Program-made: the position numbers and the translations under genes
Notes under the pieces: model-generated
What the model was told of the DNA's origin: nothing
Database searches by the model: none
Seen by the model: the letters and a program-made list of their open reading frames with translations, nothing else
Shown: piece after piece, positions 1-64,000 of the stretch
How the letters are laid out: the number at the start of each line of letters is the position of its first letter
Position numbering within the stretch: the first letter of the stretch is position 1
From: Candidatus Calditenuaceae archaeon HR02
GTDB taxonomy: Archaea > Thermoproteota > Nitrososphaeria_A > Caldarchaeales > Calditenuaceae
DNA length: 64,000 nt
Direction of reading: 5' to 3'
Assembly (NCBI GenBank): GCA_002898395.1
Contig: BEHE01000011.1
Coordinates: 1-64,000, forward strand

Positions 1-284
1 ACCTAAGGTCCAGTATTATCTCACCCCTCCTTATCAGCCTCTCATCAACCCTCCCCAAGTAGGAGCTCATCGATAAAGGGAAGTAACGGCAGGCCATAGG
101 CCTCACTCTTTATAAAGAACCACCATTAAAATCTAGAAGCACCAAGACAAAGCCAGAGAAAAGACTCAAGAGGCGAGAAAAGTCTATGAAATAAGCCACA
201 AGCACAGATTTAATATGTGGAATTCAATAACTGAGGTATCCACAGTACTCCGAACGATATCGGGAGTACTCGGCGTTTCATGAT

Positions 285-792
285 CTATGGTAGGACGTCA
301 ATGATTGCGCCCTTATGTGGGTGGAGGGTACAATAGACGTTATATTGGCCGGCGGTCTTGAAGGTGTATCTGAAGGTAGCGCCGGGGTTAACTGGGCCAG
401 AGTCGAATGCCACAGGCGCCTTCCCCTTCATCGTCGTGAAAGTATGCGGGGTCTCATCCTCGTTAACGTACTCGATGGTGTCACCCACATTGAGCGTCAC
501 TCTGCTGGGATTGAAGTACTTGTCGCTTATGATTGGCGGGTCTCCGAGCTTCCACCCTTCAGGAGGGAGATACGAGCCTTTCTGGCTGAGTTGCTGTGGT
601 GATGACGGTAACTGTACCGCCTAGGACTGTGGTTGTCTGGGTGGTGAGCAGCCTGGTCTCGGTAACGGTCTGGGTTAGGAGATAGGTCTCTGTGGCGGTC
701 TGGGCGGGTCTCCACGCGGCAGCGAGGACGAAGCCGAGGCCTATATCTAGCAGGAAGAGCACCAGTGCTATGGTAAGGGAGACCCTGGCCAT
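285..792 (-). pseudogene. Membrane-anchored cupredoxin (plastocyanin/halocyanin-like), split by a frameshift at ~560-620
   Basis: ATG at 792 gives MARVSLTIALVLFLL (TM/signal) and a Thr-rich stalk ending at TGA 559-561. The shifted frame continues PEGWKLGDPPIISDKYFNPSRVTLNVGDTIEYVN..PHT..YNVYCTLHPH to the stop at 285. Could also be an assembly indel. Confidence 0.7.
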
Positions 793-858
793 GGCCCTCC
801 AAGCGCATCCAAAGCTAATAAAAACAGCGCCGGCCACCGAGGGGGTGGAGGCGGGCCT

Positions 859-1575
859 TTGACACTTCTCGGGAGGCTTGAGCTCCAGAGGGGAACGGTG
901 CTCCGGAGGCTCAACAGGTTTGTGGTCGAGGCCAGGGTCGAGGGTGGAGTGGAGCGGCTCCACATCAGGAACACAGGGAGGCTGCACGACCTGCTATACC
1001 CCGGCGCATCCATCCTATACCAGCCACGGCCCGGCTTCAAGACAGCTGGCCTTGTCGTCGGCGTCGAGGCCGAGGAGGGCGTGGCGGCGCTGATAGACCC
1101 GGGACTCCAGGTCTTCTTTTTCGAGGAGGCGTGGCGGCTGGGGCTTGTGGGGTGGCTGAGGGAATGGAGGCTCGTTGCGAGGGAGGCGGCTTACCGCGGC
1201 TCTAGGCTCGACTATCTGCTGGAGGGGCCTGGCGGACGGCGCGGCTTGATGGAGGTTAAATCGGCCGTCTATCTCTCTGGCGAACGGCTCTGCATGTATC
1301 CTGACACGGTTTCTCTTCGGGGGCGGAGGCATGTCGAGCGGCTCATCGAGGCTGTCTGCGAGGGCTTCAGGGCGGTCATAGTCTTCATCTCGGCCCACCC
1401 CTTCTGCGAAGGGTTCAGGCCTTGCTGCGAGGTCGACCCAATGCTCTGCAAGACTTTGGAGAGGGCTGTGGCCGCTGGTGTCGAGGTTCACGCAGTCAAG
1501 ATGCGTCTGGGTGAGAGTGGAGAGGTGCACCTAGACTCTGACGACCTTCCAGTCAGGCTGGACGGCTGGTGCTGA
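859..1575 (+). CDS. sfsA: SfsA family DNA/RNA nuclease (sugar fermentation stimulation protein)
   Basis: RLNRF, HIRNTGRL, SRLDY, EVKS and YPDTVSLRGRRH motifs. Confidence 0.92.
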   Translation: MTLLGRLELQRGTVLRRLNRFVVEARVEGGVERLHIRNTGRLHDLLYPGASILYQPRPGFKTAGLVVGVEAEEGVAALIDPGLQVFFFEEAWRLGLVGWLREWRLVAREAAYRGSRLDYLLEGPGGRRGLMEVKSAVYLSGERLCMYPDTVSLRGRRHVERLIEAVCEGFRAVIVFISAHPFCEGFRPCCEVDPMLCKTLERAVAAGVEVHAVKMRLGESGEVHLDSDDLPVRLDGWC

Positions 1576-1583
1576 GGCGCGTG

Positions 1584-1976
1584 CTAGTCCTCCCTCTCGA
1601 CTATCTGTCCCAAGTACGTGTATACTCCGGTCTTCAGGACCTTCAGGCTGAGGAGGGCGCACTTTAATCTCACGGGGCTCAGTTCAATCCCCAACATGTC
1701 GAGTATCTGCTGCCTGTCAATATTCTTGACATCCTCGAGCCTCATGCCCCTAACCCTCTCTGTCAGCATGGAGGCTGAGGCCTGGCTGATCGCACAGCCC
1801 TTCCCTCTGAACTTGATGTCCTCGACGACGCCATCCCTCACCTTAATGTGCATCTCAACCACGTCGCCGCAGAGTGGGTTAGAGTCCTTCACGCGGATGT
1901 CGGCATCCAGTAGCTCGCCATAGTTCCGCGGATTCCTGTAGTGGTCGAGGATATTCTCAAGCTCGGGTGAAGCCAT
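1584..1976 (-). CDS. sufU: SufU/IscU (NifU-N) Fe-S cluster scaffold
   Basis: ILDHYRNPRN, NPLCGD, GCAISQASAS, RLKCA. Confidence 0.9.
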   Translation of the reverse strand: MASPELENILDHYRNPRNYGELLDADIRVKDSNPLCGDVVEMHIKVRDGVVEDIKFRGKGCAISQASASMLTERVRGMRLEDVKNIDRQQILDMLGIELSPVRLKCALLSLKVLKTGVYTYLGQIVERED

Positions 1977-2047
1977 CTAAACTAGCAAGGATGGCCGCAT
2001 AATAATAACTTTTAAAGAGCGTTAAGATGTGAGTAATCAGGGATAGG

Positions 2048-2857
2048 CTATCTGTGGACAGGCTTCAACACTATTTTGCAGCCACTATCCCCCATGTTTA
2101 TGCACTCCACCTCCTCAGACTCATACCTATCATCCTCAAAGACCTCCACGACGCCCTCGATCATCCCCCTAACCCACTGGCAGGTGGGTGGCTGCCTAAT
2201 ATCCCTGAGAAGAGAGCATTCTAGGTTATCGGTTAGGACTGCCGTGACAGTCTTTCCCTCCCCGCGGTTCAGGCTCATAGACCTCACATACCCGAGGGCG
2301 CGGAAGAAGAGCTCGGCACCCCTATACTGCGCCTCCAAACCCTTGATGCTCAGGGTATCGGAATATATTCTAGCCGCAGTATTCCCGATGCTCTTTCCAG
2401 CGTGGTAGAGGAAGACGGCGCCAGCATCTCCGAAGGTCTTGTAAAGCCCGTTGAGAAATCCTCTGAGCGCCGGTACCCCCAGTACTATGGCGCGATTCCC
2501 GAGGAACCCCTTGTAGTCGGAGTAAGTGTCCCCCATGATACCAGGGACTGGTGTAGTGAGTATCTTGGGAGAGCTGATTATTTTTGAAGATTCGAACTCA
2601 TGTATGAGGTCTCTCAAAACATCCTCCTCCACACTCCCCATATCTATGATTGCAAAGAGGAGGAGCTCGGTGGGGTTTGCTGAGTTGGGTGTGGCCTCGA
2701 CCGAGAGTGGGTTCAACCCCCTCTTTACAAGCTCTTGGATGACCCGCTGTAGGCTTGGCCCAGCGTCCGTGATCCTCGCACCCAGACCAGCCACCCGCCT
2801 ACCCGGAAAATGGCTTAGTAATAGAAGATCCCTGAAAACAATGTCTTTATTCAACAA
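2048..2857 (-). CDS. V4R domain protein with N-terminal ACT-like domain
   Basis: C-terminal LEC..PTCQWVRGMIEG..EEVECINMGDSGCKI V4R pattern and a LYHAGKSIG helix. Confidence 0.8.
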   Translation of the reverse strand: MLNKDIVFRDLLLLSHFPGRRVAGLGARITDAGPSLQRVIQELVKRGLNPLSVEATPNSANPTELLLFAIIDMGSVEEDVLRDLIHEFESSKIISSPKILTTPVPGIMGDTYSDYKGFLGNRAIVLGVPALRGFLNGLYKTFGDAGAVFLYHAGKSIGNTAARIYSDTLSIKGLEAQYRGAELFFRALGYVRSMSLNRGEGKTVTAVLTDNLECSLLRDIRQPPTCQWVRGMIEGVVEVFEDDRYESEEVECINMGDSGCKIVLKPVHR

Positions 2858-2908
2858 GGGTGTATTACTAGTTTTTTATAATATTTATTTCTTATGGCAC
2901 ATCTGAAT

Positions 2909-3030
2909 GGGTCCGTTAAGTTGGTATTACTGAGAGATGCTGCCTGGATGAATAAATCGCCTCAACCATTGCCTATAGTTGGTTTTAAGACTTATAAACT
3001 AGCAACTCTTAAATAAAACTTAACGGACCC
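2909..3030. mobile_element. 122-bp MITE with 14-bp terminal inverted repeats and a 9-bp target-site duplication
   Basis: GGGTCCGTTAAGTT (2909-2922) and AACTTAACGGACCC (3017-3030), flanked by identical CATCTGAAT at 2900-2908 and 3031-3039; no ORF inside. Confidence 0.9.
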
Positions 3031-3067
3031 CATCTGAATAACATAAATGCCTACAGAGTCTGCACAG

Positions 3068-4606
3068 CTACTCGCCGTTCAGTACTACGACATCCAGCGC
3101 CATGTTCATCTCCCTGCAGAGCCTGTAGATCCTCTTCTGACATTTCCTGACATACACTTTCATGTACTCTGGTGGGATCTCGATTCTCAGCTGGTCGCCC
3201 ACCACCCTCAGCCTGTATCCGCGGATGTGCTTGCCAAGTATTGATGAGGCGATGTCGGCTACTTTGTTGTCTGCCCCGCCCTCGGCGCGCCCTCCTCCCT
3301 CGACTGCAGGCACTATGAATGTTCTCTCACCGAAGACGTATAGCTCGTATTCTATATTACCTGTCAGAAAGTCCTTCACTAGGACGGTCGGCCTGGCCAG
3401 GTCGGCCTTCCTCAATCCCCTCGGAACCTTCACGACGACCTCGAGCGTGTATATCTTGGAGACTGCGCCCTTATCCATGAATATCACAGTGTCTATGACG
3501 GATGGGATTACGCCGATGTCGAGCCTCTGCGCAATCCGCTGGATGGCGTCGATGGGCGTCGTGGCGTGGATGACGCCGACCATCCCAATCCCAGCCAGCC
3601 TCAGGTCGATGAATATCTTGAAGTCGTCCGTATCCCTCATCTCGTCGAAGACAGTGTAGTCTGGCCTGCTGAGCAGGAGGACGTCGTAGAGCTCGCCGTG
3701 CGTCGCCGCTGACTTGGAGTACTGTGTAATCTCGCTCGAGACCTGGAGGTCGCGGGGGCTCTCTATTGTCTTGACTACCATGCCGAGAGACCTGTAATAC
3801 TCAGCCAATGCCTGGGCGAACGTTGACTTCCCCATCCCCGGCGGCCCAGCCACGAGTATGCCCTCGGCCTTCTCTACAAGCCTCGCCATGAGACTTGGAT
3901 GCAAGTCATAGTCCTCAAGGCTCTTCCTCACTATCGGCCTCACGACCGTGACCTCTAAGCCGTCACTCAATGGGGGCCTCGTGATTACTATCCTGAAGTC
4001 CCGGAGCTGGACGATCATGGTGTCACCCTTCTCCACCTCTATGAACGACTCTCTCCCAAGCGTTGAGTAGACATCCATCATTATCTGGGCTATGATGAGC
4101 TCGAGTTCCTCCCTACTCATCGGCCTGCTTGAGAGCTCTTCAAACCTCCACGCACCCGGAACCCCCTTCTTAACTCTCGGAGGGACAGACTCCTTAAGGT
4201 GAAGGGACATCACACTCCCCTGGAATATCTTTTCGAGGTCTAGGATCTTGCTCGGGGCGAGGTATCTGAACCTGATTGAGAGGGCCTCGCAGAGCCTAGC
4301 TGTGACTGGGTCTGAGGTCACCACTTCTCCGCCGCTATTCACTGCGAGCGTTCTCAATGCGGTCCTCAAATCCGCTGCGCCACCCTCAACATCCACGATC
4401 TCCATGGCTGCTCCAGCCCGCTCGCACGCCTCCCTCAAACTCTTGAAAGCGTTAATGCCCGCCTCATCCCCCCGCCTAAGCTTCTCCTCCAAACTCCTCA
4501 AAATCCCAGAGTACACTAGCACCTTACCGCCAAAACCATTCTCCAAAACCCATCTCTCCATAAGCCTAGACGTTATAACTAGCTCATCTGGAATAAGCAC
4601 CTGCAT
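3068..4606 (-). CDS. PINA-type PIN domain + P-loop ATPase
   Basis: Divergent N-terminal PIN region, Walker A GPPGMGKST, ESPRDL, RPDYTVFDEMR, GMVGVIHAT..DAIQR, DLARP. Confidence 0.88.
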   Translation of the reverse strand: MQVLIPDELVITSRLMERWVLENGFGGKVLVYSGILRSLEEKLRRGDEAGINAFKSLREACERAGAAMEIVDVEGGAADLRTALRTLAVNSGGEVVTSDPVTARLCEALSIRFRYLAPSKILDLEKIFQGSVMSLHLKESVPPRVKKGVPGAWRFEELSSRPMSREELELIIAQIMMDVYSTLGRESFIEVEKGDTMIVQLRDFRIVITRPPLSDGLEVTVVRPIVRKSLEDYDLHPSLMARLVEKAEGILVAGPPGMGKSTFAQALAEYYRSLGMVVKTIESPRDLQVSSEITQYSKSAATHGELYDVLLLSRPDYTVFDEMRDTDDFKIFIDLRLAGIGMVGVIHATTPIDAIQRIAQRLDIGVIPSVIDTVIFMDKGAVSKIYTLEVVVKVPRGLRKADLARPTVLVKDFLTGNIEYELYVFGERTFIVPAVEGGGRAEGGADNKVADIASSILGKHIRGYRLRVVGDQLRIEIPPEYMKVYVRKCQKRIYRLCREMNMALDVVVLNGE

Positions 4607-4677
4607 GCCCTTACGCTACGACCCTCTACACCATTACCATTCCAGCCTCTCTATTTTAAGATCTCCACCGCCTCCTA

Positions 4678-4908
4678 TTTTCTTGGCTTGTTTCTAAAGT
4701 TTTGTGTTGCACATCTAATCTGTTCTGTGTTTAGTTTATGTATTGTTGGTGTTTTGAGCAGTATTTAAATCCCCTACCATACGCACAGCTACCCGCGGCT
4801 GGGTAGTATCTTAGATTCACATTCTCAAGCCTTATTTTGAGGGTGTCTGTGGAGTAGTCCTTGAGTAGTCTCACCCTGATTGGCCTATCCCTGTTTAATA
4901 ATAGCTCA
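4678..4908 (-). repeat. Dispersed repeat copy 1: decayed 3' end of a gene with a C-terminal zinc finger
   Basis: Aligns by eye to 50318-50527; reads ELLLNRDRPIRVRLLKDYSTDTLKIRLENVNLRYYPAAGSCAYGRGFKYCSKHQQYIN*. Confidence 0.8.
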
Positions 4909-5519
4909 TAGTTATGTATTGGTTAGGGAGGCTCTAGCTGAGTTACTGACTTATGTTGATTCCAGTAAGTCATACAGGAGGGCTCGTGGATACTTGAGGC
5001 TGTATCGAGAACGATCAAATAATAGGAGGTATGGACATGAGGCACAAAAGCATCAGAAAGACCTGCGATAGCGGTAATCGGTAAATATAAGCCGAGGGCT
5101 AGAGAACAGGAGGATGTGCTGATGAGAATATGGCTGACATACAAGCAGGAGAGCCAGAGGCCGGCGGGCATACCGGCCCAGCAACAGGGATAAAACCCAA
5201 GAGGCCGGCATGTCCTCTATTTTAGCGGACTGGCGCTCTCGCCAGTCATGTCCTTAAATAAAACAGCCATCCTCTCTTAGGTTTCCTAGATATTGTTTGG
5301 GCTGGTTCTCCGCCGGGCTAATCCCCCCATTCTTCCATCATTTGAGCGTTTAGCCCACCACCATGATTCTCGAGATTTTAAGATGGAGAGACCGCAGAGA
5401 CCCTCCCTGGTCCCGGATGCTAAGACCACTTAAGCGCCGCGCCTTACGAAAATCTCAGCATCTCCGGTCTAGTTGGGGGAGCAAACACAGTGGAGCAAAA
5501 AGAACCCTTCTTCCCCGCC

Positions 5520-6584
5520 TTACTGGATTCCCTCCCATCTACCGCTTTTCATCGACCTGTATGCAGCGTCTAGGATCTTGTTGACGATGTAGCCATCCCT
5601 GTAGGTTTCCCTCGGCATCCTCCCCTCAGAGAAGGCTTGTATGAAGTGTTGGAGCTCGTGCAGGTATCCGTAGAGCTCGTGCTCACGCCAGATGGGGTAC
5701 ATCCACCCCCGCGCAACCTCCGCCTTCTCAACCACGTAGCCAACCCTCTCCTCAGGAGCCACCGTGAAGACCCTCACACCGGTCTCCCGGGTCACGTCTA
5801 TGAAAGCTGCACCCTCAGAGCCGTAGACCTCATACCTTAGGTCCAGCCCCCCATGGGCCGCCCAGCTGTTCTCGGACTGGCCCACCTGCCCGCCCCTATA
5901 CCTTACAAAGGCGAGGCTGTTGTCCTCAGCCCTGGTCCTCGATCCGTGGACCAGCGTGGCCCCCCACCCCATAACCTCAACCGGCTCGTCTCTGATGAAG
6001 TAGCGTGCGACCTCGACAGAGTGGCAGCCCATGTCTAGTAGGGAGCCCCCGCCTGAGAGCTCTGGGTTCCAGAACCAGTCGGAGTGCGGCCCGAAATGCG
6101 CCTCCCTAGTCCTAACCCAGAAGACCCTGCCCAGCGAGCCGTTATCAATCATCTCCTTAACCCGCGTGATCTGTGGGGCAAAGACCTGGTTCTCAGCATA
6201 GCCGTGTAGGACCTTATGCCTCTCAACCGCCCTTAGCATCTTTTCCGCCTCGTCGGCATTTCTGCCTAGGGGCTTCTCGCAGATCACGTTCTTGCCGTTT
6301 TCCGCCGCGTGTACCGTGGCCTCGAGGTGGAGGAAGTTGGGGAGGCAGATGAGGACAGAGTCTATCTCAGGGTCCCTGCACAACCCCTCCAGATAGTTGT
6401 CGCCGTGATACGACTTCTTCACACCGAATCTCTTGGCCAGCTCCTCCACTGTCGCCTGCCTCCTGCTTCCTATCGCTACGACCTCGACGCCCGGAATCTC
6501 CCTCAGTGAGGGCAGATGGAAGTAAGAGACGACGAAGCCAGAGCCTAGTATGCCTAGCTTTACGGAGCCCATACCGCGCATCAC
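5520..6584 (-). CDS. Gfo/Idh/MocA family oxidoreductase
   Basis: GILGSGFV Rossmann motif, CEKP, GGGSLLDMGCH. Confidence 0.92.
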   Translation of the reverse strand: MMRGMGSVKLGILGSGFVVSYFHLPSLREIPGVEVVAIGSRRQATVEELAKRFGVKKSYHGDNYLEGLCRDPEIDSVLICLPNFLHLEATVHAAENGKNVICEKPLGRNADEAEKMLRAVERHKVLHGYAENQVFAPQITRVKEMIDNGSLGRVFWVRTREAHFGPHSDWFWNPELSGGGSLLDMGCHSVEVARYFIRDEPVEVMGWGATLVHGSRTRAEDNSLAFVRYRGGQVGQSENSWAAHGGLDLRYEVYGSEGAAFIDVTRETGVRVFTVAPEERVGYVVEKAEVARGWMYPIWREHELYGYLHELQHFIQAFSEGRMPRETYRDGYIVNKILDAAYRSMKSGRWEGIQ

Positions 6585-6637
6585 TCTACTATCTAGACTG
6601 GTAAAAAGCTTTGTCCTCTATTGGTCCGGCAACAGGA

Positions 6638-7591
6638 CTAGGTGACACCAATCCGAGCCCGGCTTAGAGCCTCAACCCTCCTTATCGCGGCGAGCGACTG
6701 GCCGAGCATGCATAGGCCCCAGAAACCGTTCACGAGCGCAAGGGAATAGTTTATGCTTGCGTAGAGTGAGCCGGCTAGCGACCCGACATCAAGCCGGCCA
6801 TTGTTAAGCTCGTTTAAACCGGCCCAGAGAATCATGAAGGGCAGAGAAGTGCCGGACAGTAGTCCCGTGAACCAGAAGACCCTGTCATAGTGTATCAGCC
6901 TAGATATCCCGCTCAGCCACCTGTCAAGAGAGTACTGGAAGCCATGAAGCTCCTCCCTCCCACCGTTCAAAAGCCTATCTGCAAAATGTATGCTCTGGCT
7001 GTAGAAGCTTCTCTCGACGTTCCTCGCCTGCTCGGCCCGCCTGACGTAATATTCGGTAGCTGCGAAAAGCGGAGGGACTAGGGAGAGGGAGATAAGGCCG
7101 AGGAATGTGCTGAGCTGCACCATAGCAGCGAGAGAGGCCAACATCGTCAAGAAGCTTGGAAGAATTACGGTAAGGCTCGTTGAATTATTCCAAATAATAA
7201 AGTCGACGTCGCTCACAACCCGCCCTATGACGTCCTTGGAGTCGCCGCCCGCAATAGCCTCGCGGCTAACGATACTCCTCTTAATCTCCACGATTCCACG
7301 GGCCATGTATTGCCAGAAGGGCTTTAAGAGCCACTCACTCGCTGAGACGGCTAAAGCCACTATACCGAGCGACAGCAGCCCATGGTTAAGCAGTCTCGTA
7401 TCGGTGGGCGAGGAGCTTAACGCCGCCACCACATCCCTCAGGATTAATGGAAGCATCATGCCGAGAGCGATGGACCTGATGAGGAACGTCGCAGAGGCGA
7501 ATACTAGCCCCCTGAAGGTGTTTCTCCGACCAACACCTTCAAGCATAAACTTCGTAGTCGTCCCCAGCACCTCAGCAATCTTCAGAACCAT
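6638..7591 (-). CDS. ABC exporter transmembrane domain (no nucleotide-binding domain)
   Basis: About six hydrophobic helices, DVIGRVVSDVD, GRLDVGSL, and ends at AAIRRVEAL where an NBD would normally begin. Confidence 0.7.
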   Translation of the reverse strand: MVLKIAEVLGTTTKFMLEGVGRRNTFRGLVFASATFLIRSIALGMMLPLILRDVVAALSSSPTDTRLLNHGLLSLGIVALAVSASEWLLKPFWQYMARGIVEIKRSIVSREAIAGGDSKDVIGRVVSDVDFIIWNNSTSLTVILPSFLTMLASLAAMVQLSTFLGLISLSLVPPLFAATEYYVRRAEQARNVERSFYSQSIHFADRLLNGGREELHGFQYSLDRWLSGISRLIHYDRVFWFTGLLSGTSLPFMILWAGLNELNNGRLDVGSLAGSLYASINYSLALVNGFWGLCMLGQSLAAIRRVEALSRARIGVT

Positions 7592-7723
7592 CGACGAGGA
7601 TACTGCTTAAGCCCACCATTTTAGGCTAACCCAACCGAAGACCCGACAGCTAGCAAACCAGCAAGCCGTCTCCAACAAGACCAGCCTCTCCAGCCCATAA
7701 TTTGATTAATACGTGTGATTATA

Positions 7724-7777
7724 GATGCGTTTATAGACGGGTTTATAACGCTACGGATGCGTTATAGACGGTTTATA
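7724..7777. promoter_or_regulatory. Imperfect 22-24-bp direct repeat upstream of the AbrB-like gene (candidate operator)
   Basis: GATGCGTTTATAGACGGGTTTATA (7724-7747) and GATGCGTTATAGACGGTTTATA (7756-7777); the second copy runs into a TATA-like TTTATATTA. Confidence 0.55.
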
Positions 7778-7800
7778 TTATACATCAGTATTACCATTAT

Positions 7801-8064
7801 GTGTTGGCTGGCCTCGCCGAGGTGAAGGAGGTTAAGGTGACCAAGACGCTCAAGCGTTACTGGAGGCTCAGGGTTCCGAGGGAACTGGCCCGTGGCGCCG
7901 CCTTTACCGTGATTGAGGCAGGAGGGGAGAGGTGGCAGGTAAGCCTAGACAAGCATGGGAGAGTCTATGTCCCCACCAGGCTCAGACCCATGTTCGAGAA
8001 GGCTAAGACAATGGTCATCAGGAGGGAGGACGACACAGTAGTCGTCAAACTCCTAAGCTTCTAA
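7801..8064 (+). CDS. Small basic AbrB/MazE/MraZ-like swapped-hairpin DNA-binding protein
   Basis: Two repeats: TLKRYWRLRVPRELAR and SLDKHGRVYVPTRLR. Confidence 0.65.
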   Translation: MLAGLAEVKEVKVTKTLKRYWRLRVPRELARGAAFTVIEAGGERWQVSLDKHGRVYVPTRLRPMFEKAKTMVIRREDDTVVVKLLSF

Positions 8065-8070
8065 ACCCCG

Positions 8071-8277
8071 TTATCCCTTATTTGAGAAGATCTTCCCCCT
8101 AACAACCAGTACTAGGACTAGAGTGTTCCAGAGGAGGCTGAAGATTATCCAGAGGGTTATTTCCAAGGCCCCATACATCCTCATGCTACGGAGGTATAGG
8201 AGGCCTAGGATGGGTGGGAGGGCGAGGATGAGGGCTAAGGTTGTCGCGCGGCCGAGAATCCTCGCGTATTGTGCCAT
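8071..8277 (-). CDS. Small two-TM membrane protein
   Basis: Two hydrophobic segments; purine-rich RBS-like sequence upstream. Confidence 0.55.
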   Translation of the reverse strand: MAQYARILGRATTLALILALPPILGLLYLRSMRMYGALEITLWIIFSLLWNTLVLVLVVRGKIFSNKG

Positions 8278-8314
8278 TTCACAGCACGCTCTTCCTCCCG
8301 CCCCTATAACCCCC

Positions 8315-8557
8315 CTAATCCACCTCCTTCATCCCAGACCTAATCCTAAGTAGAAGCCGTCTGTGGGCCTGGATAGACCTTAAAAGCCCCGCCTTAAGCT
8401 CCGCCCTCTCACTCCTGCTGATGTTCTGCCTCTTCCTAAAGTCCTTCTTAACAGATTCCCCGATCCTTCTAGCCGGCTCAATATCGTCACTAACCCTGCT
8501 GGTAGCCTGAGACCAGAAACCCCGCACCCTCAGCCTAGTCCTAACATCAGCTATCAA
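8315..8557 (-). CDS. Small basic hypothetical protein
   Basis: ORF fills the gap between co-oriented genes; no motif recognised. Confidence 0.4.
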   Translation of the reverse strand: MIADVRTRLRVRGFWSQATSRVSDDIEPARRIGESVKKDFRKRQNISRSERAELKAGLLRSIQAHRRLLLRIRSGMKEVD

Positions 8558-8595
8558 TGCGCGACTACATGGGTGATGCCTGTATTTAGTTTGTT

Positions 8596-9372
8596 CTAAC
8601 TCCTCCTCAGGTCCTGCTGCGCCTCGCTAATCCTTGCATCTAAGAGTCTCAGGACACGCTCGGGCTCAAGGTCAATAACCCTGCCACAGTAGCTGCAATG
8701 GAGCCTGAAGAGCAGGTGTTTAGCGCTTGCATCCCTGCAGACCTCTTCGCGGGGGAGGTGGAAGAGGTTCAGCTCCCTGCAGACTGTGCACGGTATCCTG
8801 GCCATCTCGCCCTCCATCGGTAGCGGGTCCTCTTCAAGGAGGCCAGAGACTACGTAGAGGCGCTGGACTGGTACTTCCCTACCACTCCTCTTAAGTAGCG
8901 TCTTGAGCCTCTCCAGCTCAAGCTCCTGCATCGCAACCCTCTCCCTAAGTTGGGCAGTAGTCCTCTCCAGTGACCTATAGACCCACCTAGGGACTAGATA
9001 GCTCTGTAGGGCCGGCAGCAGAGCTCTTGCGACAGTCTCCTTGGCCCGCTCAGCCGCCCTCACATGGGCTCCCTTAGCAACCGCTAGCCTGGCCAGGCTC
9101 TGGAGCGCCTCAGCAGCGTTCTCCAGGTCGTCTGGATTAGTGTTTCCGCTCATTATTACACGTGCTACCGCCTCGCCAAGCTCAGAGGGCTGGGGGCGGC
9201 TCGCCCTCCTCGCCAAGGCGTCCTGTAGTACCTCTAGCACCTTCTCCCCCTCCGACAACACGCCGTGCTTCTCAAGCTCTCTTAGGACTGAGATTAGGAA
9301 GCCTGGGCCAGTGTTGAGCCTTCTGAGCTCAGCTATGAGCTCTCCGAACTCCGCCGACGAGATGAAGACCAT
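8596..9372 (-). CDS. Hypothetical coiled-coil protein with C-terminal zinc finger
   Basis: Probable start MVFISSAEF after a GGGG-rich RBS; CTVC..CSYC pair. Confidence 0.65.
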   Translation of the reverse strand: MVFISSAEFGELIAELRRLNTGPGFLISVLRELEKHGVLSEGEKVLEVLQDALARRASRPQPSELGEAVARVIMSGNTNPDDLENAAEALQSLARLAVAKGAHVRAAERAKETVARALLPALQSYLVPRWVYRSLERTTAQLRERVAMQELELERLKTLLKRSGREVPVQRLYVVSGLLEEDPLPMEGEMARIPCTVCRELNLFHLPREEVCRDASAKHLLFRLHCSYCGRVIDLEPERVLRLLDARISEAQQDLRRS

Positions 9373-9594
9373 TGAACCCCCGCTACTCTCGTCGCTCGGC
9401 AGTAAATTCACCCCCAGCCTCCACAGACACGTAGAAAAAAGCTTTAGCGAGGCGCCCAAGAAGCACCGACTTCTCAGGAAATACTCTGAGCAGCATTCAT
9501 GTAATATGTGCGCCACCCCCCAGCCAGTTGCCTGATCTGTACCCCACCGCGGGGCTGAAACATTTTATAAGGCTCTGAGCGCGGCTCCACTCCG

Positions 9595-10380
9595 ATGGCG
9601 GTTATAGGCCTGGTTGGCGGGTCTGGAATCTACAGCGCCGAGATGCTCGTAGAAGCTAGACAGGTTAAAGCATACACCCCGTATGGCGCGCCGAGCGCTG
9701 CACTGACGGTCGGAAGGATGGGTCACCACAAGGTCGTATTCCTCCCGAGGCATGGAGTCGGACACAGCATACCACCCCACATGATCAACTACAGGGCGAA
9801 TATCTGGGCCTTGAAGGAGCAGGGCGTGGAGAGGGTCTTAGCCCCCAGCGCTGTCGGAAGCCTCCAGGAGGAGTATAGGCCAGGCGAGCTCGTGCTGCCC
9901 GACCAGTTTATAGACAGGACTCATGGTAGGGCCTCAACCTTCTATGACGGCGGCCAGGTAGCGCACATATCCATGGCAGACCCCTTCTGCCCAGAGCTCA
10001 CAGACATAGTCTACAGCGAGGCCCTCAGACTCGGCCTCCCAATACACAGGGGCGGAACATACGTCTGCATTCAAGGCCCAAGATTCTCCACACGCGCCGA
10101 GTCCAACATGTTCAGGGCATGGGGCGGCCACATAATCGGCATGACACTCGTCCCTGAGGTATCACTCGCCAGAGAGGCCAGGATGTGCTACCTCACAATC
10201 GCAATGGTCACAGACTACGACTGCTGGAAGGAGGGGTGGCGCGTAACAGCGGAAGAAGTAGTCAAGACTATGGCGAGCAACGTGGAGAAGGTCCAGAAAC
10301 TACTGGCCCGCGTCATACCAGCCATACCCGAGACACGGGGATGCAGATGCGCCCACTACCTCGACGAAGCACTCCTCTAA
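9595..10380 (+). CDS. mtnP: S-methyl-5'-thioadenosine phosphorylase
   Basis: GGSG, PRHG, NYRANIWAL, GPRFSTRAES, GMT, VTDYDCW. Confidence 0.93.
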   Translation: MAVIGLVGGSGIYSAEMLVEARQVKAYTPYGAPSAALTVGRMGHHKVVFLPRHGVGHSIPPHMINYRANIWALKEQGVERVLAPSAVGSLQEEYRPGELVLPDQFIDRTHGRASTFYDGGQVAHISMADPFCPELTDIVYSEALRLGLPIHRGGTYVCIQGPRFSTRAESNMFRAWGGHIIGMTLVPEVSLAREARMCYLTIAMVTDYDCWKEGWRVTAEEVVKTMASNVEKVQKLLARVIPAIPETRGCRCAHYLDEALL

Positions 10381-10421
10381 AACTATTCAGACCTGGAGGG
10401 CTTCTTGTCTACGGTTGGGTT

Positions 10422-11312
10422 TTAAGGAGTGATGTCAAATCCGGCTAGGAAGCTGAGCGAGTCAGAGATGTCTGTCCTGTAGGCGAAGGCTGAGCCCTTA
10501 CAGTAGGCGTTCAACACGAAGCTGTTTACAGCCACTATCAACTCCTCCCCAGTCTCAGACTTGTGTAGGACTGGGCCGCCGGAGTCGCCGAAGCATGTGC
10601 CACCGGGCCCGGTCCCGAGGCCGGGATCGTTCGAGTAGTGGAGGTTGTAGCCGTCGGTTAAGGCGCTGCGCAGATCGATGAGCATGACCGTCGCATTATA
10701 TCGTTCACGCTCGCCCATGAAGAAGGGCTTCACCAGCTGGAACCCATAGCCGACAACCCTGAACTTTACGTTCTGTAGCTCACGCCGCGTCGCTAGGACG
10801 TCAAGATATCCAAGTGGCGCCAGCTTACCATACCTCGGCATGGATACCGACTTGTCAAGCACGACGACACCAATATCATGTGTGTTGGGCAGCGTCAAGT
10901 AGCCTGTCCATCCCGGGTGTGGGTGGGGCACCCCCCAGTGGCCCCCCGAGCACGGATAGCCCGAAAATCCCTCACAAGATACGCCACCGCCTGGATAGTC
11001 CCCAAAAAGAATTGGGCCTGGGTCAAACCAGACCTGCGCATAGGATGGGACCAAGTCTAGTTCAGGGTCGTATCCAGTGCAGTGCCCCGCAGTGAGGAGG
11101 ATGGTCGGCGAGACAAGTGCACCAGTGCAGCGCCAGAGCGGCACCTTATTCTCATCGTAGAAGACCACGAGGCCAACATATGGATGAGCATCGAGGTCTC
11201 TCTAGCCATACTGGATCGCTGAGAGAGGCGTGACCACCACAAGCGTGAAGAGCATCACAACCATGGCTACGTGTACTGATAAGCGGAGGCCATCCAGAGA
11301 TTTTGAAGGCAT
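10422..11312 (-). pseudogene. Secreted trypsin-like (S1) serine protease with an in-frame TAG near the mature N-terminus
   Basis: ATG 11312, signal peptide ..VVVTPLSA-IQYG*RDLDAHPYVGLVVFYD (TAG at 11202-11204), then an intact triad LTAGHC / HDIGVV / GDSGGP. Confidence 0.8.
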
Positions 11313-11390
11313 GGCTATAGATTGCCGCACGTGCTTAAATTATTTTCGGAATTGTGTGGAGGAGCTTGACGACGATTATGTCGTCCTCCT

Positions 11391-12185
11391 TCAGCGTTCT
11401 ATGGTGCTTAGGACCTCTTTGAGAGGCTTCTTCTCGAAGCCTTGGGGGAGCTGCCACTCGGCCTGCGTTGCGTCCACGAATTCTATGTCCCGTCTCGTTT
11501 CGGCCAGCCACGAGAGGAGCCGGTGGGCGTAGTCGAGCTTCATTCTCTTCATACGCAACCAGTGTGGGCTGGATGCCTTCAGCTCGGCAGAAAATCTTCC
11601 TATACGACAGGTGAGACACATTCCGATGGTTATGATTTTTCTGGCGCCGAGGGCTGCCGCCATGAATACTGCCCTATCGCCGTCGGTGAATCCGCCGAAG
11701 TTGTGTATGTGGCCTCGGGGAGAGCACTGGCAGGTGGCCTCGACGCGCTCGCCTAGCCGTGGAAGGTGTTGTCTGAGCCTCTCGATGTTATCTCCGTGGG
11801 CGTGGACAACTATAACCGCACCCCTCCTCCAGCACTCGTAGATATCCTCGAATCTTCCGTCTAGGTCCGTTACTACTATGTCGGGGGTGACACCTGCCTC
11901 CAATAGGGGCGTAGTCGCCGTATCGGCTGAGACAACGGCCACGCCCTTGTACAGGTTTTCAGCGAGTATCCTAGCCTCCTCGCCTAAGGTGTCGTATGCG
12001 CCGGCCACCACTACGCACCTCGCCCTGCTGAGCCTAGATGCCAGCTCCTCCCTCAGGCACCTCTTATCAGACATGAAGCTGGAGAGCATCTCGGCGGCCT
12101 CTTCATCCCTCTCGGGCGAGAAGCTGAAGTCCCTGAGTATTCTCTGGTACCAGTCCAGCCAGCCTGGCGGGGGCTCGGGCATCAT
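11391..12185 (-). CDS. mptE: 6-hydroxymethyl-7,8-dihydropterin pyrophosphokinase (DUF115)
   Basis: VTDLDG, HAHGDN, NFGGFTDGDRA; adjacent to mptA. Confidence 0.9.
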   Translation of the reverse strand: MMPEPPPGWLDWYQRILRDFSFSPERDEEAAEMLSSFMSDKRCLREELASRLSRARCVVVAGAYDTLGEEARILAENLYKGVAVVSADTATTPLLEAGVTPDIVVTDLDGRFEDIYECWRRGAVIVVHAHGDNIERLRQHLPRLGERVEATCQCSPRGHIHNFGGFTDGDRAVFMAAALGARKIITIGMCLTCRIGRFSAELKASSPHWLRMKRMKLDYAHRLLSWLAETRRDIEFVDATQAEWQLPQGFEKKPLKEVLSTIER

Positions 12186-12186
12186 T

Positions 12187-13110
12187 CTATAACTGATTCC
12201 GGAGACCCTCCCTTATCTCGCCTAGGGTTGCGGAGAGCCTGGCCTCGAGGTCATAGCTATGGATGCTCTCGATGCTTCTGACGCGGATTGTGAGCCTGGT
12301 CCTATTGTCGAGCGACCGGTATCTCTTGGATACTTGGGCCGCGACGAGCCTAGCTACGTCCTCGACGAATAGTGGGTTGCTGAGGGCCTTCAGGACGACC
12401 CTACCCTCATCAATCCTTTTCAAGGCCTCATAGGATGGGGCGCTCATGCATTCCTTTACAAGGTCGGCGAGGTCCAAAAGGTCCACAGTTTCACCGTCGA
12501 CTAGGAACAGTCTCACAGATGTCACGGTTCTCTGCATGTGCGTCCCAACTATTTTATCGTCGCCGATGATGGAGTTTTTCTCCCACTCTGCAAGGGTCTT
12601 CACCGTCTGCTGTGCGCACGGGCACGCGGTGACCCCGCTCACAGAAACCCCTATCCCCCTACGAGTCCTTACCCTCCCGTCAAGCCTCTCGGCCGCCGCG
12701 TAGGCCCAGACAGGAATGGCCTCATAGGACTCAACCATGCTTGTGGGAGCCTTAGATACCCTGAATATCTCGCCACTGAGCTCGCAGCTGGAGTTGGTGG
12801 CGTATTCGTGCTTCGACAAGAGCTCCTCGGCGACCTGCGCACAGATGTCCTCAAGCCTCAGCCCCGAGAACGTCGATTGATTAACAACCTTAAACACTGA
12901 TTCATAGCTCCTGCTCGCGTGGATGCCTCTCTGACTCTTGGGCAGGTCGACGTAGACCGTGAGTAACGGTCTCTGGACAACTATTACGCCATCGCCGAAA
13001 TGGACGCTGGCGTATGGGAGGCGTATCCTAACGAGGCCAACCTTCTTGACCCTTATAGGCACCTTCGCGGGCTCTGACTGGATGTCTGGCAGAACCGGGT
13101 GATTACCCAA
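12187..13110 (-). CDS. mptA: GTP cyclohydrolase MptA/FolE2 family
   Basis: LPDIQ, RGIHASR, TACPCA, THMQR, NPLFVED, ESIH. Confidence 0.9.
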   Translation of the reverse strand: MGNHPVLPDIQSEPAKVPIRVKKVGLVRIRLPYASVHFGDGVIVVQRPLLTVYVDLPKSQRGIHASRSYESVFKVVNQSTFSGLRLEDICAQVAEELLSKHEYATNSSCELSGEIFRVSKAPTSMVESYEAIPVWAYAAAERLDGRVRTRRGIGVSVSGVTACPCAQQTVKTLAEWEKNSIIGDDKIVGTHMQRTVTSVRLFLVDGETVDLLDLADLVKECMSAPSYEALKRIDEGRVVLKALSNPLFVEDVARLVAAQVSKRYRSLDNRTRLTIRVRSIESIHSYDLEARLSATLGEIREGLRNQL

Positions 13111-13197
13111 TTTTTAATTCCCATGTCTGTCCATGGGACCCCGTATAAATACCATTCACACTAAGCCACCCTCATAGCCTTGGTTAGGGAGCACCCT

Positions 13198-14514
13198 TTA
13201 CGGCTGTATCCTTGTGGGTGTTCTGGGGAAGGGGGCGGCCATTCTGACGTGTGGCAGGTCCAGAATCCATTTAAGAACCCTCTCGACACCCATTCCAAAG
13301 CCGGCGTGGGGGACAGAGCCGTACTTCCTCAGGTCAAGATACCAGTAGTAGTCCTCCGGCCTTAGGCCCTCCTCAAGTATCCGGCTCCGCAGCTCCTCAT
13401 AGTCGTCAATCCTCACACCACTCCCCACGATCTCTCCATTCCCCCGCGGCGCTAGGAGGTCTGCGCTCAGCGTCACCTCCCTGTTCGAAGGATCTGGCTT
13501 GTGGTAGAATGCCTTGAGCTTTTTTGGGAAGTGGGTTAGGAATACGGGCTTCTCGAACTCACCGGATATTATCTTCTCCTCGTCAGCACCTATGTCTATC
13601 CCCCACTCGGCGTCAACCCCGTGCCTCCTCAGGATGTCGAGGGCCTCGGCGTATGTTATCCTCGGGAAGGGCCCCTCAACCTCCTCGGTCCTTATTCTTC
13701 TACCGAGAGTCCTCAGCTCTTTCTTCGAGAGCTCGTCGACGCGGATTACAATGTATCTGACCAGCTCCTCGATGGTCTTTAGAAGATCCTCGAACCCTGC
13801 ATAGGCCATCTCAGCCTCGACATGCCAGAACTCTGTGAGGTGTCGGGTCGTCCTGCTCTTCTCAGCCCTAAAGCTGGGCTGGATGCTGTAGACCCTCTCC
13901 AGAGAGTAGATGGCCGCCTCCTGGTAGAATTGGACGCTCTGTGTGAGGTAGACCTTCTTGCCGAAGTAGTTGACCTCGAAGAGGGTTGCGCCTCCCTCTA
14001 CCGCTGCGGTGACTAGGGTGGGGCAGTCAATCTCGACGAACCCCCTAGACCTGAAGAACTCGTGAACCGCCCAGATCAGGTTTGACCTAATCCTCATAAC
14101 CGCAGTAACCCTCGGACTCCTCAGGTAAAGGTGCCTGTTATCGTAGAGGACCCTGGATGTGACGCCTTTTCTTATAGGGAAGTCATCGAGAGACTGGCCT
14201 ATCGTCTTGAAGTATGTGCAGCGGACCTCCACGCCGCCCGGAGCCCTCGGGTCGTGGGCTATGATGCCGCGAACCAGTACCGAGGATTCGCGACTGGCCT
14301 TGCTTGCCTCCTCGAAGCTCTCGGGCCCAACCCGCCCCGCGTTGACCGCCACCTGTATAACCCCCGTCGAGTCTCTAAGGTCGATGAAGAGCAGCCGCCC
14401 GTGCGACCTCTTCCTCCAGACCCAGCCTCTAAGCTCAACCTCGACGCCTTCACCCGCGTCGAAGACCTCACTCACATTCCTCAAGCTAGACCAACATAGC
14501 GTCTGTGAGACCAA
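13198..14514 (-). CDS. asnS: Asparagine--tRNA ligase
   Basis: OB fold FIDLRD, VEGGATLF, FRAEKSRTTRHLTEFWHVEAE, WYLDLRKYGSVPHAGFGMGVER; true start may be slightly downstream. Confidence 0.88.
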   Translation of the reverse strand: MVSQTLCWSSLRNVSEVFDAGEGVEVELRGWVWRKRSHGRLLFIDLRDSTGVIQVAVNAGRVGPESFEEASKASRESSVLVRGIIAHDPRAPGGVEVRCTYFKTIGQSLDDFPIRKGVTSRVLYDNRHLYLRSPRVTAVMRIRSNLIWAVHEFFRSRGFVEIDCPTLVTAAVEGGATLFEVNYFGKKVYLTQSVQFYQEAAIYSLERVYSIQPSFRAEKSRTTRHLTEFWHVEAEMAYAGFEDLLKTIEELVRYIVIRVDELSKKELRTLGRRIRTEEVEGPFPRITYAEALDILRRHGVDAEWGIDIGADEEKIISGEFEKPVFLTHFPKKLKAFYHKPDPSNREVTLSADLLAPRGNGEIVGSGVRIDDYEELRSRILEEGLRPEDYYWYLDLRKYGSVPHAGFGMGVERVLKWILDLPHVRMAAPFPRTPTRIQP

Positions 14515-14524
14515 TTATACATAG

Positions 14525-15175
14525 TTATGTCTGGGCCAGTGTTTTAGCCTCTGAGCCGGCCTCGTATGTGCCGATGAGTATCATGGTTAGGGCGACGAGC
14601 TGGGCTGCGTGCCCGAGAATATAGTATAGCAGGTTTAGGGGGGTTAGGAAGAAGAGTATGTGGCTTAGAAGAAGTGCTAGGAATCCAGCGAATATGCTTC
14701 CAGACCCTCTCGGCCTCCCGCTTACCCAGTTGTGGGCTGTCTCCACGACTAGGTAGACAAGTAGCCCCGCGGAGATGATCTCGAAGAGGGGGTTATAGAT
14801 GGTGAGGAGGAGCGGGTAGAGGAGCTGCACAGCCTGGGGGGTCCTGAGCCTAGGCAGAGCGTAGGCTGCTATGAAGATGACGTATGCGACGACCCTGATA
14901 ACGGAGTAGACGACCTCGACGGTGACTAGACCTAGGAGGGGTTGAAGGGGGGGTCGGCTTATAGGCCCGGCCACGGTTACTATGAATCCGATTACTGCGA
15001 CTCTGAATAGCATAGCTACCGACATGAAGGCAAACCCTACCCCGAGGAGGAAGAAGCCCCAAGAGCCGAGAACCCTATAGGCCCTGAATGACTGGACTGC
15101 TATGAAGAGGCCTATCACTAGGCTGACGGCCTCAAAGACCACGTCAATTCTCAGGAGCGAGAATATTCCTAACAA
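14525..15175 (-). CDS. Polytopic membrane protein (about 6-7 TM), unknown function
   Basis: Hydrophobic helices throughout. Confidence 0.7.
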   Translation of the reverse strand: MLGIFSLLRIDVVFEAVSLVIGLFIAVQSFRAYRVLGSWGFFLLGVGFAFMSVAMLFRVAVIGFIVTVAGPISRPPLQPLLGLVTVEVVYSVIRVVAYVIFIAAYALPRLRTPQAVQLLYPLLLTIYNPLFEIISAGLLVYLVVETAHNWVSGRPRGSGSIFAGFLALLLSHILFFLTPLNLLYYILGHAAQLVALTMILIGTYEAGSEAKTLAQT

Positions 15176-15226
15176 CCGCTAAACCTAGCTGAGGCGGGAG
15201 AAAAAATACGTATAGTTTTCGGCATC

Positions 15227-15799
15227 TTAAGCGTTTCCTGTGTAGGAAGTCTCACAAAATGTGCCGCCCTGGCGGAGATGGAGCCGCGTCGCTTGCAGCC
15301 CAGTGGTCAGGTCTATGAGCTCCTTGAAGATGTAGAAGCTACTCTGTGTGCCATCTTGCCTCGCTACTGTCACTCTATAGACGACCAACTGTACTTCGTC
15401 ACCAATATTGAGCTTGTTCTCAAAGGCGAGCCTGACGAGGCTTACCGACTCGTTATCAACCAGCAGCCACATGGGGGTCTTGACCACTACTCTACCCGTC
15501 AACGTCTCGACGACCATGTAGCCCCTGTCAAGCTCGACGAGCCTCCCCGATAGCTGGAGCTCCTCTGTGGATACTGTGAAGTTGAGGAGTGGCACCCGCC
15601 TCCACCCCCCGTGATGCATCCGATACATGCCAACACCACCGCGGGAGTCACTACCCAGCTGCATGGGCCACTGATAACCCGCGACTCCCGCCGCTACCCG
15701 GGCATAGACATAGGGCGGCTGGTGAAGCAGGATCGCCACGACCAGCAGACCCGCGACGCCCGCCGCGACAATGGCCGAGATCTTAAACCCACGGTGCAT
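15227..15799 (-). CDS. Secreted or membrane-anchored hypothetical protein
   Basis: N-terminal hydrophobic segment, Gly/Met/His-rich linker, beta-rich C-terminus. Confidence 0.65.
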   Translation of the reverse strand: MHRGFKISAIVAAGVAGLLVVAILLHQPPYVYARVAAGVAGYQWPMQLGSDSRGGVGMYRMHHGGWRRVPLLNFTVSTEELQLSGRLVELDRGYMVVETLTGRVVVKTPMWLLVDNESVSLVRLAFENKLNIGDEVQLVVYRVTVARQDGTQSSFYIFKELIDLTTGLQATRLHLRQGGTFCETSYTGNA

Positions 15800-16357
15800 A
15801 CAGCTTCAACATATCCTCAGTGAATGCATAATAAAAGCCGCGTGTACGAATCGTCTAGCGCGGCCTCCTAGCCCCTCTGCCAGACTCAGCGAACCTCAGC
15901 AGGTTTACAAGAACTGGGGTATCGGTCCGGGGAATCCTAGGTCTCTGAAGCCCTCAGCCTCCTTCTGTACCACCCGTCGGTCGCCAGCGCAACTCTCCTC
16001 ACACGCAACGTTAGCGATGGTCTTCAGCAGCCCCTTCCTTGCCATGAACCTGTGGACGGCTGGCGTCTCGCCCGGGTAGTAGAGGGAGGTAGGGACGCCG
16101 AGAGGAGCGGGGCCTCTTGGGCCATAGCGCCACCGCCGCAGAAGACTGCAAGGGCGTTGGAGATCAGCGGATAGCGCCAGCCTGGGCTCAGACAACGTCA
16201 AGCCGGTTCAAGCGTGGCACATAGAGAATCTCGCAAAGAGGCTTGAAAGGCCCCGCCCGATATGGGTGTTCATATCTCCCTACAATTTAAAAACTATGGA
16301 TGCTTCGGCGTGTAAGCGAATGTTTAAATACAACCCCAATATGAGGAAGACGAAAAA

Positions 16358-17602
16358 GTGTCGCATAAAATTTGTGGAGTTCACAAAAGTATACTCATAA
16401 TTTACGGAATAAACTACAAGAACACACCCATATCTTGGAGGGAAATCGTCTACAGGGAACTCGAGCGACTCCGGCTTAGCAACGCCCTGAACGGGTTGAG
16501 GTTCGGGAGGGCTCGGGCTTTCATCACGACCTGCCATAGGATAGAGGTTGTGTCCCTGATGCCCCCCGACGACAAGGGCGCCGCAGTAGAAGGAACGCGC
16601 GCCAACTTCCTTGGCCCCGACCACTATATCAGGATGGGTAGGGACGCAGTAGCCCACATCCTGAGGCTCGCAGCGGGTCTCGAATCCGCTGTGCCGTTTG
16701 AGAACCAAATAGCCAAGCAGGTCTCGGAGGCAGAGGTTTCGGGCGAGGGGCGATGCTCGTCGATTTTGAGAGGGATGTTGATCTCTGCGGCGGATCTCGC
16801 TAGGCGTATCCGTTCGCTCATCGGAGCCCCGTACAGGTCTCTCGGCATGTTAGCGGGGGAGCTGGCGCTGGACCGCCTTGGAGACGGCTCTCGGGTCCTC
16901 CTGATAGGTTCCGGAACTATGGTCCGAGACGTAGGATCCGTTTTGCGCAGCTCGGGCAGGAACCTCAGGGTATACGTTCTAACAGATAGGAAAGCGCTGG
17001 ACGGCCCCCTCAGTGACGCCTCAAGGCTCTCCTACGAGGAGATATGTCGCTCAGAGAGAGAGGTCCAAGGATTTGAAGCTGTGATATCAGCCACCAAGAG
17101 GAGTCTGAACAATGAATACCTGGAGAAGATATTCGCCGGACGCTACCCCCAGCTAGTGATTGATCTCTCGTTTCCGCGCTCCCTCGATCCATTATACGTC
17201 TCCGAAAGGAGCGAGGAGTACCTTGACGTGGACACGCTGGGAATGATCGCAGAGAAGAAGTACTCATTGACGGAGGAGGAGCTGATTACGGCGAATTCCA
17301 TCGTAAACGCTTCAGTCGAAGTGATCTACAGACACGTTGCGAGTGAAGTACTGGCCGAGGAGGTCGTCCGAGAGATCAGGTTGAATGCCGGAAGGATTGT
17401 CGAAGAAGAGGCGCGGAACGCCCTCAACTACTTAGACAGTGGGGTCGATCCTGCGTTTGTCGTCCGAAAGTCACTAGAACGCCTTGTAAACAGGATGCTT
17501 CACGCAACCTGTGAGAGTACAAGAAGTATGGCCGAGGGAGGCGTCGACGAGCGACTCTTGATGTTCCTCAAGGACGCGTTCGTCGGAGGTGACTCTCGGT
17601 GA
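16358..17602 (+). CDS. hemA: Glutamyl-tRNA reductase (divergent)
   Basis: GINYKNTP, TCHRIE, HILRLAAGLES..ENQI..QV, LIGSGTM, IDLSFPR; first gene of the hem cluster. Confidence 0.85.
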   Translation: MSHKICGVHKSILIIYGINYKNTPISWREIVYRELERLRLSNALNGLRFGRARAFITTCHRIEVVSLMPPDDKGAAVEGTRANFLGPDHYIRMGRDAVAHILRLAAGLESAVPFENQIAKQVSEAEVSGEGRCSSILRGMLISAADLARRIRSLIGAPYRSLGMLAGELALDRLGDGSRVLLIGSGTMVRDVGSVLRSSGRNLRVYVLTDRKALDGPLSDASRLSYEEICRSEREVQGFEAVISATKRSLNNEYLEKIFAGRYPQLVIDLSFPRSLDPLYVSERSEEYLDVDTLGMIAEKKYSLTEEELITANSIVNASVEVIYRHVASEVLAEEVVREIRLNAGRIVEEEARNALNYLDSGVDPAFVVRKSLERLVNRMLHATCESTRSMAEGGVDERLLMFLKDAFVGGDSR

Positions 17603-18486
17603 GGATCAGGTTGGGGACGCGAAGGAGCAGGCTGGCGGTGATCCAAGCGGAGACAGTAGCTGCGCTGCTGAAGAGAAGCCGCTCGGATATCGAGGTTGAG
17701 ATAGTGAAGGTCGCCGCTGAGGGTGACGAGGATCAAAATACAACACGAGACGTCTGGGGAAAGGGAGCCTTTGTGGGATCACTCCAGAGGAAGTGCGTCG
17801 AGGGAGAGATCGATGCGGCAGTCCACAGCCTGAAGGACTTGCCCTTGGAAGAGCCCGGCGGACTAGTGCTCGCCTCCGTGCCGTTGAGGGACGATCCGAG
17901 GGATGCCCTCATCACTAGGGACGGCAGGAAGTTGGGTGAGCTGAGAGTAGGTGCCGTAATAGGGACCAGCAGCGAGAGGAGGGCGCTCCAGCTGAAGGAT
18001 CTGAGGAGGGACCTGAAGATCATGGAACTTAGAGGCAACGTGGACACGCGGGTTAGGAAGGTTCTGGAGTTCTCCGTTTGCGATGGCGCTGTGGTTTCCT
18101 ACGCTGCTCTCAAGAGGCTTGGTCTGGGATCCCTCCCCTCCGAGGTCTTCGACGTCGAAAGATTGGTCCCTGCCCCAGGTCAGGGAGCGATAGCTGTGGA
18201 GTGCCGCCGCGATGATGAGGAGCTCGTCGACCTGTTGAGGTCGATAGACGACCCTGAAGCTAGGTTCGAGGTGAATATCGAGAGGAGGATTTCGAAGACG
18301 CTCAGCGGTGGTTGTAGGGTTCCTGTAGGGGTCAACGCTAGGGTGGACGGGTCGAGGGTGAAGGTGGTCGCGACGATCACTAAAAACGGGGGAGTGGTGA
18401 GGGCCTCAATTGAAGGGCCTGGGATGACCATCGAGACGCTGATAGGTGATTTAGTATCTAGGCTGAGGGGTGTAGAGGTTGCCTGA
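17599..18486 (+). CDS. hemC: Hydroxymethylbilane synthase
   Basis: GTRRSRLA, AVHSLKD, GTSSERR, LRGNVDTR, PAPGQG, GGCRVP. Confidence 0.95.
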   Translation: MRIRLGTRRSRLAVIQAETVAALLKRSRSDIEVEIVKVAAEGDEDQNTTRDVWGKGAFVGSLQRKCVEGEIDAAVHSLKDLPLEEPGGLVLASVPLRDDPRDALITRDGRKLGELRVGAVIGTSSERRALQLKDLRRDLKIMELRGNVDTRVRKVLEFSVCDGAVVSYAALKRLGLGSLPSEVFDVERLVPAPGQGAIAVECRRDDEELVDLLRSIDDPEARFEVNIERRISKTLSGGCRVPVGVNARVDGSRVKVVATITKNGGVVRASIEGPGMTIETLIGDLVSRLRGVEVA

Positions 18487-19207
18487 TGGGGCTCTGCTGG
18501 TTGTTGGGACGAAGTCCTTCTGCAGAAGGGCACGTGACCTCTTCTCAAAGATAGGGATACCAGTCGCGACGCTCGAGGCTCTAGAGGAGGACATTGACTA
18601 CGAAGACGTAACGGATGCGCTCCTCCAGATGGACGGGTTCGATTGGGGAGTCTTCACAAGTGTGAACGCTGTCAGGGTCTTATCGGAGACTGCACAACGC
18701 CTCGGCCTTGAGAGACCATTGGACCGCCTCAAGTGGGCCGCGGCCGTCGGACCATCGACCGCCAAGGCGCTGGCCGAGCTGTGGAAAGGGGAGGTCTTCA
18801 TCCCATCTAGTTACACCACCGAGGTTCTCGCTGAGCAGCTTCCCAACGTTGAGGGCTCGTCCATAATAGCCTTCAGGTCGGGGCAAGCAGACGAGAGACT
18901 CGATACGATCCTTCTCAGACGCGGCGCGCGGAGGGTAGTTCGCGTGAGTGCCTACTCGGTCAGGATCAGGGTGGACGCAGACGTCCCATCGGAGCACTCA
19001 CTCGTGGTGCTTGGGGCGCCGAGCTCCGCACGGGCGTATCACCTCCTCTGCAGGTCTCGAGGTCTTGAGACCAGACCTGCGATCTGCATAGGGCCGGTGA
19101 CGGGGAACGTCGCTACGAAGCTCAGAATAGCAGTGGTGGGTGTAGCTGAGGAGCATTCCCTAGAGGGTGTGGTGAGGAAGGCGTTGGAGGTGATTGGAAA
19201 CGCCTAG
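18479..19207 (+). CDS. hemD: Uroporphyrinogen-III synthase
   Basis: FTSVNAV, VGPSTA, CIGPVT. Confidence 0.88.
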   Translation: MPDGALLVVGTKSFCRRARDLFSKIGIPVATLEALEEDIDYEDVTDALLQMDGFDWGVFTSVNAVRVLSETAQRLGLERPLDRLKWAAAVGPSTAKALAELWKGEVFIPSSYTTEVLAEQLPNVEGSSIIAFRSGQADERLDTILLRRGARRVVRVSAYSVRIRVDADVPSEHSLVVLGAPSSARAYHLLCRSRGLETRPAICIGPVTGNVATKLRIAVVGVAEEHSLEGVVRKALEVIGNA

Positions 19208-20183
19208 TCCTATAAGGCTTAGGAGACTCAGGAGCTCACCGAAGATCAGAGCGATCGTAAGGGAGACGACCTTGGACCCGTCGAGGTTCCTCTATCCTGT
19301 ATTCGTGAGGGACGGTGAGCGGGTCAAGGAACCTATACCATCGCTGCCCCGCGTCGAGAGGATCTCGATTGACGTCTTGGTTGGTGAGATCGCATCCATG
19401 GCGGAGGAACTGGGCATTGCAGGACTCCTCCTCTTCGGCATACCATCGAAGAAGGACGAGCTTGGCTCGGAGGCCTACAGTAGGGACGGAACAGTTCAGA
19501 GGGCCGTCAGGGCCCTTCACGAGAATGGCTACAAGGGCGTGATAGCGACGGACGTCTGCCTCTGCCAGTACACGTCGCATGGACACTGCGGCGTAGTGAG
19601 GGATGGAAGGGTGCTTAACGATGAGACTCTCGACCACCTCTCAAGAATAGCGTTGAGCCATGCAGAGGCGGGTGCCGACGTTGTCGCGCCGAGCGCGATG
19701 ATGGACCATCAGGTCTCAGCCATAAGGCGGGCCCTCGATGAAGAGGGCTTCGAGGAGACCGTCATAATGTCCTACAGCGCGAAGTTCGCATCATCACTCT
19801 ACGGACCCTTCAGGAACGCGGCCCATTCGGCACCATCCTTCGGCGACAGGACCTCTTACCAGATTGATCCGGCGAACGGTAGGGAGGCGATGAGGGAGAT
19901 TGAGCTCGACATAGAGGAGGGTGCGGATATAGTGATGGTCAAGCCCGCCCTCTTATATCTTGATGTGATAAAAGAGGCGAGGATGAGATTCGGGGTTCCG
20001 ATAGCGGCGTACCACGTCAGCGGCGAGTATGCCATGATCAAGGCCGCCGGAAGGTTAGGATGGCTGGACGACTTGTGGGTCGAGATAGAGGCTCTGACAG
20101 CCATGAGGAGGGCTGGAGCAGACATCATCATCACATACTCTGCCCTAGAGGTCGCAGAGGTCCTTGGGGGGCGCAGAAGATGA
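19194..20183 (+). CDS. hemB: Porphobilinogen synthase (ALA dehydratase)
   Basis: DVCLCQYTSHGHCG, APSAMMD, YSAKF, MVKP, VSGEY. Confidence 0.96.
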   Translation: METPSPIRLRRLRSSPKIRAIVRETTLDPSRFLYPVFVRDGERVKEPIPSLPRVERISIDVLVGEIASMAEELGIAGLLLFGIPSKKDELGSEAYSRDGTVQRAVRALHENGYKGVIATDVCLCQYTSHGHCGVVRDGRVLNDETLDHLSRIALSHAEAGADVVAPSAMMDHQVSAIRRALDEEGFEETVIMSYSAKFASSLYGPFRNAAHSAPSFGDRTSYQIDPANGREAMREIELDIEEGADIVMVKPALLYLDVIKEARMRFGVPIAAYHVSGEYAMIKAAGRLGWLDDLWVEIEALTAMRRAGADIIITYSALEVAEVLGGRRR

Positions 20184-21451
20184 GCTCGCACCTCCTCGAG
20201 AGGGCCAGGAAGGTGTTGGTCGGGGGGGTGAACAGTCCAGTCAGGTCCTTCAGATCGGTCAGAACGGATCCGATATTCCTCACCAAGGCTGAGGGCCCAT
20301 TCGTCTACGATGCATTAGGGAGGAGATACATTGACCTGATATGCGGGTGGGGCTCGATAATACTAGGACATGCGAAGAGTGAAATCGTTGAGGCCGCAAT
20401 CGAGAGGGTAAGGAACGGGCACGCCCTGGGCCTGACATCGGAGCTGGAGGTCGAGCTGGCGGAGGAGGTCGCGAGATCCTTCAGATCCGTAGAGCTCATG
20501 AGGTTCGCGAACTCAGGGACGGAGTGTGTCATGACTGCCGTGAGGCTCGCGAGGGCCTACACCGGAAGGAAGAGGGTGTTGGTCTTCGAGGGGTCCTATC
20601 ACGGTCACTCTGATTTCCTGCTCACAAAGGAGGCTAGGGATCCTGAATCGATGCTGGGGAAGCCTTCTTCCGCAGGCGTCCTTCCAGAGTTCCTCGACAA
20701 CACGATCGTTGCGAGGTTCAATGACATCGAATCGGTTAGAAGATGTCTGAGGAGATACAGGGGGGAGGTGGCCGCAATACTCCTCGAGCCGGTGCCGGCG
20801 AACATGGGGGTTGTTCCTCCGATAGACGGGTTCCTGGAGGAGCTCAGGGACGAGGCGGATAGGGAGGATTGTCTCCTCGTCTTCGATGAGGTCGTGACGG
20901 GTTTCAGGATTGCTCGGGGAGGGGCACAGGAGAGGTACGGCGTAGAGGCAGACCTGACATGTCTCGGAAAGGTTCTCGGCGGAGGTCTTCCAATAGGATG
21001 CGTCGGTGGGAGGAGCGAGGTAATGAAATTACTAGCTCCCGAGGGGCCTGTATACCACGCCGGGACCTTTGCTGGAAACCCACTAGTGATGGTGGTGGGT
21101 CTCCAGACCTTAAGGTGCCTAGGCGAACGGGCCTACGAGACCCTCGAGCACGTGAGCGACAGGGTCTGCAACGCGCTCCTGAGATTGGCCGAGAAGATCG
21201 ACAGCAGGGTCGTACTCCAGAGAGTAGGGTCGATGTTCACTGTCTTCTTCACAAAGAATGGAGCGGTGAGGGACTACAGGGGAGCGAAGTCCTCAGACCT
21301 CAGGGCCTTCACATCATTCTTTTCGAAAGCCTTAGGTGTAGGGATCCTAATGCCTCCGTCTCAATTCGAGGCCCTTTTCGTTACAGTTGCGCACTCTGAA
21401 GTCATCTCCGACATGGAGCGAATAGTCGAGGGGGTCGATCAACTTGAATGA
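20180..21451 (+). CDS. hemL: Glutamate-1-semialdehyde 2,1-aminomutase
   Basis: GGVNSPVR, NSGTE, YHGH, FDEVVTGFR, GKVLGGG; start moved to the ATG overlapping the hemB stop (ATGA). Confidence 0.95.
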   Translation: MSSHLLERARKVLVGGVNSPVRSFRSVRTDPIFLTKAEGPFVYDALGRRYIDLICGWGSIILGHAKSEIVEAAIERVRNGHALGLTSELEVELAEEVARSFRSVELMRFANSGTECVMTAVRLARAYTGRKRVLVFEGSYHGHSDFLLTKEARDPESMLGKPSSAGVLPEFLDNTIVARFNDIESVRRCLRRYRGEVAAILLEPVPANMGVVPPIDGFLEELRDEADREDCLLVFDEVVTGFRIARGGAQERYGVEADLTCLGKVLGGGLPIGCVGGRSEVMKLLAPEGPVYHAGTFAGNPLVMVVGLQTLRCLGERAYETLEHVSDRVCNALLRLAEKIDSRVVLQRVGSMFTVFFTKNGAVRDYRGAKSSDLRAFTSFFSKALGVGILMPPSQFEALFVTVAHSEVISDMERIVEGVDQLE

Positions 21452-22457
21452 CATCCTCTTGAGGGCCTGCAGGTTGGAGGACGTTGAGAGGAGGCCAATC
21501 TGGTTCATGCGTCAAGCTGGCAGGTACCTGCCGCAGTACGAGGAGATAAGGCGGGGAAGGAACTTGGAGGAGCTCTTCATGGACGTTGAGTCCTCAGCCG
21601 AGCTTACGGCCATCCCTGTCTGGGAGCTGGGTGTCGACGCGGCCATCGTCTTCGCGGACCTCCTCACACCTCTCACGGGCTCAGGCATCAGGGTCGTCTA
21701 CTACGCCTCAGGCCCCTACGTACCTGAGGCCAAAGACGTCGGCGAGCTTGTCAGGAGGCTGAGGAGGTTCGAGCCCAACTCGGTACATTACGTCTACGAG
21801 ACGATTTCGCTGTCGAGGAGATATCTTTCGGACTCGGTTCCCGTTATAGGCTTCGCCGGCGCACCCTACACGCTTGCCGTTTACCTGGTTGGCGGAATGG
21901 AGAAGGACGCAGGGAGGGTGAGGGCTCTGATGAGAATGGGCGATGTGTGGGGCGATTTAATGGACTCGATATCCGAGATGACCAGACTATACGTCGAGAA
22001 CCAGGTAGAGTCAGGGGCCCGAGCCATAGCCCTCTTCGACACGCTCTCTTTCACCCTGAACGCAGAACAGTTCGAAAGACACGTTGTTCGAGAGACGCGA
22101 AATCTCGTCTCCGCGATAAGGAGGTTGGGCGTGCCCGTTATCTACTGTGTCAGAAACCCCTTACACCTCCTCGGGTCAATAGGACCGTTGGGTGTCAACG
22201 TTGTCGCGGTAGACTGGACAGTAGACATAGCAGCAGCGTGGAGGGAGGTCGGATACTCCATAGCTATTCAGGGGAACCTAGACCCGTCCGTACTCCTTTC
22301 AGACAAGAGGAGCATAATCGAGGAGACTGCTAAGATACTGGTTTCGACGAGCAGTAGGAGAGGACACATATTCAGCCTAGGTCACGGAGTCCATCGTGAG
22401 ACTCCCATCAGCGCCCTGAAGTTCTTGGTCGATTTCGTGAAGAGGTGGGGGGCATGA
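21444..22457 (+). CDS. hemE: Uroporphyrinogen decarboxylase
   Basis: PIWFMRQAGRYLPQY, GFAGAPYT, QGNLDP, SLGHGV. Confidence 0.93.
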   Translation: MNDILLRACRLEDVERRPIWFMRQAGRYLPQYEEIRRGRNLEELFMDVESSAELTAIPVWELGVDAAIVFADLLTPLTGSGIRVVYYASGPYVPEAKDVGELVRRLRRFEPNSVHYVYETISLSRRYLSDSVPVIGFAGAPYTLAVYLVGGMEKDAGRVRALMRMGDVWGDLMDSISEMTRLYVENQVESGARAIALFDTLSFTLNAEQFERHVVRETRNLVSAIRRLGVPVIYCVRNPLHLLGSIGPLGVNVVAVDWTVDIAAAWREVGYSIAIQGNLDPSVLLSDKRSIIEETAKILVSTSSRRGHIFSLGHGVHRETPISALKFLVDFVKRWGA

Positions 22458-22936
22458 TACCTGATCCGTTTACGGCGCTGATAATTCTGAAAGTCGTACA
22501 CGTCATATCAGCTGCCCTCTGGATAGGATCCATCGTCTCGCTATCGCTGGCCGTGAGGTTCTTGAGGAACATATTGGGGAGTAACTCCGTCAAGGTCTCA
22601 GCGGAGCTTGGGCGAAGGCTGAGACCGCTCACCAGGGCATCTCTTTACTCGACCCTCGCATCGGGGCTCCTCCTCGCCACCCAGAGGGGTTTCCTCACGG
22701 ATCTCTCCGCATTGCTCCAGCAGGGTTCCGCAACTATCGCTTTGGCGAAAGCCCTCTTAGGATTGACGTTGCTTCTAATGGTGAACTACCATTCGGCCCT
22801 GGGCGAGAAGGTGGCGAGGGCCTTGGGACCTGAAAGCGCTACGGCCACCAGGAGGAGGCTGATTTACGTAGGGTGGTCGACTGTAGGGGTCTCAGTAGCG
22901 CTAGCGGTTCTAGGGACCATGCTTAGGTTTAGGTGA
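22454..22936 (+). CDS. Four-TM CopD/HemJ-like membrane protein
   Basis: LKVVHVISAALWIG first helix; overlaps both neighbours by 4 nt. Confidence 0.6.
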   Translation: MIPDPFTALIILKVVHVISAALWIGSIVSLSLAVRFLRNILGSNSVKVSAELGRRLRPLTRASLYSTLASGLLLATQRGFLTDLSALLQQGSATIALAKALLGLTLLLMVNYHSALGEKVARALGPESATATRRRLIYVGWSTVGVSVALAVLGTMLRFR

Positions 22937-24120
22937 GGGGGTTGGGATCCGATTCGGAGCTCCTCTCGACCCCTAGAACGCCTCTCCTGAACGAAAGGGT
23001 CCGAGGATGGCTCGAGAGGTTCAGGAGCTCACCGCTTCTGGTCTTCTGGGAGACGACGAAGGCGTGCCCCCTTTCATGCAGGCACTGCAGGGCAATGGCC
23101 ATCCCCAAACCACTTCCAGGAGAATTGACGACGGAAGAGGGTTACAAGTTGATTGAGGATGTCGCGTCTTTCGGCGATCCGAAGCCGCTGCTCGTGCTGA
23201 CGGGGGGCGACCCCCTCCAGAGACCGGACCTCTTTGAGCTGATCTCTAAGGCCAATGAGCTGGGCGTACCAACGGCTATCTCGCCAGCCGTCTCGCAAAA
23301 CCTTACACCGGATGTCATGATGCGGCTCAAGAAATTAGATATCAGGATGATCTCCGTCAGTCTGGACGGTGCTGGATCGTGGACGCACGATCACATGAGG
23401 CAGGTAGCGGGGTCCTTCGAGGCCACCGTAAAGGCGATCCGCGAAGCCCTGAGCGTTGGACTTCGGGTCCAGGTCAACACTGTCGTCTGGAGGAAGAACC
23501 TTCTGGAGCTCCCTAAGATAGCCGCGTTGTTGAAGGGGCTTGGCGTGACAGTATGGGAGGTCTTCTTCCTGATAGTAACAGGGAGAGCTGTCGCAGACTT
23601 GGACATAAGTCCCTGGGAGTACGAGGTAGTCATGAGATTCCTCCTAGAGGTCTCGAGGAGGGGGCTTCAGGTCAGGACCATTGAGGCTCCGTTCTTCAGG
23701 AGGGTAAAGGACGGCGTTTGGGCTCCACCAAACGGAGAAGCCCAGAATCTCTACGGAGAGCTCGTCAGGGATCTTGACGAGCTCATGGGGCCGCCTACCG
23801 GCGATCCCGACAGATCCTTCATCCCGACCAGGGACGGGAACGGTGTGATATTCGTGGCCTACAACGGTGACGTCTACCCATCAGGATTCCTACCCATCAC
23901 GCTGGGGAACGTGAGGCGGAGGTCACTGGTGGAGATCTACACCGAGAACCCTTTGCTGATTGCGATGAGGAACGGCGAGTTCAAGGGAAGGTGCGGCGTC
24001 TGCGAATACAGGCTGATCTGTGGTGGATCTAGGGCGAGGGCGTTCGCTGCGACCGGCGACCCCCTAGAGACAGATCCGGCATGCCCCTACATTCCCGGAA
24101 GAAGGGGAGGCATTAGCTGA
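22933..24120 (+). CDS. Radical SAM/SPASM protein, AhbD/NirJ-like
   Basis: WETTKACPLSCRHCRA, TGGDP, SPASM CGVCEYRLICGGSRARA..DPAC. Confidence 0.8.
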   Translation: MRGLGSDSELLSTPRTPLLNERVRGWLERFRSSPLLVFWETTKACPLSCRHCRAMAIPKPLPGELTTEEGYKLIEDVASFGDPKPLLVLTGGDPLQRPDLFELISKANELGVPTAISPAVSQNLTPDVMMRLKKLDIRMISVSLDGAGSWTHDHMRQVAGSFEATVKAIREALSVGLRVQVNTVVWRKNLLELPKIAALLKGLGVTVWEVFFLIVTGRAVADLDISPWEYEVVMRFLLEVSRRGLQVRTIEAPFFRRVKDGVWAPPNGEAQNLYGELVRDLDELMGPPTGDPDRSFIPTRDGNGVIFVAYNGDVYPSGFLPITLGNVRRRSLVEIYTENPLLIAMRNGEFKGRCGVCEYRLICGGSRARAFAATGDPLETDPACPYIPGRRGGIS

Positions 24121-24464
24121 AGCAGACCTAGAGGAAAAAGAAAAGAATTCTGTGAAGTAGGTGACGACGGGCTTGACCTTCCCATTCCGAGGCCGATGGC
24201 CTACAGGGTCGAAGGAGTTGAGGCGGGCTAATAGACTCCCTTGCGAGCGAGCTGTCCGAGGCCCTTCGCAGGCCCGGCAGATACGTGTAAATGCCATGGT
24301 CGCTATCCTAGCCTACTCAAGCTCTTCAGGAAGGTAAGATGGTGCCGAGACGTCGCGTTATACTGGTTACGGGCTATGACCCCGCGGGATAAGAGTCGGG
24401 AAGTTTCGCGAAGAGGGTTAGGAGGAGAGGAAAAAATAAATACCTTAAAAGTGTCTTCCAAACC

Positions 24465-25592
24465 ATGTCTCAGACAAGGGCCTATTATGTTGTGCTCGCA
24501 GCGTTTCTAATAGCCATACTGGTTTTGGGACTCATTATGGAAGATGCTGAAGCCTTTAGGATATCCCGCAGAACAAGAACCAGAACAATAACGAGAACAA
24601 CCACTTCAACGTCTACAACATCATCAACAACCACTTCACAGTACTCTGACACTTTTCCTGCGGTGAATCCGCTCATTCTCGGAACCTGCCCCCCAGAGGT
24701 TCATGACAGATACTATGTGATAGGGCCCGATGGACGCAAGTATAGGACATGGCATCCCGTAACCGTGCCTATAGACCCCAAAGACCCATCTAAGGGGACA
24801 TGCACTTTTGCACACGAACACGGTGATAATCCTCGGCAGGGCCAGTTCAGAGACTTGCCACCCTTCGGGTATGCTGCGAAGGTTGCGGGAATGGTTGAGG
24901 AGATAGCTGCCCACGCGGGTTTCAAGGTCTTCTACAAACGTATGTCTGGGAACGGGCTGGGGAACTACGCCGAGTGGCGTATCGTGGTTCATCAGGGAAC
25001 AGCTGGAGCTAGAAGGCTTGTCCAGTCATTTCACAGTATCCAGATTGACGTGGTGGACTCGGCTGGAAGAGTGACCAAGGTTAGTTTGATGGCCCCGACT
25101 GGAGAGCTAAACCCCAAGTGCGGCCCACGTGTAGGCGATAGAATTATTCCCGATGAAGAGTGTGTGAGGAGAGGGTTGTTCTACGAGGTGTGGTACTTTA
25201 CTGTACGTGTGGGAGAGGGCACGGTCAACGGGGCCAAGTTCTTCGCAGCCCCAGGCATAGCTGTCTACAACCCGATGACTTACATGAAGATAGGAGATTT
25301 GTCTAAAGTTTACCCGATATGCAGTGTAGTTGAGGGCCTACCCTTCGGCGACCCGCGGAGCTTCTTCCTCGGCAACATGAGGGCTGTCGAGCATCCCGAC
25401 TTCGGGTGGGGCAACCCAGGGTCCGCTGAATTCTGGACAGATGCATTTGGCAGAGAAACTACGGGTAGCTGCGACCATACAAGATGTATAAGACAGAGGG
25501 TTCCCACCGGGTATTATGCATGGTTTGACGACGACTCTGTCTTCGACTGGCCATGGATAGATCTTCCGCTGGGCGCGCCGGGCGGAAACTAG
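24465..25592 (+). CDS. Secreted protein with Thr/Ser linker and His/Cys-rich domain (HEHG motif)
   Basis: Signal-like N-terminus, TTTSTSTTSS, then CPPEVHDRY..GPDGRKYRTWHP..CTFAHEHGD. Confidence 0.75.
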   Translation: MSQTRAYYVVLAAFLIAILVLGLIMEDAEAFRISRRTRTRTITRTTTSTSTTSSTTTSQYSDTFPAVNPLILGTCPPEVHDRYYVIGPDGRKYRTWHPVTVPIDPKDPSKGTCTFAHEHGDNPRQGQFRDLPPFGYAAKVAGMVEEIAAHAGFKVFYKRMSGNGLGNYAEWRIVVHQGTAGARRLVQSFHSIQIDVVDSAGRVTKVSLMAPTGELNPKCGPRVGDRIIPDEECVRRGLFYEVWYFTVRVGEGTVNGAKFFAAPGIAVYNPMTYMKIGDLSKVYPICSVVEGLPFGDPRSFFLGNMRAVEHPDFGWGNPGSAEFWTDAFGRETTGSCDHTRCIRQRVPTGYYAWFDDDSVFDWPWIDLPLGAPGGN

Positions 25593-25704
25593 CGAGCAGC
25601 CGCTGAACAACAAAAGCTATTCTGTCGGTGAAGCACTGGCCTGTCTAAGGAAAAATCGTAAAGTGAATTGTGGCGATAGTCTTTTATAAACGTCTGTAAA
25701 CTAC

Positions 25705-26275
25705 ATGGGCTAAAGAAATACAGTTACCGCCTCTCCCATATGCGTACAACGCTCTTGAGCCCGTGATATCTGCTGAAAATCATGAACCTTCACCACATCA
25801 AGCATCATTAAGCATATGACAACGGCGCAGATGCAGCACTCGAGCGGCTTGAGAAAAATCGTAAAGACGAGAACCCAGAGAACATATGAGACATTCTACG
25901 AGACCCCAGCGAACACAAGCTCCACTTAGTAAGGGTGGGGGACCCTGGTAGGTGCAATAGCCGACCAGATTAACAAAGACTTAGACAGCGTCGAAAACTT
26001 CAAAAAAACAGTTCAGCGATGCGGAGAATAACGTCGAGGCTGTGAGATGGGCTATTCTCACCTACGACCAAGAGTCAGAGGCACACATCACCTACCAAGT
26101 GGAAAAGTAAAACTTCATGCATCCACCAAACCTCACCATGCTGCTCACCCTCGACTTATGGGAACACACCGACTATCTCCGATACAAAAATGACCCCGCC
26201 ACGTACATAGACAAATGGTTGGAGGCAGCCAACTGGGACGACTTAGAGAAAAGGTTCTCCAAAGTGAAAGTCTAA
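25705..26275 (+). pseudogene. sod: Fe/Mn superoxide dismutase pseudogene
   Basis: Fragments in several frames: LPPLPYAYNALEPVISAE, MNLHHIKHH*AY, HKLH, DLWEH, YKND, NWDDLEKRF; many stops and frameshifts. Confidence 0.88.
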
Positions 26276-26289
26276 AACTTTTTTGCAGC

Positions 26290-26990
26290 GGGTCGTTGAC
26301 GCGAGGATTATCGTTAGTGTTGCGCTGCGAGGCCCAGCGCGGTAGCGCCATAGTATTCGAAGATAGCTGATAGGATTATCGGGGCTGTGAGTGATGTGAG
26401 GGCTGTGGCTGTGTCGTTGAGACCCATGACTTTCCTTTTTCGGCCGCATATGTCTCGCCGGAGCTGAGGGCTATCGAGCCCACGGTTGCCGCGCTCCACC
26501 CCACGCTGACAAGAAAAATCCCCCAAGTAACCATGTCGAGGCTTTTGCTGACCGCTATTATGCAGGAGCCGAGGCAGCCGACAACCACGCCGGTAGCCGT
26601 GACAGGCACTCTTCCAAAACCGTCGGCTTCCCTTCCCAATGGTATAGAGAAGACGTACATTCTTATGACGTGGAAGATGGGTGCTGGGGATGCTGGAGAA
26701 GACCTCCCTAAGGTAGGGTGGGAGCTCTACAGGGATGTGTAACTCTCATCCGAGTCTAGGACGGCGATCGAGATTGGGGACAGGAGCAAGAGAACGGCAT
26801 CACCTAATTGGCCAAGGGTCTTCGACTGTAGCGATAGCTATAGACACACTGGGCTCGGCCAGGCCCTCCATGAGGCTTTGGCTAGGAGGGTCTCCTGCAT
26901 AGGGGGCGTGACCTGATAGCGATCCTGCACAGCCTGATGGGAGCCGGAGGATAATCATCCCCATAGAGGTCCGCGAACTTGTTAATCAGC
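26290..26990 (-). pseudogene. MFS transporter remnant
   Basis: Fragments HVIRMYVFSIPLGREADGFGRVPV (motif-A-like) and KVMGLND followed by TM segments; boundaries approximate. Confidence 0.5.
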
Positions 26991-27290
26991 TCAGGGCCTT
27001 CCATAGGTTTGAGACCCAGACAGGCGGCGTGAATTATAAGGCCCCGCGAGGGCAGCATGACGACTATGTCACGGGCTTTGCCCGAGCTGTCGGAGCGGCT
27101 GTAAAAGGGGCTGGCACCTAGTGCGTTGATTTAGAGGATCTGGGATTGGCCAACAGGTTCACGCAGCCTCCTCTAGAACGTCCGCAACCTTTACGGAGAG
27201 CATGCCCTAGTATGATCAGGACCCCTCCACAGGAAGTCCAAGAGCCAAAACAGATATAATGTTTGGGGCTTGAGGCCGGCCCTAGGGGTA

Positions 27291-27692
27291 TTGCCTGCGA
27301 GGAGGAGAGTTAGGTTAGAGGTTGTGGGCGACGATGGAGACAGGCTGACGGTCATACTTGAGGGAAGGGTTACGAGGGAGAAGATCATGCAGCTCGCAGA
27401 CCTCGTAGATCTCTATGGCGGAGGCTCCTCCCCCCAGCAGCCGGTGGAAAATAAGCTGACTAGGCTTGCGAGGATGATTGAGAAGAGATTTCCTTATGCC
27501 GAGTTCACCTCGAGGGATGTGGTTGAGGCATATGAGGCGGAGTATGGCGAGAAGCTGACCCTGAGCACAGCCTCCACCTACCTCTCGAGGCTGGCTGAGA
27601 GGGGGTTCCTCGAGAGGGCCGGCGGCATGCTGAATAATATCAGGTACCGGCTCCTGAGGGGCAAGGTCGAGGAGGTTGAGGGCGACCAGTAG
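27291..27692 (+). CDS. Archaeal protein with C-terminal winged-helix domain
   Basis: FTSRDVVEAYEAEYGEKLTLSTASTYLSRLAERGFLER wHTH pattern; TTG start chosen. Confidence 0.8.
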   Translation: MPARRRVRLEVVGDDGDRLTVILEGRVTREKIMQLADLVDLYGGGSSPQQPVENKLTRLARMIEKRFPYAEFTSRDVVEAYEAEYGEKLTLSTASTYLSRLAERGFLERAGGMLNNIRYRLLRGKVEEVEGDQ

Positions 27693-28077
27693 CTCTTCCA
27701 GCCATCCTCTCCAATATCTCAAGTGCATCCTCCATCTCTCCGCTTTCCAGGGCCTGACTGAGCTCAAGGAGCCAGGCGAAGCGTCTCTCGCCTAAGAGGC
27801 CCAAGTATCCTAGGAGTAGGAAGGTGTGGATAGATTGGGAGATGTTACGCAGGGCGTGTCGGAGTATTTTGGCGTAGGTTCCACGCGAGACGCCCAGGAG
27901 CCGGGCCTTCTCCTCAAAGGTCCTTCTCATCCCTGTCGCATAGTCCTCGGCCTCCAGCCTGAGCGCCTCAAACTGCCTCCTCGTCAGGGATGAGCCGCTA
28001 AGGAGGGCCCTGAGAACCGGGTCTTCCCCGGGAATAGAGCCCCTCTCCTCCAAGAGGAGCTCGAGCGGATAAGTCAA
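27640..28077 (-). CDS. HTH (sigma70-region-4/Tfx-like) protein downstream of parA
   Basis: SLTRRQFEAL..FEEKARLLGVSRGTYAKILRHA; 3' end overlaps the convergent gene. Confidence 0.7.
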   Translation of the reverse strand: MTYPLELLLEERGSIPGEDPVLRALLSGSSLTRRQFEALRLEAEDYATGMRRTFEEKARLLGVSRGTYAKILRHALRNISQSIHTFLLLGYLGLLGERRFAWLLELSQALESGEMEDALEILERMAGRATGRPQPPRPCPSGAGT

Positions 28078-28122
28078 GCATCGCCCACCTCCCTGCTAGC
28101 CATTTTTGTCAACACTCTCTGA

Positions 28123-28962
28123 TTAGTGCTCGCCACCATCCAGGCCCACCCCACTCTCGAGGGACTCTCCACGTATTACCTCGCCCCTAAGCCTTGAGAG
28201 CACCTCCCCGGCAAGGGCCTCGTAAGCCCTCGCCGCCTCCGTGTCGGGGGCGTAGACTATTAGGGGGATCCTGTGGAAGTGCCCCTCCTCGGCCTTGACG
28301 CTCATGGGGATCTCGGTTTTGAGTAATCCCTCTCCAAGCCTGGCCCTGAGGTCGCTTCTAACCTCCCTTGTGACCCTATACCTGTTGTCAACCATTGTCA
28401 AAAAGTGGCCTAGAATCTCAACTTTCCTGCCGAGCCTCTTACTCATCAGGTGTATTATCTGGTATAGCCGCCTAAGCCCCTCTATGCTATAGAGTCGGGG
28501 CTGGACAGGGACAAGGATATGGGTCGAGGCGTATAGGGCATTAAATGTCAATACGCCGAGGCTTGGCGGAGTATCCACCAATACGACATCATATTTGGGT
28601 AGCTCCGGCTCCAAGACTGTGGCCAGGACTGCTTCTCTGCCAGGCTGACGGGCAATTCTATCCTCGGCGGCGGCTAGGGACTCGTTGCTAGGCGCGACAT
28701 ATAGACCCCGTATAAGCCCCACCTCTCTCACAACCTGTCCTAGGTCGTGGACCCCAAGGAGGGCGGCTGTAATGGTTCTAGAGGGTTCGCCGGCGTCTAT
28801 GCCGAGGGAGAGGGCGAGGTGTCCTTGGGGGTCCATGTCCACCGCCAACACCCTGAGGCCGTGCCTTAGGGCTAGAGCCGATGCGAGGTTAACGACGCTT
28901 GTCGTCTTCCCAACTCCGCCCTTCTGGTTGCTAACAGCTATCACCCACGTCACACACGTCAC
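28123..28962 (-). CDS. parA: ParA/Soj family partition ATPase
   Basis: Deviant Walker A NQKGGVGKTT, DMDPQG, DTPPSLG, AYEALAGE. Confidence 0.93.
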   Translation of the reverse strand: MTCVTWVIAVSNQKGGVGKTTSVVNLASALALRHGLRVLAVDMDPQGHLALSLGIDAGEPSRTITAALLGVHDLGQVVREVGLIRGLYVAPSNESLAAAEDRIARQPGREAVLATVLEPELPKYDVVLVDTPPSLGVLTFNALYASTHILVPVQPRLYSIEGLRRLYQIIHLMSKRLGRKVEILGHFLTMVDNRYRVTREVRSDLRARLGEGLLKTEIPMSVKAEEGHFHRIPLIVYAPDTEAARAYEALAGEVLSRLRGEVIRGESLESGVGLDGGEH

Positions 28963-28964
28963 CC

Positions 28965-29282
28965 CTATCCCCCACGCCCTACACGGGCGACAAGTTCCCT
29001 AATCCCGATTTTCACCGACATCCTAAGCACCTTCGAGTATAGCCCCCGCGGATCGCCGAGCGGCCCCTGCATCTCGGCCAGCCTCAAGACGACACTCTCT
29101 AGTAGGTCATAGTCCTCCGGGTCTATGTAGAAGTGGACCTTCCTCCGCCTCTGCCTTGCTCGGTCTGCAGGCTTATTAGTGGGCTGCACCGCCGGTGCCT
29201 CGGGTGCGAGTAGGTCCTCGATGGTTGGTAGGAGCCGGTCGAGATAGTCGGCTGGTATGCGCCTAGACGATGGGTCAGGCAT
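28965..29282 (-). CDS. Small ribbon-helix-helix-like protein (candidate centromere-binding adaptor)
   Basis: Low-complexity N-terminus, then RRRKVHFYIDPEDYDLLESVV..YSKVLRMSV (strand-helix-helix). ATG 29282 lies ~26 nt from ATATATAAAA (leaderless spacing). Stop is 2 nt from parA. Confidence 0.6.
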   Translation of the reverse strand: MPDPSSRRIPADYLDRLLPTIEDLLAPEAPAVQPTNKPADRARQRRRKVHFYIDPEDYDLLESVVLRLAEMQGPLGDPRGLYSKVLRMSVKIGIRELVARVGRGG

Positions 29283-29457
29283 GGTGAAGTCATCCACATC
29301 GCCCACGTTTTATATATTGCACATGTCACCCACGGGAAACATATCCTCTGTAATATCGGCGTATTTATTGCCGGCCTAAACTGTTCACCTATTTCACCAA
29401 AATTCTTGGCTATTGTAAACAAAAACTTAAATATAAGTCATTTTCTAAATTTCATAA

Positions 29458-29492
29458 ATAGTCTATAGTCTTATAGTCTATAACTTATAACA
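29458..29492. repeat. Five tandem ATAGTC/ATAAC hexamer units in an AT-rich region upstream of RHH-parA
   Basis: ATAGTC T ATAGTC TT ATAGTC T ATAACT T ATAACA. Confidence 0.7.
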
Positions 29493-29700
29493 TCAATCAC
29501 CGCGGTGGTATGGATACGGGGCCCGCCCGCAGGTAGGGGGGTGAGGCCGGGAAGGTGGAGGAGGGAATGTAGGCTGGAGGCGCCGTACTGGAGTAGCCGT
29601 TGGGGGGCGGAGGATCGTTGCAGAGGCTGAGAAGATGCTGGAGGAGGTGCTAGATCCCTATTCAGACTTTCTGCTGGATACTGAGCGGCTCAAACAGCGG

Positions 29701-30189
29701 CTAGGAGAGAAGCTCTCTTAGCCTCTCCATCAGCCTCCACACCCTGTCTCCGGGATGGTGGATGTTTTCGGCGACCCGCCCCCGACTCCTGGGCTGGATG
29801 GAGCCGCTGTCAACGAGTGCCCTGCATATGGCCAGGGCCCTGTCGTGCCTCTCATCCCTGACGACGACTAGGTTGCCCGCGCCGAAGTTCCCCCGGACCT
29901 TGACGACGCCAGGCCCCATGACGTCCGCCCCTCCAGCAATCTTAGCCACAGCTCCCATGTCGACGACGAGGCTCGGCATCGAGCGCAGCAGTGTCGCGTT
30001 TGCCTGCTCGTCTAGGGCTGGGAACCGGAGTCCGCCTTCCTGTGCGAGTATCAGACCGTCAAGCCAGTAGAGCCTGGCGCCCTCATCCTCCAGCACAGCA
30101 CCCTCCTTCACGCGGCTCCCGACACCGAGGCCCGCAAACTCCTCACAGACCCTCCGCAAATCACTCTTACTCAGCCTGTGGAATTTCAA
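29701..30189 (-). CDS. DUF1947/PUA domain RNA-binding protein (MCT-1/Tma20-like)
   Basis: LSKSD, VVDMGAV..GADVMGPG, NIHHPGD. Confidence 0.88.
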   Translation of the reverse strand: MKFHRLSKSDLRRVCEEFAGLGVGSRVKEGAVLEDEGARLYWLDGLILAQEGGLRFPALDEQANATLLRSMPSLVVDMGAVAKIAGGADVMGPGVVKVRGNFGAGNLVVVRDERHDRALAICRALVDSGSIQPRSRGRVAENIHHPGDRVWRLMERLRELLS

Positions 30190-30253
30190 GCCAGCTACAC
30201 GAAGTTTAGTCTACTGCCAAGCCATAAAAGCTACGGTGAGGCGGGGGAGCAGG

Positions 30254-30568
30254 ATGCCCAAGCGTCTGAGCAAGGTGGAGGCCGCTAGGCTCGTGCCAAC
30301 TATTAGGCCGTGGAGGCTCCGTGGAAGATATATCGTGAGGAGTTTGAGGACACGCGACTTCGCCGAGTCCCTCAGTCTCTTGAACAGGATTGCAAAGGCT
30401 GCGGAGAGGATGGGACACCACCCTGACGTGGAGCTAGGCTACGGCTACTTGAGGCTGAGGCTCACAACACACGACGCCGGTGGGTTGACGGTCCGCGACT
30501 TCAGGCTCGCCGAGAGTATTGAGAAGATTATCGACGCGTGGAGGAGGGCTAGGCCTGCTCGGAGATGA
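30254..30568 (+). CDS. Pterin-4-alpha-carbinolamine dehydratase
   Basis: AERMGHHPD, LTTHDAGGLT..D. Confidence 0.9.
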   Translation: MPKRLSKVEAARLVPTIRPWRLRGRYIVRSLRTRDFAESLSLLNRIAKAAERMGHHPDVELGYGYLRLRLTTHDAGGLTVRDFRLAESIEKIIDAWRRARPARR

Positions 30569-31598
30569 GCCTCAGGGCCTCCAGCGTCAGCTTATAGGCT
30601 GCCTCCAAGTCCCTCAGGTCCAAGACTAGGTGGGGTGAGTGGAGGTACCGACAGGGGACGCCGACCACGCCGGTAGCCACGCCCTTACCGTGCAGGTGAA
30701 TCCTACCCGCATCAGTCGCGCTCCCCGAAACTATCTGGGGCTGATAGGACACGCCAGCCCTCTCGGCCGCCCGAACCAGGAGGGAGTAGAACCTCCTATT
30801 AGTTATCATAGACGAGTCCATTATCCTAAGGGCGGCTCCGCGGCCGAGACGGGTTACGCGGCTCCGCTCTGGGACTCCGGGAGTGTCAGCCGCCACCGTC
30901 CCCTCCAGGACAATAGCGTATTGGGGGTTGACGCTGTTCACGGCGGTTGCGGCGCCCCTCAGCCCAACCTCCTCCTGGACTGTGAAGACTGCGTGGAGCT
31001 CGACGCCTATCTCCTCAGCCGCGGCCGCCCTAACCACAAGGGCGGAGATGACGCATCCAACCCTATCGTCGAAGGCCTTGCCCATGACCCTCGCGCCTAG
31101 AAGTCTGACGAAGTGGGCGGGGAAGGTGGCATAGCACCCAACCTTGACGCCGGCCGCCTCAGCTTCCTCCCTACTCGAGGCGCCTATGTCTATGTGGAGC
31201 TCCCTCAGCTCCGGCGTCCTCTTAACCTCCTCCTGTGTCGTGATGTGGGGTGGCTGGGCTCCTATACAGCCCTCCAGCGGTCCCTTCTCGGAGTGGACGA
31301 CGACCCTCTGGCCTACGAGGACCCGCGCGTCAAGCCCGCCCAGGTTTGTGAAGCTCAGGTATCCCTCATCATCTATCCAGCTCACCATCATAGCCACCTC
31401 GTCCATGTGGGCGGCGAGCATCACCCTCGGTCCCCTACCACCAACCCTGACGATAAGGTTCCCCATCACATCCTTCTCCACCGAGACAGCATAGTCCGCT
31501 AGGAATCCCCTAATCTCCTCTGCCACCGCGTCCTCGCCCCCCGGCGGCGCATAGCTCGTGCTAAGCCTCTCCAAGAGCCTGAGAGCCTCCTCCATCAC
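30549..31598 (-). CDS. M42 family (TET) aminopeptidase
   Basis: AHMDE, KAFDDR, QEEVGLRGA, TDAG, RYLHS. Confidence 0.92.
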   Translation of the reverse strand: MMEEALRLLERLSTSYAPPGGEDAVAEEIRGFLADYAVSVEKDVMGNLIVRVGGRGPRVMLAAHMDEVAMMVSWIDDEGYLSFTNLGGLDARVLVGQRVVVHSEKGPLEGCIGAQPPHITTQEEVKRTPELRELHIDIGASSREEAEAAGVKVGCYATFPAHFVRLLGARVMGKAFDDRVGCVISALVVRAAAAEEIGVELHAVFTVQEEVGLRGAATAVNSVNPQYAIVLEGTVAADTPGVPERSRVTRLGRGAALRIMDSSMITNRRFYSLLVRAAERAGVSYQPQIVSGSATDAGRIHLHGKGVATGVVGVPCRYLHSPHLVLDLRDLEAAYKLTLEALRLISEQA

Positions 31599-31688
31599 AG
31601 AGTAGGGGCGGCCTACTCAGCATAAAAATCGTTACCCAACCAACACCCTGGGCATGTCTTTATCACCAGCCGCCGCGCTGAGCATAGC

Positions 31689-32480
31689 TTGGAGGGTGGC
31701 GCGGCGCTGGCCAGGCTCCTCGTCCTAAAACTCGGAGGCTCCTTGGTCACTGAGAAGAGGATGGGCGGTGCTGTCAGGGTTGAGGCGCTTAGGAGGATTG
31801 GTGAGGCGCTCAAAGAAATCGCGGATAGGCCCTTGATAATTGTTCACGGTGGAGGGGGCAGGGTCCACGAGGTGGCTGGCGAGTACAGGGTCGCCCTGGG
31901 CACTGCCTCTCCTCGCGGAGTCGAGGGCTTCGTCAAGACCTCCATCGAGACTAGGAGGCTGAACCTCCAGGTAACGGAGATACTCGCGCAGGTCGGGCTC
32001 AGATGCGTAGGGTTCTCCTCAACCGCGGTCTTCCAGACTAGAAGAGGAAAAATAGTCACCGCAGGCCTCGACCCGATACTCGCCGCACTAGACAATGGTC
32101 TCGCTCCAATCCTCACTGGCGATGTGGTCTTCGACAGGGAGCTCGGCTTCACGGTCCTCTCAGGAGACACGATAGCGGTTGACCTCTCGCTAAGGCTAGG
32201 GGCGGAGAGGCTCGTCTTCGCAACAGATGTGGACGGAATATTTGAGCATCCCGGCGAGGGTGCCAGGCTTTTGAGAGAGCTTGACAGAAGGACTCTAGCC
32301 TCGGTGAGGTTTGGAGATGTGGGTGACGTGACTGGCGGAATGGCCTCGAAGGTTGAGGAGGCTTTGAGGGCCGCTGAGGCAGGTGTTGAGGTTTACGTCG
32401 TGAACGGCCTTAAGCCCTCCCGGGTTGTGGACGCGCTGCTGGGGAGGGAGACGATAGGGACGAGGATTCTAGGACAATAG
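31689..32480 (+). CDS. ipk: Isopentenyl phosphate kinase (amino acid kinase family)
   Basis: KLGGSLVT, VHGGG, GDVV..LSGD, DVDG, DVTGGMASK. Confidence 0.8.
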   Translation: MEGGAALARLLVLKLGGSLVTEKRMGGAVRVEALRRIGEALKEIADRPLIIVHGGGGRVHEVAGEYRVALGTASPRGVEGFVKTSIETRRLNLQVTEILAQVGLRCVGFSSTAVFQTRRGKIVTAGLDPILAALDNGLAPILTGDVVFDRELGFTVLSGDTIAVDLSLRLGAERLVFATDVDGIFEHPGEGARLLRELDRRTLASVRFGDVGDVTGGMASKVEEALRAAEAGVEVYVVNGLKPSRVVDALLGRETIGTRILGQ

Positions 32481-33470
32481 CTTTACTGGCGCCCCGCTCG
32501 CCGCAGACCTGTAGCACGCCTCCTTGAAGGCCGCCACCTTCAAGCCGTCTTCCGCACTAGCGGCAGGCTTCTCCAACCCCCTAATAGCCCTAACAAAGTT
32601 GGTGAGCGGGCTTGAGGAGGGCGGAACCTCTCCCATAGGCCGCCTCACACTCTGCGCCTCACTATCCATAACCCAGACATTCCTAGAGCCGAGCTCGTCG
32701 AGATAGGAGAGGAGGCCGCCTGGACAGTATATCCTCAGCCTCTCTGACCAGAGAGGTGCATCGCCCATCAGGGATATACTTGCCACACATCCGTCAAACC
32801 AGGCAGTGATCGCTGCCACGAGCTCGGCGCCCCAGCCCTCCTTTGAAGATAAGGCTGCGTATACCGCGCGGGGCAGCCCACCCATAATCCAGAGCACCAT
32901 GTCGACGATGTGGCTCCCAGAGTCCATCAGGAAGCCCCCGCCTGCGAGCCTCGGGTCTGCCCTCCAAGTCCCCCTCGAGAGCCTCGTCCAGTCCTGAGAG
33001 AGCTGGTGCTCTATGTATACAGGTCTGCCAAGACCTCTAGGCGAAGCCATCTGCTTAATGTATCTGAATAGGCCGTCGGTCCTCCTCTGATACCCGACAG
33101 CGACTACGCGGCCGGACTCCTCAGCGGCTTTCACGACCTCCCGCGCCTCCTCAACACTAATAACCATGGGCTTCTCGACTAGGACATGGAGGCCTCTCTT
33201 CAGAGCCTCGAGTATCTGCCCCGTGTGGTAGGCGTGGGGCGTGAGTACTAGGACGCCGTCGAGGTTCTCGCGGTCAAGCATCTCAATGTAGTCTGAGTAT
33301 TCCTTCGCGCCGCCGAGGTGGGGTGCGGCCGCCTTCAGCCTGGCAACCGCTTCCCTGTTCGGGTCGCAGAGGGCGACGACCTCAGCGCCCAGCTCCCCAG
33401 TGAGGGACTTAGCGTGGAAGCCGGCTATTCCTCCGCAGCCTATGAAGGCGAGCCTCAGCCTATCACTCAT
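32469..33470 (-). CDS. Gfo/Idh/MocA family oxidoreductase
   Basis: FIGCGGIA, VEKP, GGGFLMDSGSH; start MSDRLRL. Confidence 0.9.
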   Translation of the reverse strand: MSDRLRLAFIGCGGIAGFHAKSLTGELGAEVVALCDPNREAVARLKAAAPHLGGAKEYSDYIEMLDRENLDGVLVLTPHAYHTGQILEALKRGLHVLVEKPMVISVEEAREVVKAAEESGRVVAVGYQRRTDGLFRYIKQMASPRGLGRPVYIEHQLSQDWTRLSRGTWRADPRLAGGGFLMDSGSHIVDMVLWIMGGLPRAVYAALSSKEGWGAELVAAITAWFDGCVASISLMGDAPLWSERLRIYCPGGLLSYLDELGSRNVWVMDSEAQSVRRPMGEVPPSSSPLTNFVRAIRGLEKPAASAEDGLKVAAFKEACYRSAASGAPVKLLS

Positions 33471-33562
33471 TGAACCTTCCCCTGACACTTGTCGCAAACC
33501 CTCTTACCCTTAACCATCACCAGCTTCTCAGTCTTCCTACCGCAGAGCTGGCACCTGGGCAT
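33467..33562 (-). CDS. 31-aa CxxC...CxxC zinc-finger microprotein (not in ORF track)
   Basis: MPRCQLCGRKTEKLVMVKGKRVCDKCQGKVQ*; GGGGTGGG RBS; ATGA overlap with the next gene. Confidence 0.75.
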   Translation of the reverse strand: MPRCQLCGRKTEKLVMVKGKRVCDKCQGKVQ

Positions 33563-33604
33563 CCCACCCCAACACCCCTAAACCCCACACGTATCTAGCA
33601 GGGC

Positions 33605-34432
33605 TTAACCCTTTCCCCAGCCCTTGCGAGTGGCTAGAGCCAGCCTCTCCAGCTGCGTGGTCGAGAGTTTAGCCGGGAACCCTATGAGAAGCCTTACACC
33701 GCTCGAGACCAGGCAGGCCACCCTCTCAGCCGCCTCACCGACGCTCCCGACTATCGAGACCCTTAAAGCCTCCCGCAAGCCCAGAGAGCCTCCCCCCAGA
33801 GCCTCGACAAGCCTCTTCCTCCGCCGGGCATAAGAGACCAAGACCCTCTCAGCCTCCCCAACCACCCCATCGCCTATGTAGAACGGCGCATAGACCGCCA
33901 CACCCCTCTTCGGCGAGTCAGCGAATCTCCTCACCTCCTCCACGCCCTCGTCTAGTAGGAGGAAGGGTATGCAGCTTATGCTGCCACAGATTTGCCTCGA
34001 GACTTTCTCGACGTTCTCGGTCCCCAGAAGCATAAGCCTCCCGTTCAGAACCTTCTCTGCAGCCATGCACGCAGACCAGAGGAGCCTGCCGGGCCTGACT
34101 GAGGCCTCATCGGCGCTTAGGTAGGCCGGGTTCCCCGCGACAATACACAGCCCCATCGAGTCGCGCCTAGACAGTATCTCGAGGTAGCCTGGCAAGAGGC
34201 TGTTGAAGTCACCACGTCTCACAGGGACTGTTGGGACAATAGCGGGCCCACCTATCTCCTCGGAGAACTTGGCTACGGCCTCGACGTCCACGGGCTGGAG
34301 GTCGTCAACTGCCCTCTCAGAATCTAAGACTATAACATCGAAGCCGATACTAGACGCCGACTCTACTATGCGGATAAGCTCCCTCCTCTTAGCCTTGCGG
34401 CTTAGGCCAAGCATGCTAGGCTTCAGAGCCAA
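33605..34432 (-). CDS. Hypothetical TIM-barrel / luciferase-like protein
   Basis: ALKP, VPTVPVR, VAGNPAYL, LGTE, VAVYAP pattern recalling a haloarchaeal luciferase-like family; possible start at 34460 via a 1-nt slip. Confidence 0.55.
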   Translation of the reverse strand: MALKPSMLGLSRKAKRRELIRIVESASSIGFDVIVLDSERAVDDLQPVDVEAVAKFSEEIGGPAIVPTVPVRRGDFNSLLPGYLEILSRRDSMGLCIVAGNPAYLSADEASVRPGRLLWSACMAAEKVLNGRLMLLGTENVEKVSRQICGSISCIPFLLLDEGVEEVRRFADSPKRGVAVYAPFYIGDGVVGEAERVLVSYARRRKRLVEALGGGSLGLREALRVSIVGSVGEAAERVACLVSSGVRLLIGFPAKLSTTQLERLALATRKGWGKG

Positions 34433-34518
34433 GCCCAGCTGGAACTAGACCACCGCTCATGCCTTACCGATATGTGGCTCTCCCCGAGCTTTTAAGGATT
34501 ACTGACCAGCCTAACCCA

Positions 34519-35085
34519 TCAGCCGAGCCCCACTTCCTGCTGCATGTCGCGGTGTTGGCGGAGGAGTAGTTTTAGATCATCCACCAGCCTGTCAAACCCG
34601 TCGTCTATTCTGTAAGTCTTAACGTTTTTCGAGAGGTCTGGGTCGACAACATCTGAAGCGATAACACACCCCAGTATGGGATCCTCACACCCTGCCAGGA
34701 GACTGGAAACCTCACCGCTGTCTCTACCCACAACCAACTTTACCACCCTCCTACTCTTCGATAGAGCATCATAGAACCCCTCCATGAACAAGACGTCGAC
34801 GTCTGTGGCGCTGAGCAGTTTTAGGAGCCCGGCCTCGCTGTAGTCGGTCGGGGCCTTATGTATGACGGCCCACTCGTTGGGCGATATTATGTAGACGGCC
34901 TGCGCCCCCGCCTCTGTGAAGCGCCAGCTGTCCTTGCCCCTAGTGTCGATGGTAAAGTCGGGGTGGTGGACGTGCTTAGCGACCCCAACCCTTACACCCT
35001 CTCTCCGCAGCGAGTGGACAAGCATCTCTATCGTCCTGGTTTTCCCAGCCTTCTTCCTGCCGAAAACCGCGACTAATAACGTCAA
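34519..35085 (-). CDS. mobB: Molybdopterin-guanine dinucleotide biosynthesis protein B
   Basis: GRKKAGKT, KHVHH, GKDSWRF..AGA, MEGF. Confidence 0.9.
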   Translation of the reverse strand: MTLLVAVFGRKKAGKTRTIEMLVHSLRREGVRVGVAKHVHHPDFTIDTRGKDSWRFTEAGAQAVYIISPNEWAVIHKAPTDYSEAGLLKLLSATDVDVLFMEGFYDALSKSRRVVKLVVGRDSGEVSSLLAGCEDPILGCVIASDVVDPDLSKNVKTYRIDDGFDRLVDDLKLLLRQHRDMQQEVGLG

Positions 35086-35098
35086 GGGCCCACCTTCT

Positions 35099-36328
35099 TC
35101 ATCGGATCAGATGGACTGGGACTACTTGACCCCTCTCAACCCCTCTCCCCTCTTCCAACATAATGAAGCCATCAGTCCAGGCGATACTTCTCAGAGAGTT
35201 TGTACCCCAGCCAAACGGGTGTGCCACATAACCGTTACCAGCCTTCTCAATTCTTACAAACACGAGCTGCCCCATACCCGGCCTAGCCGCCACACTATCC
35301 CCACAGGAGGCGAAGACTACAACATCCTCAGGCTCTACGAGGCCTTGAAGAATGTTAAGCAGAGGACGGCCCAAGAGGTAGAGGGCAGCCGTCATAGACA
35401 CGACATGCCCTGGAAGCATCAGGATAGGCCTCGCGCCAAGCATGGCGAACCCTGACGGCTTCGCGGGCATGCACCTGATTCCGTGGAAGAGAATAGAGGC
35501 GCCAGGCATAGACACTACAACCTTTGGAACTATGTCGTTTTCCCCGACCGAGCATCCGCCGAGAGTGAACACCGCCTCACACTTCTGAGCCGCATCCCCC
35601 AGCTTCTCCTCTAAAGTGACGGGGTCGTCCGGCGAGACATCGATCATAGATACCTCGCCGCCCATGGCTTCGATCTTCCTGGCCGCTATGTAGGCGTAGT
35701 TTATCGCCCTGACTCCTCTTTCCTGGTATCCTTCATAGAGCTCGTCGCCAACAGCTATCAGGGCCACCCGGCATCTCCTATAGACGGCCACCCTCTCGAT
35801 ACCCACCTCCATCAGCATGGCGACTTCCTCAGGCCTTATCCTTCTCCCTTTGCCCACTATTTTGTCACCAACTCTGACCACCTCGCCCGCAGGCATTATG
35901 TTCTTACCCCTCGGAACTCTGCGGACAATCTCCACGTAGCCTCCAACCCTCCGCGCGTTTTCACGCTTAACTACGGCGTCAGCTCCATCCGGAATCCACG
36001 AGCCCGTATTGACGTATACAGCCTCGCCCCTGGACAGCCTACCCAAACCTCCACCCACCTCGCGCAACCTCACAGGATGAGCTACCGACGCGGCCTCAAG
36101 GTCTACACTCGCGACAGAGTAGCCGTCAACCGCAGCAACCGGATAAGCCGGAACATTCACGGCAGAGTAAACGTCATCCGCGGATACGCGGCCCGCCGCA
36201 TCCTCTACCTTGACCTCCTCAACACGCGGGAAGTATTCAGAGAAGGCTCCTCTAATCAGCTCCAAAGCATCTTTAAGGGAAATGAGCTTGAGAACAGTCT
36301 TCTCTTCTCCATCATCTTTTGAGATCAT
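35099..36328 (-). CDS. moeA: Molybdopterin molybdenumtransferase
   Basis: AVDGY, TGSWIPDGADAVV, GDEL, GGCSVG, LPGH. Confidence 0.9.
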   Translation of the reverse strand: MISKDDGEEKTVLKLISLKDALELIRGAFSEYFPRVEEVKVEDAAGRVSADDVYSAVNVPAYPVAAVDGYSVASVDLEAASVAHPVRLREVGGGLGRLSRGEAVYVNTGSWIPDGADAVVKRENARRVGGYVEIVRRVPRGKNIMPAGEVVRVGDKIVGKGRRIRPEEVAMLMEVGIERVAVYRRCRVALIAVGDELYEGYQERGVRAINYAYIAARKIEAMGGEVSMIDVSPDDPVTLEEKLGDAAQKCEAVFTLGGCSVGENDIVPKVVVSMPGASILFHGIRCMPAKPSGFAMLGARPILMLPGHVVSMTAALYLLGRPLLNILQGLVEPEDVVVFASCGDSVAARPGMGQLVFVRIEKAGNGYVAHPFGWGTNSLRSIAWTDGFIMLEEGRGVERGQVVPVHLIR

Positions 36329-36451
36329 AAGCTCATTATCGTAGGCACACCTGCTTTTTTAAACCTATTCCACCCCTTAGGGGCCTTCGACTAAAAAAGG
36401 ATGGGCTGAAGGGAGTTTGCAGCCTAGTAATTGGGCTGGCTGCTCCAGTAC

Positions 36452-36847
36452 CTAGCCCCTATATGCTATCGCGTCTATTTCTACGAGGAACTGGTCGGAG
36501 ACCATCTTGACTGAGACTGTGGTCCTGGCTGGAGGCGCCTCGGGGAAGAACTCCCTGTAGACCTCGTTCATGGCAGCGAAGTCCTCCGGCCTCGCAAGAT
36601 AGACATTAACCTTCACCACGTCCTTGAGACTCGCACCAGCGGCGGCGAGTATCTCCCTAATATTTTCCAACACCCTCCTCGTCTGCGTCCGCACATCCCC
36701 ACCAACCACCTTCCCAGTCGCGGGGTCTATCGCCACCTGTCCTGCCACGAAGATCCATCCGCCCGCCTTAATCGCCTGTGAGTAGGGCCCGGCCGGGCGG
36801 GGCCCCCTCTCAGTAAAGACAACCTCCCGAGTCATAGGACATCGCAC
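36452..36847 (-). CDS. ridA: RidA (YjgF/YER057c/UK114) enamine deaminase
   Basis: GPYSQA, AGQ, MNEVY..PART, VEIDAIA. Confidence 0.92.
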   Translation of the reverse strand: MRCPMTREVVFTERGPRPAGPYSQAIKAGGWIFVAGQVAIDPATGKVVGGDVRTQTRRVLENIREILAAAGASLKDVVKVNVYLARPEDFAAMNEVYREFFPEAPPARTTVSVKMVSDQFLVEIDAIAYRG

Positions 36848-37060
36848 TATAACTACTTCATGGTCGTTATAAACTAGCCGGCGACCCCTATCACCGCCTA
36901 TCCTGCAGGACAGGGTGGGAGAACAGGCTGGACTAATCGTAAGCAGCGCAGATTAGGCTTGGCAACGCCGCGTAGTGTTTAATGTAGTGATACGCGGATG
37001 CTCTCGAAGCCATGAGCCTGATTTAACATTATATGTCAGTCGTCCCGCAGACTTGCCCGC

Positions 37061-38731
37061 ATGAGGACTGCTTGGCCGGTGCTGATCCTCGCAGCGTTGG
37101 TGATTGCGCAGATAGCCGTTGCTAACGCTGGACTGGCCACCACTCGGCTACTCTTCGGCGGTTCAGGTAGCGATGACGCCTCAGGTATAGCGGTCGACCC
37201 AAACTACATCTACCTAGTAGGTACTACGACGAGTTTCGGGCCAAATCCACCCAACCTCCTCCTCTCAATATTCAGGCTCGATAACAGCCACAAGTGCAGC
37301 GTAGCGGTCGACCTAGGAGGCGGAGAGCAGGGATTTAAAGTGGTAGCCCGGGGCGGCTCCATCTACGCGCTGGGGCAAACTAGTCTCGGCACTGACCCCC
37401 CAAACATATTGCTAGTCAAGTTCGACACTAGCTGCAACGTCTTGGGATCGGCCGTCTACAATGTTGATGGGGTTGATAATCCCTTCGGCCTGGCTATCAG
37501 CGACGACGGCAGCACCCTCTACATATCGGGATACTCAACCTCTGCGGCCCATCTACTCGCGGTAAGTGCCTCAACACTATCAGTATCCTGGGCGAGGCTG
37601 GTCAAAGTCTCTGGCGGAGGCGATGCCATATACTCGGTCACGTTCAGCGGCGACAAGCTATACCTCACGGGTAGGACCGATACAAATGACCTCTTCATCT
37701 CAAGGTTCGACGCGACAACGGGGAACCACGATCTGACGAAGGTTTTCGCAACGCCTCAAGGAGAGGCGGGGCTCGACATCGCAGTCTCAGCCGGTAAAGT
37801 ATACGTTGCGGGATATGCCGACGACGATGACTTTCTCTTGATGAGGCTTGATGTGGCGAGCCTTAGCGTGGATTGGTCCAAGCTAGTAAGCACGCCCTCA
37901 CCCGAGAAGCTTAATGCAGTCTCGATTCTTGGAGGATTGGTCTATGCGGTGGGTGACACTAGCGTTTTCGGCACCCCCGATGCTCCGGTAATAGCTGTCA
38001 GGGCTTCGGATGGTGAGCTCTCTCATGCCTTCCTCATCGTGGAGGGTGGCTCTGCCCAGGCGGCATATGATGCGGCAATCTCAGGGTCCTGTCTAATATT
38101 TACGGGGACCAGCGGTAATTGGCCAGTCTATTACTTTGTCTTCGATGGATTATCTGTAGGGTCTATTAGCTTCACTATATCCTCGCCAACACCCTTAATT
38201 GCGAATCCCTCTCCCGCGCCGATTAGTCACGCGGTGACAACCACTCCGTTCACGCCAAGCATCAATACTCCCGCCTCGACCGATGCTTTCTACAGCTGGT
38301 TCTGCCCAGACACGCTAGTGGTATCCACCACTACTACCACAACCTCCCTCACCACGGCCACCCTCTCGACAACCCTAACCTCAACCATACAGACCACGGT
38401 GACGGCCTATGACATTAGGTCGACAACTATAACCCAGACCTCAGTCACGACTAGGACCGACGCCGTCACAGCAACTCTGACCACAACGTCGACCCAGACC
38501 GAGACCCTACGCACAACCATGACCAGGACCGAGACCACCACACTATCAACAACATACACCACCGCAACCACATTCTCGACTACAGAAACCTACAAGACAA
38601 CACTCACGTCAACCCAGTACTTTGCAGAGCCGCTGTCCACCTACGCACTCCCAGCACTCCTCGCAGTCATCGCAGTCCTTCTCGGAGTCTCCTTGATAAG
38701 TAGGCGGAGAAGGAAGCTGTTGTCCTACTGA
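37061..38731 (+). CDS. Cell-surface protein: beta-propeller-like repeats, Thr-rich stalk, C-terminal TM anchor
   Basis: Signal peptide; repeats of IAV..IYLVG.T; long Thr tract; TM followed by RRRRK. Confidence 0.85.
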   Translation: MRTAWPVLILAALVIAQIAVANAGLATTRLLFGGSGSDDASGIAVDPNYIYLVGTTTSFGPNPPNLLLSIFRLDNSHKCSVAVDLGGGEQGFKVVARGGSIYALGQTSLGTDPPNILLVKFDTSCNVLGSAVYNVDGVDNPFGLAISDDGSTLYISGYSTSAAHLLAVSASTLSVSWARLVKVSGGGDAIYSVTFSGDKLYLTGRTDTNDLFISRFDATTGNHDLTKVFATPQGEAGLDIAVSAGKVYVAGYADDDDFLLMRLDVASLSVDWSKLVSTPSPEKLNAVSILGGLVYAVGDTSVFGTPDAPVIAVRASDGELSHAFLIVEGGSAQAAYDAAISGSCLIFTGTSGNWPVYYFVFDGLSVGSISFTISSPTPLIANPSPAPISHAVTTTPFTPSINTPASTDAFYSWFCPDTLVVSTTTTTTSLTTATLSTTLTSTIQTTVTAYDIRSTTITQTSVTTRTDAVTATLTTTSTQTETLRTTMTRTETTTLSTTYTTATTFSTTETYKTTLTSTQYFAEPLSTYALPALLAVIAVLLGVSLISRRRRKLLSY

Positions 38732-38754
38732 TGCCAAACCACTATATCTCCATG

Positions 38755-40107
38755 TCACCCCACAATTTTATTTTTCATAACGAGGTTATAGACGAGCTCT
38801 GCTATTAGCGGTGCTGAGCCTATGTATTCGTCGGCGCTTTTCGGAAGTATCTCGGAGGCTTGGAGCCCACGCGTGGCTAAGACTTCTCTAACCCGGTTCA
38901 AGTAGTCTGCGCCACCCGCGCCGAGGGCTCTAAGCTCGTCAAGCAGGTCCACACCCCTCAGCCTGGATCTTATCTGGACGGCCTCGGCGAGGACTTCGGG
39001 GTGCCGCTCCAAGTCCCTCCTAGCCTCCCCCCTGTCAACCTCCATACGCTCGAGGTAGGTTGAGAGGTTTTTGACGCCGATTAGCAGGTGGGCTAGAGCG
39101 ACCCCATAGTTCCTCTTAATCGTTGAGTCTGAGAGGTCTCGCTGGAGTCTCGAGACCAGTAGCCTGGATGCGAGGAATGAGAGCATGTTTGAGGCTATCT
39201 CCAGGTTCCCCTCAGCGTTCTCGAGCTCGACTGGGTTGCTCTTCTGCGGCATGGTTGTGGAGCCCACACCGCGCGGCCTCGGATAGACTAGGCCGAGCAT
39301 GGTTAGGAGCCAGAGGTCTCTGCAAAGATCCACGAGCACCATCGATGCCACTGAGAGCTCGTAGAGGAGGCGCGAGACGTCGTCATGAGGAATCACCTGC
39401 TTGGTCGCGAGCCAGTGGACGAGGCCTAGCGATTCGACAAGCCTCCTCGAGACATCCAGCGCATCACTCCCGAAGACTTCCATCAAGCCTGCATAAGTGC
39501 CCACGGCCCCAGAGACCTTCCCAGGCAGCCGCACCTCACCAATATGCCTGAGACACGTCAAAAGCCTGTAGGCGTGTACTGCCAGCTCCTTCCCCAGAGT
39601 CGTAGGGACTGCCGGGCGCCCATGCGTCCGCGCAACGATCACCGTGAATCTCTCCCTATACGCAGTCTCAACTAGGTCTTGCAGGAGCTTCTCGAGGGCT
39701 GGTGTTATGACCGTTGAGATTGCATCCCTCAGCGCCAGGGAGTGGGCTAGATTATTCACGTCCTCCGAGGTGAGGCCGATGTGTACTAAATGCCCAACCT
39801 CTCCGAGGCCCTCCTCATCAAGCCTTTTCCTCAGAAATCTGACCACCGCCTCCACGTCATGCCTCGTCTCAGCCTCGATAGCCTTTACAGCCTCGACACC
39901 ACTTTCGTTAAACCTAGAGACTATCTCGTCGAGCCTTGCTGAGAGCCTCTCGAGCAGGCGGGGTGCAAACCTCTCAGCGACCAGCTTCAGATACTCTGAC
40001 TCGACCCGGAGCCTGTACCTAATCAGGGCCTCCTCAGAGAAGTATGACTGGAGCTCGGAGACAAGCGGCCCGTAGCGGCCGTCGACAGGAGATATCGCCC
40101 CTCTCAC
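38755..40107 (-). CDS. purB: Adenylosuccinate lyase
   Basis: ISPVDGRY, HDVEAV, GLTSEDVN, RTHG, GSTTMPQKSNP, SRLQRDLSD. Confidence 0.92.
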   Translation of the reverse strand: MRGAISPVDGRYGPLVSELQSYFSEEALIRYRLRVESEYLKLVAERFAPRLLERLSARLDEIVSRFNESGVEAVKAIEAETRHDVEAVVRFLRKRLDEEGLGEVGHLVHIGLTSEDVNNLAHSLALRDAISTVITPALEKLLQDLVETAYRERFTVIVARTHGRPAVPTTLGKELAVHAYRLLTCLRHIGEVRLPGKVSGAVGTYAGLMEVFGSDALDVSRRLVESLGLVHWLATKQVIPHDDVSRLLYELSVASMVLVDLCRDLWLLTMLGLVYPRPRGVGSTTMPQKSNPVELENAEGNLEIASNMLSFLASRLLVSRLQRDLSDSTIKRNYGVALAHLLIGVKNLSTYLERMEVDRGEARRDLERHPEVLAEAVQIRSRLRGVDLLDELRALGAGGADYLNRVREVLATRGLQASEILPKSADEYIGSAPLIAELVYNLVMKNKIVG

Positions 40108-40193
40108 ATAGCTTAGCTCTTGGTCGGAAGTTTAATCCCTTTTCCACATCTCTGCGGGAAGAGTAGATTAAGCCGACTTAACCACTAATCACT

Positions 40194-40769
40194 GTGTTAA
40201 CCCCCCTCGAGAAGGCCCTCCTAGAGGGCGAGCTTGGAGGACAGGCAAGGTGGAGGGTGGAGTATCTTTTCGTAGAGGATTCGGGGGAGGATGGATCGAT
40301 AATTCTCACCCTTTCAGAAGGTGTTGGGGAGGGCTGTGAGAGGCTACACATGGTTAGTTGCTATCTTGGCAGGCTTCCCCTCAGGGCCGGATCTGTGGGC
40401 GGCGCCGTCGTCAGGCAGCACAGCGGCTCCGACACCCTCAGCCTGATACTGTTTGAGGTCAACAGGGCCCTGGTCGATGGGGGGGCACTAGTCCTCTCGG
40501 CCAAAGTCGACGACCCGTCACGGCTGCTGGTTAAGCACGGGTTCGCCCTCGTCTCAGAGCATAGGCCAGGGGGTGGGGAGGGCTTCTCCGTGACACTCTC
40601 GAGGAAGGCTTGGAGAAAATATCTGGGCGACGCATGTCCAAGGTGTGGCAGCACCCACATACTCCCATTAATTCCCCCCGACGCAAACGTCAGGAAGGTC
40701 TGGACACTATATTGCTCCTCTTGCTCCTACAACTGGAGCGTCGAGGAGCCGATAACCGAGTGGATTTAG
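40194..40769 (+). CDS. Hypothetical protein with C-terminal zinc ribbon
   Basis: CPRCGS..CSSC; central LPLRAGSVG..EVNRALVDGG resembles a decayed class I methyltransferase half. Confidence 0.6.
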   Translation: MLTPLEKALLEGELGGQARWRVEYLFVEDSGEDGSIILTLSEGVGEGCERLHMVSCYLGRLPLRAGSVGGAVVRQHSGSDTLSLILFEVNRALVDGGALVLSAKVDDPSRLLVKHGFALVSEHRPGGGEGFSVTLSRKAWRKYLGDACPRCGSTHILPLIPPDANVRKVWTLYCSSCSYNWSVEEPITEWI

Positions 40770-41343
40770 CCGGAAGATATAGAAGCCCTTCCGATTGGTC
40801 CCCAAGGGCCAGGCACATTCCCTTGTAATGGAGTAGAGCGACGTAGGCGCAGGTAGCGGCGTCAACCATGTCTAGGCTTGGAGAGCGGGGGAGCCTAAGC
40901 CCAAGCCTCCTCAGTCCAGATGCGATGGGCGCCGCTTTTCTCTGCCCACTCCTCCAGATGCAGAGAATCCTCTGAGCACCGCTCGGAAAAGTCTCAATTA
41001 CCTTGAACCCCATCTCTCTAAGGAGCGCTGCAAGCCTCATACCCCTCTCGGCCAACAGCCTCATAGACAGGAGGGAGACCGGGAAGATCCTAATCCCCAA
41101 CCTCCTAACTTCCCTATCGCAGAGCCTGTAGCCGCGGCCCCAGGCCCCTGAAGGGTAGGATAGTGGTGCGTCGATGGCCACGCAGAGAGGAGAGTAGGCC
41201 TGGGCCAGCCCAGCTATCTCCTCGTCGAGCCGCGCCTCATAGAAGCCCGTAGAACCTTCTGTCGATAGGATGCAGATTGATGTGGGCCGCCGCGGAGTGG
41301 CCGTCAAGTCCACACCCATGAAACATTCACAGCCAGGGCGCAT
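40690..41343 (-). CDS. DUF429 family predicted nuclease (RNase H-like)
   Basis: GVDL, AIDAPLS, R.CD, IETFP, DAATCA; start shortened from the ORF track. Confidence 0.82.
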   Translation of the reverse strand: MRPGCECFMGVDLTATPRRPTSICILSTEGSTGFYEARLDEEIAGLAQAYSPLCVAIDAPLSYPSGAWGRGYRLCDREVRRLGIRIFPVSLLSMRLLAERGMRLAALLREMGFKVIETFPSGAQRILCIWRSGQRKAAPIASGLRRLGLRLPRSPSLDMVDAATCAYVALLHYKGMCLALGDQSEGLLYLPAKSTRLSAPRRSSCRSKRSNIVSRPS

Positions 41344-41570
41344 GAACAACCATCCACTCCTCGAGCACAACCCAGCCACGCAAGAACCAGCACCCAATCC
41401 GCTAAGAGCGGCCACGCCGCCTCTTTTATTCTCCCCGCCAACACGGCATAGACCAGTCAACACCAGTTTGTTGCGGCATCCACAACCCCCTAAAGCCTAC
41501 ACCCCCACGGGCTTAGGGCGGCGTGTTGAGAGCCTTGGAAACGGGTAGTAACGAAAGAATTATTAGCAGA

Positions 41571-42155
41571 ATGGGCAGCAACGTAGCTGTGCCCCCGCTT
41601 TCCACTCTCTCAGCCTTCTTCTCCAGTAGGAGTGTGAGGGTAAACGCCCTCCTCGGTGGCCTATCCTTCACGATTCTATATGTTTTCGCTGTGGGAATTG
41701 TCTACTGGTCCCCCACGCCGCTGCCAAATTATATCAACACACCGGCCACCGAGATCGTAATCTCTCAAAACATTCTAGCATCAGGTGTTTTAATCTACCT
41801 TGACGGGGGCTTGGTCATCTCCCTCACCATCGAACCACTCCTAGTTACCTCCATCCTATCACTACTATTCTCTCTAAACATAGCTCTACTCACGCACTAC
41901 TCTAAGGCAATAGGCCACAGATGTGCTGCGAGACGCTACACCCCCCTACTCTCCATATTCCCATCACTCTTCACATCCTACAGCTGCTGCGGACCTGGAC
42001 TCATCCCCCTGATCCTCAGCGCGGTGGGATTTGGTGCAGGCTTAGTGATCCTGCTGAGAGCCCTGACATATCTTACAGCGGCCGTATCGGCGCTTCTATT
42101 AGCGGTGAGCGCACTATTGATGTATAGGCAGGCGAGGCATGCTGCGTCGACCTAA
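41571..42155 (+). CDS. Membrane protein with SCCG motif
   Basis: About 4 TM, SYSCCGP; overlaps the redoxin gene. Confidence 0.7.
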   Translation: MGSNVAVPPLSTLSAFFSSRSVRVNALLGGLSFTILYVFAVGIVYWSPTPLPNYINTPATEIVISQNILASGVLIYLDGGLVISLTIEPLLVTSILSLLFSLNIALLTHYSKAIGHRCAARRYTPLLSIFPSLFTSYSCCGPGLIPLILSAVGFGAGLVILLRALTYLTAAVSALLLAVSALLMYRQARHAAST

Positions 42156-42819
42156 GATCAGGAAGAGGAGCTTAGCGGTTACGCTCTCGGTCATAACCCT
42201 TGTTACTGTTGCCGCGATGCTTCTCTATTTCGCGGCCCCGTGGAAGAGTGGGGTGTCAAGCGGTGGGTATGAGGGTTTGAGGCGGCCCTGGTACAATGGG
42301 GGTAAGCTCTCTCCCTACGTGGGGGACTTGGCGCCTGATTTTGAAGCCATGACCATAGATGGCTTATCTGTTAGGCTCTCAGAGCTACGGGGTAGGCCCG
42401 TCATTGTGTGGTTTATGGCTGCCTGGTGTCCGAGCTGCACCGTTGTGGGAGAGGCTATCAGGGATGTGGCCAGTGGTAAGGCAGAGGTAGTGGTGATCGA
42501 TGTCTGGACACCCAAGTTTATCTCGAAGCTTGGGCTTATGGGAGGAGACCTAGTTCCACCCCCAGAGGGTGAGGTGGAGCTTAGAACATTCGTCCAGAGG
42601 CTAGGAGCTAGGGATTGGCTACTTATACTTGACAGCGACTCCTCGCTCAGCGGACAATACGCCCTGACACGCGTAGACACACTCTTCGTTATAAGCCGCG
42701 AAGGCATAATAGTATTGAGAAGCGACGGCCCTACCACCCGGTCGATACTTGAGGCCGCACTGAAGGAAGCTGAGGCTAGACAGTCAACCCAGAACTGTCC
42801 AATCTGCCCCGGATACTGA
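42139..42819 (+). CDS. Membrane-anchored TlpA/ResA-like thioredoxin-fold protein
   Basis: N-terminal TM, GDLAPDF, WCPSC; extra C-terminal CPICP. Confidence 0.85.
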   Translation: MLRRPKIRKRSLAVTLSVITLVTVAAMLLYFAAPWKSGVSSGGYEGLRRPWYNGGKLSPYVGDLAPDFEAMTIDGLSVRLSELRGRPVIVWFMAAWCPSCTVVGEAIRDVASGKAEVVVIDVWTPKFISKLGLMGGDLVPPPEGEVELRTFVQRLGARDWLLILDSDSSLSGQYALTRVDTLFVISREGIIVLRSDGPTTRSILEAALKEAEARQSTQNCPICPGY

Positions 42820-42851
42820 TTAGCGCTATACCACCTCCCCGATAGTTGAGC

Positions 42852-43625
42852 CTAGAGTTCACTCAAGACCCTCTTGATCCACTCTGCGGTAGCGGAGATT
42901 ACCCTACCCTCGGTCTCGTATCCAGTGAAGGTGTGGTCAGCATCTTCTAAGACAATCTTCTCCCGCGGCTCACCCGCCGCGCCGTAAATAATGTCCGCGT
43001 GCTCAGGGGGGACGAGCGAGTCCTTGGCCCCGTGGACAACCAACAGTGGTCGCGGCGAGATCTTAGCCACCGCTTCAGCCAAGTCGTAATTCAGGAGCTC
43101 CTGAAACATCTTGACGCTCACGCGGAACCCAGACGGCAGGTCCAGATATTCTCCCACCAACCTGCCTGGCGCGATTATCTCCTCTGCGTGTCGTGAGAGG
43201 AGCATGAAGTTGCCTGGCGCGGACCAAGTGCAGACAAACCTAATCCTGGGATCGCGGGAGGCCCTGACTATCGAGACCGCACCACCCATACTCAAGCCCA
43301 GCACACCGATCCTTCCATGATCAACGTCAGGCCTCTCGGAGACGTAGTCCAGCATGCTGCCGAGGTCCTCAACCTCACTAGTAAAAGTCGCCTCGCTAAA
43401 CTCACCCTCACTCTCGCCGGAACCATAGAAGTCGAAGCGCACCACGAGAAGCCCCCTTCTACAGAGCTCTCGGGCGGCTCGGACAAAGAGGCGATGAGCC
43501 TCAATCCTGTTGCCAGTGAATCCATGACACATAACGAGGACAGGCGCCGGAGACTGGCTGGGAACATGGACCATGCATGCGAGCCTACCTCGAGGCCCTG
43601 CCACCCAAACAAACTCTTCCCGCAC
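42852..43625 (-). CDS. Alpha/beta hydrolase
   Basis: HGFTG, GLSMGG, HGAKD, ADH. Confidence 0.9.
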   Translation of the reverse strand: MREEFVWVAGPRGRLACMVHVPSQSPAPVLVMCHGFTGNRIEAHRLFVRAARELCRRGLLVVRFDFYGSGESEGEFSEATFTSEVEDLGSMLDYVSERPDVDHGRIGVLGLSMGGAVSIVRASRDPRIRFVCTWSAPGNFMLLSRHAEEIIAPGRLVGEYLDLPSGFRVSVKMFQELLNYDLAEAVAKISPRPLLVVHGAKDSLVPPEHADIIYGAAGEPREKIVLEDADHTFTGYETEGRVISATAEWIKRVLSEL

Positions 43626-43746
43626 AACCTAGAACGGCACACTTCAATACAAATAGTTTATACACATTAGGATAGCGACTCCATCCACCTGACACTTATC
43701 AGCACAGCCAAAGTGGTGTGCGCCCTCATTCCATATTATCTCCTAG

Positions 43747-43970
43747 AGTCTAAGAAGGGATGTTTTTGTGTTCTATGTCCATCCCGAGGACTATAAAAGT
43801 TCTTGGAGAAGGTCAGAGCATCTATACCCAGGAAGAAGTGTCTCATCGAACTCACGATAAAGATGATACAGTATCACATGGACGAGAAAGAGAAGGGAAG
43901 GCCTGTTAGAAGATTTGTAATATGTCGCAGAGAGATATCTGCAGGAGTGTGATGAAGCGCATACGAAAAC
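43747..43970 (+). pseudogene. 3' remnant of a LAGLIDADG-type endonuclease gene facing tRNA-Pro
   Basis: SLRRDVFVFYVHPEDYK/KFLEKVRASIPRKKCLIELTIK aligns with SRRDVYYIRIWRGFNKRFYEKVGF/TIERKR at 52198-52290; DNA homologous to the reverse complement of 58469-58650. Confidence 0.7.
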
Positions 43971-44034
43971 CCGCCCCCCTCCCTCCTTTATACCTTCTTT
44001 CTCACAACATTGAAAAAGCTCCAATTATTAAAAT

Positions 44035-44110
44035 TGGGGCCGGCCGGATTTGAACCGGCGACCTCCCGGGCCCGAGCCGGGCATCTTAGACCATGCTCGA
44101 CCACGGCCCC
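44035..44110 (-). tRNA. tRNA-Pro(CGG)
   Basis: GGGGCCG acceptor stem, CCCGG-CT-CGG-GC-CCGGG anticodon arm, GTTCAAATC T-loop; CCA not encoded. Confidence 0.95.
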
Positions 44111-44165
44111 CCTACGGCACTATGCAGACGCGCAAAAATAAACGTAATCCGGGCTGGAGGGATTG

Positions 44166-44396
44166 TTAGACGACTATAGCGGTTTCGGTTCTCTCCACCC
44201 CGTCGATTGTGTGTATCTTGGACAGCACCGTGTCTGTCAGCTTCTTCAAGTCTTCAGCCTCAATCAGGACTAGTACGTCATACCTGCCGGTAATCATGCA
44301 TGCGAGTCTGCATCCCGAAATTTTCCCAACCTGCTCTGCTACGTCCTTAGCCTTGCCCGCCCTCGTCGTGATGAAGACATATGCCTGGACCGCCAC
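44166..44396 (-). CDS. Lrp/AsnC ligand-binding-domain protein
   Basis: AYVFIT, ITGRYDVL, IDGVERTET. Confidence 0.88.
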   Translation of the reverse strand: MAVQAYVFITTRAGKAKDVAEQVGKISGCRLACMITGRYDVLVLIEAEDLKKLTDTVLSKIHTIDGVERTETAIVV

Positions 44397-44439
44397 AACT
44401 ACTCTACTGCCATATAACCGTATATCCTTTCCTCTTTAA

Positions 44440-45027
44440 CCAGGACTTCACAGACCCCTACCGCATTTGTGAAGTGTGGAGGGGTGGTGAGTGAACTGTG
44501 AAGTGTGAAATATGACCCGGGGATTCTGGAAAGTATATCTATGGATTATGTAGGTGTTACCTATATATGGATACTTGCAGTTTTCGGGTATCTCTCCGGG
44601 ATGCGTGATTGCTGCAGAAAATGAGCATTATCAAACCATCAGAGTCGGGGTCCGAGGTCTTTGATACCCATAACTCTACCCGGTTAAGATGGTGGTGAAA
44701 GGGTGAACGCCAACATTCCACAGGCTCCATTGGAAATGGAGGGGTTCTAAAGACCTCAACCCCATTCACAGTGAAAAGCCGCGAAAAACAGCTCCTCGGA
44801 CAGAAAGGGGAGAGTTAAGCCCTTAGGCCAAAGACCTATAATTGGCGGCTCAGATGAGTGGAGTAGCCAAACCAGCTTTAACGCCCCCACCCCACCCATT
44901 CGAGTGGAAATTAACTAGAATCAACACAAACAGAGAAGAGAAAATAAAATTAGATAAATAATTCTTCTCGTCCTAGAATTTTTTGACATAGCTATCATTA
45001 ACACTGCTAGCTATCTCTTGAATTGTT
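44440..45027. other. Probable replication origin (oriC) upstream of cdc6
   Basis: ORB-like TCCATTGGAAATGGAGGGGT at 44726-44745, an inverted ORB-like CCCCCACCCCACCCATTCGAGTGGAAA at 44884-44910, and an AT-rich tract ~44910-45020. Confidence 0.75.
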
Positions 45028-46299
45028 GTGGACGGCTTTCAGTTGAAGGAGAGGGGTGACCCTCTGGGCGACCTGCTGGCTAGGGTTTCTACAACGTCGC
45101 GCATATTCAAGGACAGAGAGGTTCTGCGAGCAGACTACATTCCTGGAAACCTTCCGCACAGGTGGGAGCATATCAAGAGGCTGGGTGAGATCGTCTCAAC
45201 AGGTCTCAAGATGCATAGGCCGAGTAACGTCTTCATATACGGCAAAACAGGGACGGGAAAGACCGCTGTTGTCAAGCATGTCTTCAAGAGGTTCTCTGCG
45301 GAGGCCGAGAAGCTCGGCATACCGCTCCGCTTCGTCTACATCAACTGCAGGATCGCTGGGACAGAGTATAGAGTCTTGGCCGAGCTCTGCGAATCCCTCG
45401 GGATCCAAGTCCCATTCACAGGCCTCTCGAAGAGCGAAGTCTTCAACAGGTTCCGAAGAGCTCACGTGTCTTCGCAGAACCTCCTGATAGTCTGTTTGGA
45501 TGAGATTGATATCTTGGTCAAAGGGTTTGGGGACGCCTTGCTATACGAGCTGACAAGGATTAATGAGGGTGTTGAGGGAGGCAAGCTCTCTCTCATTGGG
45601 GTGTCGAACGACCTCATGTTTAAGGAGATGCTAGACCCGAGGGTCTTAAGCAGTCTGAGCGAGGAGGAGATCGTCTTCCACCCATACACTGCCGTCGAGC
45701 TCGTCGACATTCTGAGCGAGAGGGCTAGACTCGCCTTTCACGAGGGCGCTGTCCCTCAATCGACTATAAACCTCTGTGCAGCGCTCGCTGCTGCTGAGCA
45801 CGGCGATGCTAGGAGAGCGCTCGACCTCTTGAGGGTGGCTGGAGAGATCGCTGAGAGGAATATGGCTGAGAGTGTTGAGGAGCAGCATGTTCGTATGGCG
45901 ATTGGCGTGATTGAACAGGGTCGCGTTTTCGAGGCCCTAACAACGCTCCCGCTCCACGGCAGGATTGTTCTACTTGCAGTCTACCAAGCGACACTCCGCT
46001 CACCAAGCAAAATAACCTCAGGTCTGGTCTACCAGTATTACCGCTCGCTCTGCAACCAGCTCGGCCTCGAACCACTCACCGATAGGAGGGTCAGCACCCT
46101 AATCTCGGAGCTAGACATGCTCGGAGTCCTCTCGAGCAGCGTCATAAGCTATGGGAGGTACGGGCGGACCAGGAAGATATCCTTGAAGATCCCCGTGGAC
46201 GAGGTCAGGCAGGCTCTGGAGCGCGACGAGTTTCTTTCCCACCTCATGGACCAGGAAGTGGCTCAGGCGGGTAGCGTGGAGAGTGAGCGAGGTAGCTAG
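45028..46299 (+). CDS. cdc6: Orc1/Cdc6 replication initiator
   Basis: YIP..LPHR, GKTGTGKT, LDEID, HGDARRALDLLR, GRYGRT. Confidence 0.96.
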   Translation: MDGFQLKERGDPLGDLLARVSTTSRIFKDREVLRADYIPGNLPHRWEHIKRLGEIVSTGLKMHRPSNVFIYGKTGTGKTAVVKHVFKRFSAEAEKLGIPLRFVYINCRIAGTEYRVLAELCESLGIQVPFTGLSKSEVFNRFRRAHVSSQNLLIVCLDEIDILVKGFGDALLYELTRINEGVEGGKLSLIGVSNDLMFKEMLDPRVLSSLSEEEIVFHPYTAVELVDILSERARLAFHEGAVPQSTINLCAALAAAEHGDARRALDLLRVAGEIAERNMAESVEEQHVRMAIGVIEQGRVFEALTTLPLHGRIVLLAVYQATLRSPSKITSGLVYQYYRSLCNQLGLEPLTDRRVSTLISELDMLGVLSSSVISYGRYGRTRKISLKIPVDEVRQALERDEFLSHLMDQEVAQAGSVESERGS

Positions 46300-47719
46300 G
46301 AGGCTTGCAGTCAAGGCGATCGAGCATGGCTATCAGCTCTCAGCCGAGGCTCTAGACAGGCTCCTCAGGGATGAGAATCCCTTAGGCCTTCTTGACGAGC
46401 TCCTTGCCTGGCTTGAGGCTAGGGGCACCAGCCAAGTAATAATTGACAGGCCCACGCTCGAGGTTTTCCTAGCGAGCAGAGTGGCTCGGGCCGGAGCCCC
46501 TGAAGAGGAGCAGCCCTTAGAGATCGTCCTCGAGTCGCCTACCTACGAGGACTTGTCGATAGAGGGTGTGTCGGAGGAGCAGCGAATCTATCTACTCTCT
46601 AGATTCCAGTCCATTCGGCGGGTATTCGAGGAGCGGGGCCTAGGACTCAGGCCGGCCAAGGAGCTGATGAGGGAGGAGGGTGAGGGCTATGTTGTTGGAA
46701 TGGTCTTGAGCATCGTGCGCCGAGATACGCATTTTCTAGTCGAGATGGAGGACCCTGTGGATACTTGGAGCCTAATAGCTCCCACACGCGACAGGGCCCT
46801 GGCAGCGAAGATGGAGTATATTCTGCAGGACATGGTCGTCGTCTTCCGTGCAAGGTCGAGGAGGGGACTATTGGTGGCGAGCGACGTCTACCTACCAGAC
46901 ACAGCGGGGAAGAAGCAGACATGGAGAGGCCCTGATAAGAACATATGCATAGTTTCAGACATCCACATAGGGAGTGAGAGACACGCGTCAGAGAGGTTCA
47001 GAAGCTTTCTCGACTGGGTCAGCAGTCCTGAGAACGAGGCCGAGAAGATAACTCTCCTAATAGTCAATGGAGACCTGGTCGACGGCGTGTATGTGTATCC
47101 TGGTCAGGAGTCCGAGCTCAGCCTTAAGTCGTATGCCGAGCAGTTCGCCGCCGCGGCTAAAGCCCTCTCAAGAATCCCGGCGCAGGTCAAGGTCGTCTAT
47201 GTGCCAGGGAACCACGAGCCCTGTAGGAGGGCGCTCCCCCAGCCGCCAGTTCAGATCAGGTATCGGCAGCTTCTCGGAGGCGGTGGCAGGATAGTCTACG
47301 CAGGCAACCCAGCGTGGATTAGGGTCGGGGGCCTAAAGATACTTGCATTCCACGGCCAGACGCTCGACGACGTGATACAGGCTGGGACGCTCTTCAGCTA
47401 CTCGACACTCCGCGAGAGGTCCAGTGAGATGATGGAGCTGCTCCTTAAGGCCAGACACTTGGCACCCACATTGGGCCTCTCCACACCCATACTACCCACG
47501 AGGACCGACTACCTCGCGGTACCCGAGCAGCCCGACATCCTCTGCCTAGGCCACACCCACGTAGCAGCCTACACAACCTATAAGGGAACACAGCTGGTAA
47601 ACAGCGGCTCATGGCAGGAGCAAACAAAGCTCCAAGAAAGCATAGGTCTTGAACCAACGGTCGGAACAGCGGTCCTACTAAACCTCAAATCCCTGTCAAT
47701 ACGCTTCCTATCCTTCTAG
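46283..47719 (+). CDS. DNA polymerase D small (proofreading) subunit DP1
   Basis: OB fold, SDIHIGS, GDLVDG.YPGQ, PGNHE, FHG, RHLAP, GHTH, NSGSWQ.QT. Confidence 0.92.
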   Translation: MSEVARRLAVKAIEHGYQLSAEALDRLLRDENPLGLLDELLAWLEARGTSQVIIDRPTLEVFLASRVARAGAPEEEQPLEIVLESPTYEDLSIEGVSEEQRIYLLSRFQSIRRVFEERGLGLRPAKELMREEGEGYVVGMVLSIVRRDTHFLVEMEDPVDTWSLIAPTRDRALAAKMEYILQDMVVVFRARSRRGLLVASDVYLPDTAGKKQTWRGPDKNICIVSDIHIGSERHASERFRSFLDWVSSPENEAEKITLLIVNGDLVDGVYVYPGQESELSLKSYAEQFAAAAKALSRIPAQVKVVYVPGNHEPCRRALPQPPVQIRYRQLLGGGGRIVYAGNPAWIRVGGLKILAFHGQTLDDVIQAGTLFSYSTLRERSSEMMELLLKARHLAPTLGLSTPILPTRTDYLAVPEQPDILCLGHTHVAAYTTYKGTQLVNSGSWQEQTKLQESIGLEPTVGTAVLLNLKSLSIRFLSF

Positions 47720-47835
47720 ACCGGCCGGGTGGTCTGGGGTTGGCGGATTCTTGCAGGCACTATATCAATCTTCCGCCATTAAAGCTGCATAGAATTATTA
47801 TTAGAGTTAGAGTTCTGACTTGTCCTGAAGACGGT

Positions 47836-49722
47836 TTGAGGGGTTCTGATGAAGGGAGATTTAAACGGGAGGTAGGCTGGTTTAGCGCTTTTTCCATGGG
47901 CTTCGGCGACGTAGGTGCCGACGTATTCATAGCCCTGGGTGTCGCAATGCTCTACGCAGGCGGAGCAGCCTTCATAGCCTTCGCAGTCACGGCCATAGCC
48001 TATGTAGCCATCAGCCTCTCATACGCCGAGCTGGCGCCAGCCTACCCCTACGCGGGAGGCGTACACATATACTCCCTCAGGGCTTGGAATACCCTTGGAA
48101 GCTTCATCGCCGGCTGGGCGATACTGCTCGACTACGTGTTGTGCCTCTCACTCTTCGCCACGGCCGCGGCCGGATACTTCAAGTTCTTAATCCCTCAGGT
48201 TAAGGATTTAGCCTTGCAGCTGGGACCCATCACAGTCGGAAGCCTAGGCGCCATAGCTGCTGCGATAGTCCTCCTCCTAGTCGCGATGAACTATTTTGGC
48301 ATTAAGTATTCGGCAGGGGTGGTTGCCGGGATTGTTGCGTTCGGGCTTATCATCCAATCGCTCGTTATCATTTTGGGGTTCTTGACAGTCTTTGACCCGG
48401 CTAAATTCGCCTCCCAATTCCTCATGGTCGGCAACCCTGAGCCCCAGGAAGAGGTATTCTACCCCCCGGGCCTGGCCTTCTCTGAGAGCAACTTCTTATT
48501 CGGGCTGACGATAGCGATGGCGTCATACATAGGCGTAGAGTCGATAGCTCAGGCCGCTGAAGAGACGCGGAGGCCGCACCGCTGGATACCAAGGGCTACG
48601 CTGCTCTGCGCAGTCACAGTGCCGCTCTTCGTCCTGTTGTTCAGCTCGCTTGCACTGGGTGTTACAGACTGGTGGAGGATAGCCGCGGCTATCGAGAACC
48701 CCGTAGCAGCCCTAGTGAGCATGTACAAGATATTCGGCCCAGAGCTAGCCGTACTGGTCTCATTCACGGCAATAATACTTACGACCGCCTCCTCGAATAC
48801 CGGGCTTATAGGTGTCACGAGGCTGGCCGCCAGCATGGGGAGGCTCGGGCTGCTACCCCAATGGCTCTACACGATTCACAGGCGGTACGGGACACCGACA
48901 AGGGCGATAATCTTTTTCGGCGTCATAGGGATTTTACTGACCCTCCCCGGCGACATACCTTTCCTAGCAAGTCTCTACAACTTCGGTGCCTCCCTAAGCT
49001 ACATCATGCTCTTCCTTTCACTAATCATCCTCAGAAACAAGGAGCCACACGTCTATAGGCCTTGGAAGATGAAGCCAACCCTACATCTAAAGCGCAGAGA
49101 CAGGGTCTACGAGATACCACTCGTCAGCCTCATAGGCCTGATAATAATCTCGGTGATATTCACGCTGTTCCTCCTCCTACACAGCCTAGGCCGTGTCTTA
49201 GGTCCTGTATGGATGGCCGCAGGGGTGGTTGGCTTCTACATCTACAGGAGGCATTTTTTGAAGCGGCCTGTGAAGAGTGTTGAGGAGCAGACCCTCGCAG
49301 TCCCCGCCGGTTACTTGATGCGCTTAACCGTCTTGGTGAGGCCGCGGGAGGACCCCAGAACAGTGGAAGAGGCGCTACGCCACTCACTCGATAAACGATT
49401 CTCACTAAAACTACTCTCGATAGTGGACCCGGAGATAGAGGATGACGTGGAAGAAGCGAGGCTAGAGGCCAAGAAGAATTTGGAGGAGGCGCGCAGGGTG
49501 CTTGCATCAAGAGGGTTTGAGGTCGAACACGAGGTGAGGGTGGGTAGCTATGACGAGGTGGTGGACTGGGAGGTTGAGAAAGGCGGCTCCGACTTCATAG
49601 TCCTGCTGGTCAGGAGGTTTGAGAAGGCCGTATTGGAGAAAGAGTCCATGCTGGACTCGAAGATACACTCGGTCTTCGCGAAGTATCCTGCAAGAGTAAT
49701 GTTGCTGAGAAAGCCAACCTAG
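47836..49722 (+). CDS. APC family amino acid permease with C-terminal USP-like domain
   Basis: SYAELA..P.AGG, YIGVESIAQAAEE, YGTP; soluble C-terminal domain; start shortened. Confidence 0.88.
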   Translation: MRGSDEGRFKREVGWFSAFSMGFGDVGADVFIALGVAMLYAGGAAFIAFAVTAIAYVAISLSYAELAPAYPYAGGVHIYSLRAWNTLGSFIAGWAILLDYVLCLSLFATAAAGYFKFLIPQVKDLALQLGPITVGSLGAIAAAIVLLLVAMNYFGIKYSAGVVAGIVAFGLIIQSLVIILGFLTVFDPAKFASQFLMVGNPEPQEEVFYPPGLAFSESNFLFGLTIAMASYIGVESIAQAAEETRRPHRWIPRATLLCAVTVPLFVLLFSSLALGVTDWWRIAAAIENPVAALVSMYKIFGPELAVLVSFTAIILTTASSNTGLIGVTRLAASMGRLGLLPQWLYTIHRRYGTPTRAIIFFGVIGILLTLPGDIPFLASLYNFGASLSYIMLFLSLIILRNKEPHVYRPWKMKPTLHLKRRDRVYEIPLVSLIGLIIISVIFTLFLLLHSLGRVLGPVWMAAGVVGFYIYRRHFLKRPVKSVEEQTLAVPAGYLMRLTVLVRPREDPRTVEEALRHSLDKRFSLKLLSIVDPEIEDDVEEARLEAKKNLEEARRVLASRGFEVEHEVRVGSYDEVVDWEVEKGGSDFIVLLVRRFEKAVLEKESMLDSKIHSVFAKYPARVMLLRKPT

Positions 49723-49729
49723 CACATAA

Positions 49730-50026
49730 TTACTCCCACGTCTCTACGCCGTTCCTCTTATGCGTGTGAAGTATTACGGATGTCACAGAACTCTTAACAC
49801 CTTCCACGCTGGGTAGGACTTTGGAGGTGAACTTTCTCAACTCCTCAACACTCGACACGGCAATAATAGCTATGATGTCATACTCGCCCGTCACCTCATA
49901 GACATCTAGGGTCTGAGGAAGCTTGGCAAGCCTCTCACAAACATCCTCAAGCTTCCCCGACTCGACGAAGAGGTGGAGCACCGCCTTAACACTACCAGAC
50001 AACTCCATTAATTCGAGCCTTCTCAA
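49730..50026 (-). CDS. Lrp/AsnC ligand-binding-domain protein
   Basis: VYEVTGEYDII, VEGVKSSVTS. Confidence 0.85.
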   Translation of the reverse strand: MRRLELMELSGSVKAVLHLFVESGKLEDVCERLAKLPQTLDVYEVTGEYDIIAIIAVSSVEELRKFTSKVLPSVEGVKSSVTSVILHTHKRNGVETWE

Positions 50027-50035
50027 CCTTCCTAA

Positions 50036-50296
50036 TTAATCTGGATCCTTATATGAGATTCCTATCGACTCTACGAGCTTGCCGAGCATGTTTCCAGCAC
50101 ACCTCCCGAAGAAACCTCCTAAAACCTTGTCTCTAACGACTGCTGGAGGCGGAGGCTCAGCCCTCCTCCAACCCCTAGAGCGCGTCTCTATCTCGCTTAG
50201 CGATGTGGGCTCCTCGTATGGATAATCCCTCCTCATAGGCGCCGACCACAACTCTCTGAAGACAGCCTCAGCAACTCTGAGACCCCCTTCCGCCAC
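50036..50296 (-). pseudogene. Fragment of an ADP-ribosylglycohydrolase-family gene
   Basis: YPYEEPT.L..I..RDKVLGGFFGRCAGNMLGKLVE, then abrupt end. Confidence 0.55.
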
Positions 50297-50317
50297 CCTT
50301 CTTCTCTTCAGCCCTTA

Positions 50318-50700
50318 TCTTCTTGACTTGTTTCTTTGTTTTGTGTTGCATCTAACCTGTTCTGTGTTTATGTATTGTTGGCATTTTGAGCAGTATTTAA
50401 ATCCCCGACTATATGCACCACTCCTAGCGGCTGGATATATCTTAGACTCACATTCTCAAACCTTACTCTGAGGGTGTCTGTGGAGTAGTCTTATCCTGAT
50501 TGGCCTCTCCCTGTTTAATAATAGTTCTGAGGCCTCGGCAGGTCTCCTTACCTTAAGCCTGCCTGAGTCGATATCGTATTCTAGGCTCCCTGATATAGAG
50601 GCCTTCCTCGAGGGGAGTCTTGATGACAGCCCTATCACCCCCATTAATCATTCCTTCCAGTTCTGGCGCCTTAATCTTGAGCCCCGGCCCTCCACTGTTG
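50318..50700 (-). repeat. Dispersed repeat copy 2: longer decayed zinc-finger gene remnant
   Basis: 50318-50527 aligns to 4678-4908; fragments ELLLNRERPIRIR and GAYSRGFKYCSKCQQYINTEQVRC..RNKSRR. Confidence 0.75.
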
Positions 50701-50762
50701 TATGAGGCTGAGGACTAGGCCTAGTCGTGAATGTAGGAAGAGGTGGCCTAAACGGTACATAA

Positions 50763-51353
50763 GTGTCGAGGTCGAGGGGTGGATGGGGGGGTTTGGAGAG
50801 GCACTACCTCTCGTATCCGGTTAGGGTGAGGATGTGTCGAAGGGTGCTGGAGCTCAGGGGAGAGGGTCTGAGTTATGGGATGATTCTGGAGAGGCTTTAC
50901 GAGGAGTTCAGGGTGTGGATAAACAAGAGCCTTATCAGCTATTGGTTTAGGGGAATTCATACACCCAGATGCAGGGTCAATGTAATCAAGAAGGAGGATT
51001 ATTGGTTTGGGTATGTTGTCGGGAGTGTTTTATCGGATGGCAACAGAAATAGACATACTGGCAACATAGGCGTTGAAATATACACCAAGGATCGCGAGTT
51101 TACTGAGATGTGTACTAAGGCTCTGAGGAGGATAGGAGTGAGCCCATCGATAAGGTTCAAGGACGGTCGTTACATAGTGCGCGCAAAGTCAACCGAGCTA
51201 TACTATCTACTAGATAGTGGCTAGTGGCGGAAATACATAGACTCCGGCACCGAAGCTAGACTGGGATTCCTCAGGGGCTTCTTCGACGGTGATGGTGTCT
51301 ATCGGGGCTACGTTGCTGGCAATATTAGCTGTTCTAGTGGTGTTGAGGCCTAG
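50763..51353 (+). pseudogene. HTH + double-motif LAGLIDADG endonuclease, copy A (in-frame TAG, truncated)
   Basis: HTH GLSYGMI..KSLISYW; motif 1 GYVVGSVLSDG; TAG 51222-51224 then in frame WRKYID..LGFLRGFFDGDG (motif 2). Confidence 0.85.
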
Positions 51354-51442
51354 CATTGGATTGCTGACAGCGATTAAGGGCATGACGGCGATGAAATACT
51401 TGGCAGTATTGCTGATCCCCAAGTTAGTACAGGTGGCCTAGA

Positions 51443-52375
51443 ATGAGTGATAGGAGAGAAGAAATAATGGAGAAGAGGAGGAGGTGTCTTCCTAGAGATC
51501 TGAGGATAAAGATTTATGAGGATGTCCTGGAACTAGCAAAGAAAGGACTATCATACAGGGAGATAGTCAATGAGATAGAGAGGAGATAGGGAGTTGTTCT
51601 CAATGAATCCCAATGTAGCTACTGGAATAGAAGAATACATTCACCATACAACGGTATAAGGACCCCGTCGATAGAGTTTCTAAAACCATCAGAGGACTTA
51701 GCATATGTTATAAGTGTGGTGGCTGGGGATGGATGTGCTTGGCGGAGAGGTAGGCCACGGCGCGGATACAGGAAATACTGCATTGGATTAGAGGTTAAGG
51801 ATAGGGAGTTTGACGAGAGTTCGGTAGGAGGATAGCTAAGGTGTTAGGAAGAGAACCGCCGAGACCAAGGCTAAATAAATATGGTAGATGGGTCGTTGCA
51901 GTTCAGTCTAGGACTCTCTATGAATTGCTTAAGAAGCCCGTCGATATCGACAGAATAAGACCATTCGTTGAACACTGTGAGCGATGTATCTCAATGTTTC
52001 TGAGAGGGTTCTTTGATAGCGAGGCATGCGTCTATAAAGACGGCACCATAACCGTGTATAACACCGACTATAAACTACTAACATACGTCATATATCTCCT
52101 AGAGAAAATTAGTATAGAGACGACCCAGAAAGAGCCGAGGATTAATAAACGAGCTGGCGGACCGTTTAGAGAGCCAAAGACTGGCAAACTATACAAATCC
52201 AGAAGAGACGTCTACTACATCAGGATATGGAGGGGCTTTAATAAGAGGTTTTACGAGAAAGTTGGCTTTAACCATTGAAAGAAAAAGGATAAGGCTAGAA
52301 GAATATCTCAGGAGAAGAGGACTAATACCAACCACCTCCCCCCTTCCTCCTACTCCATTTCCCACTTACCCATAA
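51443..52375 (+). pseudogene. HTH + double-motif LAGLIDADG endonuclease, copy B, full length but disrupted, convergent on tRNA-Trp
   Basis: GLSYREIV, TAG 51587, LAYVISVVAGDG, frameshift ~51815, FLRGFFDSEA, frameshift ~52270, TIERKRIRLEEYL, stop 38 nt from the tRNA 3' end. Confidence 0.9.
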
Positions 52376-52413
52376 TCAAACCAACACACCCTCACTAACT
52401 AGAAACATAGCCA

Positions 52414-52520
52414 TGGGGCCGGTGGGACTTGAACCCACGGCTTCCGGGTCTCTTCTGTGCCAGCCACACGTGTTGATGGGATCTGGAGCCCGGCGCCCTA
52501 CCTTGCTAGGCCACGGCCCC
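52414..52520 (-). tRNA. tRNA-Trp(CCA) with a 33-nt intron at 37/38 (52450-52482)
   Basis: GGGGCCG acceptor, CCGGG-CT-CCA-G|intron|A-CCCGG, GTTCAAGTC T-loop. Confidence 0.92.
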
Positions 52521-52635
52521 GCCGCCTTCTTGAGAGTTGGGAAGCCACAATTAATCCTTTTTCCCGGCTGAGTGCCTTGCGGGAAACGTTAAAGCATGGT
52601 CTTGATGGTGTTTTGTCTGTCCGGTGTGGTGCTTC

Positions 52636-53520
52636 GTGAGGCTGGCTAGGTTTAGGGTTGGTGAGCTCACGACCTACGGGTTTGTTGAGGGGGACTACAT
52701 TGTTTCTAGGGAGGAGGTTGAGGAGGCAGCAGGTCTCGCGCTCCCACCCTATTTCTCGGACTTTGTTGAGAGGCTTATCGTTGAGCAGGATTTTCGAAAA
52801 CTTGTGCTGGAGGCCTCGAGGAAGTCTCCGCGCGTCTTAAAGCTAAGCCAAGCCAAACTCCTCGCACCCACCGATAATAAGCCGAAGATAATATGTATCG
52901 GGCTCAACTATAGGGACCATGCTGAGGAGTCAAGGGCTGAGGTTCCCGACGAGCCGATAATCTTCATGAAACCACACACGGCCCTGACTGGGCCATACGA
53001 TCCCATCGAGTACCCCTCTATCGTCACACAGCTCGACTACGAGGCTGAGCTGGCCGTGGTTATTGGGAGGAAGTGCCGAGGGGTGGAACCAGGCGAGGCG
53101 CCCGACTTTATCTGTGGCTATGCCGCCTTCAACGACGTATCGGCCAGGAACCTCCAGTTCAAGGATAAGCAGTGGACACGTGGAAAATCATTCGATACAT
53201 TCGCACCCATGGGTCCGTGGATAGTCACGCGCGACGAGATACCTGACCCTCAGAACCTTAGGATAATGTCTCGCGTAAACGGGGAGACGAGACAGAACTC
53301 GAACACGAGGAACATGATCTTCGGAGTCTACTATCTGGTCTCTTTCATTAGTATGGTTATGACACTTGAGCCTGGCGACGTCATAGCGACGGGGACTCCT
53401 GCAGGGGTCGGGATATTTGCCAAGCCGGAGCCGAAGCTACTCAAGATTAATGACGTGGTCGAGGTGGAGGTTGAGAGCATAGGAGTGTTAAGGAACACTG
53501 TTGTTAAGGGTCGTGTATAA
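52636..53520 (+). CDS. Fumarylacetoacetate hydrolase family protein
   Basis: KIICIGLNYRDHAEE, DYEAEL, NDVSAR, GKSFDTF, GDVIATGTPAG. Confidence 0.93.
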   Translation: MRLARFRVGELTTYGFVEGDYIVSREEVEEAAGLALPPYFSDFVERLIVEQDFRKLVLEASRKSPRVLKLSQAKLLAPTDNKPKIICIGLNYRDHAEESRAEVPDEPIIFMKPHTALTGPYDPIEYPSIVTQLDYEAELAVVIGRKCRGVEPGEAPDFICGYAAFNDVSARNLQFKDKQWTRGKSFDTFAPMGPWIVTRDEIPDPQNLRIMSRVNGETRQNSNTRNMIFGVYYLVSFISMVMTLEPGDVIATGTPAGVGIFAKPEPKLLKINDVVEVEVESIGVLRNTVVKGRV

Positions 53521-53612
53521 GCCTAGTGCGGCGACAATTTTCCGCTTCATGCATCAATTTCTATACATTTGAAGAATAAAAAATCATATTTGATGCAACA
53601 ACACAAGAGTAA

Positions 53613-55001
53613 GTGGAAAACAGACATGAGAAACTCTTATTATCTCTCATGCACCATGTAGGGTGTGGTGAGTTATTGGATCAGGTAAAGCTGGGGGAAC
53701 TGGCTGTAAGATATTCGAGGCTTTATGGGGGTAAGATCGAGGTTCATCCAAAGGTCCCAGTCAGGGGGCTTCAGGACTTCTCGATCTGGTATACGCCAGG
53801 CGTTGCTGAGGTCTGCAGGGCCATTGTGAAGGACAGGGACGAGGTCTTCAACCTGACCAATAGGTGGAACACGATAGCCGTGTTGACCAATGGGACACGC
53901 GTTCTGGGGCTGGGGAACATTGGCCCAGAGGCAGGTCTACCGGTGATGGAGGGGAAGGCGCTGATCTTCAAGTATCTCGGTGGTGTCGATGCGATCCCCC
54001 TTGCCGTGAGGACCGATTCGCCCGAACAGTTCATCCAAGTGGCAAAGATGTTGGAACCCTCCTTCGGGGGCCTAAACCTCGAGGACATCCAGTCACCCGA
54101 CTGCTTCTACATACTTGAGAGACTAATGTCGGATCTTGAGATTCCGGTCTGGCATGACGACCAGCTGGGAACTGCGGCCGCGACTCTTGCAGCCCTCATC
54201 AATGCGCTTAAGCTCACGGGCCGCTCGCCGAGGGAGTGCAGAGTAGTCCTACTTGGCGCTGGCGCAGCGAACATCGCCACCGCAGTCCTCCTCGAGAAGT
54301 ACTGCTTCGACCCTGGGAAGATGATTCTCGTAGACAGGAATGGGATATTGCACTCTGAGAGGGAGGACATGGACTCGCTGATGCTGAAGAATCGCTGGAA
54401 GTATGAGATAGCTCTCAAGACGAATAGGGATAGGGTGAAGGGTGGGCTGAGGGAGGCCTTGGTGGGGGCGGACGTGCTCATAGCTGCGTCGACCCCTGGG
54501 CCGGGAATTGTTAAGCCCGAGGATGTGGAGTTGATGGAGAAGGACCCGATAGTCTTCGCCCTCGCAAACCCGGTACCCGAGATATGGCCCTGGGAGGCCA
54601 AGCGGGCTGGAGCCGCCATAGTCGCGACCGGGAGGAGCGACCTCCCAAACCAAGTGAACAACAGCCTGATATTCCCCTCAGTCTTCCGAGGAGCCCTCGA
54701 CTGCAGCGCCCGCCGAATCTCCTATGAGGCAATGATCCGAGGGGCGGAGGAGCTCGCGCGATGCGCAGAGGAAAAGGGCCTCTCACCCGACTACATTATC
54801 CCGACCATGGAGGAGTGGACGGTCTATCCAAGAGTGGCGGCCGCTGTTGCGCAAACCCTGTCTAGGCAGGGGCTTGCACGCCGAAAGATCAGCTATGAGG
54901 AGGAGCTTGAACGGGCTAGTAGGATAATCTCAAGGTCTAGGCGGATTCTCAGCGCACTCGTCGATTCGAGGATTGTGGAGGTTCCAGCCTCCGAGGTCTA
55001 G
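53613..55001 (+). CDS. NAD(P)-dependent malic enzyme
   Basis: YTPGVA, GLGNIG..PVMEGK, NLEDI, HDDQLGT, ANPVPEI, TGRSD.PNQVNN; true start probably ~53676. Confidence 0.93.
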   Translation: MENRHEKLLLSLMHHVGCGELLDQVKLGELAVRYSRLYGGKIEVHPKVPVRGLQDFSIWYTPGVAEVCRAIVKDRDEVFNLTNRWNTIAVLTNGTRVLGLGNIGPEAGLPVMEGKALIFKYLGGVDAIPLAVRTDSPEQFIQVAKMLEPSFGGLNLEDIQSPDCFYILERLMSDLEIPVWHDDQLGTAAATLAALINALKLTGRSPRECRVVLLGAGAANIATAVLLEKYCFDPGKMILVDRNGILHSEREDMDSLMLKNRWKYEIALKTNRDRVKGGLREALVGADVLIAASTPGPGIVKPEDVELMEKDPIVFALANPVPEIWPWEAKRAGAAIVATGRSDLPNQVNNSLIFPSVFRGALDCSARRISYEAMIRGAEELARCAEEKGLSPDYIIPTMEEWTVYPRVAAAVAQTLSRQGLARRKISYEEELERASRIISRSRRILSALVDSRIVEVPASEV

Positions 55002-55026
55002 CGATAGGACCGGTTAAGGAGATATA

Positions 55027-55473
55027 TTGAGGCTCCGCGATGAATGGCTAGTGGTTAGGGTTAGTCTTAGCAGGCTTGAGGCAGTCTATCTCGTCGAGCT
55101 CCATAAAATGGCTGATGAAGCGCGGACGGGGACTAGCGCGCTCGCTGCCAGGTTTGGTGTGAAGGGGTCAAGCGTGGTAGATGTGGTTAAGAGGCTTGAG
55201 AAGAAGGGGCTAGTCGTTAGGGAGCCGTGGAGGTCGATATCCCTTACTAGGCGGGGGGAGGCGCTTGCCGAGCAGCTCATACACAACCACCGGGTCATAG
55301 AGACCTATTTCCACAGGGTTCTCAACCTCCCAGCCCAGCTCGCATGTAGTGAGGCCCAGAAACTCGACAGCCTCCTAAGCTGGAGAACCATAACCTCTAT
55401 GTGCCGCGCCCTAAACTATCCTACAACATGTATACACGGCGAAAAGATAAAACATTATAGAAGGTGTAAGTAA
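55027..55473 (+). CDS. DtxR/MntR family metal-dependent repressor
   Basis: wHTH plus HRVIETY..ACSEA, PTTCIHG. Confidence 0.88.
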   Translation: MRLRDEWLVVRVSLSRLEAVYLVELHKMADEARTGTSALAARFGVKGSSVVDVVKRLEKKGLVVREPWRSISLTRRGEALAEQLIHNHRVIETYFHRVLNLPAQLACSEAQKLDSLLSWRTITSMCRALNYPTTCIHGEKIKHYRRCK

Positions 55474-55479
55474 AATCGG

Positions 55480-56550
55480 CTACTGCACAACCTTTCTGAG
55501 GCGCCGAGGCCTGTCCGGGTCAAGCCCCTTCTCCACCGCCGTATAATATGCGAGGAGCTGAAACGGGACAACCTCAACCGCGGTCGCCAACACGTGGGAT
55601 ATCCGCGGAAGAGTCACGTCGGCACCTAGCCCCCCGCCCTCGTGGGAGAGCATCATAATCTGCGAGCCTGATGACAAAGCCTCAGTGGCCACCTTCTCGA
55701 AGACGTCTAAGTAGTCGCCGGGCTCCGGCGGCGTTATGAACATGCATGCCACATCACTATCCAATAGGGAGATAGGGCCGTGTCTGAACTCGCCTATCGA
55801 GTAGGCTTCCGCGTGTATTCCGCAGGTCTCCTTCAGCTTGAGTGATGCCTCGAGAGCCGCTATGTAGGAGGGGCCGTAGCCGAGGATAAACGCGTGCCTG
55901 ACGCTTGCCAGCTTCTTGGCCTGCCTCTGCATAAGCTCCTCGGAGCGGTCTATTGTCTGTCCTAGGAGGCCGGGAAGCTTGGATAAGTCCTCTCTAAGCG
56001 AATCGGCTACAAGCCTAGCAGGGGCTAGGCCGAAGGCTAGGGAATAGACCGCTGCCAGCTGGGCCATGAAGCTCTTGGTGGCCGGAATAGCCCTCTCCAC
56101 GCCACACTTAACCACGACCACGTAGCGGGCCAGAGACCCAAGCGTGCTGTCTGGAACGCTTGTCAAAGCTAGGACGTCAACACCTTTCGCCGAAGCGAGC
56201 CGAGCTGCTCTAACCGTGTCCACGGATTCGCCCGACTGCGAGATGGCCACTAGGAGGTGGCCCCTTTGGAGAAAGTTGTGGACGTGCTCGGAGTACTCTG
56301 AAGCATGGACGGAGTAGGCCTCAATGCCTGCGATTCTCGAGGCAGCATAGCTTAGACAGAGGCCTGCATGGTGTGAGGAACCACTACTACATGTTATGAT
56401 ACGCCTATACCTTGCGCCTATCTCATCCGAAGGGACACCCATCACGCTAAGAGCCTCGAGCGTCTCACGGAACGCCGCAGGCCCCTCGCGAATCTCTCGT
56501 ATCATGTAGTGGCTGGCCGTCAACTCCTCCACACTACCAGGGCCTGGCAC
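55480..56550 (-). CDS. Double-SIS sugar-phosphate isomerase/deaminase (GlmS C-terminal/GlmD-like)
   Basis: SGSSHHA, ISQSGES, ATKS, LKLKE, EFRHGP, PDRPRRL.K. Confidence 0.88.
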   Translation of the reverse strand: MPGPGSVEELTASHYMIREIREGPAAFRETLEALSVMGVPSDEIGARYRRIITCSSGSSHHAGLCLSYAASRIAGIEAYSVHASEYSEHVHNFLQRGHLLVAISQSGESVDTVRAARLASAKGVDVLALTSVPDSTLGSLARYVVVVKCGVERAIPATKSFMAQLAAVYSLAFGLAPARLVADSLREDLSKLPGLLGQTIDRSEELMQRQAKKLASVRHAFILGYGPSYIAALEASLKLKETCGIHAEAYSIGEFRHGPISLLDSDVACMFITPPEPGDYLDVFEKVATEALSSGSQIMMLSHEGGGLGADVTLPRISHVLATAVEVVPFQLLAYYTAVEKGLDPDRPRRLRKVVQ

Positions 56551-56570
56551 GGCCCTTAAATGACTGTTGC

Positions 56571-57737
56571 TCAGCGCCTCGTCTTCCGGAACTTCTCAAC
56601 GTCCTCTTCTCTTATTGATATGCCCAGCCCTGGCTTTGTAGGCGGCTCAAACTCCCCGTTGGAGTGTTTGATCGCGTCCCCTGCTAATGCCTCCCTGAGC
56701 GGGTTAGGCCTGAGGTGGAACTCAATGATTGGCGAGTCGATTGTGAGGGCCGTGTGCAGGCTTGCGACGAATCCTATCCCACCCGCCGAGTAGTGGGGTA
56801 TCAGCGGGAGACCGTAGCTCCTCGCAAGTACACCTATCCTCAGCATCTCTGTTATCCCACCATTCCAGGCAGCGTCTGCCTGGACAATATCGACAGCGTA
56901 TCTCGAGATAAGCTCCCTGAACTCGTGTACCGTGAAGGCGGTCTCATAGCCGGCTATCGGTACATCAAGCTGCGCCGCCAGCCTAGCACTTAGTTCGGGA
57001 TAATCAGTGGATATCGGCTCTTCGAAGAAGATTATTCCCAGCTTCTCCAACTCCCTCCCCATTCTCAGGGCCTGGTTAAAATCGTAAACATTGTTGGCGT
57101 CCACGGCGATTTCGAGACCTCCACCGAACCTCTCATTCAAGGCTTTGAGACGCCTGATGTCCTCCTCAATGCTGAGGCCGCCGACCTTAATCTTGACAGT
57201 CTTGAAACCGCTCCTAACATATCCCTCAACCTCCTCAACCAGCCTTGGAATATCTTTGTCAGGCCTATAGTAGCCCCCCGTGATATACCCCTTCATCCTC
57301 CTAGAGTTTCCGCCGAGAAGCCTGTGGATCGGTGCCCCGAACTCCTTTCCAGCTAAGTCCCAGAGGGCGATGTCAACCCCGCTCATCGCTGAGACCACTA
57401 TCCCCCTCCTCCCAAGCCTGAAAGTGGCCTTGTACATCTTGTCCCATAGATGCCAAATGTTCGTCGACTCCTCACCCCTAACTATCCGGCTCAAAACACT
57501 GTTGACGGTAACCGCCACGCTCTCAGGCGAACCATAGCCTATCGCCTCGCCAAACCCGACGCCTCCGTCAGAAGTCTCAACGCGGATGAGGCAAACCTCC
57601 ATCGGATGCTCAGCCCCACCAACAACCGCCAGCGCGTCCCTCTCATAAAACTCCGTAAACTCCAAGACCTCACAGCCTACACTAGCAATCCTCAAGGCAA
57701 GGAGAGAAAAGCCCGGGGAAATTAAAACATTTTTCAC
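56571..57737 (-). CDS. Mandelate racemase/muconate lactonizing enzyme family protein
   Basis: DIALWD, KIK, VDAN, EEP, GYE, PH; start probably a little downstream. Confidence 0.9.
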   Translation of the reverse strand: MKNVLISPGFSLLALRIASVGCEVLEFTEFYERDALAVVGGAEHPMEVCLIRVETSDGGVGFGEAIGYGSPESVAVTVNSVLSRIVRGEESTNIWHLWDKMYKATFRLGRRGIVVSAMSGVDIALWDLAGKEFGAPIHRLLGGNSRRMKGYITGGYYRPDKDIPRLVEEVEGYVRSGFKTVKIKVGGLSIEEDIRRLKALNERFGGGLEIAVDANNVYDFNQALRMGRELEKLGIIFFEEPISTDYPELSARLAAQLDVPIAGYETAFTVHEFRELISRYAVDIVQADAAWNGGITEMLRIGVLARSYGLPLIPHYSAGGIGFVASLHTALTIDSPIIEFHLRPNPLREALAGDAIKHSNGEFEPPTKPGLGISIREEDVEKFRKTRR

Positions 57738-57793
57738 GACTCTACGCTACAGGCTTGCGTGTGTTTAAATCCACGCCCTCATCAAGTCTACTT

Positions 57794-58276
57794 GTGGAGC
57801 TCAAGATCATCGGATACGTCAGGGTTGACGCTGATGATGAATATGTTAGGTCTCATGCAGGCACGGTGGTGGGTAGCATAGAGATCCTGCCCGAATACGA
57901 GGAGGCTCTAAACGGGCTGGAAGAGTACTCACACATATTCATAATATCGATTCTCCACAAGATACCGCCTGAGGGCAGGACTGTGTTGAAGGTGAGGCCG
58001 AGGAGGCTGCTGAGGATTGGGTTCAGGGAGAGGGAGGTGCCCCTTGTCGGCGTGTTTGCGTCAGACTCGCCTGCGAGGCCGAACCCGATAGGCCTAACAC
58101 TCGTGAGGCTCCTCAAGCGCGAGGGGAGGGTCCTCAGGGTCGAGGGCCTAGACCTCTTCGACGGTACACCACTCGTCGACATAAAGCCCTACAAACCCGA
58201 CTACAGGGTCGAGGAATACAACTGCCCAGACTGGGCAAAACTAGACTCCAACCCCCAACCCAACAAGAAAGACTAG
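57794..58276 (+). CDS. tsaA: tRNA N6-threonylcarbamoyladenosine(37) N6-methyltransferase TrmO/TsaA family
   Basis: GLEEYSH, GVFA..SPARPNPIG, GLDLFDGTPLVDIKPY. Confidence 0.88.
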   Translation: MELKIIGYVRVDADDEYVRSHAGTVVGSIEILPEYEEALNGLEEYSHIFIISILHKIPPEGRTVLKVRPRRLLRIGFREREVPLVGVFASDSPARPNPIGLTLVRLLKREGRVLRVEGLDLFDGTPLVDIKPYKPDYRVEEYNCPDWAKLDSNPQPNKKD

Positions 58277-58351
58277 GACTCCCCCGCCAACCAGCCGCTC
58301 CGAGTTATCCAAAAATACCCCCAGCCCCACCACTCTACGCGGGGGCAGGAC

Positions 58352-58426
58352 GCTCCGGTAGTATAGCCCGGTCAAGTATGCGGGCCTCTCGAGCCCGAGA
58401 CCCGGGTTCAAATCCCGGCCGGAGCA
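58352..58426 (+). tRNA. tRNA-Glu(CTC)
   Basis: GCTCCGG acceptor, CGGGC-CT-CTC-GA-GCCCG, GTTCAAATC. Confidence 0.95.
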
Positions 58427-58468
58427 TTAAAAGTTATTATTAATAAGCATGAGGAGATGAAGGAGTGA

Positions 58469-58650
58469 GTTTTCGTCTGTGCTTCATCATACTCCTGCCG
58501 ATATCTCTCAGTAACATATTACAAATCTTCCAACAGTCCTTCCTTTCTCCTATCTCGTCCATATAATACCGTATATTCTTTATCGAGAGTTCGATGAGAC
58601 GCCGCTTTCGAGGTATCGACGTTCCGACGTAATCATGGAACTTCTGATGG
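58469..58650 (-). pseudogene. 3' remnant of a LAGLIDADG-type endonuclease gene facing tRNA-Glu
   Basis: Minus strand HQKFHDYVGTSIPRKRRLIELSIKNIRYYMDE; DNA homologous to 43790-43970. Confidence 0.7.
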
Positions 58651-58771
58651 GCTTTCTAAGTAGTGCTATTACAAATGAAAATGGGGCAAAAATCTCAGAA
58701 GAACGGGAACCGTGTCGTCTTTTTGGTTTATTGGACAATATTTAATTAAGGGACTGCACGTTTGTTGGGAC

Positions 58772-59656
58772 ATGTGTAGGATGGTTGCGCTGAGTTTTCG
58801 CGGCGAGGCGTCTGAGACTGCGCGGGGGGTTCTCAAGCATCTTGTGGAGGCTTCGCGGAGTGATCCCTACCTTCGGGAGATTGCCGGTGATAGTAGGCAC
58901 TGTCACGGCTACGGATACGTGGCGGCTCTTAGAAGAAAGGGTCTCTGGAGGGTCGTGTATGAGCGGTTTGACGCTGAGCCTACCTTAAGCGGCGAGGAGG
59001 CGTGTGAAGCTAACCTCGAAGCATTAGACTACTGTGTTAAGCGGCTCTCACAGACCGTTAAAGACGATGTGGAGGAGGCGATGATAGTTCTACACTCTAG
59101 GAGGACGCGCGGTGAGCCCCGTGGAGGTGTCGCAGCCCATCCTTTCCGGGAGGAGCTCATAATCACGGTCGAGGACGGCCCCGAGCTAGCCGAGCTCTAC
59201 CTCTCACACAATGGAGGGGTCAAGAAGGATATTTTGGCAGCACATCTAGGCATCGAAAACTACAAGCTCTACACAGACTCACACCTCTATCTAAAATACC
59301 TCGCAAAACACCTCGAGGGGGCCAGATACGAGGAAGCGCCTCAACTGGTCGCTCAGACAGTCTCAATTTCCAAGCCCCTCACAAAATCCGCATTAGACCT
59401 CTGCATACTACTTTACTCGCCGACCAAGGCCCCCATGCTTGCCGCAGCATCATATGTCGCAGAGAAGAATGACAGTGCACGCTGGAAATACTACGAACCC
59501 GTACTCATAGAGTCGAGAGGAATTACAGGATATATCTCAAGCACCATAAGAGACCTGGCTAGGAGCCAATGGCCCGAGATGAGGTTCATGGATGGCAGAG
59601 ACGGCCTCGTCGTCCTGCTTAAACCAGATATGTTACAGATAATTGAAGTGCCTTAA
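58772..59656 (+). CDS. Class II glutamine amidotransferase-like Ntn hydrolase (EgtC/Dug3-like)
   Basis: M-CRM N-terminal Cys, HCHGYG, LHSR, AHPF, SHNG, TDS. Confidence 0.8.
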   Translation: MCRMVALSFRGEASETARGVLKHLVEASRSDPYLREIAGDSRHCHGYGYVAALRRKGLWRVVYERFDAEPTLSGEEACEANLEALDYCVKRLSQTVKDDVEEAMIVLHSRRTRGEPRGGVAAHPFREELIITVEDGPELAELYLSHNGGVKKDILAAHLGIENYKLYTDSHLYLKYLAKHLEGARYEEAPQLVAQTVSISKPLTKSALDLCILLYSPTKAPMLAAASYVAEKNDSARWKYYEPVLIESRGITGYISSTIRDLARSQWPEMRFMDGRDGLVVLLKPDMLQIIEVP

Positions 59657-59734
59657 GCCCCCCGGTCAGAACTTAGGACTTTTGCAAGATCAATTAAGAA
59701 AAATTTATCTTACGCTGATTATCTGATAGAATTA

Positions 59735-60637
59735 ATGAAAATAGTTCCAAAGAATAAAGGGGTATTCACATTTAGCAGATTACATAGTCCTGTCTTAGAG
59801 GTTGACCTAGGGGAGACTCTCCTTCTTGAAACAGAAGACGCAGTTGGTGGGCAGGTCAAAGATGAGAGTACGCCACTTGAAAAACTAGACTGGAGCAGGG
59901 TTAATAAAGCTACTGGGCCAATATACATTAGAGGGGTTAAGAGTGGGGATACACTCGTGGTGGACATTCTTGACATCGAGGTCTCTTCGACTGGTGTTAT
60001 ACTCGTAGTTCCTGGGGCCGGGGCGCTGGGGAAGAAGGAATTCAAGCCAAGGGCAAAAATAGTTAGGATAAAGGATGGCTTTGCCCATTTCGATGGAATA
60101 AGACTGAGGATAAGACCTATGGTGGGCACTATAGGTGTAGCTCCTGAGGGAGATGATTATCCCACGGGTGTGCCGTATAAGCACGGCGGGAACCTCGACT
60201 GTGTAGAAATATGTAGAGGTGCGAGACTATATCTACCCGTATTTATAGACGGTGCATTGTTTGCTGCAGGTGACTTACACGCAATCCAGGAGGATGGTGA
60301 GCTATGCGTCTCCTCAATCGAGGTGGAGGGGAAGATATTACTAAGATTTGAAGTGATAAAGGATGCGAGACCTGAGTGGCCGATAGTAGAGTATAATGAT
60401 CACTTCTCAATCCTAGTAGCTGATGAGGACCTTGATAGAGCAGTAGAAATAGCGACGGAAGAGGCGGTGGGGGCGTTAATGAGGGCGAACAACTGGAGCT
60501 TTGAAGAGGCATACATGTTTAGCAGCATTGGGGTGAGGGTTGCGGTGAACCAGGTTGTAGATCCTAAAAAAGGTGTAAGAGTAATAATTCCGAAGGAGAT
60601 AGTCTCTATTCAGCACTTACTCAAGAGAGAAGGGTAG
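59735..60637 (+). CDS. Acetamidase/formamidase family protein
   Basis: ATGPIYI, PMVGTIGVAP, HGGNLD, GDLHAIQEDGE, QVVDP. Confidence 0.9.
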   Translation: MKIVPKNKGVFTFSRLHSPVLEVDLGETLLLETEDAVGGQVKDESTPLEKLDWSRVNKATGPIYIRGVKSGDTLVVDILDIEVSSTGVILVVPGAGALGKKEFKPRAKIVRIKDGFAHFDGIRLRIRPMVGTIGVAPEGDDYPTGVPYKHGGNLDCVEICRGARLYLPVFIDGALFAAGDLHAIQEDGELCVSSIEVEGKILLRFEVIKDARPEWPIVEYNDHFSILVADEDLDRAVEIATEEAVGALMRANNWSFEEAYMFSSIGVRVAVNQVVDPKKGVRVIIPKEIVSIQHLLKREG

Positions 60638-60650
60638 GAGGCGCAGATAA

Positions 60651-61463
60651 TTGATAAACCAGATGTCGGACGAGGAAATAATCTCTGAAGCTATAAAGAT
60701 TGTAAATGAGGGGGAAAAGCGTGGAGTCATACTCAGAATATTAGGTGCATTAGCTATACGGATACATTCAAACGGGCTTGAGGCCCTGCATAAAGGGCTT
60801 GGCCGGCTCGGGGAAAACACGAAAGGTTCTTTCACAGACATAGATTTGATAGGTTACTCCTCGCAGAGGGCCGGGGTGAGAGAACTAATGGAAAAGTATT
60901 TCTCATTTGTTATCTCTAGGCAGTTCCTCCTACTATATGGGAAGGAAAGACTTGTATATTATCACCCAGACAATCTATATCGTGTAGATATCTTCTTCGA
61001 TAAGCTCTCATTCAGCCATGAAATTCAATTCAGAAAGAAGGGGAGTAGTAGGCTGGAGCTTGACAGTCCCACCATAACGGTCTCGGACCTGCTCTTGGAA
61101 AAACTTCAGATACATCAAATAAATGAGAAAGACATTAAGGACATAATAGTGCTTTTAAGGGCGCATGATGTAGGCGAGGGAGAGGGGGATAGGATTAACC
61201 TGCAATATATCTCCAACATCTTGTGCGATGATTGGGGTTTCTGGATGGATGCGACAGAAAATCTGAGGAAGACCATGAAATATGCAGAGAAATACTTTGA
61301 GCGGTCCTTAATTAGTCAGGAAGACTTAAGCGACGTAAATAATAAGTGCTTGAAGATTCTAGATTATTTAGAAGAATGTCCAAAGACGAAGAACTGGGAG
61401 AAGCGGGCGAGGAAGGGTGTGAAAGAAAAGTATTGGAGGGAAGTAGAGGAACTCTACAGGTAG
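60651..61463 (+). CDS. Uncharacterised nucleotidyltransferase-fold protein
   Basis: LRILGALAI..TDIDL..VDIF, LLLEKLQI..NEKD.KD, DWGF. Confidence 0.65.
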   Translation: MINQMSDEEIISEAIKIVNEGEKRGVILRILGALAIRIHSNGLEALHKGLGRLGENTKGSFTDIDLIGYSSQRAGVRELMEKYFSFVISRQFLLLYGKERLVYYHPDNLYRVDIFFDKLSFSHEIQFRKKGSSRLELDSPTITVSDLLLEKLQIHQINEKDIKDIIVLLRAHDVGEGEGDRINLQYISNILCDDWGFWMDATENLRKTMKYAEKYFERSLISQEDLSDVNNKCLKILDYLEECPKTKNWEKRARKGVKEKYWREVEELYR

Positions 61464-61466
61464 ATC

Positions 61467-62432
61467 TTACCCCGCTGTGAAGATGTAGTCCTTGACTTTA
61501 TTTTTCTCTAGTTGGATAAGCACCCCCCTCAGTATTCCTTCATGGTACTCGCTTCCAGGGTTAAAGCACATGGTTCTGCCGATCCTAGAGAACCCTCTCC
61601 CCTCATGGACATGTCCGTGGAGTCCAAGCAATGGCTGGTATGTTTCTATGTATTTCCTAACTGCCCGGCTCCCTACTGGAGTCATTAATAACTGACCCCC
61701 CGGACCAACCCTTGGTCTTAGATCATCGTCTAGCTCGGGGGCGTAATCTATTCCAGAGTCAAATGGGGGTACGTGAATATTGTAAATGACTTCTGCCCCT
61801 GCATCGACCCTGCTCACCAGGCTAGCCATCTTAGATTCTATCTCTTCTTCAGGGATGTCTCTGGGGCACTTCCACGGTGTGATGTTCGAGTATCCTAGAC
61901 TAAGCACCTCCAGTCTATCTGATATCTGGATTACCTTCTCATTTGGGTTGATGATCACCTCGGATGAGTTTAGGACCGGATCAATTACATAACTGTCATC
62001 GTTCCCAGGCATTACGAGGCATTTGACCCTTTTGCCTGCGAGCTTTCTCTCCGCAAACTCTACCCATCCTTGAATAGACTCTATTATCAGGTCGTTAAAG
62101 ATTTCATCCAGCTTCTCCTTCTCATTTATCAAGTTTTGCCACTCCTCTTTGCTTGTTATGAATGGATACGAGCCAGATGCCTTTATTCTATAGAGATGTT
62201 TCTCAAGCTCATCCTTACTATCCACAGAATAGGTCTCGTTGCCGGTCCTGAATTCATAGCTGCCTCCCCTATTAAATATGGGTATGATGAATTTTCCTGT
62301 AATGTCTCCTCCCAATATAATTACATCACATTTATAGGCGTCTGCGGCGTTTATGAACTTCTTAAAACATAAATCGCTACCGTGAATGTCTGAGGCGAAA
62401 AATATTCTAATTCTGGTGTTGGACATTTTCAA
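61467..62432 (-). CDS. Calcineurin-like (Icc-related) metallophosphoesterase
   Basis: SDIHG, GGDITGK, PGNDD, HVPP, GHVHE, NPGS. Confidence 0.88.
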   Translation of the reverse strand: MKMSNTRIRIFFASDIHGSDLCFKKFINAADAYKCDVIILGGDITGKFIIPIFNRGGSYEFRTGNETYSVDSKDELEKHLYRIKASGSYPFITSKEEWQNLINEKEKLDEIFNDLIIESIQGWVEFAERKLAGKRVKCLVMPGNDDSYVIDPVLNSSEVIINPNEKVIQISDRLEVLSLGYSNITPWKCPRDIPEEEIESKMASLVSRVDAGAEVIYNIHVPPFDSGIDYAPELDDDLRPRVGPGGQLLMTPVGSRAVRKYIETYQPLLGLHGHVHEGRGFSRIGRTMCFNPGSEYHEGILRGVLIQLEKNKVKDYIFTAG

Positions 62433-62434
62433 GC

Positions 62435-63991
62435 CTACTCGGGTGGTAGTTCTTTAAACGAGAGCTCTAGTGGTAATCCCTTCTTGCGATGATACAGCGA
62501 TGAGATGAAGTAGATAGCTATCCCTATTAAGAATAACCCTATGGTGAATGCGAGTATTGCTGGGTCTAGCTCGCCCACGAATGCCGGGGAAACACTTGCA
62601 TATCCCAAGTAGATTGACAAAATTATTGATATTACCGCTAATATGTGTAGGATGGGCACTGGGCCTATCTTCGCCTTCACGATCGAGGGTGTTCTTTCCC
62701 ATATGTCCCTCCTTCTGACGGGGAAGAGTAGAGCTGCTATTGAGGTGATTATCTGCATTATCATCCATCCAAAGACTATGTAGGCAAAATACTGCAGGAG
62801 CGGAGTCCATAGCCACAGGGCTTGGAATATTATGGCGACGATTGTTACGAAGATTAAAGCAGCATAGGGTGTATGATACTTCATGTCTACATTTGATAGG
62901 GCTGTGGGTACAACCCTGTCGAATGCCCACGCAAACACGAATCTTACCCCCGAAGCAACATATGTTAATATGGCGGCTAAAACCATCGCTCCCCAACCTA
63001 TCATCATAATAGTGAATATGCGTGGGTCAACTGAGTATTGGAATAACCACATGAAGAATGGTTCTCTGGCCAGTGGGTATTTGTCGCTCCCAATCGCATA
63101 CAGGTATGACAAGGCGCCGAGGAATTCCCCACCCATCCCTGCGTAAGAGACTTCATATGCCAGCCAGTCAATGAATCCGAAGAGTAGGACAGCACCTACG
63201 ATTGCAATTATTTGTGACTTGTGAACTTCTTTAATCTCGCCGGCGAGGTAGATTGAGAAGTTGAAGCCTAGGAAGTTGATGTAGGTGAATGTTAGTCCGA
63301 GGAGGGTGGCGATAGTTAAGAATGTGCCGGGGTACCCCTCCTTGACTGCCTCACTTATTATTGTGTCATATGAGACGCCAGTAGCTTTCGCGAAGTTTGC
63401 AGCAAACCCGCTTTTGCCGGTAACAAGTAGTCCGCCCGCATAAATAACCAGGCCTATTAATACTAGTATGAAGAAGACCAATAGGACTCTCATTGTCGCC
63501 TTTGCTCCTCTCGATATTATTAGGGCGCAGATTAGATAGAATATTATTGCGAAGATGAATGTGAATTCATTTGATGATACTGTTGATGCTAATTCGGGCA
63601 TACCATTAACCTCGAATATGGGGGCCAATGTATATTGAGTGAACCATGGAATATACGCGCCGGCAACGCTCAGAATCACCATGAATAAGAAAAAGTTGAT
63701 GGCGTATCCTACTGAGGGGTGCAGTATTCTGCTTACCCAGATGTAGTCTCCGCCAGCTCTAGGCATGGCTATCGAGAACAGGGCGTAAAAGAGACCTATT
63801 ACTATGCTTATTGGTATTGCAAGCAGTGCTGTAGCGGGGAGATGGGCCCCCGGATAAATTATTGATGCCCAGACACCATAGACTAGTATTGCCATAGGAG
63901 CCATTACCATGATGTTGAAGATCATTGCGTCGAATGCTGAGATATTCCTTATGAGTCCTGAAGCCCTTCTTACGTAGACATCCCCGCTCAT
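62435..63991 (-). CDS. APC family amino acid/amine permease
   Basis: RRASGLIR, MPRAGGDY, YLAGEIK, FAWAFDR, ~12 TM, FKELPPE. Confidence 0.9.
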   Translation of the reverse strand: MSGDVYVRRASGLIRNISAFDAMIFNIMVMAPMAILVYGVWASIIYPGAHLPATALLAIPISIVIGLFYALFSIAMPRAGGDYIWVSRILHPSVGYAINFFLFMVILSVAGAYIPWFTQYTLAPIFEVNGMPELASTVSSNEFTFIFAIIFYLICALIISRGAKATMRVLLVFFILVLIGLVIYAGGLLVTGKSGFAANFAKATGVSYDTIISEAVKEGYPGTFLTIATLLGLTFTYINFLGFNFSIYLAGEIKEVHKSQIIAIVGAVLLFGFIDWLAYEVSYAGMGGEFLGALSYLYAIGSDKYPLAREPFFMWLFQYSVDPRIFTIMMIGWGAMVLAAILTYVASGVRFVFAWAFDRVVPTALSNVDMKYHTPYAALIFVTIVAIIFQALWLWTPLLQYFAYIVFGWMIMQIITSIAALLFPVRRRDIWERTPSIVKAKIGPVPILHILAVISIILSIYLGYASVSPAFVGELDPAILAFTIGLFLIGIAIYFISSLYHRKKGLPLELSFKELPPE

Positions 63992-64000
63992 TATTCCACC

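What the first reader, a model, noticed from the sequence alone, without database searches (positions are those of the whole stretch)
43747..58650. All three tRNA genes are met head-on by a LAGLIDADG endonuclease gene or its remnant: a tRNA-3'-targeting mobile element family
Seen: at tRNA-Trp a full-length disrupted HTH-LAGLIDADG gene stops 38 nt from the tRNA 3' end. At tRNA-Pro (43747-43970) and tRNA-Glu (58469-58650, reverse) two 'intergenic' stretches share clear DNA homology (e.g. GTCTCATCGAACTC.CGATAAAG, ATGGACGAGA, GAAGATTTGTAATATGT, GAGAGATATC.GCAGGAGT.TGATGAAGC). They encode the same C-terminal motif (RRDV..KF.(E/D).V..SI.RK) and end 64 and 42 nt from their tRNAs. All three are convergent on the tRNA and separated from it by a pyrimidine-rich spacer. 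No intron, intein, integrase or duplicated tRNA end encloses them. Known: LAGLIDADG enzymes usually home from introns or inteins. From memory, LAGLIDADG-like genes beside tRNAs have been noted in Caldiarchaeum, so the association may be partly known; I know of no established mechanism. Inference: free-standing elements that recognise conserved tRNA sequence (T-arm/acceptor), insert just downstream, spread between different tRNA loci and then decay.
Basis: partly seen in the sequence, partly recalled or inferred. Interest (0 to 1): 0.88.

Follow-up and report, generated by a model that had tools for sequence, protein, structure and literature searches.

The report
Endonuclease genes parked behind tRNA genes
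A family of selfish LAGLIDADG endonuclease genes in hot-spring archaea sits, whole or decayed, immediately after the 3' end of most tRNA genes, which points to a mobile element specialised on tRNA gene ends.

Summary
The window's three tRNA genes (Pro, Trp, Glu) each face a convergent HTH + double-LAGLIDADG gene or remnant. Genome-wide, 27 of 44 curated tRNA genes do (random placement: mean 0.08, maximum 2), and 6 more keep only the element's trailer. The organism is a Caldarchaeales ('Aigarchaeota') archaeon. The family occurs in 28 of 41 related genomes (0-55 matches each). In 50 of 72 loci from named public genomes, reaching Nitrososphaerales, a tRNA starts 39-310 nt after the gene core on the opposite strand. 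The protein resembles I-DmoI and keeps both catalytic acidic residues. Congeners have empty sites. At tRNA-Trp the flank joins the tRNA 3' end directly, so the window's 2,358-nt insertion begins exactly at that end, with no target duplication. One congener has a full element inside tRNA-Pro, with the old 32-nt tRNA end left at its far side and a new intron at the junction. Sister copies within one genome sit at different tRNAs. Mobility, precise siting, spread and decay are shown. That the endonuclease itself recognises tRNA DNA is inferred. I found no description of this in six literature searches. Verdict: new variant of a known kind.

The parts
44035..44110 (-). tRNA-Pro(cgg) gene. Its 3' end is at 44035.
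   Evidence: ARAGORN; Rfam 60.6 bits.
43665..44034 (+). DNA at the Pro locus that is absent from the empty sites of congeners G007 and G004. Its right-hand 291 nt (43744-44034) are a remnant of a subfamily-A LAGLIDADG gene (last ~95 codons, frameshifted) plus the element's trailer, which abuts the tRNA 3' end.
   Evidence: In G007, 9 nt separate the end of left-flank homology from the tRNA; in G004, 28 nt. tblastn to the C25 A-type copy, E 2e-4. DNA homology to other A-type copies runs through the trailer into the tRNA.
52414..52520 (-). tRNA-Trp(cca) gene with a 33-nt intron. Its 3' end is at 52414.
   Evidence: Rfam 58 bits; ARAGORN with intron search.
50056..52413 (+). The whole 2,358-nt insertion at the tRNA-Trp 3' end, absent from five congeners. 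No target-site duplication.
   Evidence: In G005 and G002 the left flank joins the tRNA 3' end with 0 nt between. The gap is 1 nt in G007, 10 nt in G006 and 60 nt in G004.
50056..50302 (+). A 247-nt duplicate of a gene fragment whose other copy is on contig C10 (14231-14477). It forms the left edge of the Trp insertion.
   Evidence: 96.8% identity. Single matches to this stretch in G006, G005, G007 and G004 lie away from their Trp loci.
50303..50807 (+). 'R500', a ~500-nt multi-copy non-coding module with a sharp left end. Elsewhere in the genome it is the leader of an IS110-like ORF family ('ORF280'). Here it leads into LAGLIDADG copy A.
   Evidence: 38 blastn matches in the genome. An alignment of 8 copies shows that solo copies run into the ORF280 start. 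ORF280 resembles IS110-family transposases in the ESM Atlas only.
50763..51353 (+). LAGLIDADG copy A (subfamily A). It keeps the HTH, the first LAGLIDADG domain and the start of the second (motif GFFDGDG), has an in-frame stop at 51222-51224, and has lost its 3' third.
   Evidence: Frames. Weak Pfam LAGLIDADG_3 matches (E 0.0024 and 0.0047). 61-88% amino-acid identity to C25 17896-18401.
51428..52375 (+). LAGLIDADG copy B (subfamily B). It is full length but dead: an in-frame TAG at 51587-51589, a frameshift near 51814-51835 and another near 52270. The last frame stops at 52375.
   Evidence: Frames. Pfam LAGLIDADG_3 E 8.2e-12. 60-63% identity to the C2 copy, with stops.
52376..52413 (+). Trailer of the B-type element, pyrimidine-rich on the gene strand. 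It is shared with the copies at tRNA-Ile and tRNA-Phe and abuts the tRNA-Trp 3' end.
   Evidence: downstream sequences sorted by family.
58352..58426 (+). tRNA-Glu(ctc) gene. Its 3' end is at 58426.
   Evidence: ARAGORN; Rfam 62.7 bits.
58427..58650 (-). Remnant of a subfamily-A LAGLIDADG gene (last ~70 codons plus trailer), convergent on tRNA-Glu. At the same place congener G002 has a 43-nt unrelated spacer and G005 a long B-like gene match.
   Evidence: tblastn E 1e-19 to the C25 copy. Empty and filled comparison.

Best explanation
The three features belong to a large family of free-standing selfish genes. Each encodes a monomeric, I-DmoI-like endonuclease of about 270-300 residues, made of an N-terminal helix-turn-helix region and two LAGLIDADG domains.

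The element consists of a variable upstream module, the gene, and a short family-specific trailer. It lies immediately after the 3' end of a tRNA gene, with the gene pointing at the tRNA.

Shown:
- The element is present or absent at the same tRNA among congeners.
- Its right boundary is the last nucleotide of the tRNA, or in some events a point inside the tRNA's 3' part.
- There is no target duplication.
- Copies move between tRNAs of different identity within a genome.
- Internally deleted copies that keep both ends have also been copied to new tRNAs.
- Copies then decay, down to a trailer-only relic.

Inferred: the endonuclease cuts at or near the 3' end of tRNA genes. The break is repaired by copying from an occupied tRNA locus, and the conserved T-arm and acceptor sequence serves as the homology on one side. 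That would explain three things: the fixed orientation, homology that runs from the element into the tRNA, and occasional co-conversion of the tRNA's 3' segment. When the copied tract starts inside the tRNA, the old tRNA end is left at the far side of the element and an intron can appear at the junction.
For: Family identity.
- Pfam LAGLIDADG_3 passes its cut-off in five tested copies or pieces: E 8.2e-12, and 4.8e-18, 3e-13, 4.9e-17 and 1.5e-6.
- An alignment of 8 intact cores has both motifs, with invariant D81 and E179.
- A profile search of solved structures gives I-DmoI first, E 1.8e-11.
- The AlphaFold2 model has pLDDT 85.2. Its best Foldseek match is I-DmoI, E 3.8e-9, TM 0.72 by target.

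Association with tRNAs.
- In this genome 27 of 36 loci, equal to 27 of 44 curated tRNAs, are convergent and end 9-149 nt from a tRNA 3' end. Random placement gave a mean of 0.08 and a maximum of 2.
- 6 further tRNAs keep only the trailer.
- 2 of the 9 exceptions face tRNA-like T-arm sequences that both tRNA callers missed.
- In named public genomes, 50 of 72 loci with enough downstream DNA have a tRNA on the opposite strand starting 39-310 nt after the core.
- In congener G002, 5 of the 6 listed matches end 66-86 nt before such a tRNA.

Mobility and siting.
- Empty sites exist at Trp (5 congeners), Pro (2), Glu (G002; G006 has an unrelated 101-nt spacer) and Val(tac) (G002).
- At Trp the junction is exact and has no duplication.

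Spread.
- Three starred same-genome sister pairs sit at Thr/Ser, Val/Arg and Ser/Pro.
- The same deletion junction occurs at Pro(tgg) and Thr(ggt). Another occurs at Asn(gtt) and Ser(tga), and by position also at three orphan copies.

The tRNA end travels with the element.
- DNA homology between copies runs 22-40 nt into the tRNA.
- The copy at tRNA-His keeps the last 4 nt of tRNA-Leu, and an orphan copy keeps 7 nt of tRNA-Glu.
- The G002 element is bracketed by the old and a new 32-nt tRNA-Pro end, with a 33-nt hairpin intron at the junction.
- tRNA-Val(tac) of this genome has the T-loop of its tRNA-Pro(cgg) and shares a private trailer variant with it. All five congeners whose 3' half is present differ at that T-loop base.
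Against: - No cleavage activity, target site or recombination intermediate has been seen. The link between enzyme and siting is inference.
- An occupied tRNA gene is still an intact tRNA gene. A target lying wholly inside the tRNA would leave occupied sites, about 30 per genome, cleavable. The empty-site trailers share no evident motif.
- Break repair by homology needs a second homologous arm. At most loci none is apparent on the far side.
- Junctions vary: exact tRNA end, 4, 7, 17 or 32 nt inside the tRNA, or 13 nt beyond it. A single precise cut-and-copy would not give that.
- Many remnants keep a piece of the R500 leader at their far end, and at Val(tac) the inserted unit begins at R500's own left terminus. 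That is what a transposon with two required ends would look like.
- 22 of the 72 public loci show no tRNA on the opposite strand downstream. One (L042) has the tRNA on the same strand, and five have a same-strand tRNA upstream of the gene.
- T-loop type does not predict colonisation (p = 0.14).
Confidence: 0.55

Rival explanations
1. The LAGLIDADG gene is cargo. The unit is moved in trans by another recombinase, for instance the IS110-like ORF280 family whose leader modules (R500 and the 1.1-kb repeat) precede many LAGLIDADG genes, or a host or plasmid integrase acting on tRNA 3' ends.
For: - R500 and the 1.1-kb repeat are each followed either by ORF280 or by a LAGLIDADG gene, switching within about 20 nt of the start codon.
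- A-type remnants keep the R500 5' end at their far side, and the Val(tac) insertion starts within about 10 nt of R500's own left end.
- Insertion is precise, oriented and without duplication. From memory, IS110-family elements behave the same way.
- The G002 element has att-like 32-nt direct repeats of the tRNA end.
- ORF280 resembles IS110 transposases in the ESM Atlas (feature score 0.94-0.95; TM 0.73 to a cluster carrying PF01548 and PF02371).
Against: - None of the 17 tblastn matches of ORF280 in this genome (about 12 places) lies within 1.5 kb of a tRNA. The shared leaders therefore do not carry the tRNA preference.
- The upstream module differs between genomes: the G002 module has no DNA match in G000. 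The gene-trailer-tRNA arrangement, by contrast, holds from Caldarchaeales to Nitrososphaerales.
- In the Trp, Pro, Glu and Val insertions of this genome I recognised only LAGLIDADG and R500 sequence. No integrase-sized frame stands out, but I ran no integrase profile search.
- No tRNA-end direct repeats in this genome.
- ORF280's IS110 likeness rests on the Atlas alone. Pfam and PDB sequence searches found nothing.
Confidence: 0.2
2. The elements insert widely, by whatever means, and survive only behind tRNA genes. That flank is a safe harbour, so the pattern reflects selection and ectopic gene conversion among old relics rather than targeting.
For: - Dispersed relics give ample homology for gene conversion. 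Mosaic copies exist with the same deletion junction but different trailers.
- Other differences in gene content also occur right after the same tRNAs in G003 and G004, without LAGLIDADG homology.
Against: - The boundary falls on the exact last tRNA nucleotide at Trp, and orientation is constant in 27 of 27 tRNA-linked loci. Passive survival would not fix either.
- Seven of the 36 loci lie away from a recognisable tRNA. Of these, two are followed by a short tRNA-3'-like fragment, and one is only a weak match.
- An orphan seen only (C1 149842-149991) likewise keeps 7 nt of a tRNA end.
- Sister copies within a genome lie at different tRNAs, which implies repeated arrival at tRNA ends.
Confidence: 0.12
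3. The protein is a domesticated DNA-binding factor with a job at tRNA genes (for example in termination, or in protection from integrating elements). It is kept by the host, and the broken copies are by-products of duplication.
For: - The gene-tRNA arrangement is conserved over large distances. A clade of three copies stays next to tRNA-Cys(gca) in three Nitrososphaerota genomes, and two further genomes also have a copy at tRNA-Cys.
- Most full-length matches listed in relatives have no stop codon.
- LAGLIDADG plus HTH proteins can be regulators: WhiA appears among the fold matches.
Against: - Copy number runs from 0 to 55 matches per genome, and 13 of 41 related genomes had no match with this query.
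- The element is present or absent at single tRNAs among congeners.
- Most copies in this genome are pseudogenes.
- Both catalytic acidic residues are invariant. From memory, WhiA has lost them.
- WhiA ranks well below I-DmoI (E 8.8e-6 against 3.8e-9).
Confidence: 0.08

Closest known systems
I-DmoI and other monomeric archaeal LAGLIDADG homing endonucleases
   Same: Two LAGLIDADG domains in one chain with a conserved acidic residue in each motif. I-DmoI is the best sequence match (E 1.8e-11) and the best fold match.
   Different: From memory, I-DmoI is encoded inside an rRNA intron and homes to the intron-less allele. The present genes are free-standing, carry an extra N-terminal HTH region (two in some relatives), sit behind tRNA genes, and occur at many non-allelic sites per genome.
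Free-standing homing endonuclease genes of phages, such as T4 SegB in the phage tRNA gene cluster
   Same: An endonuclease gene outside any intron or intein that promotes its own inheritance together with flanking DNA. From memory, SegB lies among tRNA genes and cuts in the tRNA region of related phages. SegB as a phage homing endonuclease was seen only in the abstract of PMC13096335 in a search listing.
   Different: From memory, SegB is a GIY-YIG enzyme at a single locus that competes between co-infecting genomes. Here the enzyme is a LAGLIDADG type, occupying up to dozens of chromosomal tRNA loci in cellular genomes.
Integrative plasmids and viruses of archaea that recombine with the 3' (or 5') part of tRNA genes through SSV-type or pNOB8-type integrases
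   Same: The tRNA gene is the landing site. In G002 the element is bracketed by old and new copies of the tRNA's 3' 32 nt, and the tRNA is rebuilt from the element's copy. This layout matches the one described in the Discussion of PMC3293823 (passages found by term search).
   Different: I recognised no integrase in the units examined. This genome has no att-type repeats. The units are 0.3-2.4 kb rather than plasmid- or virus-sized. The adjacent gene is a LAGLIDADG endonuclease.
The 'a + b' insertion sequence at tRNA-Thr(GGU) of Caldiarchaeum subterraneum (Sugahara et al. 2012, PMC3293823)
   Same: Same order of archaea. A repeated non-coding module 'a' (545 bp, 6 copies) is coupled to an 813-bp ORF 'b' (7 paralogues). 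It lies next to a tRNA and is associated with a tRNA fragment and a gained intron (abstract, section 6 and passages read). Similar events were seen here in G002 (old 3' end plus gained intron) and G006 (a stranded 5' half).
   Different: The authors called 'b' a putative DNA recombinase from a classifier and did not name a family. They place it on the same strand as the tRNA and saw the link only for tRNA-Thr. Whether 'b' is the LAGLIDADG family or the IS110-like ORF280 (both fit in size; R500 + ORF280 fits the a + b layout) was not tested. Their supplementary figures were not available to me.
Eukaryotic retrotransposons that target tRNA genes (yeast Ty3, Dictyostelium TRE elements)
   Same: From memory, these are selfish elements that use the flanks of tRNA genes as a safe, multi-copy landing pad with a fixed distance and orientation.
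   Different: They are RNA-mediated, are guided by pol III transcription factors, and make target duplications. None of this applies here.
WhiA (bacterial LAGLIDADG + HTH transcription factor)
   Same: It combines LAGLIDADG domains with an HTH, and it appears among the fold matches.
   Different: It ranks lower. From memory, its HTH is C-terminal and its catalytic residues are lost. Here the HTH is N-terminal and both acidic residues are invariant.

Membership tests
LAGLIDADG homing endonucleases (monomeric, two-domain type) | Two LAGLIDADG motifs, each ending in a conserved acidic residue | tested here: met
   Motif 1 (...GDG) has invariant D81 and motif 2 (...DSEG or DAEG) has invariant E179 in 8 of 8 aligned intact members.
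LAGLIDADG homing endonucleases (monomeric, two-domain type) | Match to a curated LAGLIDADG profile above its cut-off | tested here: met
   PF14528 scores 45.7-65.6 bits against a cut-off of 22.5 for window 51814-52275 and three long copies, and 28.8 bits for the C25 A-type copy. The short Pro and Glu remnants do not match Pfam on their own. They match only through the C25 copy.
LAGLIDADG homing endonucleases (monomeric, two-domain type) | Alpha-beta-beta-alpha-beta-beta-alpha fold, twice in one chain | tested here: met
   Predicted model with pLDDT 85.2. The top Foldseek matches are I-DmoI chains (probability 1.00, TM 0.67-0.75 by target), followed by PI-PfuI and I-SceI. This is a prediction, not a solved structure.
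LAGLIDADG homing endonucleases (monomeric, two-domain type) | Site-specific double-strand cleavage of a long target | not testable with these tools
   It needs protein and DNA at the bench.
LAGLIDADG homing endonucleases (monomeric, two-domain type) | Homing: occupied and empty alleles of the same site in related genomes | tested here: met
   Empty and occupied sites at the tRNA-Trp, Pro, Glu and Val(tac) loci among eight congeners. This shows the polymorphism, not the process.
LAGLIDADG homing endonucleases (monomeric, two-domain type) | Residence in a self-splicing intron, an archaeal intron or an intein (usual, not obligatory) | tested here: not met
   The genes lie beyond the tRNA 3' end. 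The Trp intron is 33 nt and lies elsewhere in the gene. No host protein frame surrounds them.
Integrase-borne integrative elements at tRNA genes | A tyrosine (SSV- or pNOB8-type) integrase gene within the element | tested here: not met
   The Trp insertion holds only R500 and two LAGLIDADG copies, and the Pro and Glu units are under 400 nt. Of the frames in the 2.1-kb G002 element I recognised only the LAGLIDADG gene. I ran no dedicated integrase profile search.
Integrase-borne integrative elements at tRNA genes | Direct repeats of the tRNA end (attL and attR) bracketing the element | tested here: inconclusive
   Absent in this genome for the last 24 nt with up to 4 mismatches within 6 kb. Present at the G002 tRNA-Pro locus (32 nt). 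Short 7-17-nt old ends occur at some far sides.
IS110-family insertion sequences | A DEDD-type recombinase encoded by the element itself | tested here: not met
   The LAGLIDADG units carry no ORF280. ORF280 copies lie elsewhere, never within 1.5 kb of a tRNA. ORF280's own IS110 likeness is only a lead from the ESM Atlas.
WhiA-like domesticated LAGLIDADG regulators | One conserved copy per genome with degenerate catalytic residues (recalled) | tested here: not met
   0-55 matches per genome, with the catalytic residues kept.

The most novel reading that the evidence does not exclude
This is a new class of homing element whose endonuclease reads the 3' end of tRNA genes as a generic, multi-copy target. 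It colonises dozens of tRNA loci per genome across Nitrososphaerota. When its copying tract starts inside the tRNA, it is a direct source of the disrupted tRNA genes of archaea: gained non-canonical introns, stranded tRNA halves, and perhaps split tRNAs. That would give the old question of how archaeal tRNA genes become fragmented a concrete, testable agent.
Probability: 0.3. Interest if true: 0.88.

Novelty: new variant of a known kind. Interest (0 to 1): 0.76.

Why it matters
LAGLIDADG enzymes are known as residents of introns and inteins that home to one allelic site. Here a family lives outside any intron and uses the end of tRNA genes as a landing site. One genome offers about 45 such sites.

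Three things follow.
- It would be a prokaryotic, DNA-based counterpart of the tRNA-targeting retrotransposons of eukaryotes.
- The G002 and G006 loci show tRNA fragments, and in G002 a new intron, arising at these loci. This bears on the origin of intron-containing and split tRNA genes in archaea.
- The repeats break assemblies. Several contigs of this genome end inside a copy, so tRNA counts and completeness of such genomes are affected.

An enzyme family that has diversified on similar but non-identical tRNA-end targets would also be a natural source of thermostable endonucleases with graded specificities.

Tried and rejected
- Duplicated tRNA ends in this genome: none within 6 kb, apart from a neighbouring tRNA. 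The search would miss repeats with more than 4 changes in 24 nt.
- T-loop type (TTCRAAT or other) against colonisation: 24 of 33 colonised against 5 of 11 uncolonised, p = 0.14. A post hoc test, dropped.
- Rfam on six loci holding the upstream modules: only tRNAs, a 5S rRNA and one sub-threshold match. No RNA family was found for the 1.1-kb repeat.
- Pfam, at E up to 10, on ORF280, on the 'SPPY' ORF of the 1.1-kb repeat and on the zinc-ribbon ORF: nothing. PDB sequence search with ORF280: nothing.
- The upstream module of the G002 element has no DNA match in this genome.
- NCBIfam on the window's fragments: nothing useful.
- Larger differences after the same tRNAs in G003 and G004 (0.6-3.5 kb) carry no LAGLIDADG homology at E 1e-4. 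Of six ORFs tested, one is an apiosidase-like gene and five have no Pfam family. I read these as differences in gene content, not as this element.
- Literature: six searches found no description of LAGLIDADG genes at tRNA 3' ends in archaea. The survey of integrated elements in Thaumarchaeota (PMC6563490) was seen only in a listing, which reports zero occurrences of 'LAGLIDADG'.
- The look-up of sequencing runs could not be reached in five tries. No read-level test for empty and filled alleles in one population was made, and read laying was not used.

Full report
1. What is in the window

Rfam finds exactly three tRNA genes: Pro(cgg) 44035-44110 (-), Trp(cca) 52414-52520 (-, with an intron) and Glu(ctc) 58352-58426 (+). 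ARAGORN without intron search misses Trp.

On the strand opposite to tRNA-Trp, a run of broken frames ends at 52375, 38 nt from the tRNA 3' end. It is two tandem genes, not one.
- Copy A (50763-51353) has an in-frame stop and has lost its 3' third.
- Copy B (51428-52375) is full length but has an in-frame TAG and two frameshifts.
- Pfam LAGLIDADG_3 matches 51814-52275 at E 8.2e-12.

They do not match Pfam by themselves. They do match the C-terminal part of a longer paralogue on contig C25 (tblastn E 2e-4 and 1e-19), and that paralogue passes Pfam (E 1.5e-6).

2. The pattern covers the whole genome

The window is contig C11 of a 1.73-Mb, 36-contig genome. I searched that genome by tblastn with seven copies representing three subfamilies:
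- A, with an extra ~45-residue tail;
- B;
- C, which includes the two copies that look intact (C29 518-1399 and C28 9002-9850).

At E 1e-3 or better this gives 36 loci. 27 of them are convergent on a called tRNA and end 9-149 nt from its 3' end. That is 27 of 47 ARAGORN calls, or 27 of 44 after dropping three dubious calls: two with 574- and 974-nt 'introns', and one overlapping another tRNA on the other strand. Random placement of the 36 loci, 2000 times, gave a mean of 0.08 and a maximum of 2.

The nine exceptions are:
- C6 91980 and C25 18556, which face T-arm-bearing tRNA-like sequences that both callers missed;
- C14, which is cut by a contig end;
- C2 62741 and C31 9130, which are followed by a 17-nt tRNA-3'-like fragment and then another repeat;
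- C9 27118, C29 11294, the intact C28 copy, and a weak match at C1 95880.

Six more tRNAs keep only the first 30-120 nt of the element's trailer. So 33 of 44 tRNAs carry some trace, and 11 show none. Several contigs begin or end inside a copy, so the repeats break the assembly.

3. What the protein is

An alignment of eight intact cores from this genome and relatives (272 residues) shows an N-terminal helical region and two LAGLIDADG motifs. One acidic residue in each motif is invariant (D81, E179).
- A profile search of solved structures gives I-DmoI first (E 1.8e-11), then PI-PfuI and other intein endonucleases.
- The AlphaFold2 model (pLDDT 85.2, pTM 0.74) matches I-DmoI best in Foldseek (E 3.8e-9, TM 0.72 by target). 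I-SceI and WhiA rank lower.
- Public annotation already calls these proteins 'LAGLIDADG family homing endonuclease' or 'intein-encoded DNA endonuclease-like protein'. 996 protein clusters match at E 1e-10 or better.

The gene family is therefore known by name. What is new is where it sits.

4. Who has it

The nearest named genomes are Candidatus Calditenuis, Caldarchaeum, Geocrenenecus, Wolframiiraptor and other Caldarchaeales ('Aigarchaeota'). More distant members occur in Nitrososphaerales and Nitrosopumilales. With one protein query, 28 of 41 related genomes have a match. The count per genome runs from 0 to 55, and most full-length matches listed carry no stop codon.

Of the 80 public loci fetched, 72 have at least 200 nt beyond the gene core.
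- In 49 of them ARAGORN finds a tRNA on the opposite strand starting 39-310 nt (mostly 70-125) after the core. Rfam adds one more, giving 50 of 72.
- Five of the 49 rest on ARAGORN calls with wrapped coordinates or very long introns.
- Among the 22 without such a tRNA, one has a tRNA on the same strand just after the gene (L042). Five have a same-strand tRNA 270-800 nt upstream of the gene.

In the near-complete congener G002, five of six listed matches end 66-86 nt before a tRNA on the opposite strand.

In 35 of the 50 positive loci I followed the frame to its stop. In 26 the stop lies 4-107 nt before the tRNA. In 9 the frame runs on into the antisense tRNA.

5. Mobility, and the exact landing point

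I compared four loci across the eight genomes of the genus.
- tRNA-Trp. In G005 and G002 the left flank is joined to the tRNA 3' end with nothing between. The gap is 1 nt in G007, 10 nt in G006 and 60 nt in G004. The window's insertion is therefore 50056-52413 (2,358 nt). Its right edge is the nucleotide after the tRNA's last base, and nothing is duplicated.
- tRNA-Pro. G007 and G004 are empty, with gaps of 9 and 28 nt.
- tRNA-Glu. G002 has an unrelated 43-nt spacer and G006 a 101-nt one. G005 has a long B-like gene match (query residues 50-290).
- tRNA-Val(tac), on C11 beyond the window. G002 is empty. This genome has a 659-nt unit that ends at the tRNA 3' end and starts within about 10 nt of the left end of the R500 repeat.

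G003 and G004 also show larger differences after some of these tRNAs. Those carry no LAGLIDADG homology and look like ordinary differences in gene content.

6. The tRNA end can travel with the element

Between copies at different tRNAs, DNA homology runs through the trailer and 22-40 nt into the tRNA. Part of that is simply the conserved T-arm. Stronger cases follow.
- In G002 a 2,113-nt element with an open LAGLIDADG frame lies inside tRNA-Pro(cgg). At its far side sit 32 nt identical to this genome's tRNA-Pro 3' end. The working tRNA uses a different 32-nt end, with a compensated T-stem of the type seen in G007. A 33-nt perfect-hairpin insert lies at the junction, and ARAGORN reads it as an intron.
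- In this genome the B-type copy at tRNA-His begins with the last 4 nt of tRNA-Leu, and an orphan copy keeps 7 nt of the tRNA-Glu end.
- tRNA-Val(tac) of this genome has the T-loop of its own tRNA-Pro(cgg) and shares a private trailer variant with it. The five congeners that retain the 3' half have a different T-loop base. This is a single nucleotide, so it is only a hint.
- In G006 a complete tRNA-Val(tac) is followed, 46 nt on, by a stranded old 5' half.

7. Spread between tRNAs, and decay

I built a tree from 45 public copies plus 3 from this genome. 57 of the 80 loci were given (those with long matches), and 12 were dropped for internal stops. The tree has three strongly supported sister pairs from one genome each, sitting at Thr/Ser, Val/Arg and Ser/Pro. 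It also has one clade that stays at tRNA-Cys(gca) in three Nitrososphaerota genomes.

In this genome, remnants are often internal deletions that keep both ends.
- The same junction (first ~15 codons fused to the last ~95) occurs at Pro(tgg) and Thr(ggt).
- Another junction (about 120 nt of R500 fused to the last ~45 codons) occurs at Asn(gtt) and Ser(tga). By position it also occurs at three orphan copies, sometimes with a different trailer.

So non-autonomous derivatives have been copied to new sites, and copies exchange segments.

8. The upstream modules

Two repeats precede many copies. R500 (window 50303-50807; 38 matches) precedes A-type genes. A 1.1-kb repeat (for example C2 61531-62650) precedes B-type genes. 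Elsewhere each of these leads into a ~280-residue ORF family, ORF280. ORF280 has no Pfam or PDB sequence match but resembles IS110-family transposases in the ESM Atlas. None of the ORF280 matches (17 tblastn rows, about 12 places) lies within 1.5 kb of a tRNA. The tRNA preference therefore goes with the LAGLIDADG gene and its trailer, not with the shared leaders.

9. How it most likely works

Shown:
- a mobile, oriented unit that lands at the very end of tRNA genes;
- spread among tRNAs of different identity;
- decay of copies.

Inferred: the encoded endonuclease makes the break, and repair copies the element from an occupied locus, with the conserved tRNA 3' part serving as homology. This fits four observations: the conserved catalytic residues, the fixed orientation, homology that runs into the tRNA, and occasional replacement of the tRNA end.

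Open problems:
- how occupied tRNAs escape cutting;
- what supplies the second homology arm;
- why the junctions vary;
- why both ends are kept in deletion derivatives.

The last point is the best argument for the rival, in which a recombinase moves the unit in trans. I put the endonuclease-driven reading at 0.55. The rivals get 0.20 (mobilisation in trans), 0.12 (safe-harbour survival) and 0.08 (domesticated factor).

10. What is known

- Six full-text searches found no account of LAGLIDADG genes at tRNA 3' ends in archaea.
- The Caldiarchaeum genome paper mentions homing endonucleases only for rRNA introns (PMC3082918, passages found by term search).
- Sugahara et al. 2012 (PMC3293823; abstract, section 6 and passages read) described a 1,868-bp insertion at tRNA-Thr(GGU). 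It consists of a repeated 545-bp region plus an 813-bp ORF of unnamed family, and comes with a tRNA fragment and a gained intron. They proposed a plasmid-integrase origin.
- That is the closest precedent. Whether their ORF is this family or ORF280 could not be tested, and their supplementary figures were not available.

11. Verdict

The enzyme family is known, but its niche, a precise and multi-copy residence at tRNA gene 3' ends across a phylum with side effects on tRNA gene structure, is a new variant of a known kind.

Noticed in passing
window 50303-50807 (also window 4676-4907, and about 35 other places in G000): R500 is a ~500-nt multi-copy non-coding repeat with a sharp left end. In solo copies it runs straight into the start of a ~280-residue ORF family (ORF280), which resembles IS110-family transposases in the ESM Atlas only. 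About 120 nt of its 5' end abut the far side of many LAGLIDADG remnants. Whether it encodes a guide-type RNA was not examined.
   Followed up: partly
G000 C2 61531-62650; also C24 18185-19324, C18 20-938, both ends of C3, the end of C31, the start of C29, the end of C6, C19, C22: A 1.1-kb repeat (85-92% identical copies) in which several contigs end. It holds a 217-244-residue frame with an SPPY-type motif and, on the other strand, a 121-170-residue zinc-ribbon frame. Neither has a Pfam match. It is followed either by a B-type LAGLIDADG gene or by ORF280.
   Followed up: partly
window 50056-50302: A 247-nt stretch, 96.8% identical to G000 C10 14231-14477 (a gene fragment), forms the left edge of the tRNA-Trp insertion. 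It looks like donor flank carried along with the element.
   Followed up: partly
L114 (G002 C1 884900-889400) 941-972 and 3086-3194: tRNA-Pro(cgg) of congener G002 has a 33-nt perfect-hairpin insert at a non-canonical position, exactly at the junction with the element-borne 3' segment. The displaced old 3' end survives 2.1 kb away. This is a recent case of intron gain plus tRNA fragment formation.
   Followed up: partly
L132 (G006 C17 3931-8179) 1380-1540: A complete tRNA-Val(tac) is followed, 46 nt on, by a stranded 5' half of the same tRNA next to the native upstream flank. No LAGLIDADG homology was found in the fetched 4.2-kb stretch.
   Followed up: partly
G000 C28 about 8780-8830 (+): A sequence that reads like the 5' half of a tRNA (acceptor, D-arm, anticodon stem) faces the 3' end of the intact C-type LAGLIDADG gene (9002-9850, -). 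No matching 3' half was seen nearby.
   Followed up: no
G000 C6 about 91760-91900 (+) and C25 about 18790-18885 (-): Two tRNA-like sequences with canonical T-arms and long variable arms were missed by both ARAGORN and Rfam. The first lies between a 5S rRNA gene (C6 91520-91638) and a LAGLIDADG pseudogene. The second is cut by the contig end.
   Followed up: partly
G000 C4 51082-51174 (-): ARAGORN calls a tRNA with a four-base anticodon (cgga) and no amino acid. Rfam scores it at 50.8 bits. It carries an A-type remnant like its neighbours.
   Followed up: no
proteins P0055 and P0090: Close family members (about 50% identity to the query) are labelled as coming from Nezhaarchaeales and Jordarchaeales genome bins, outside Nitrososphaerota. 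This could be transfer or mis-binning.
   Followed up: no
L021, L024, L114 (relatives): Some family members carry a second HTH-like region of ~60 residues in front of the usual one. Precomputed Pfam lists HTH_32 and HTH_21, domains that I recall as common in transposases, for some clusters.
   Followed up: no
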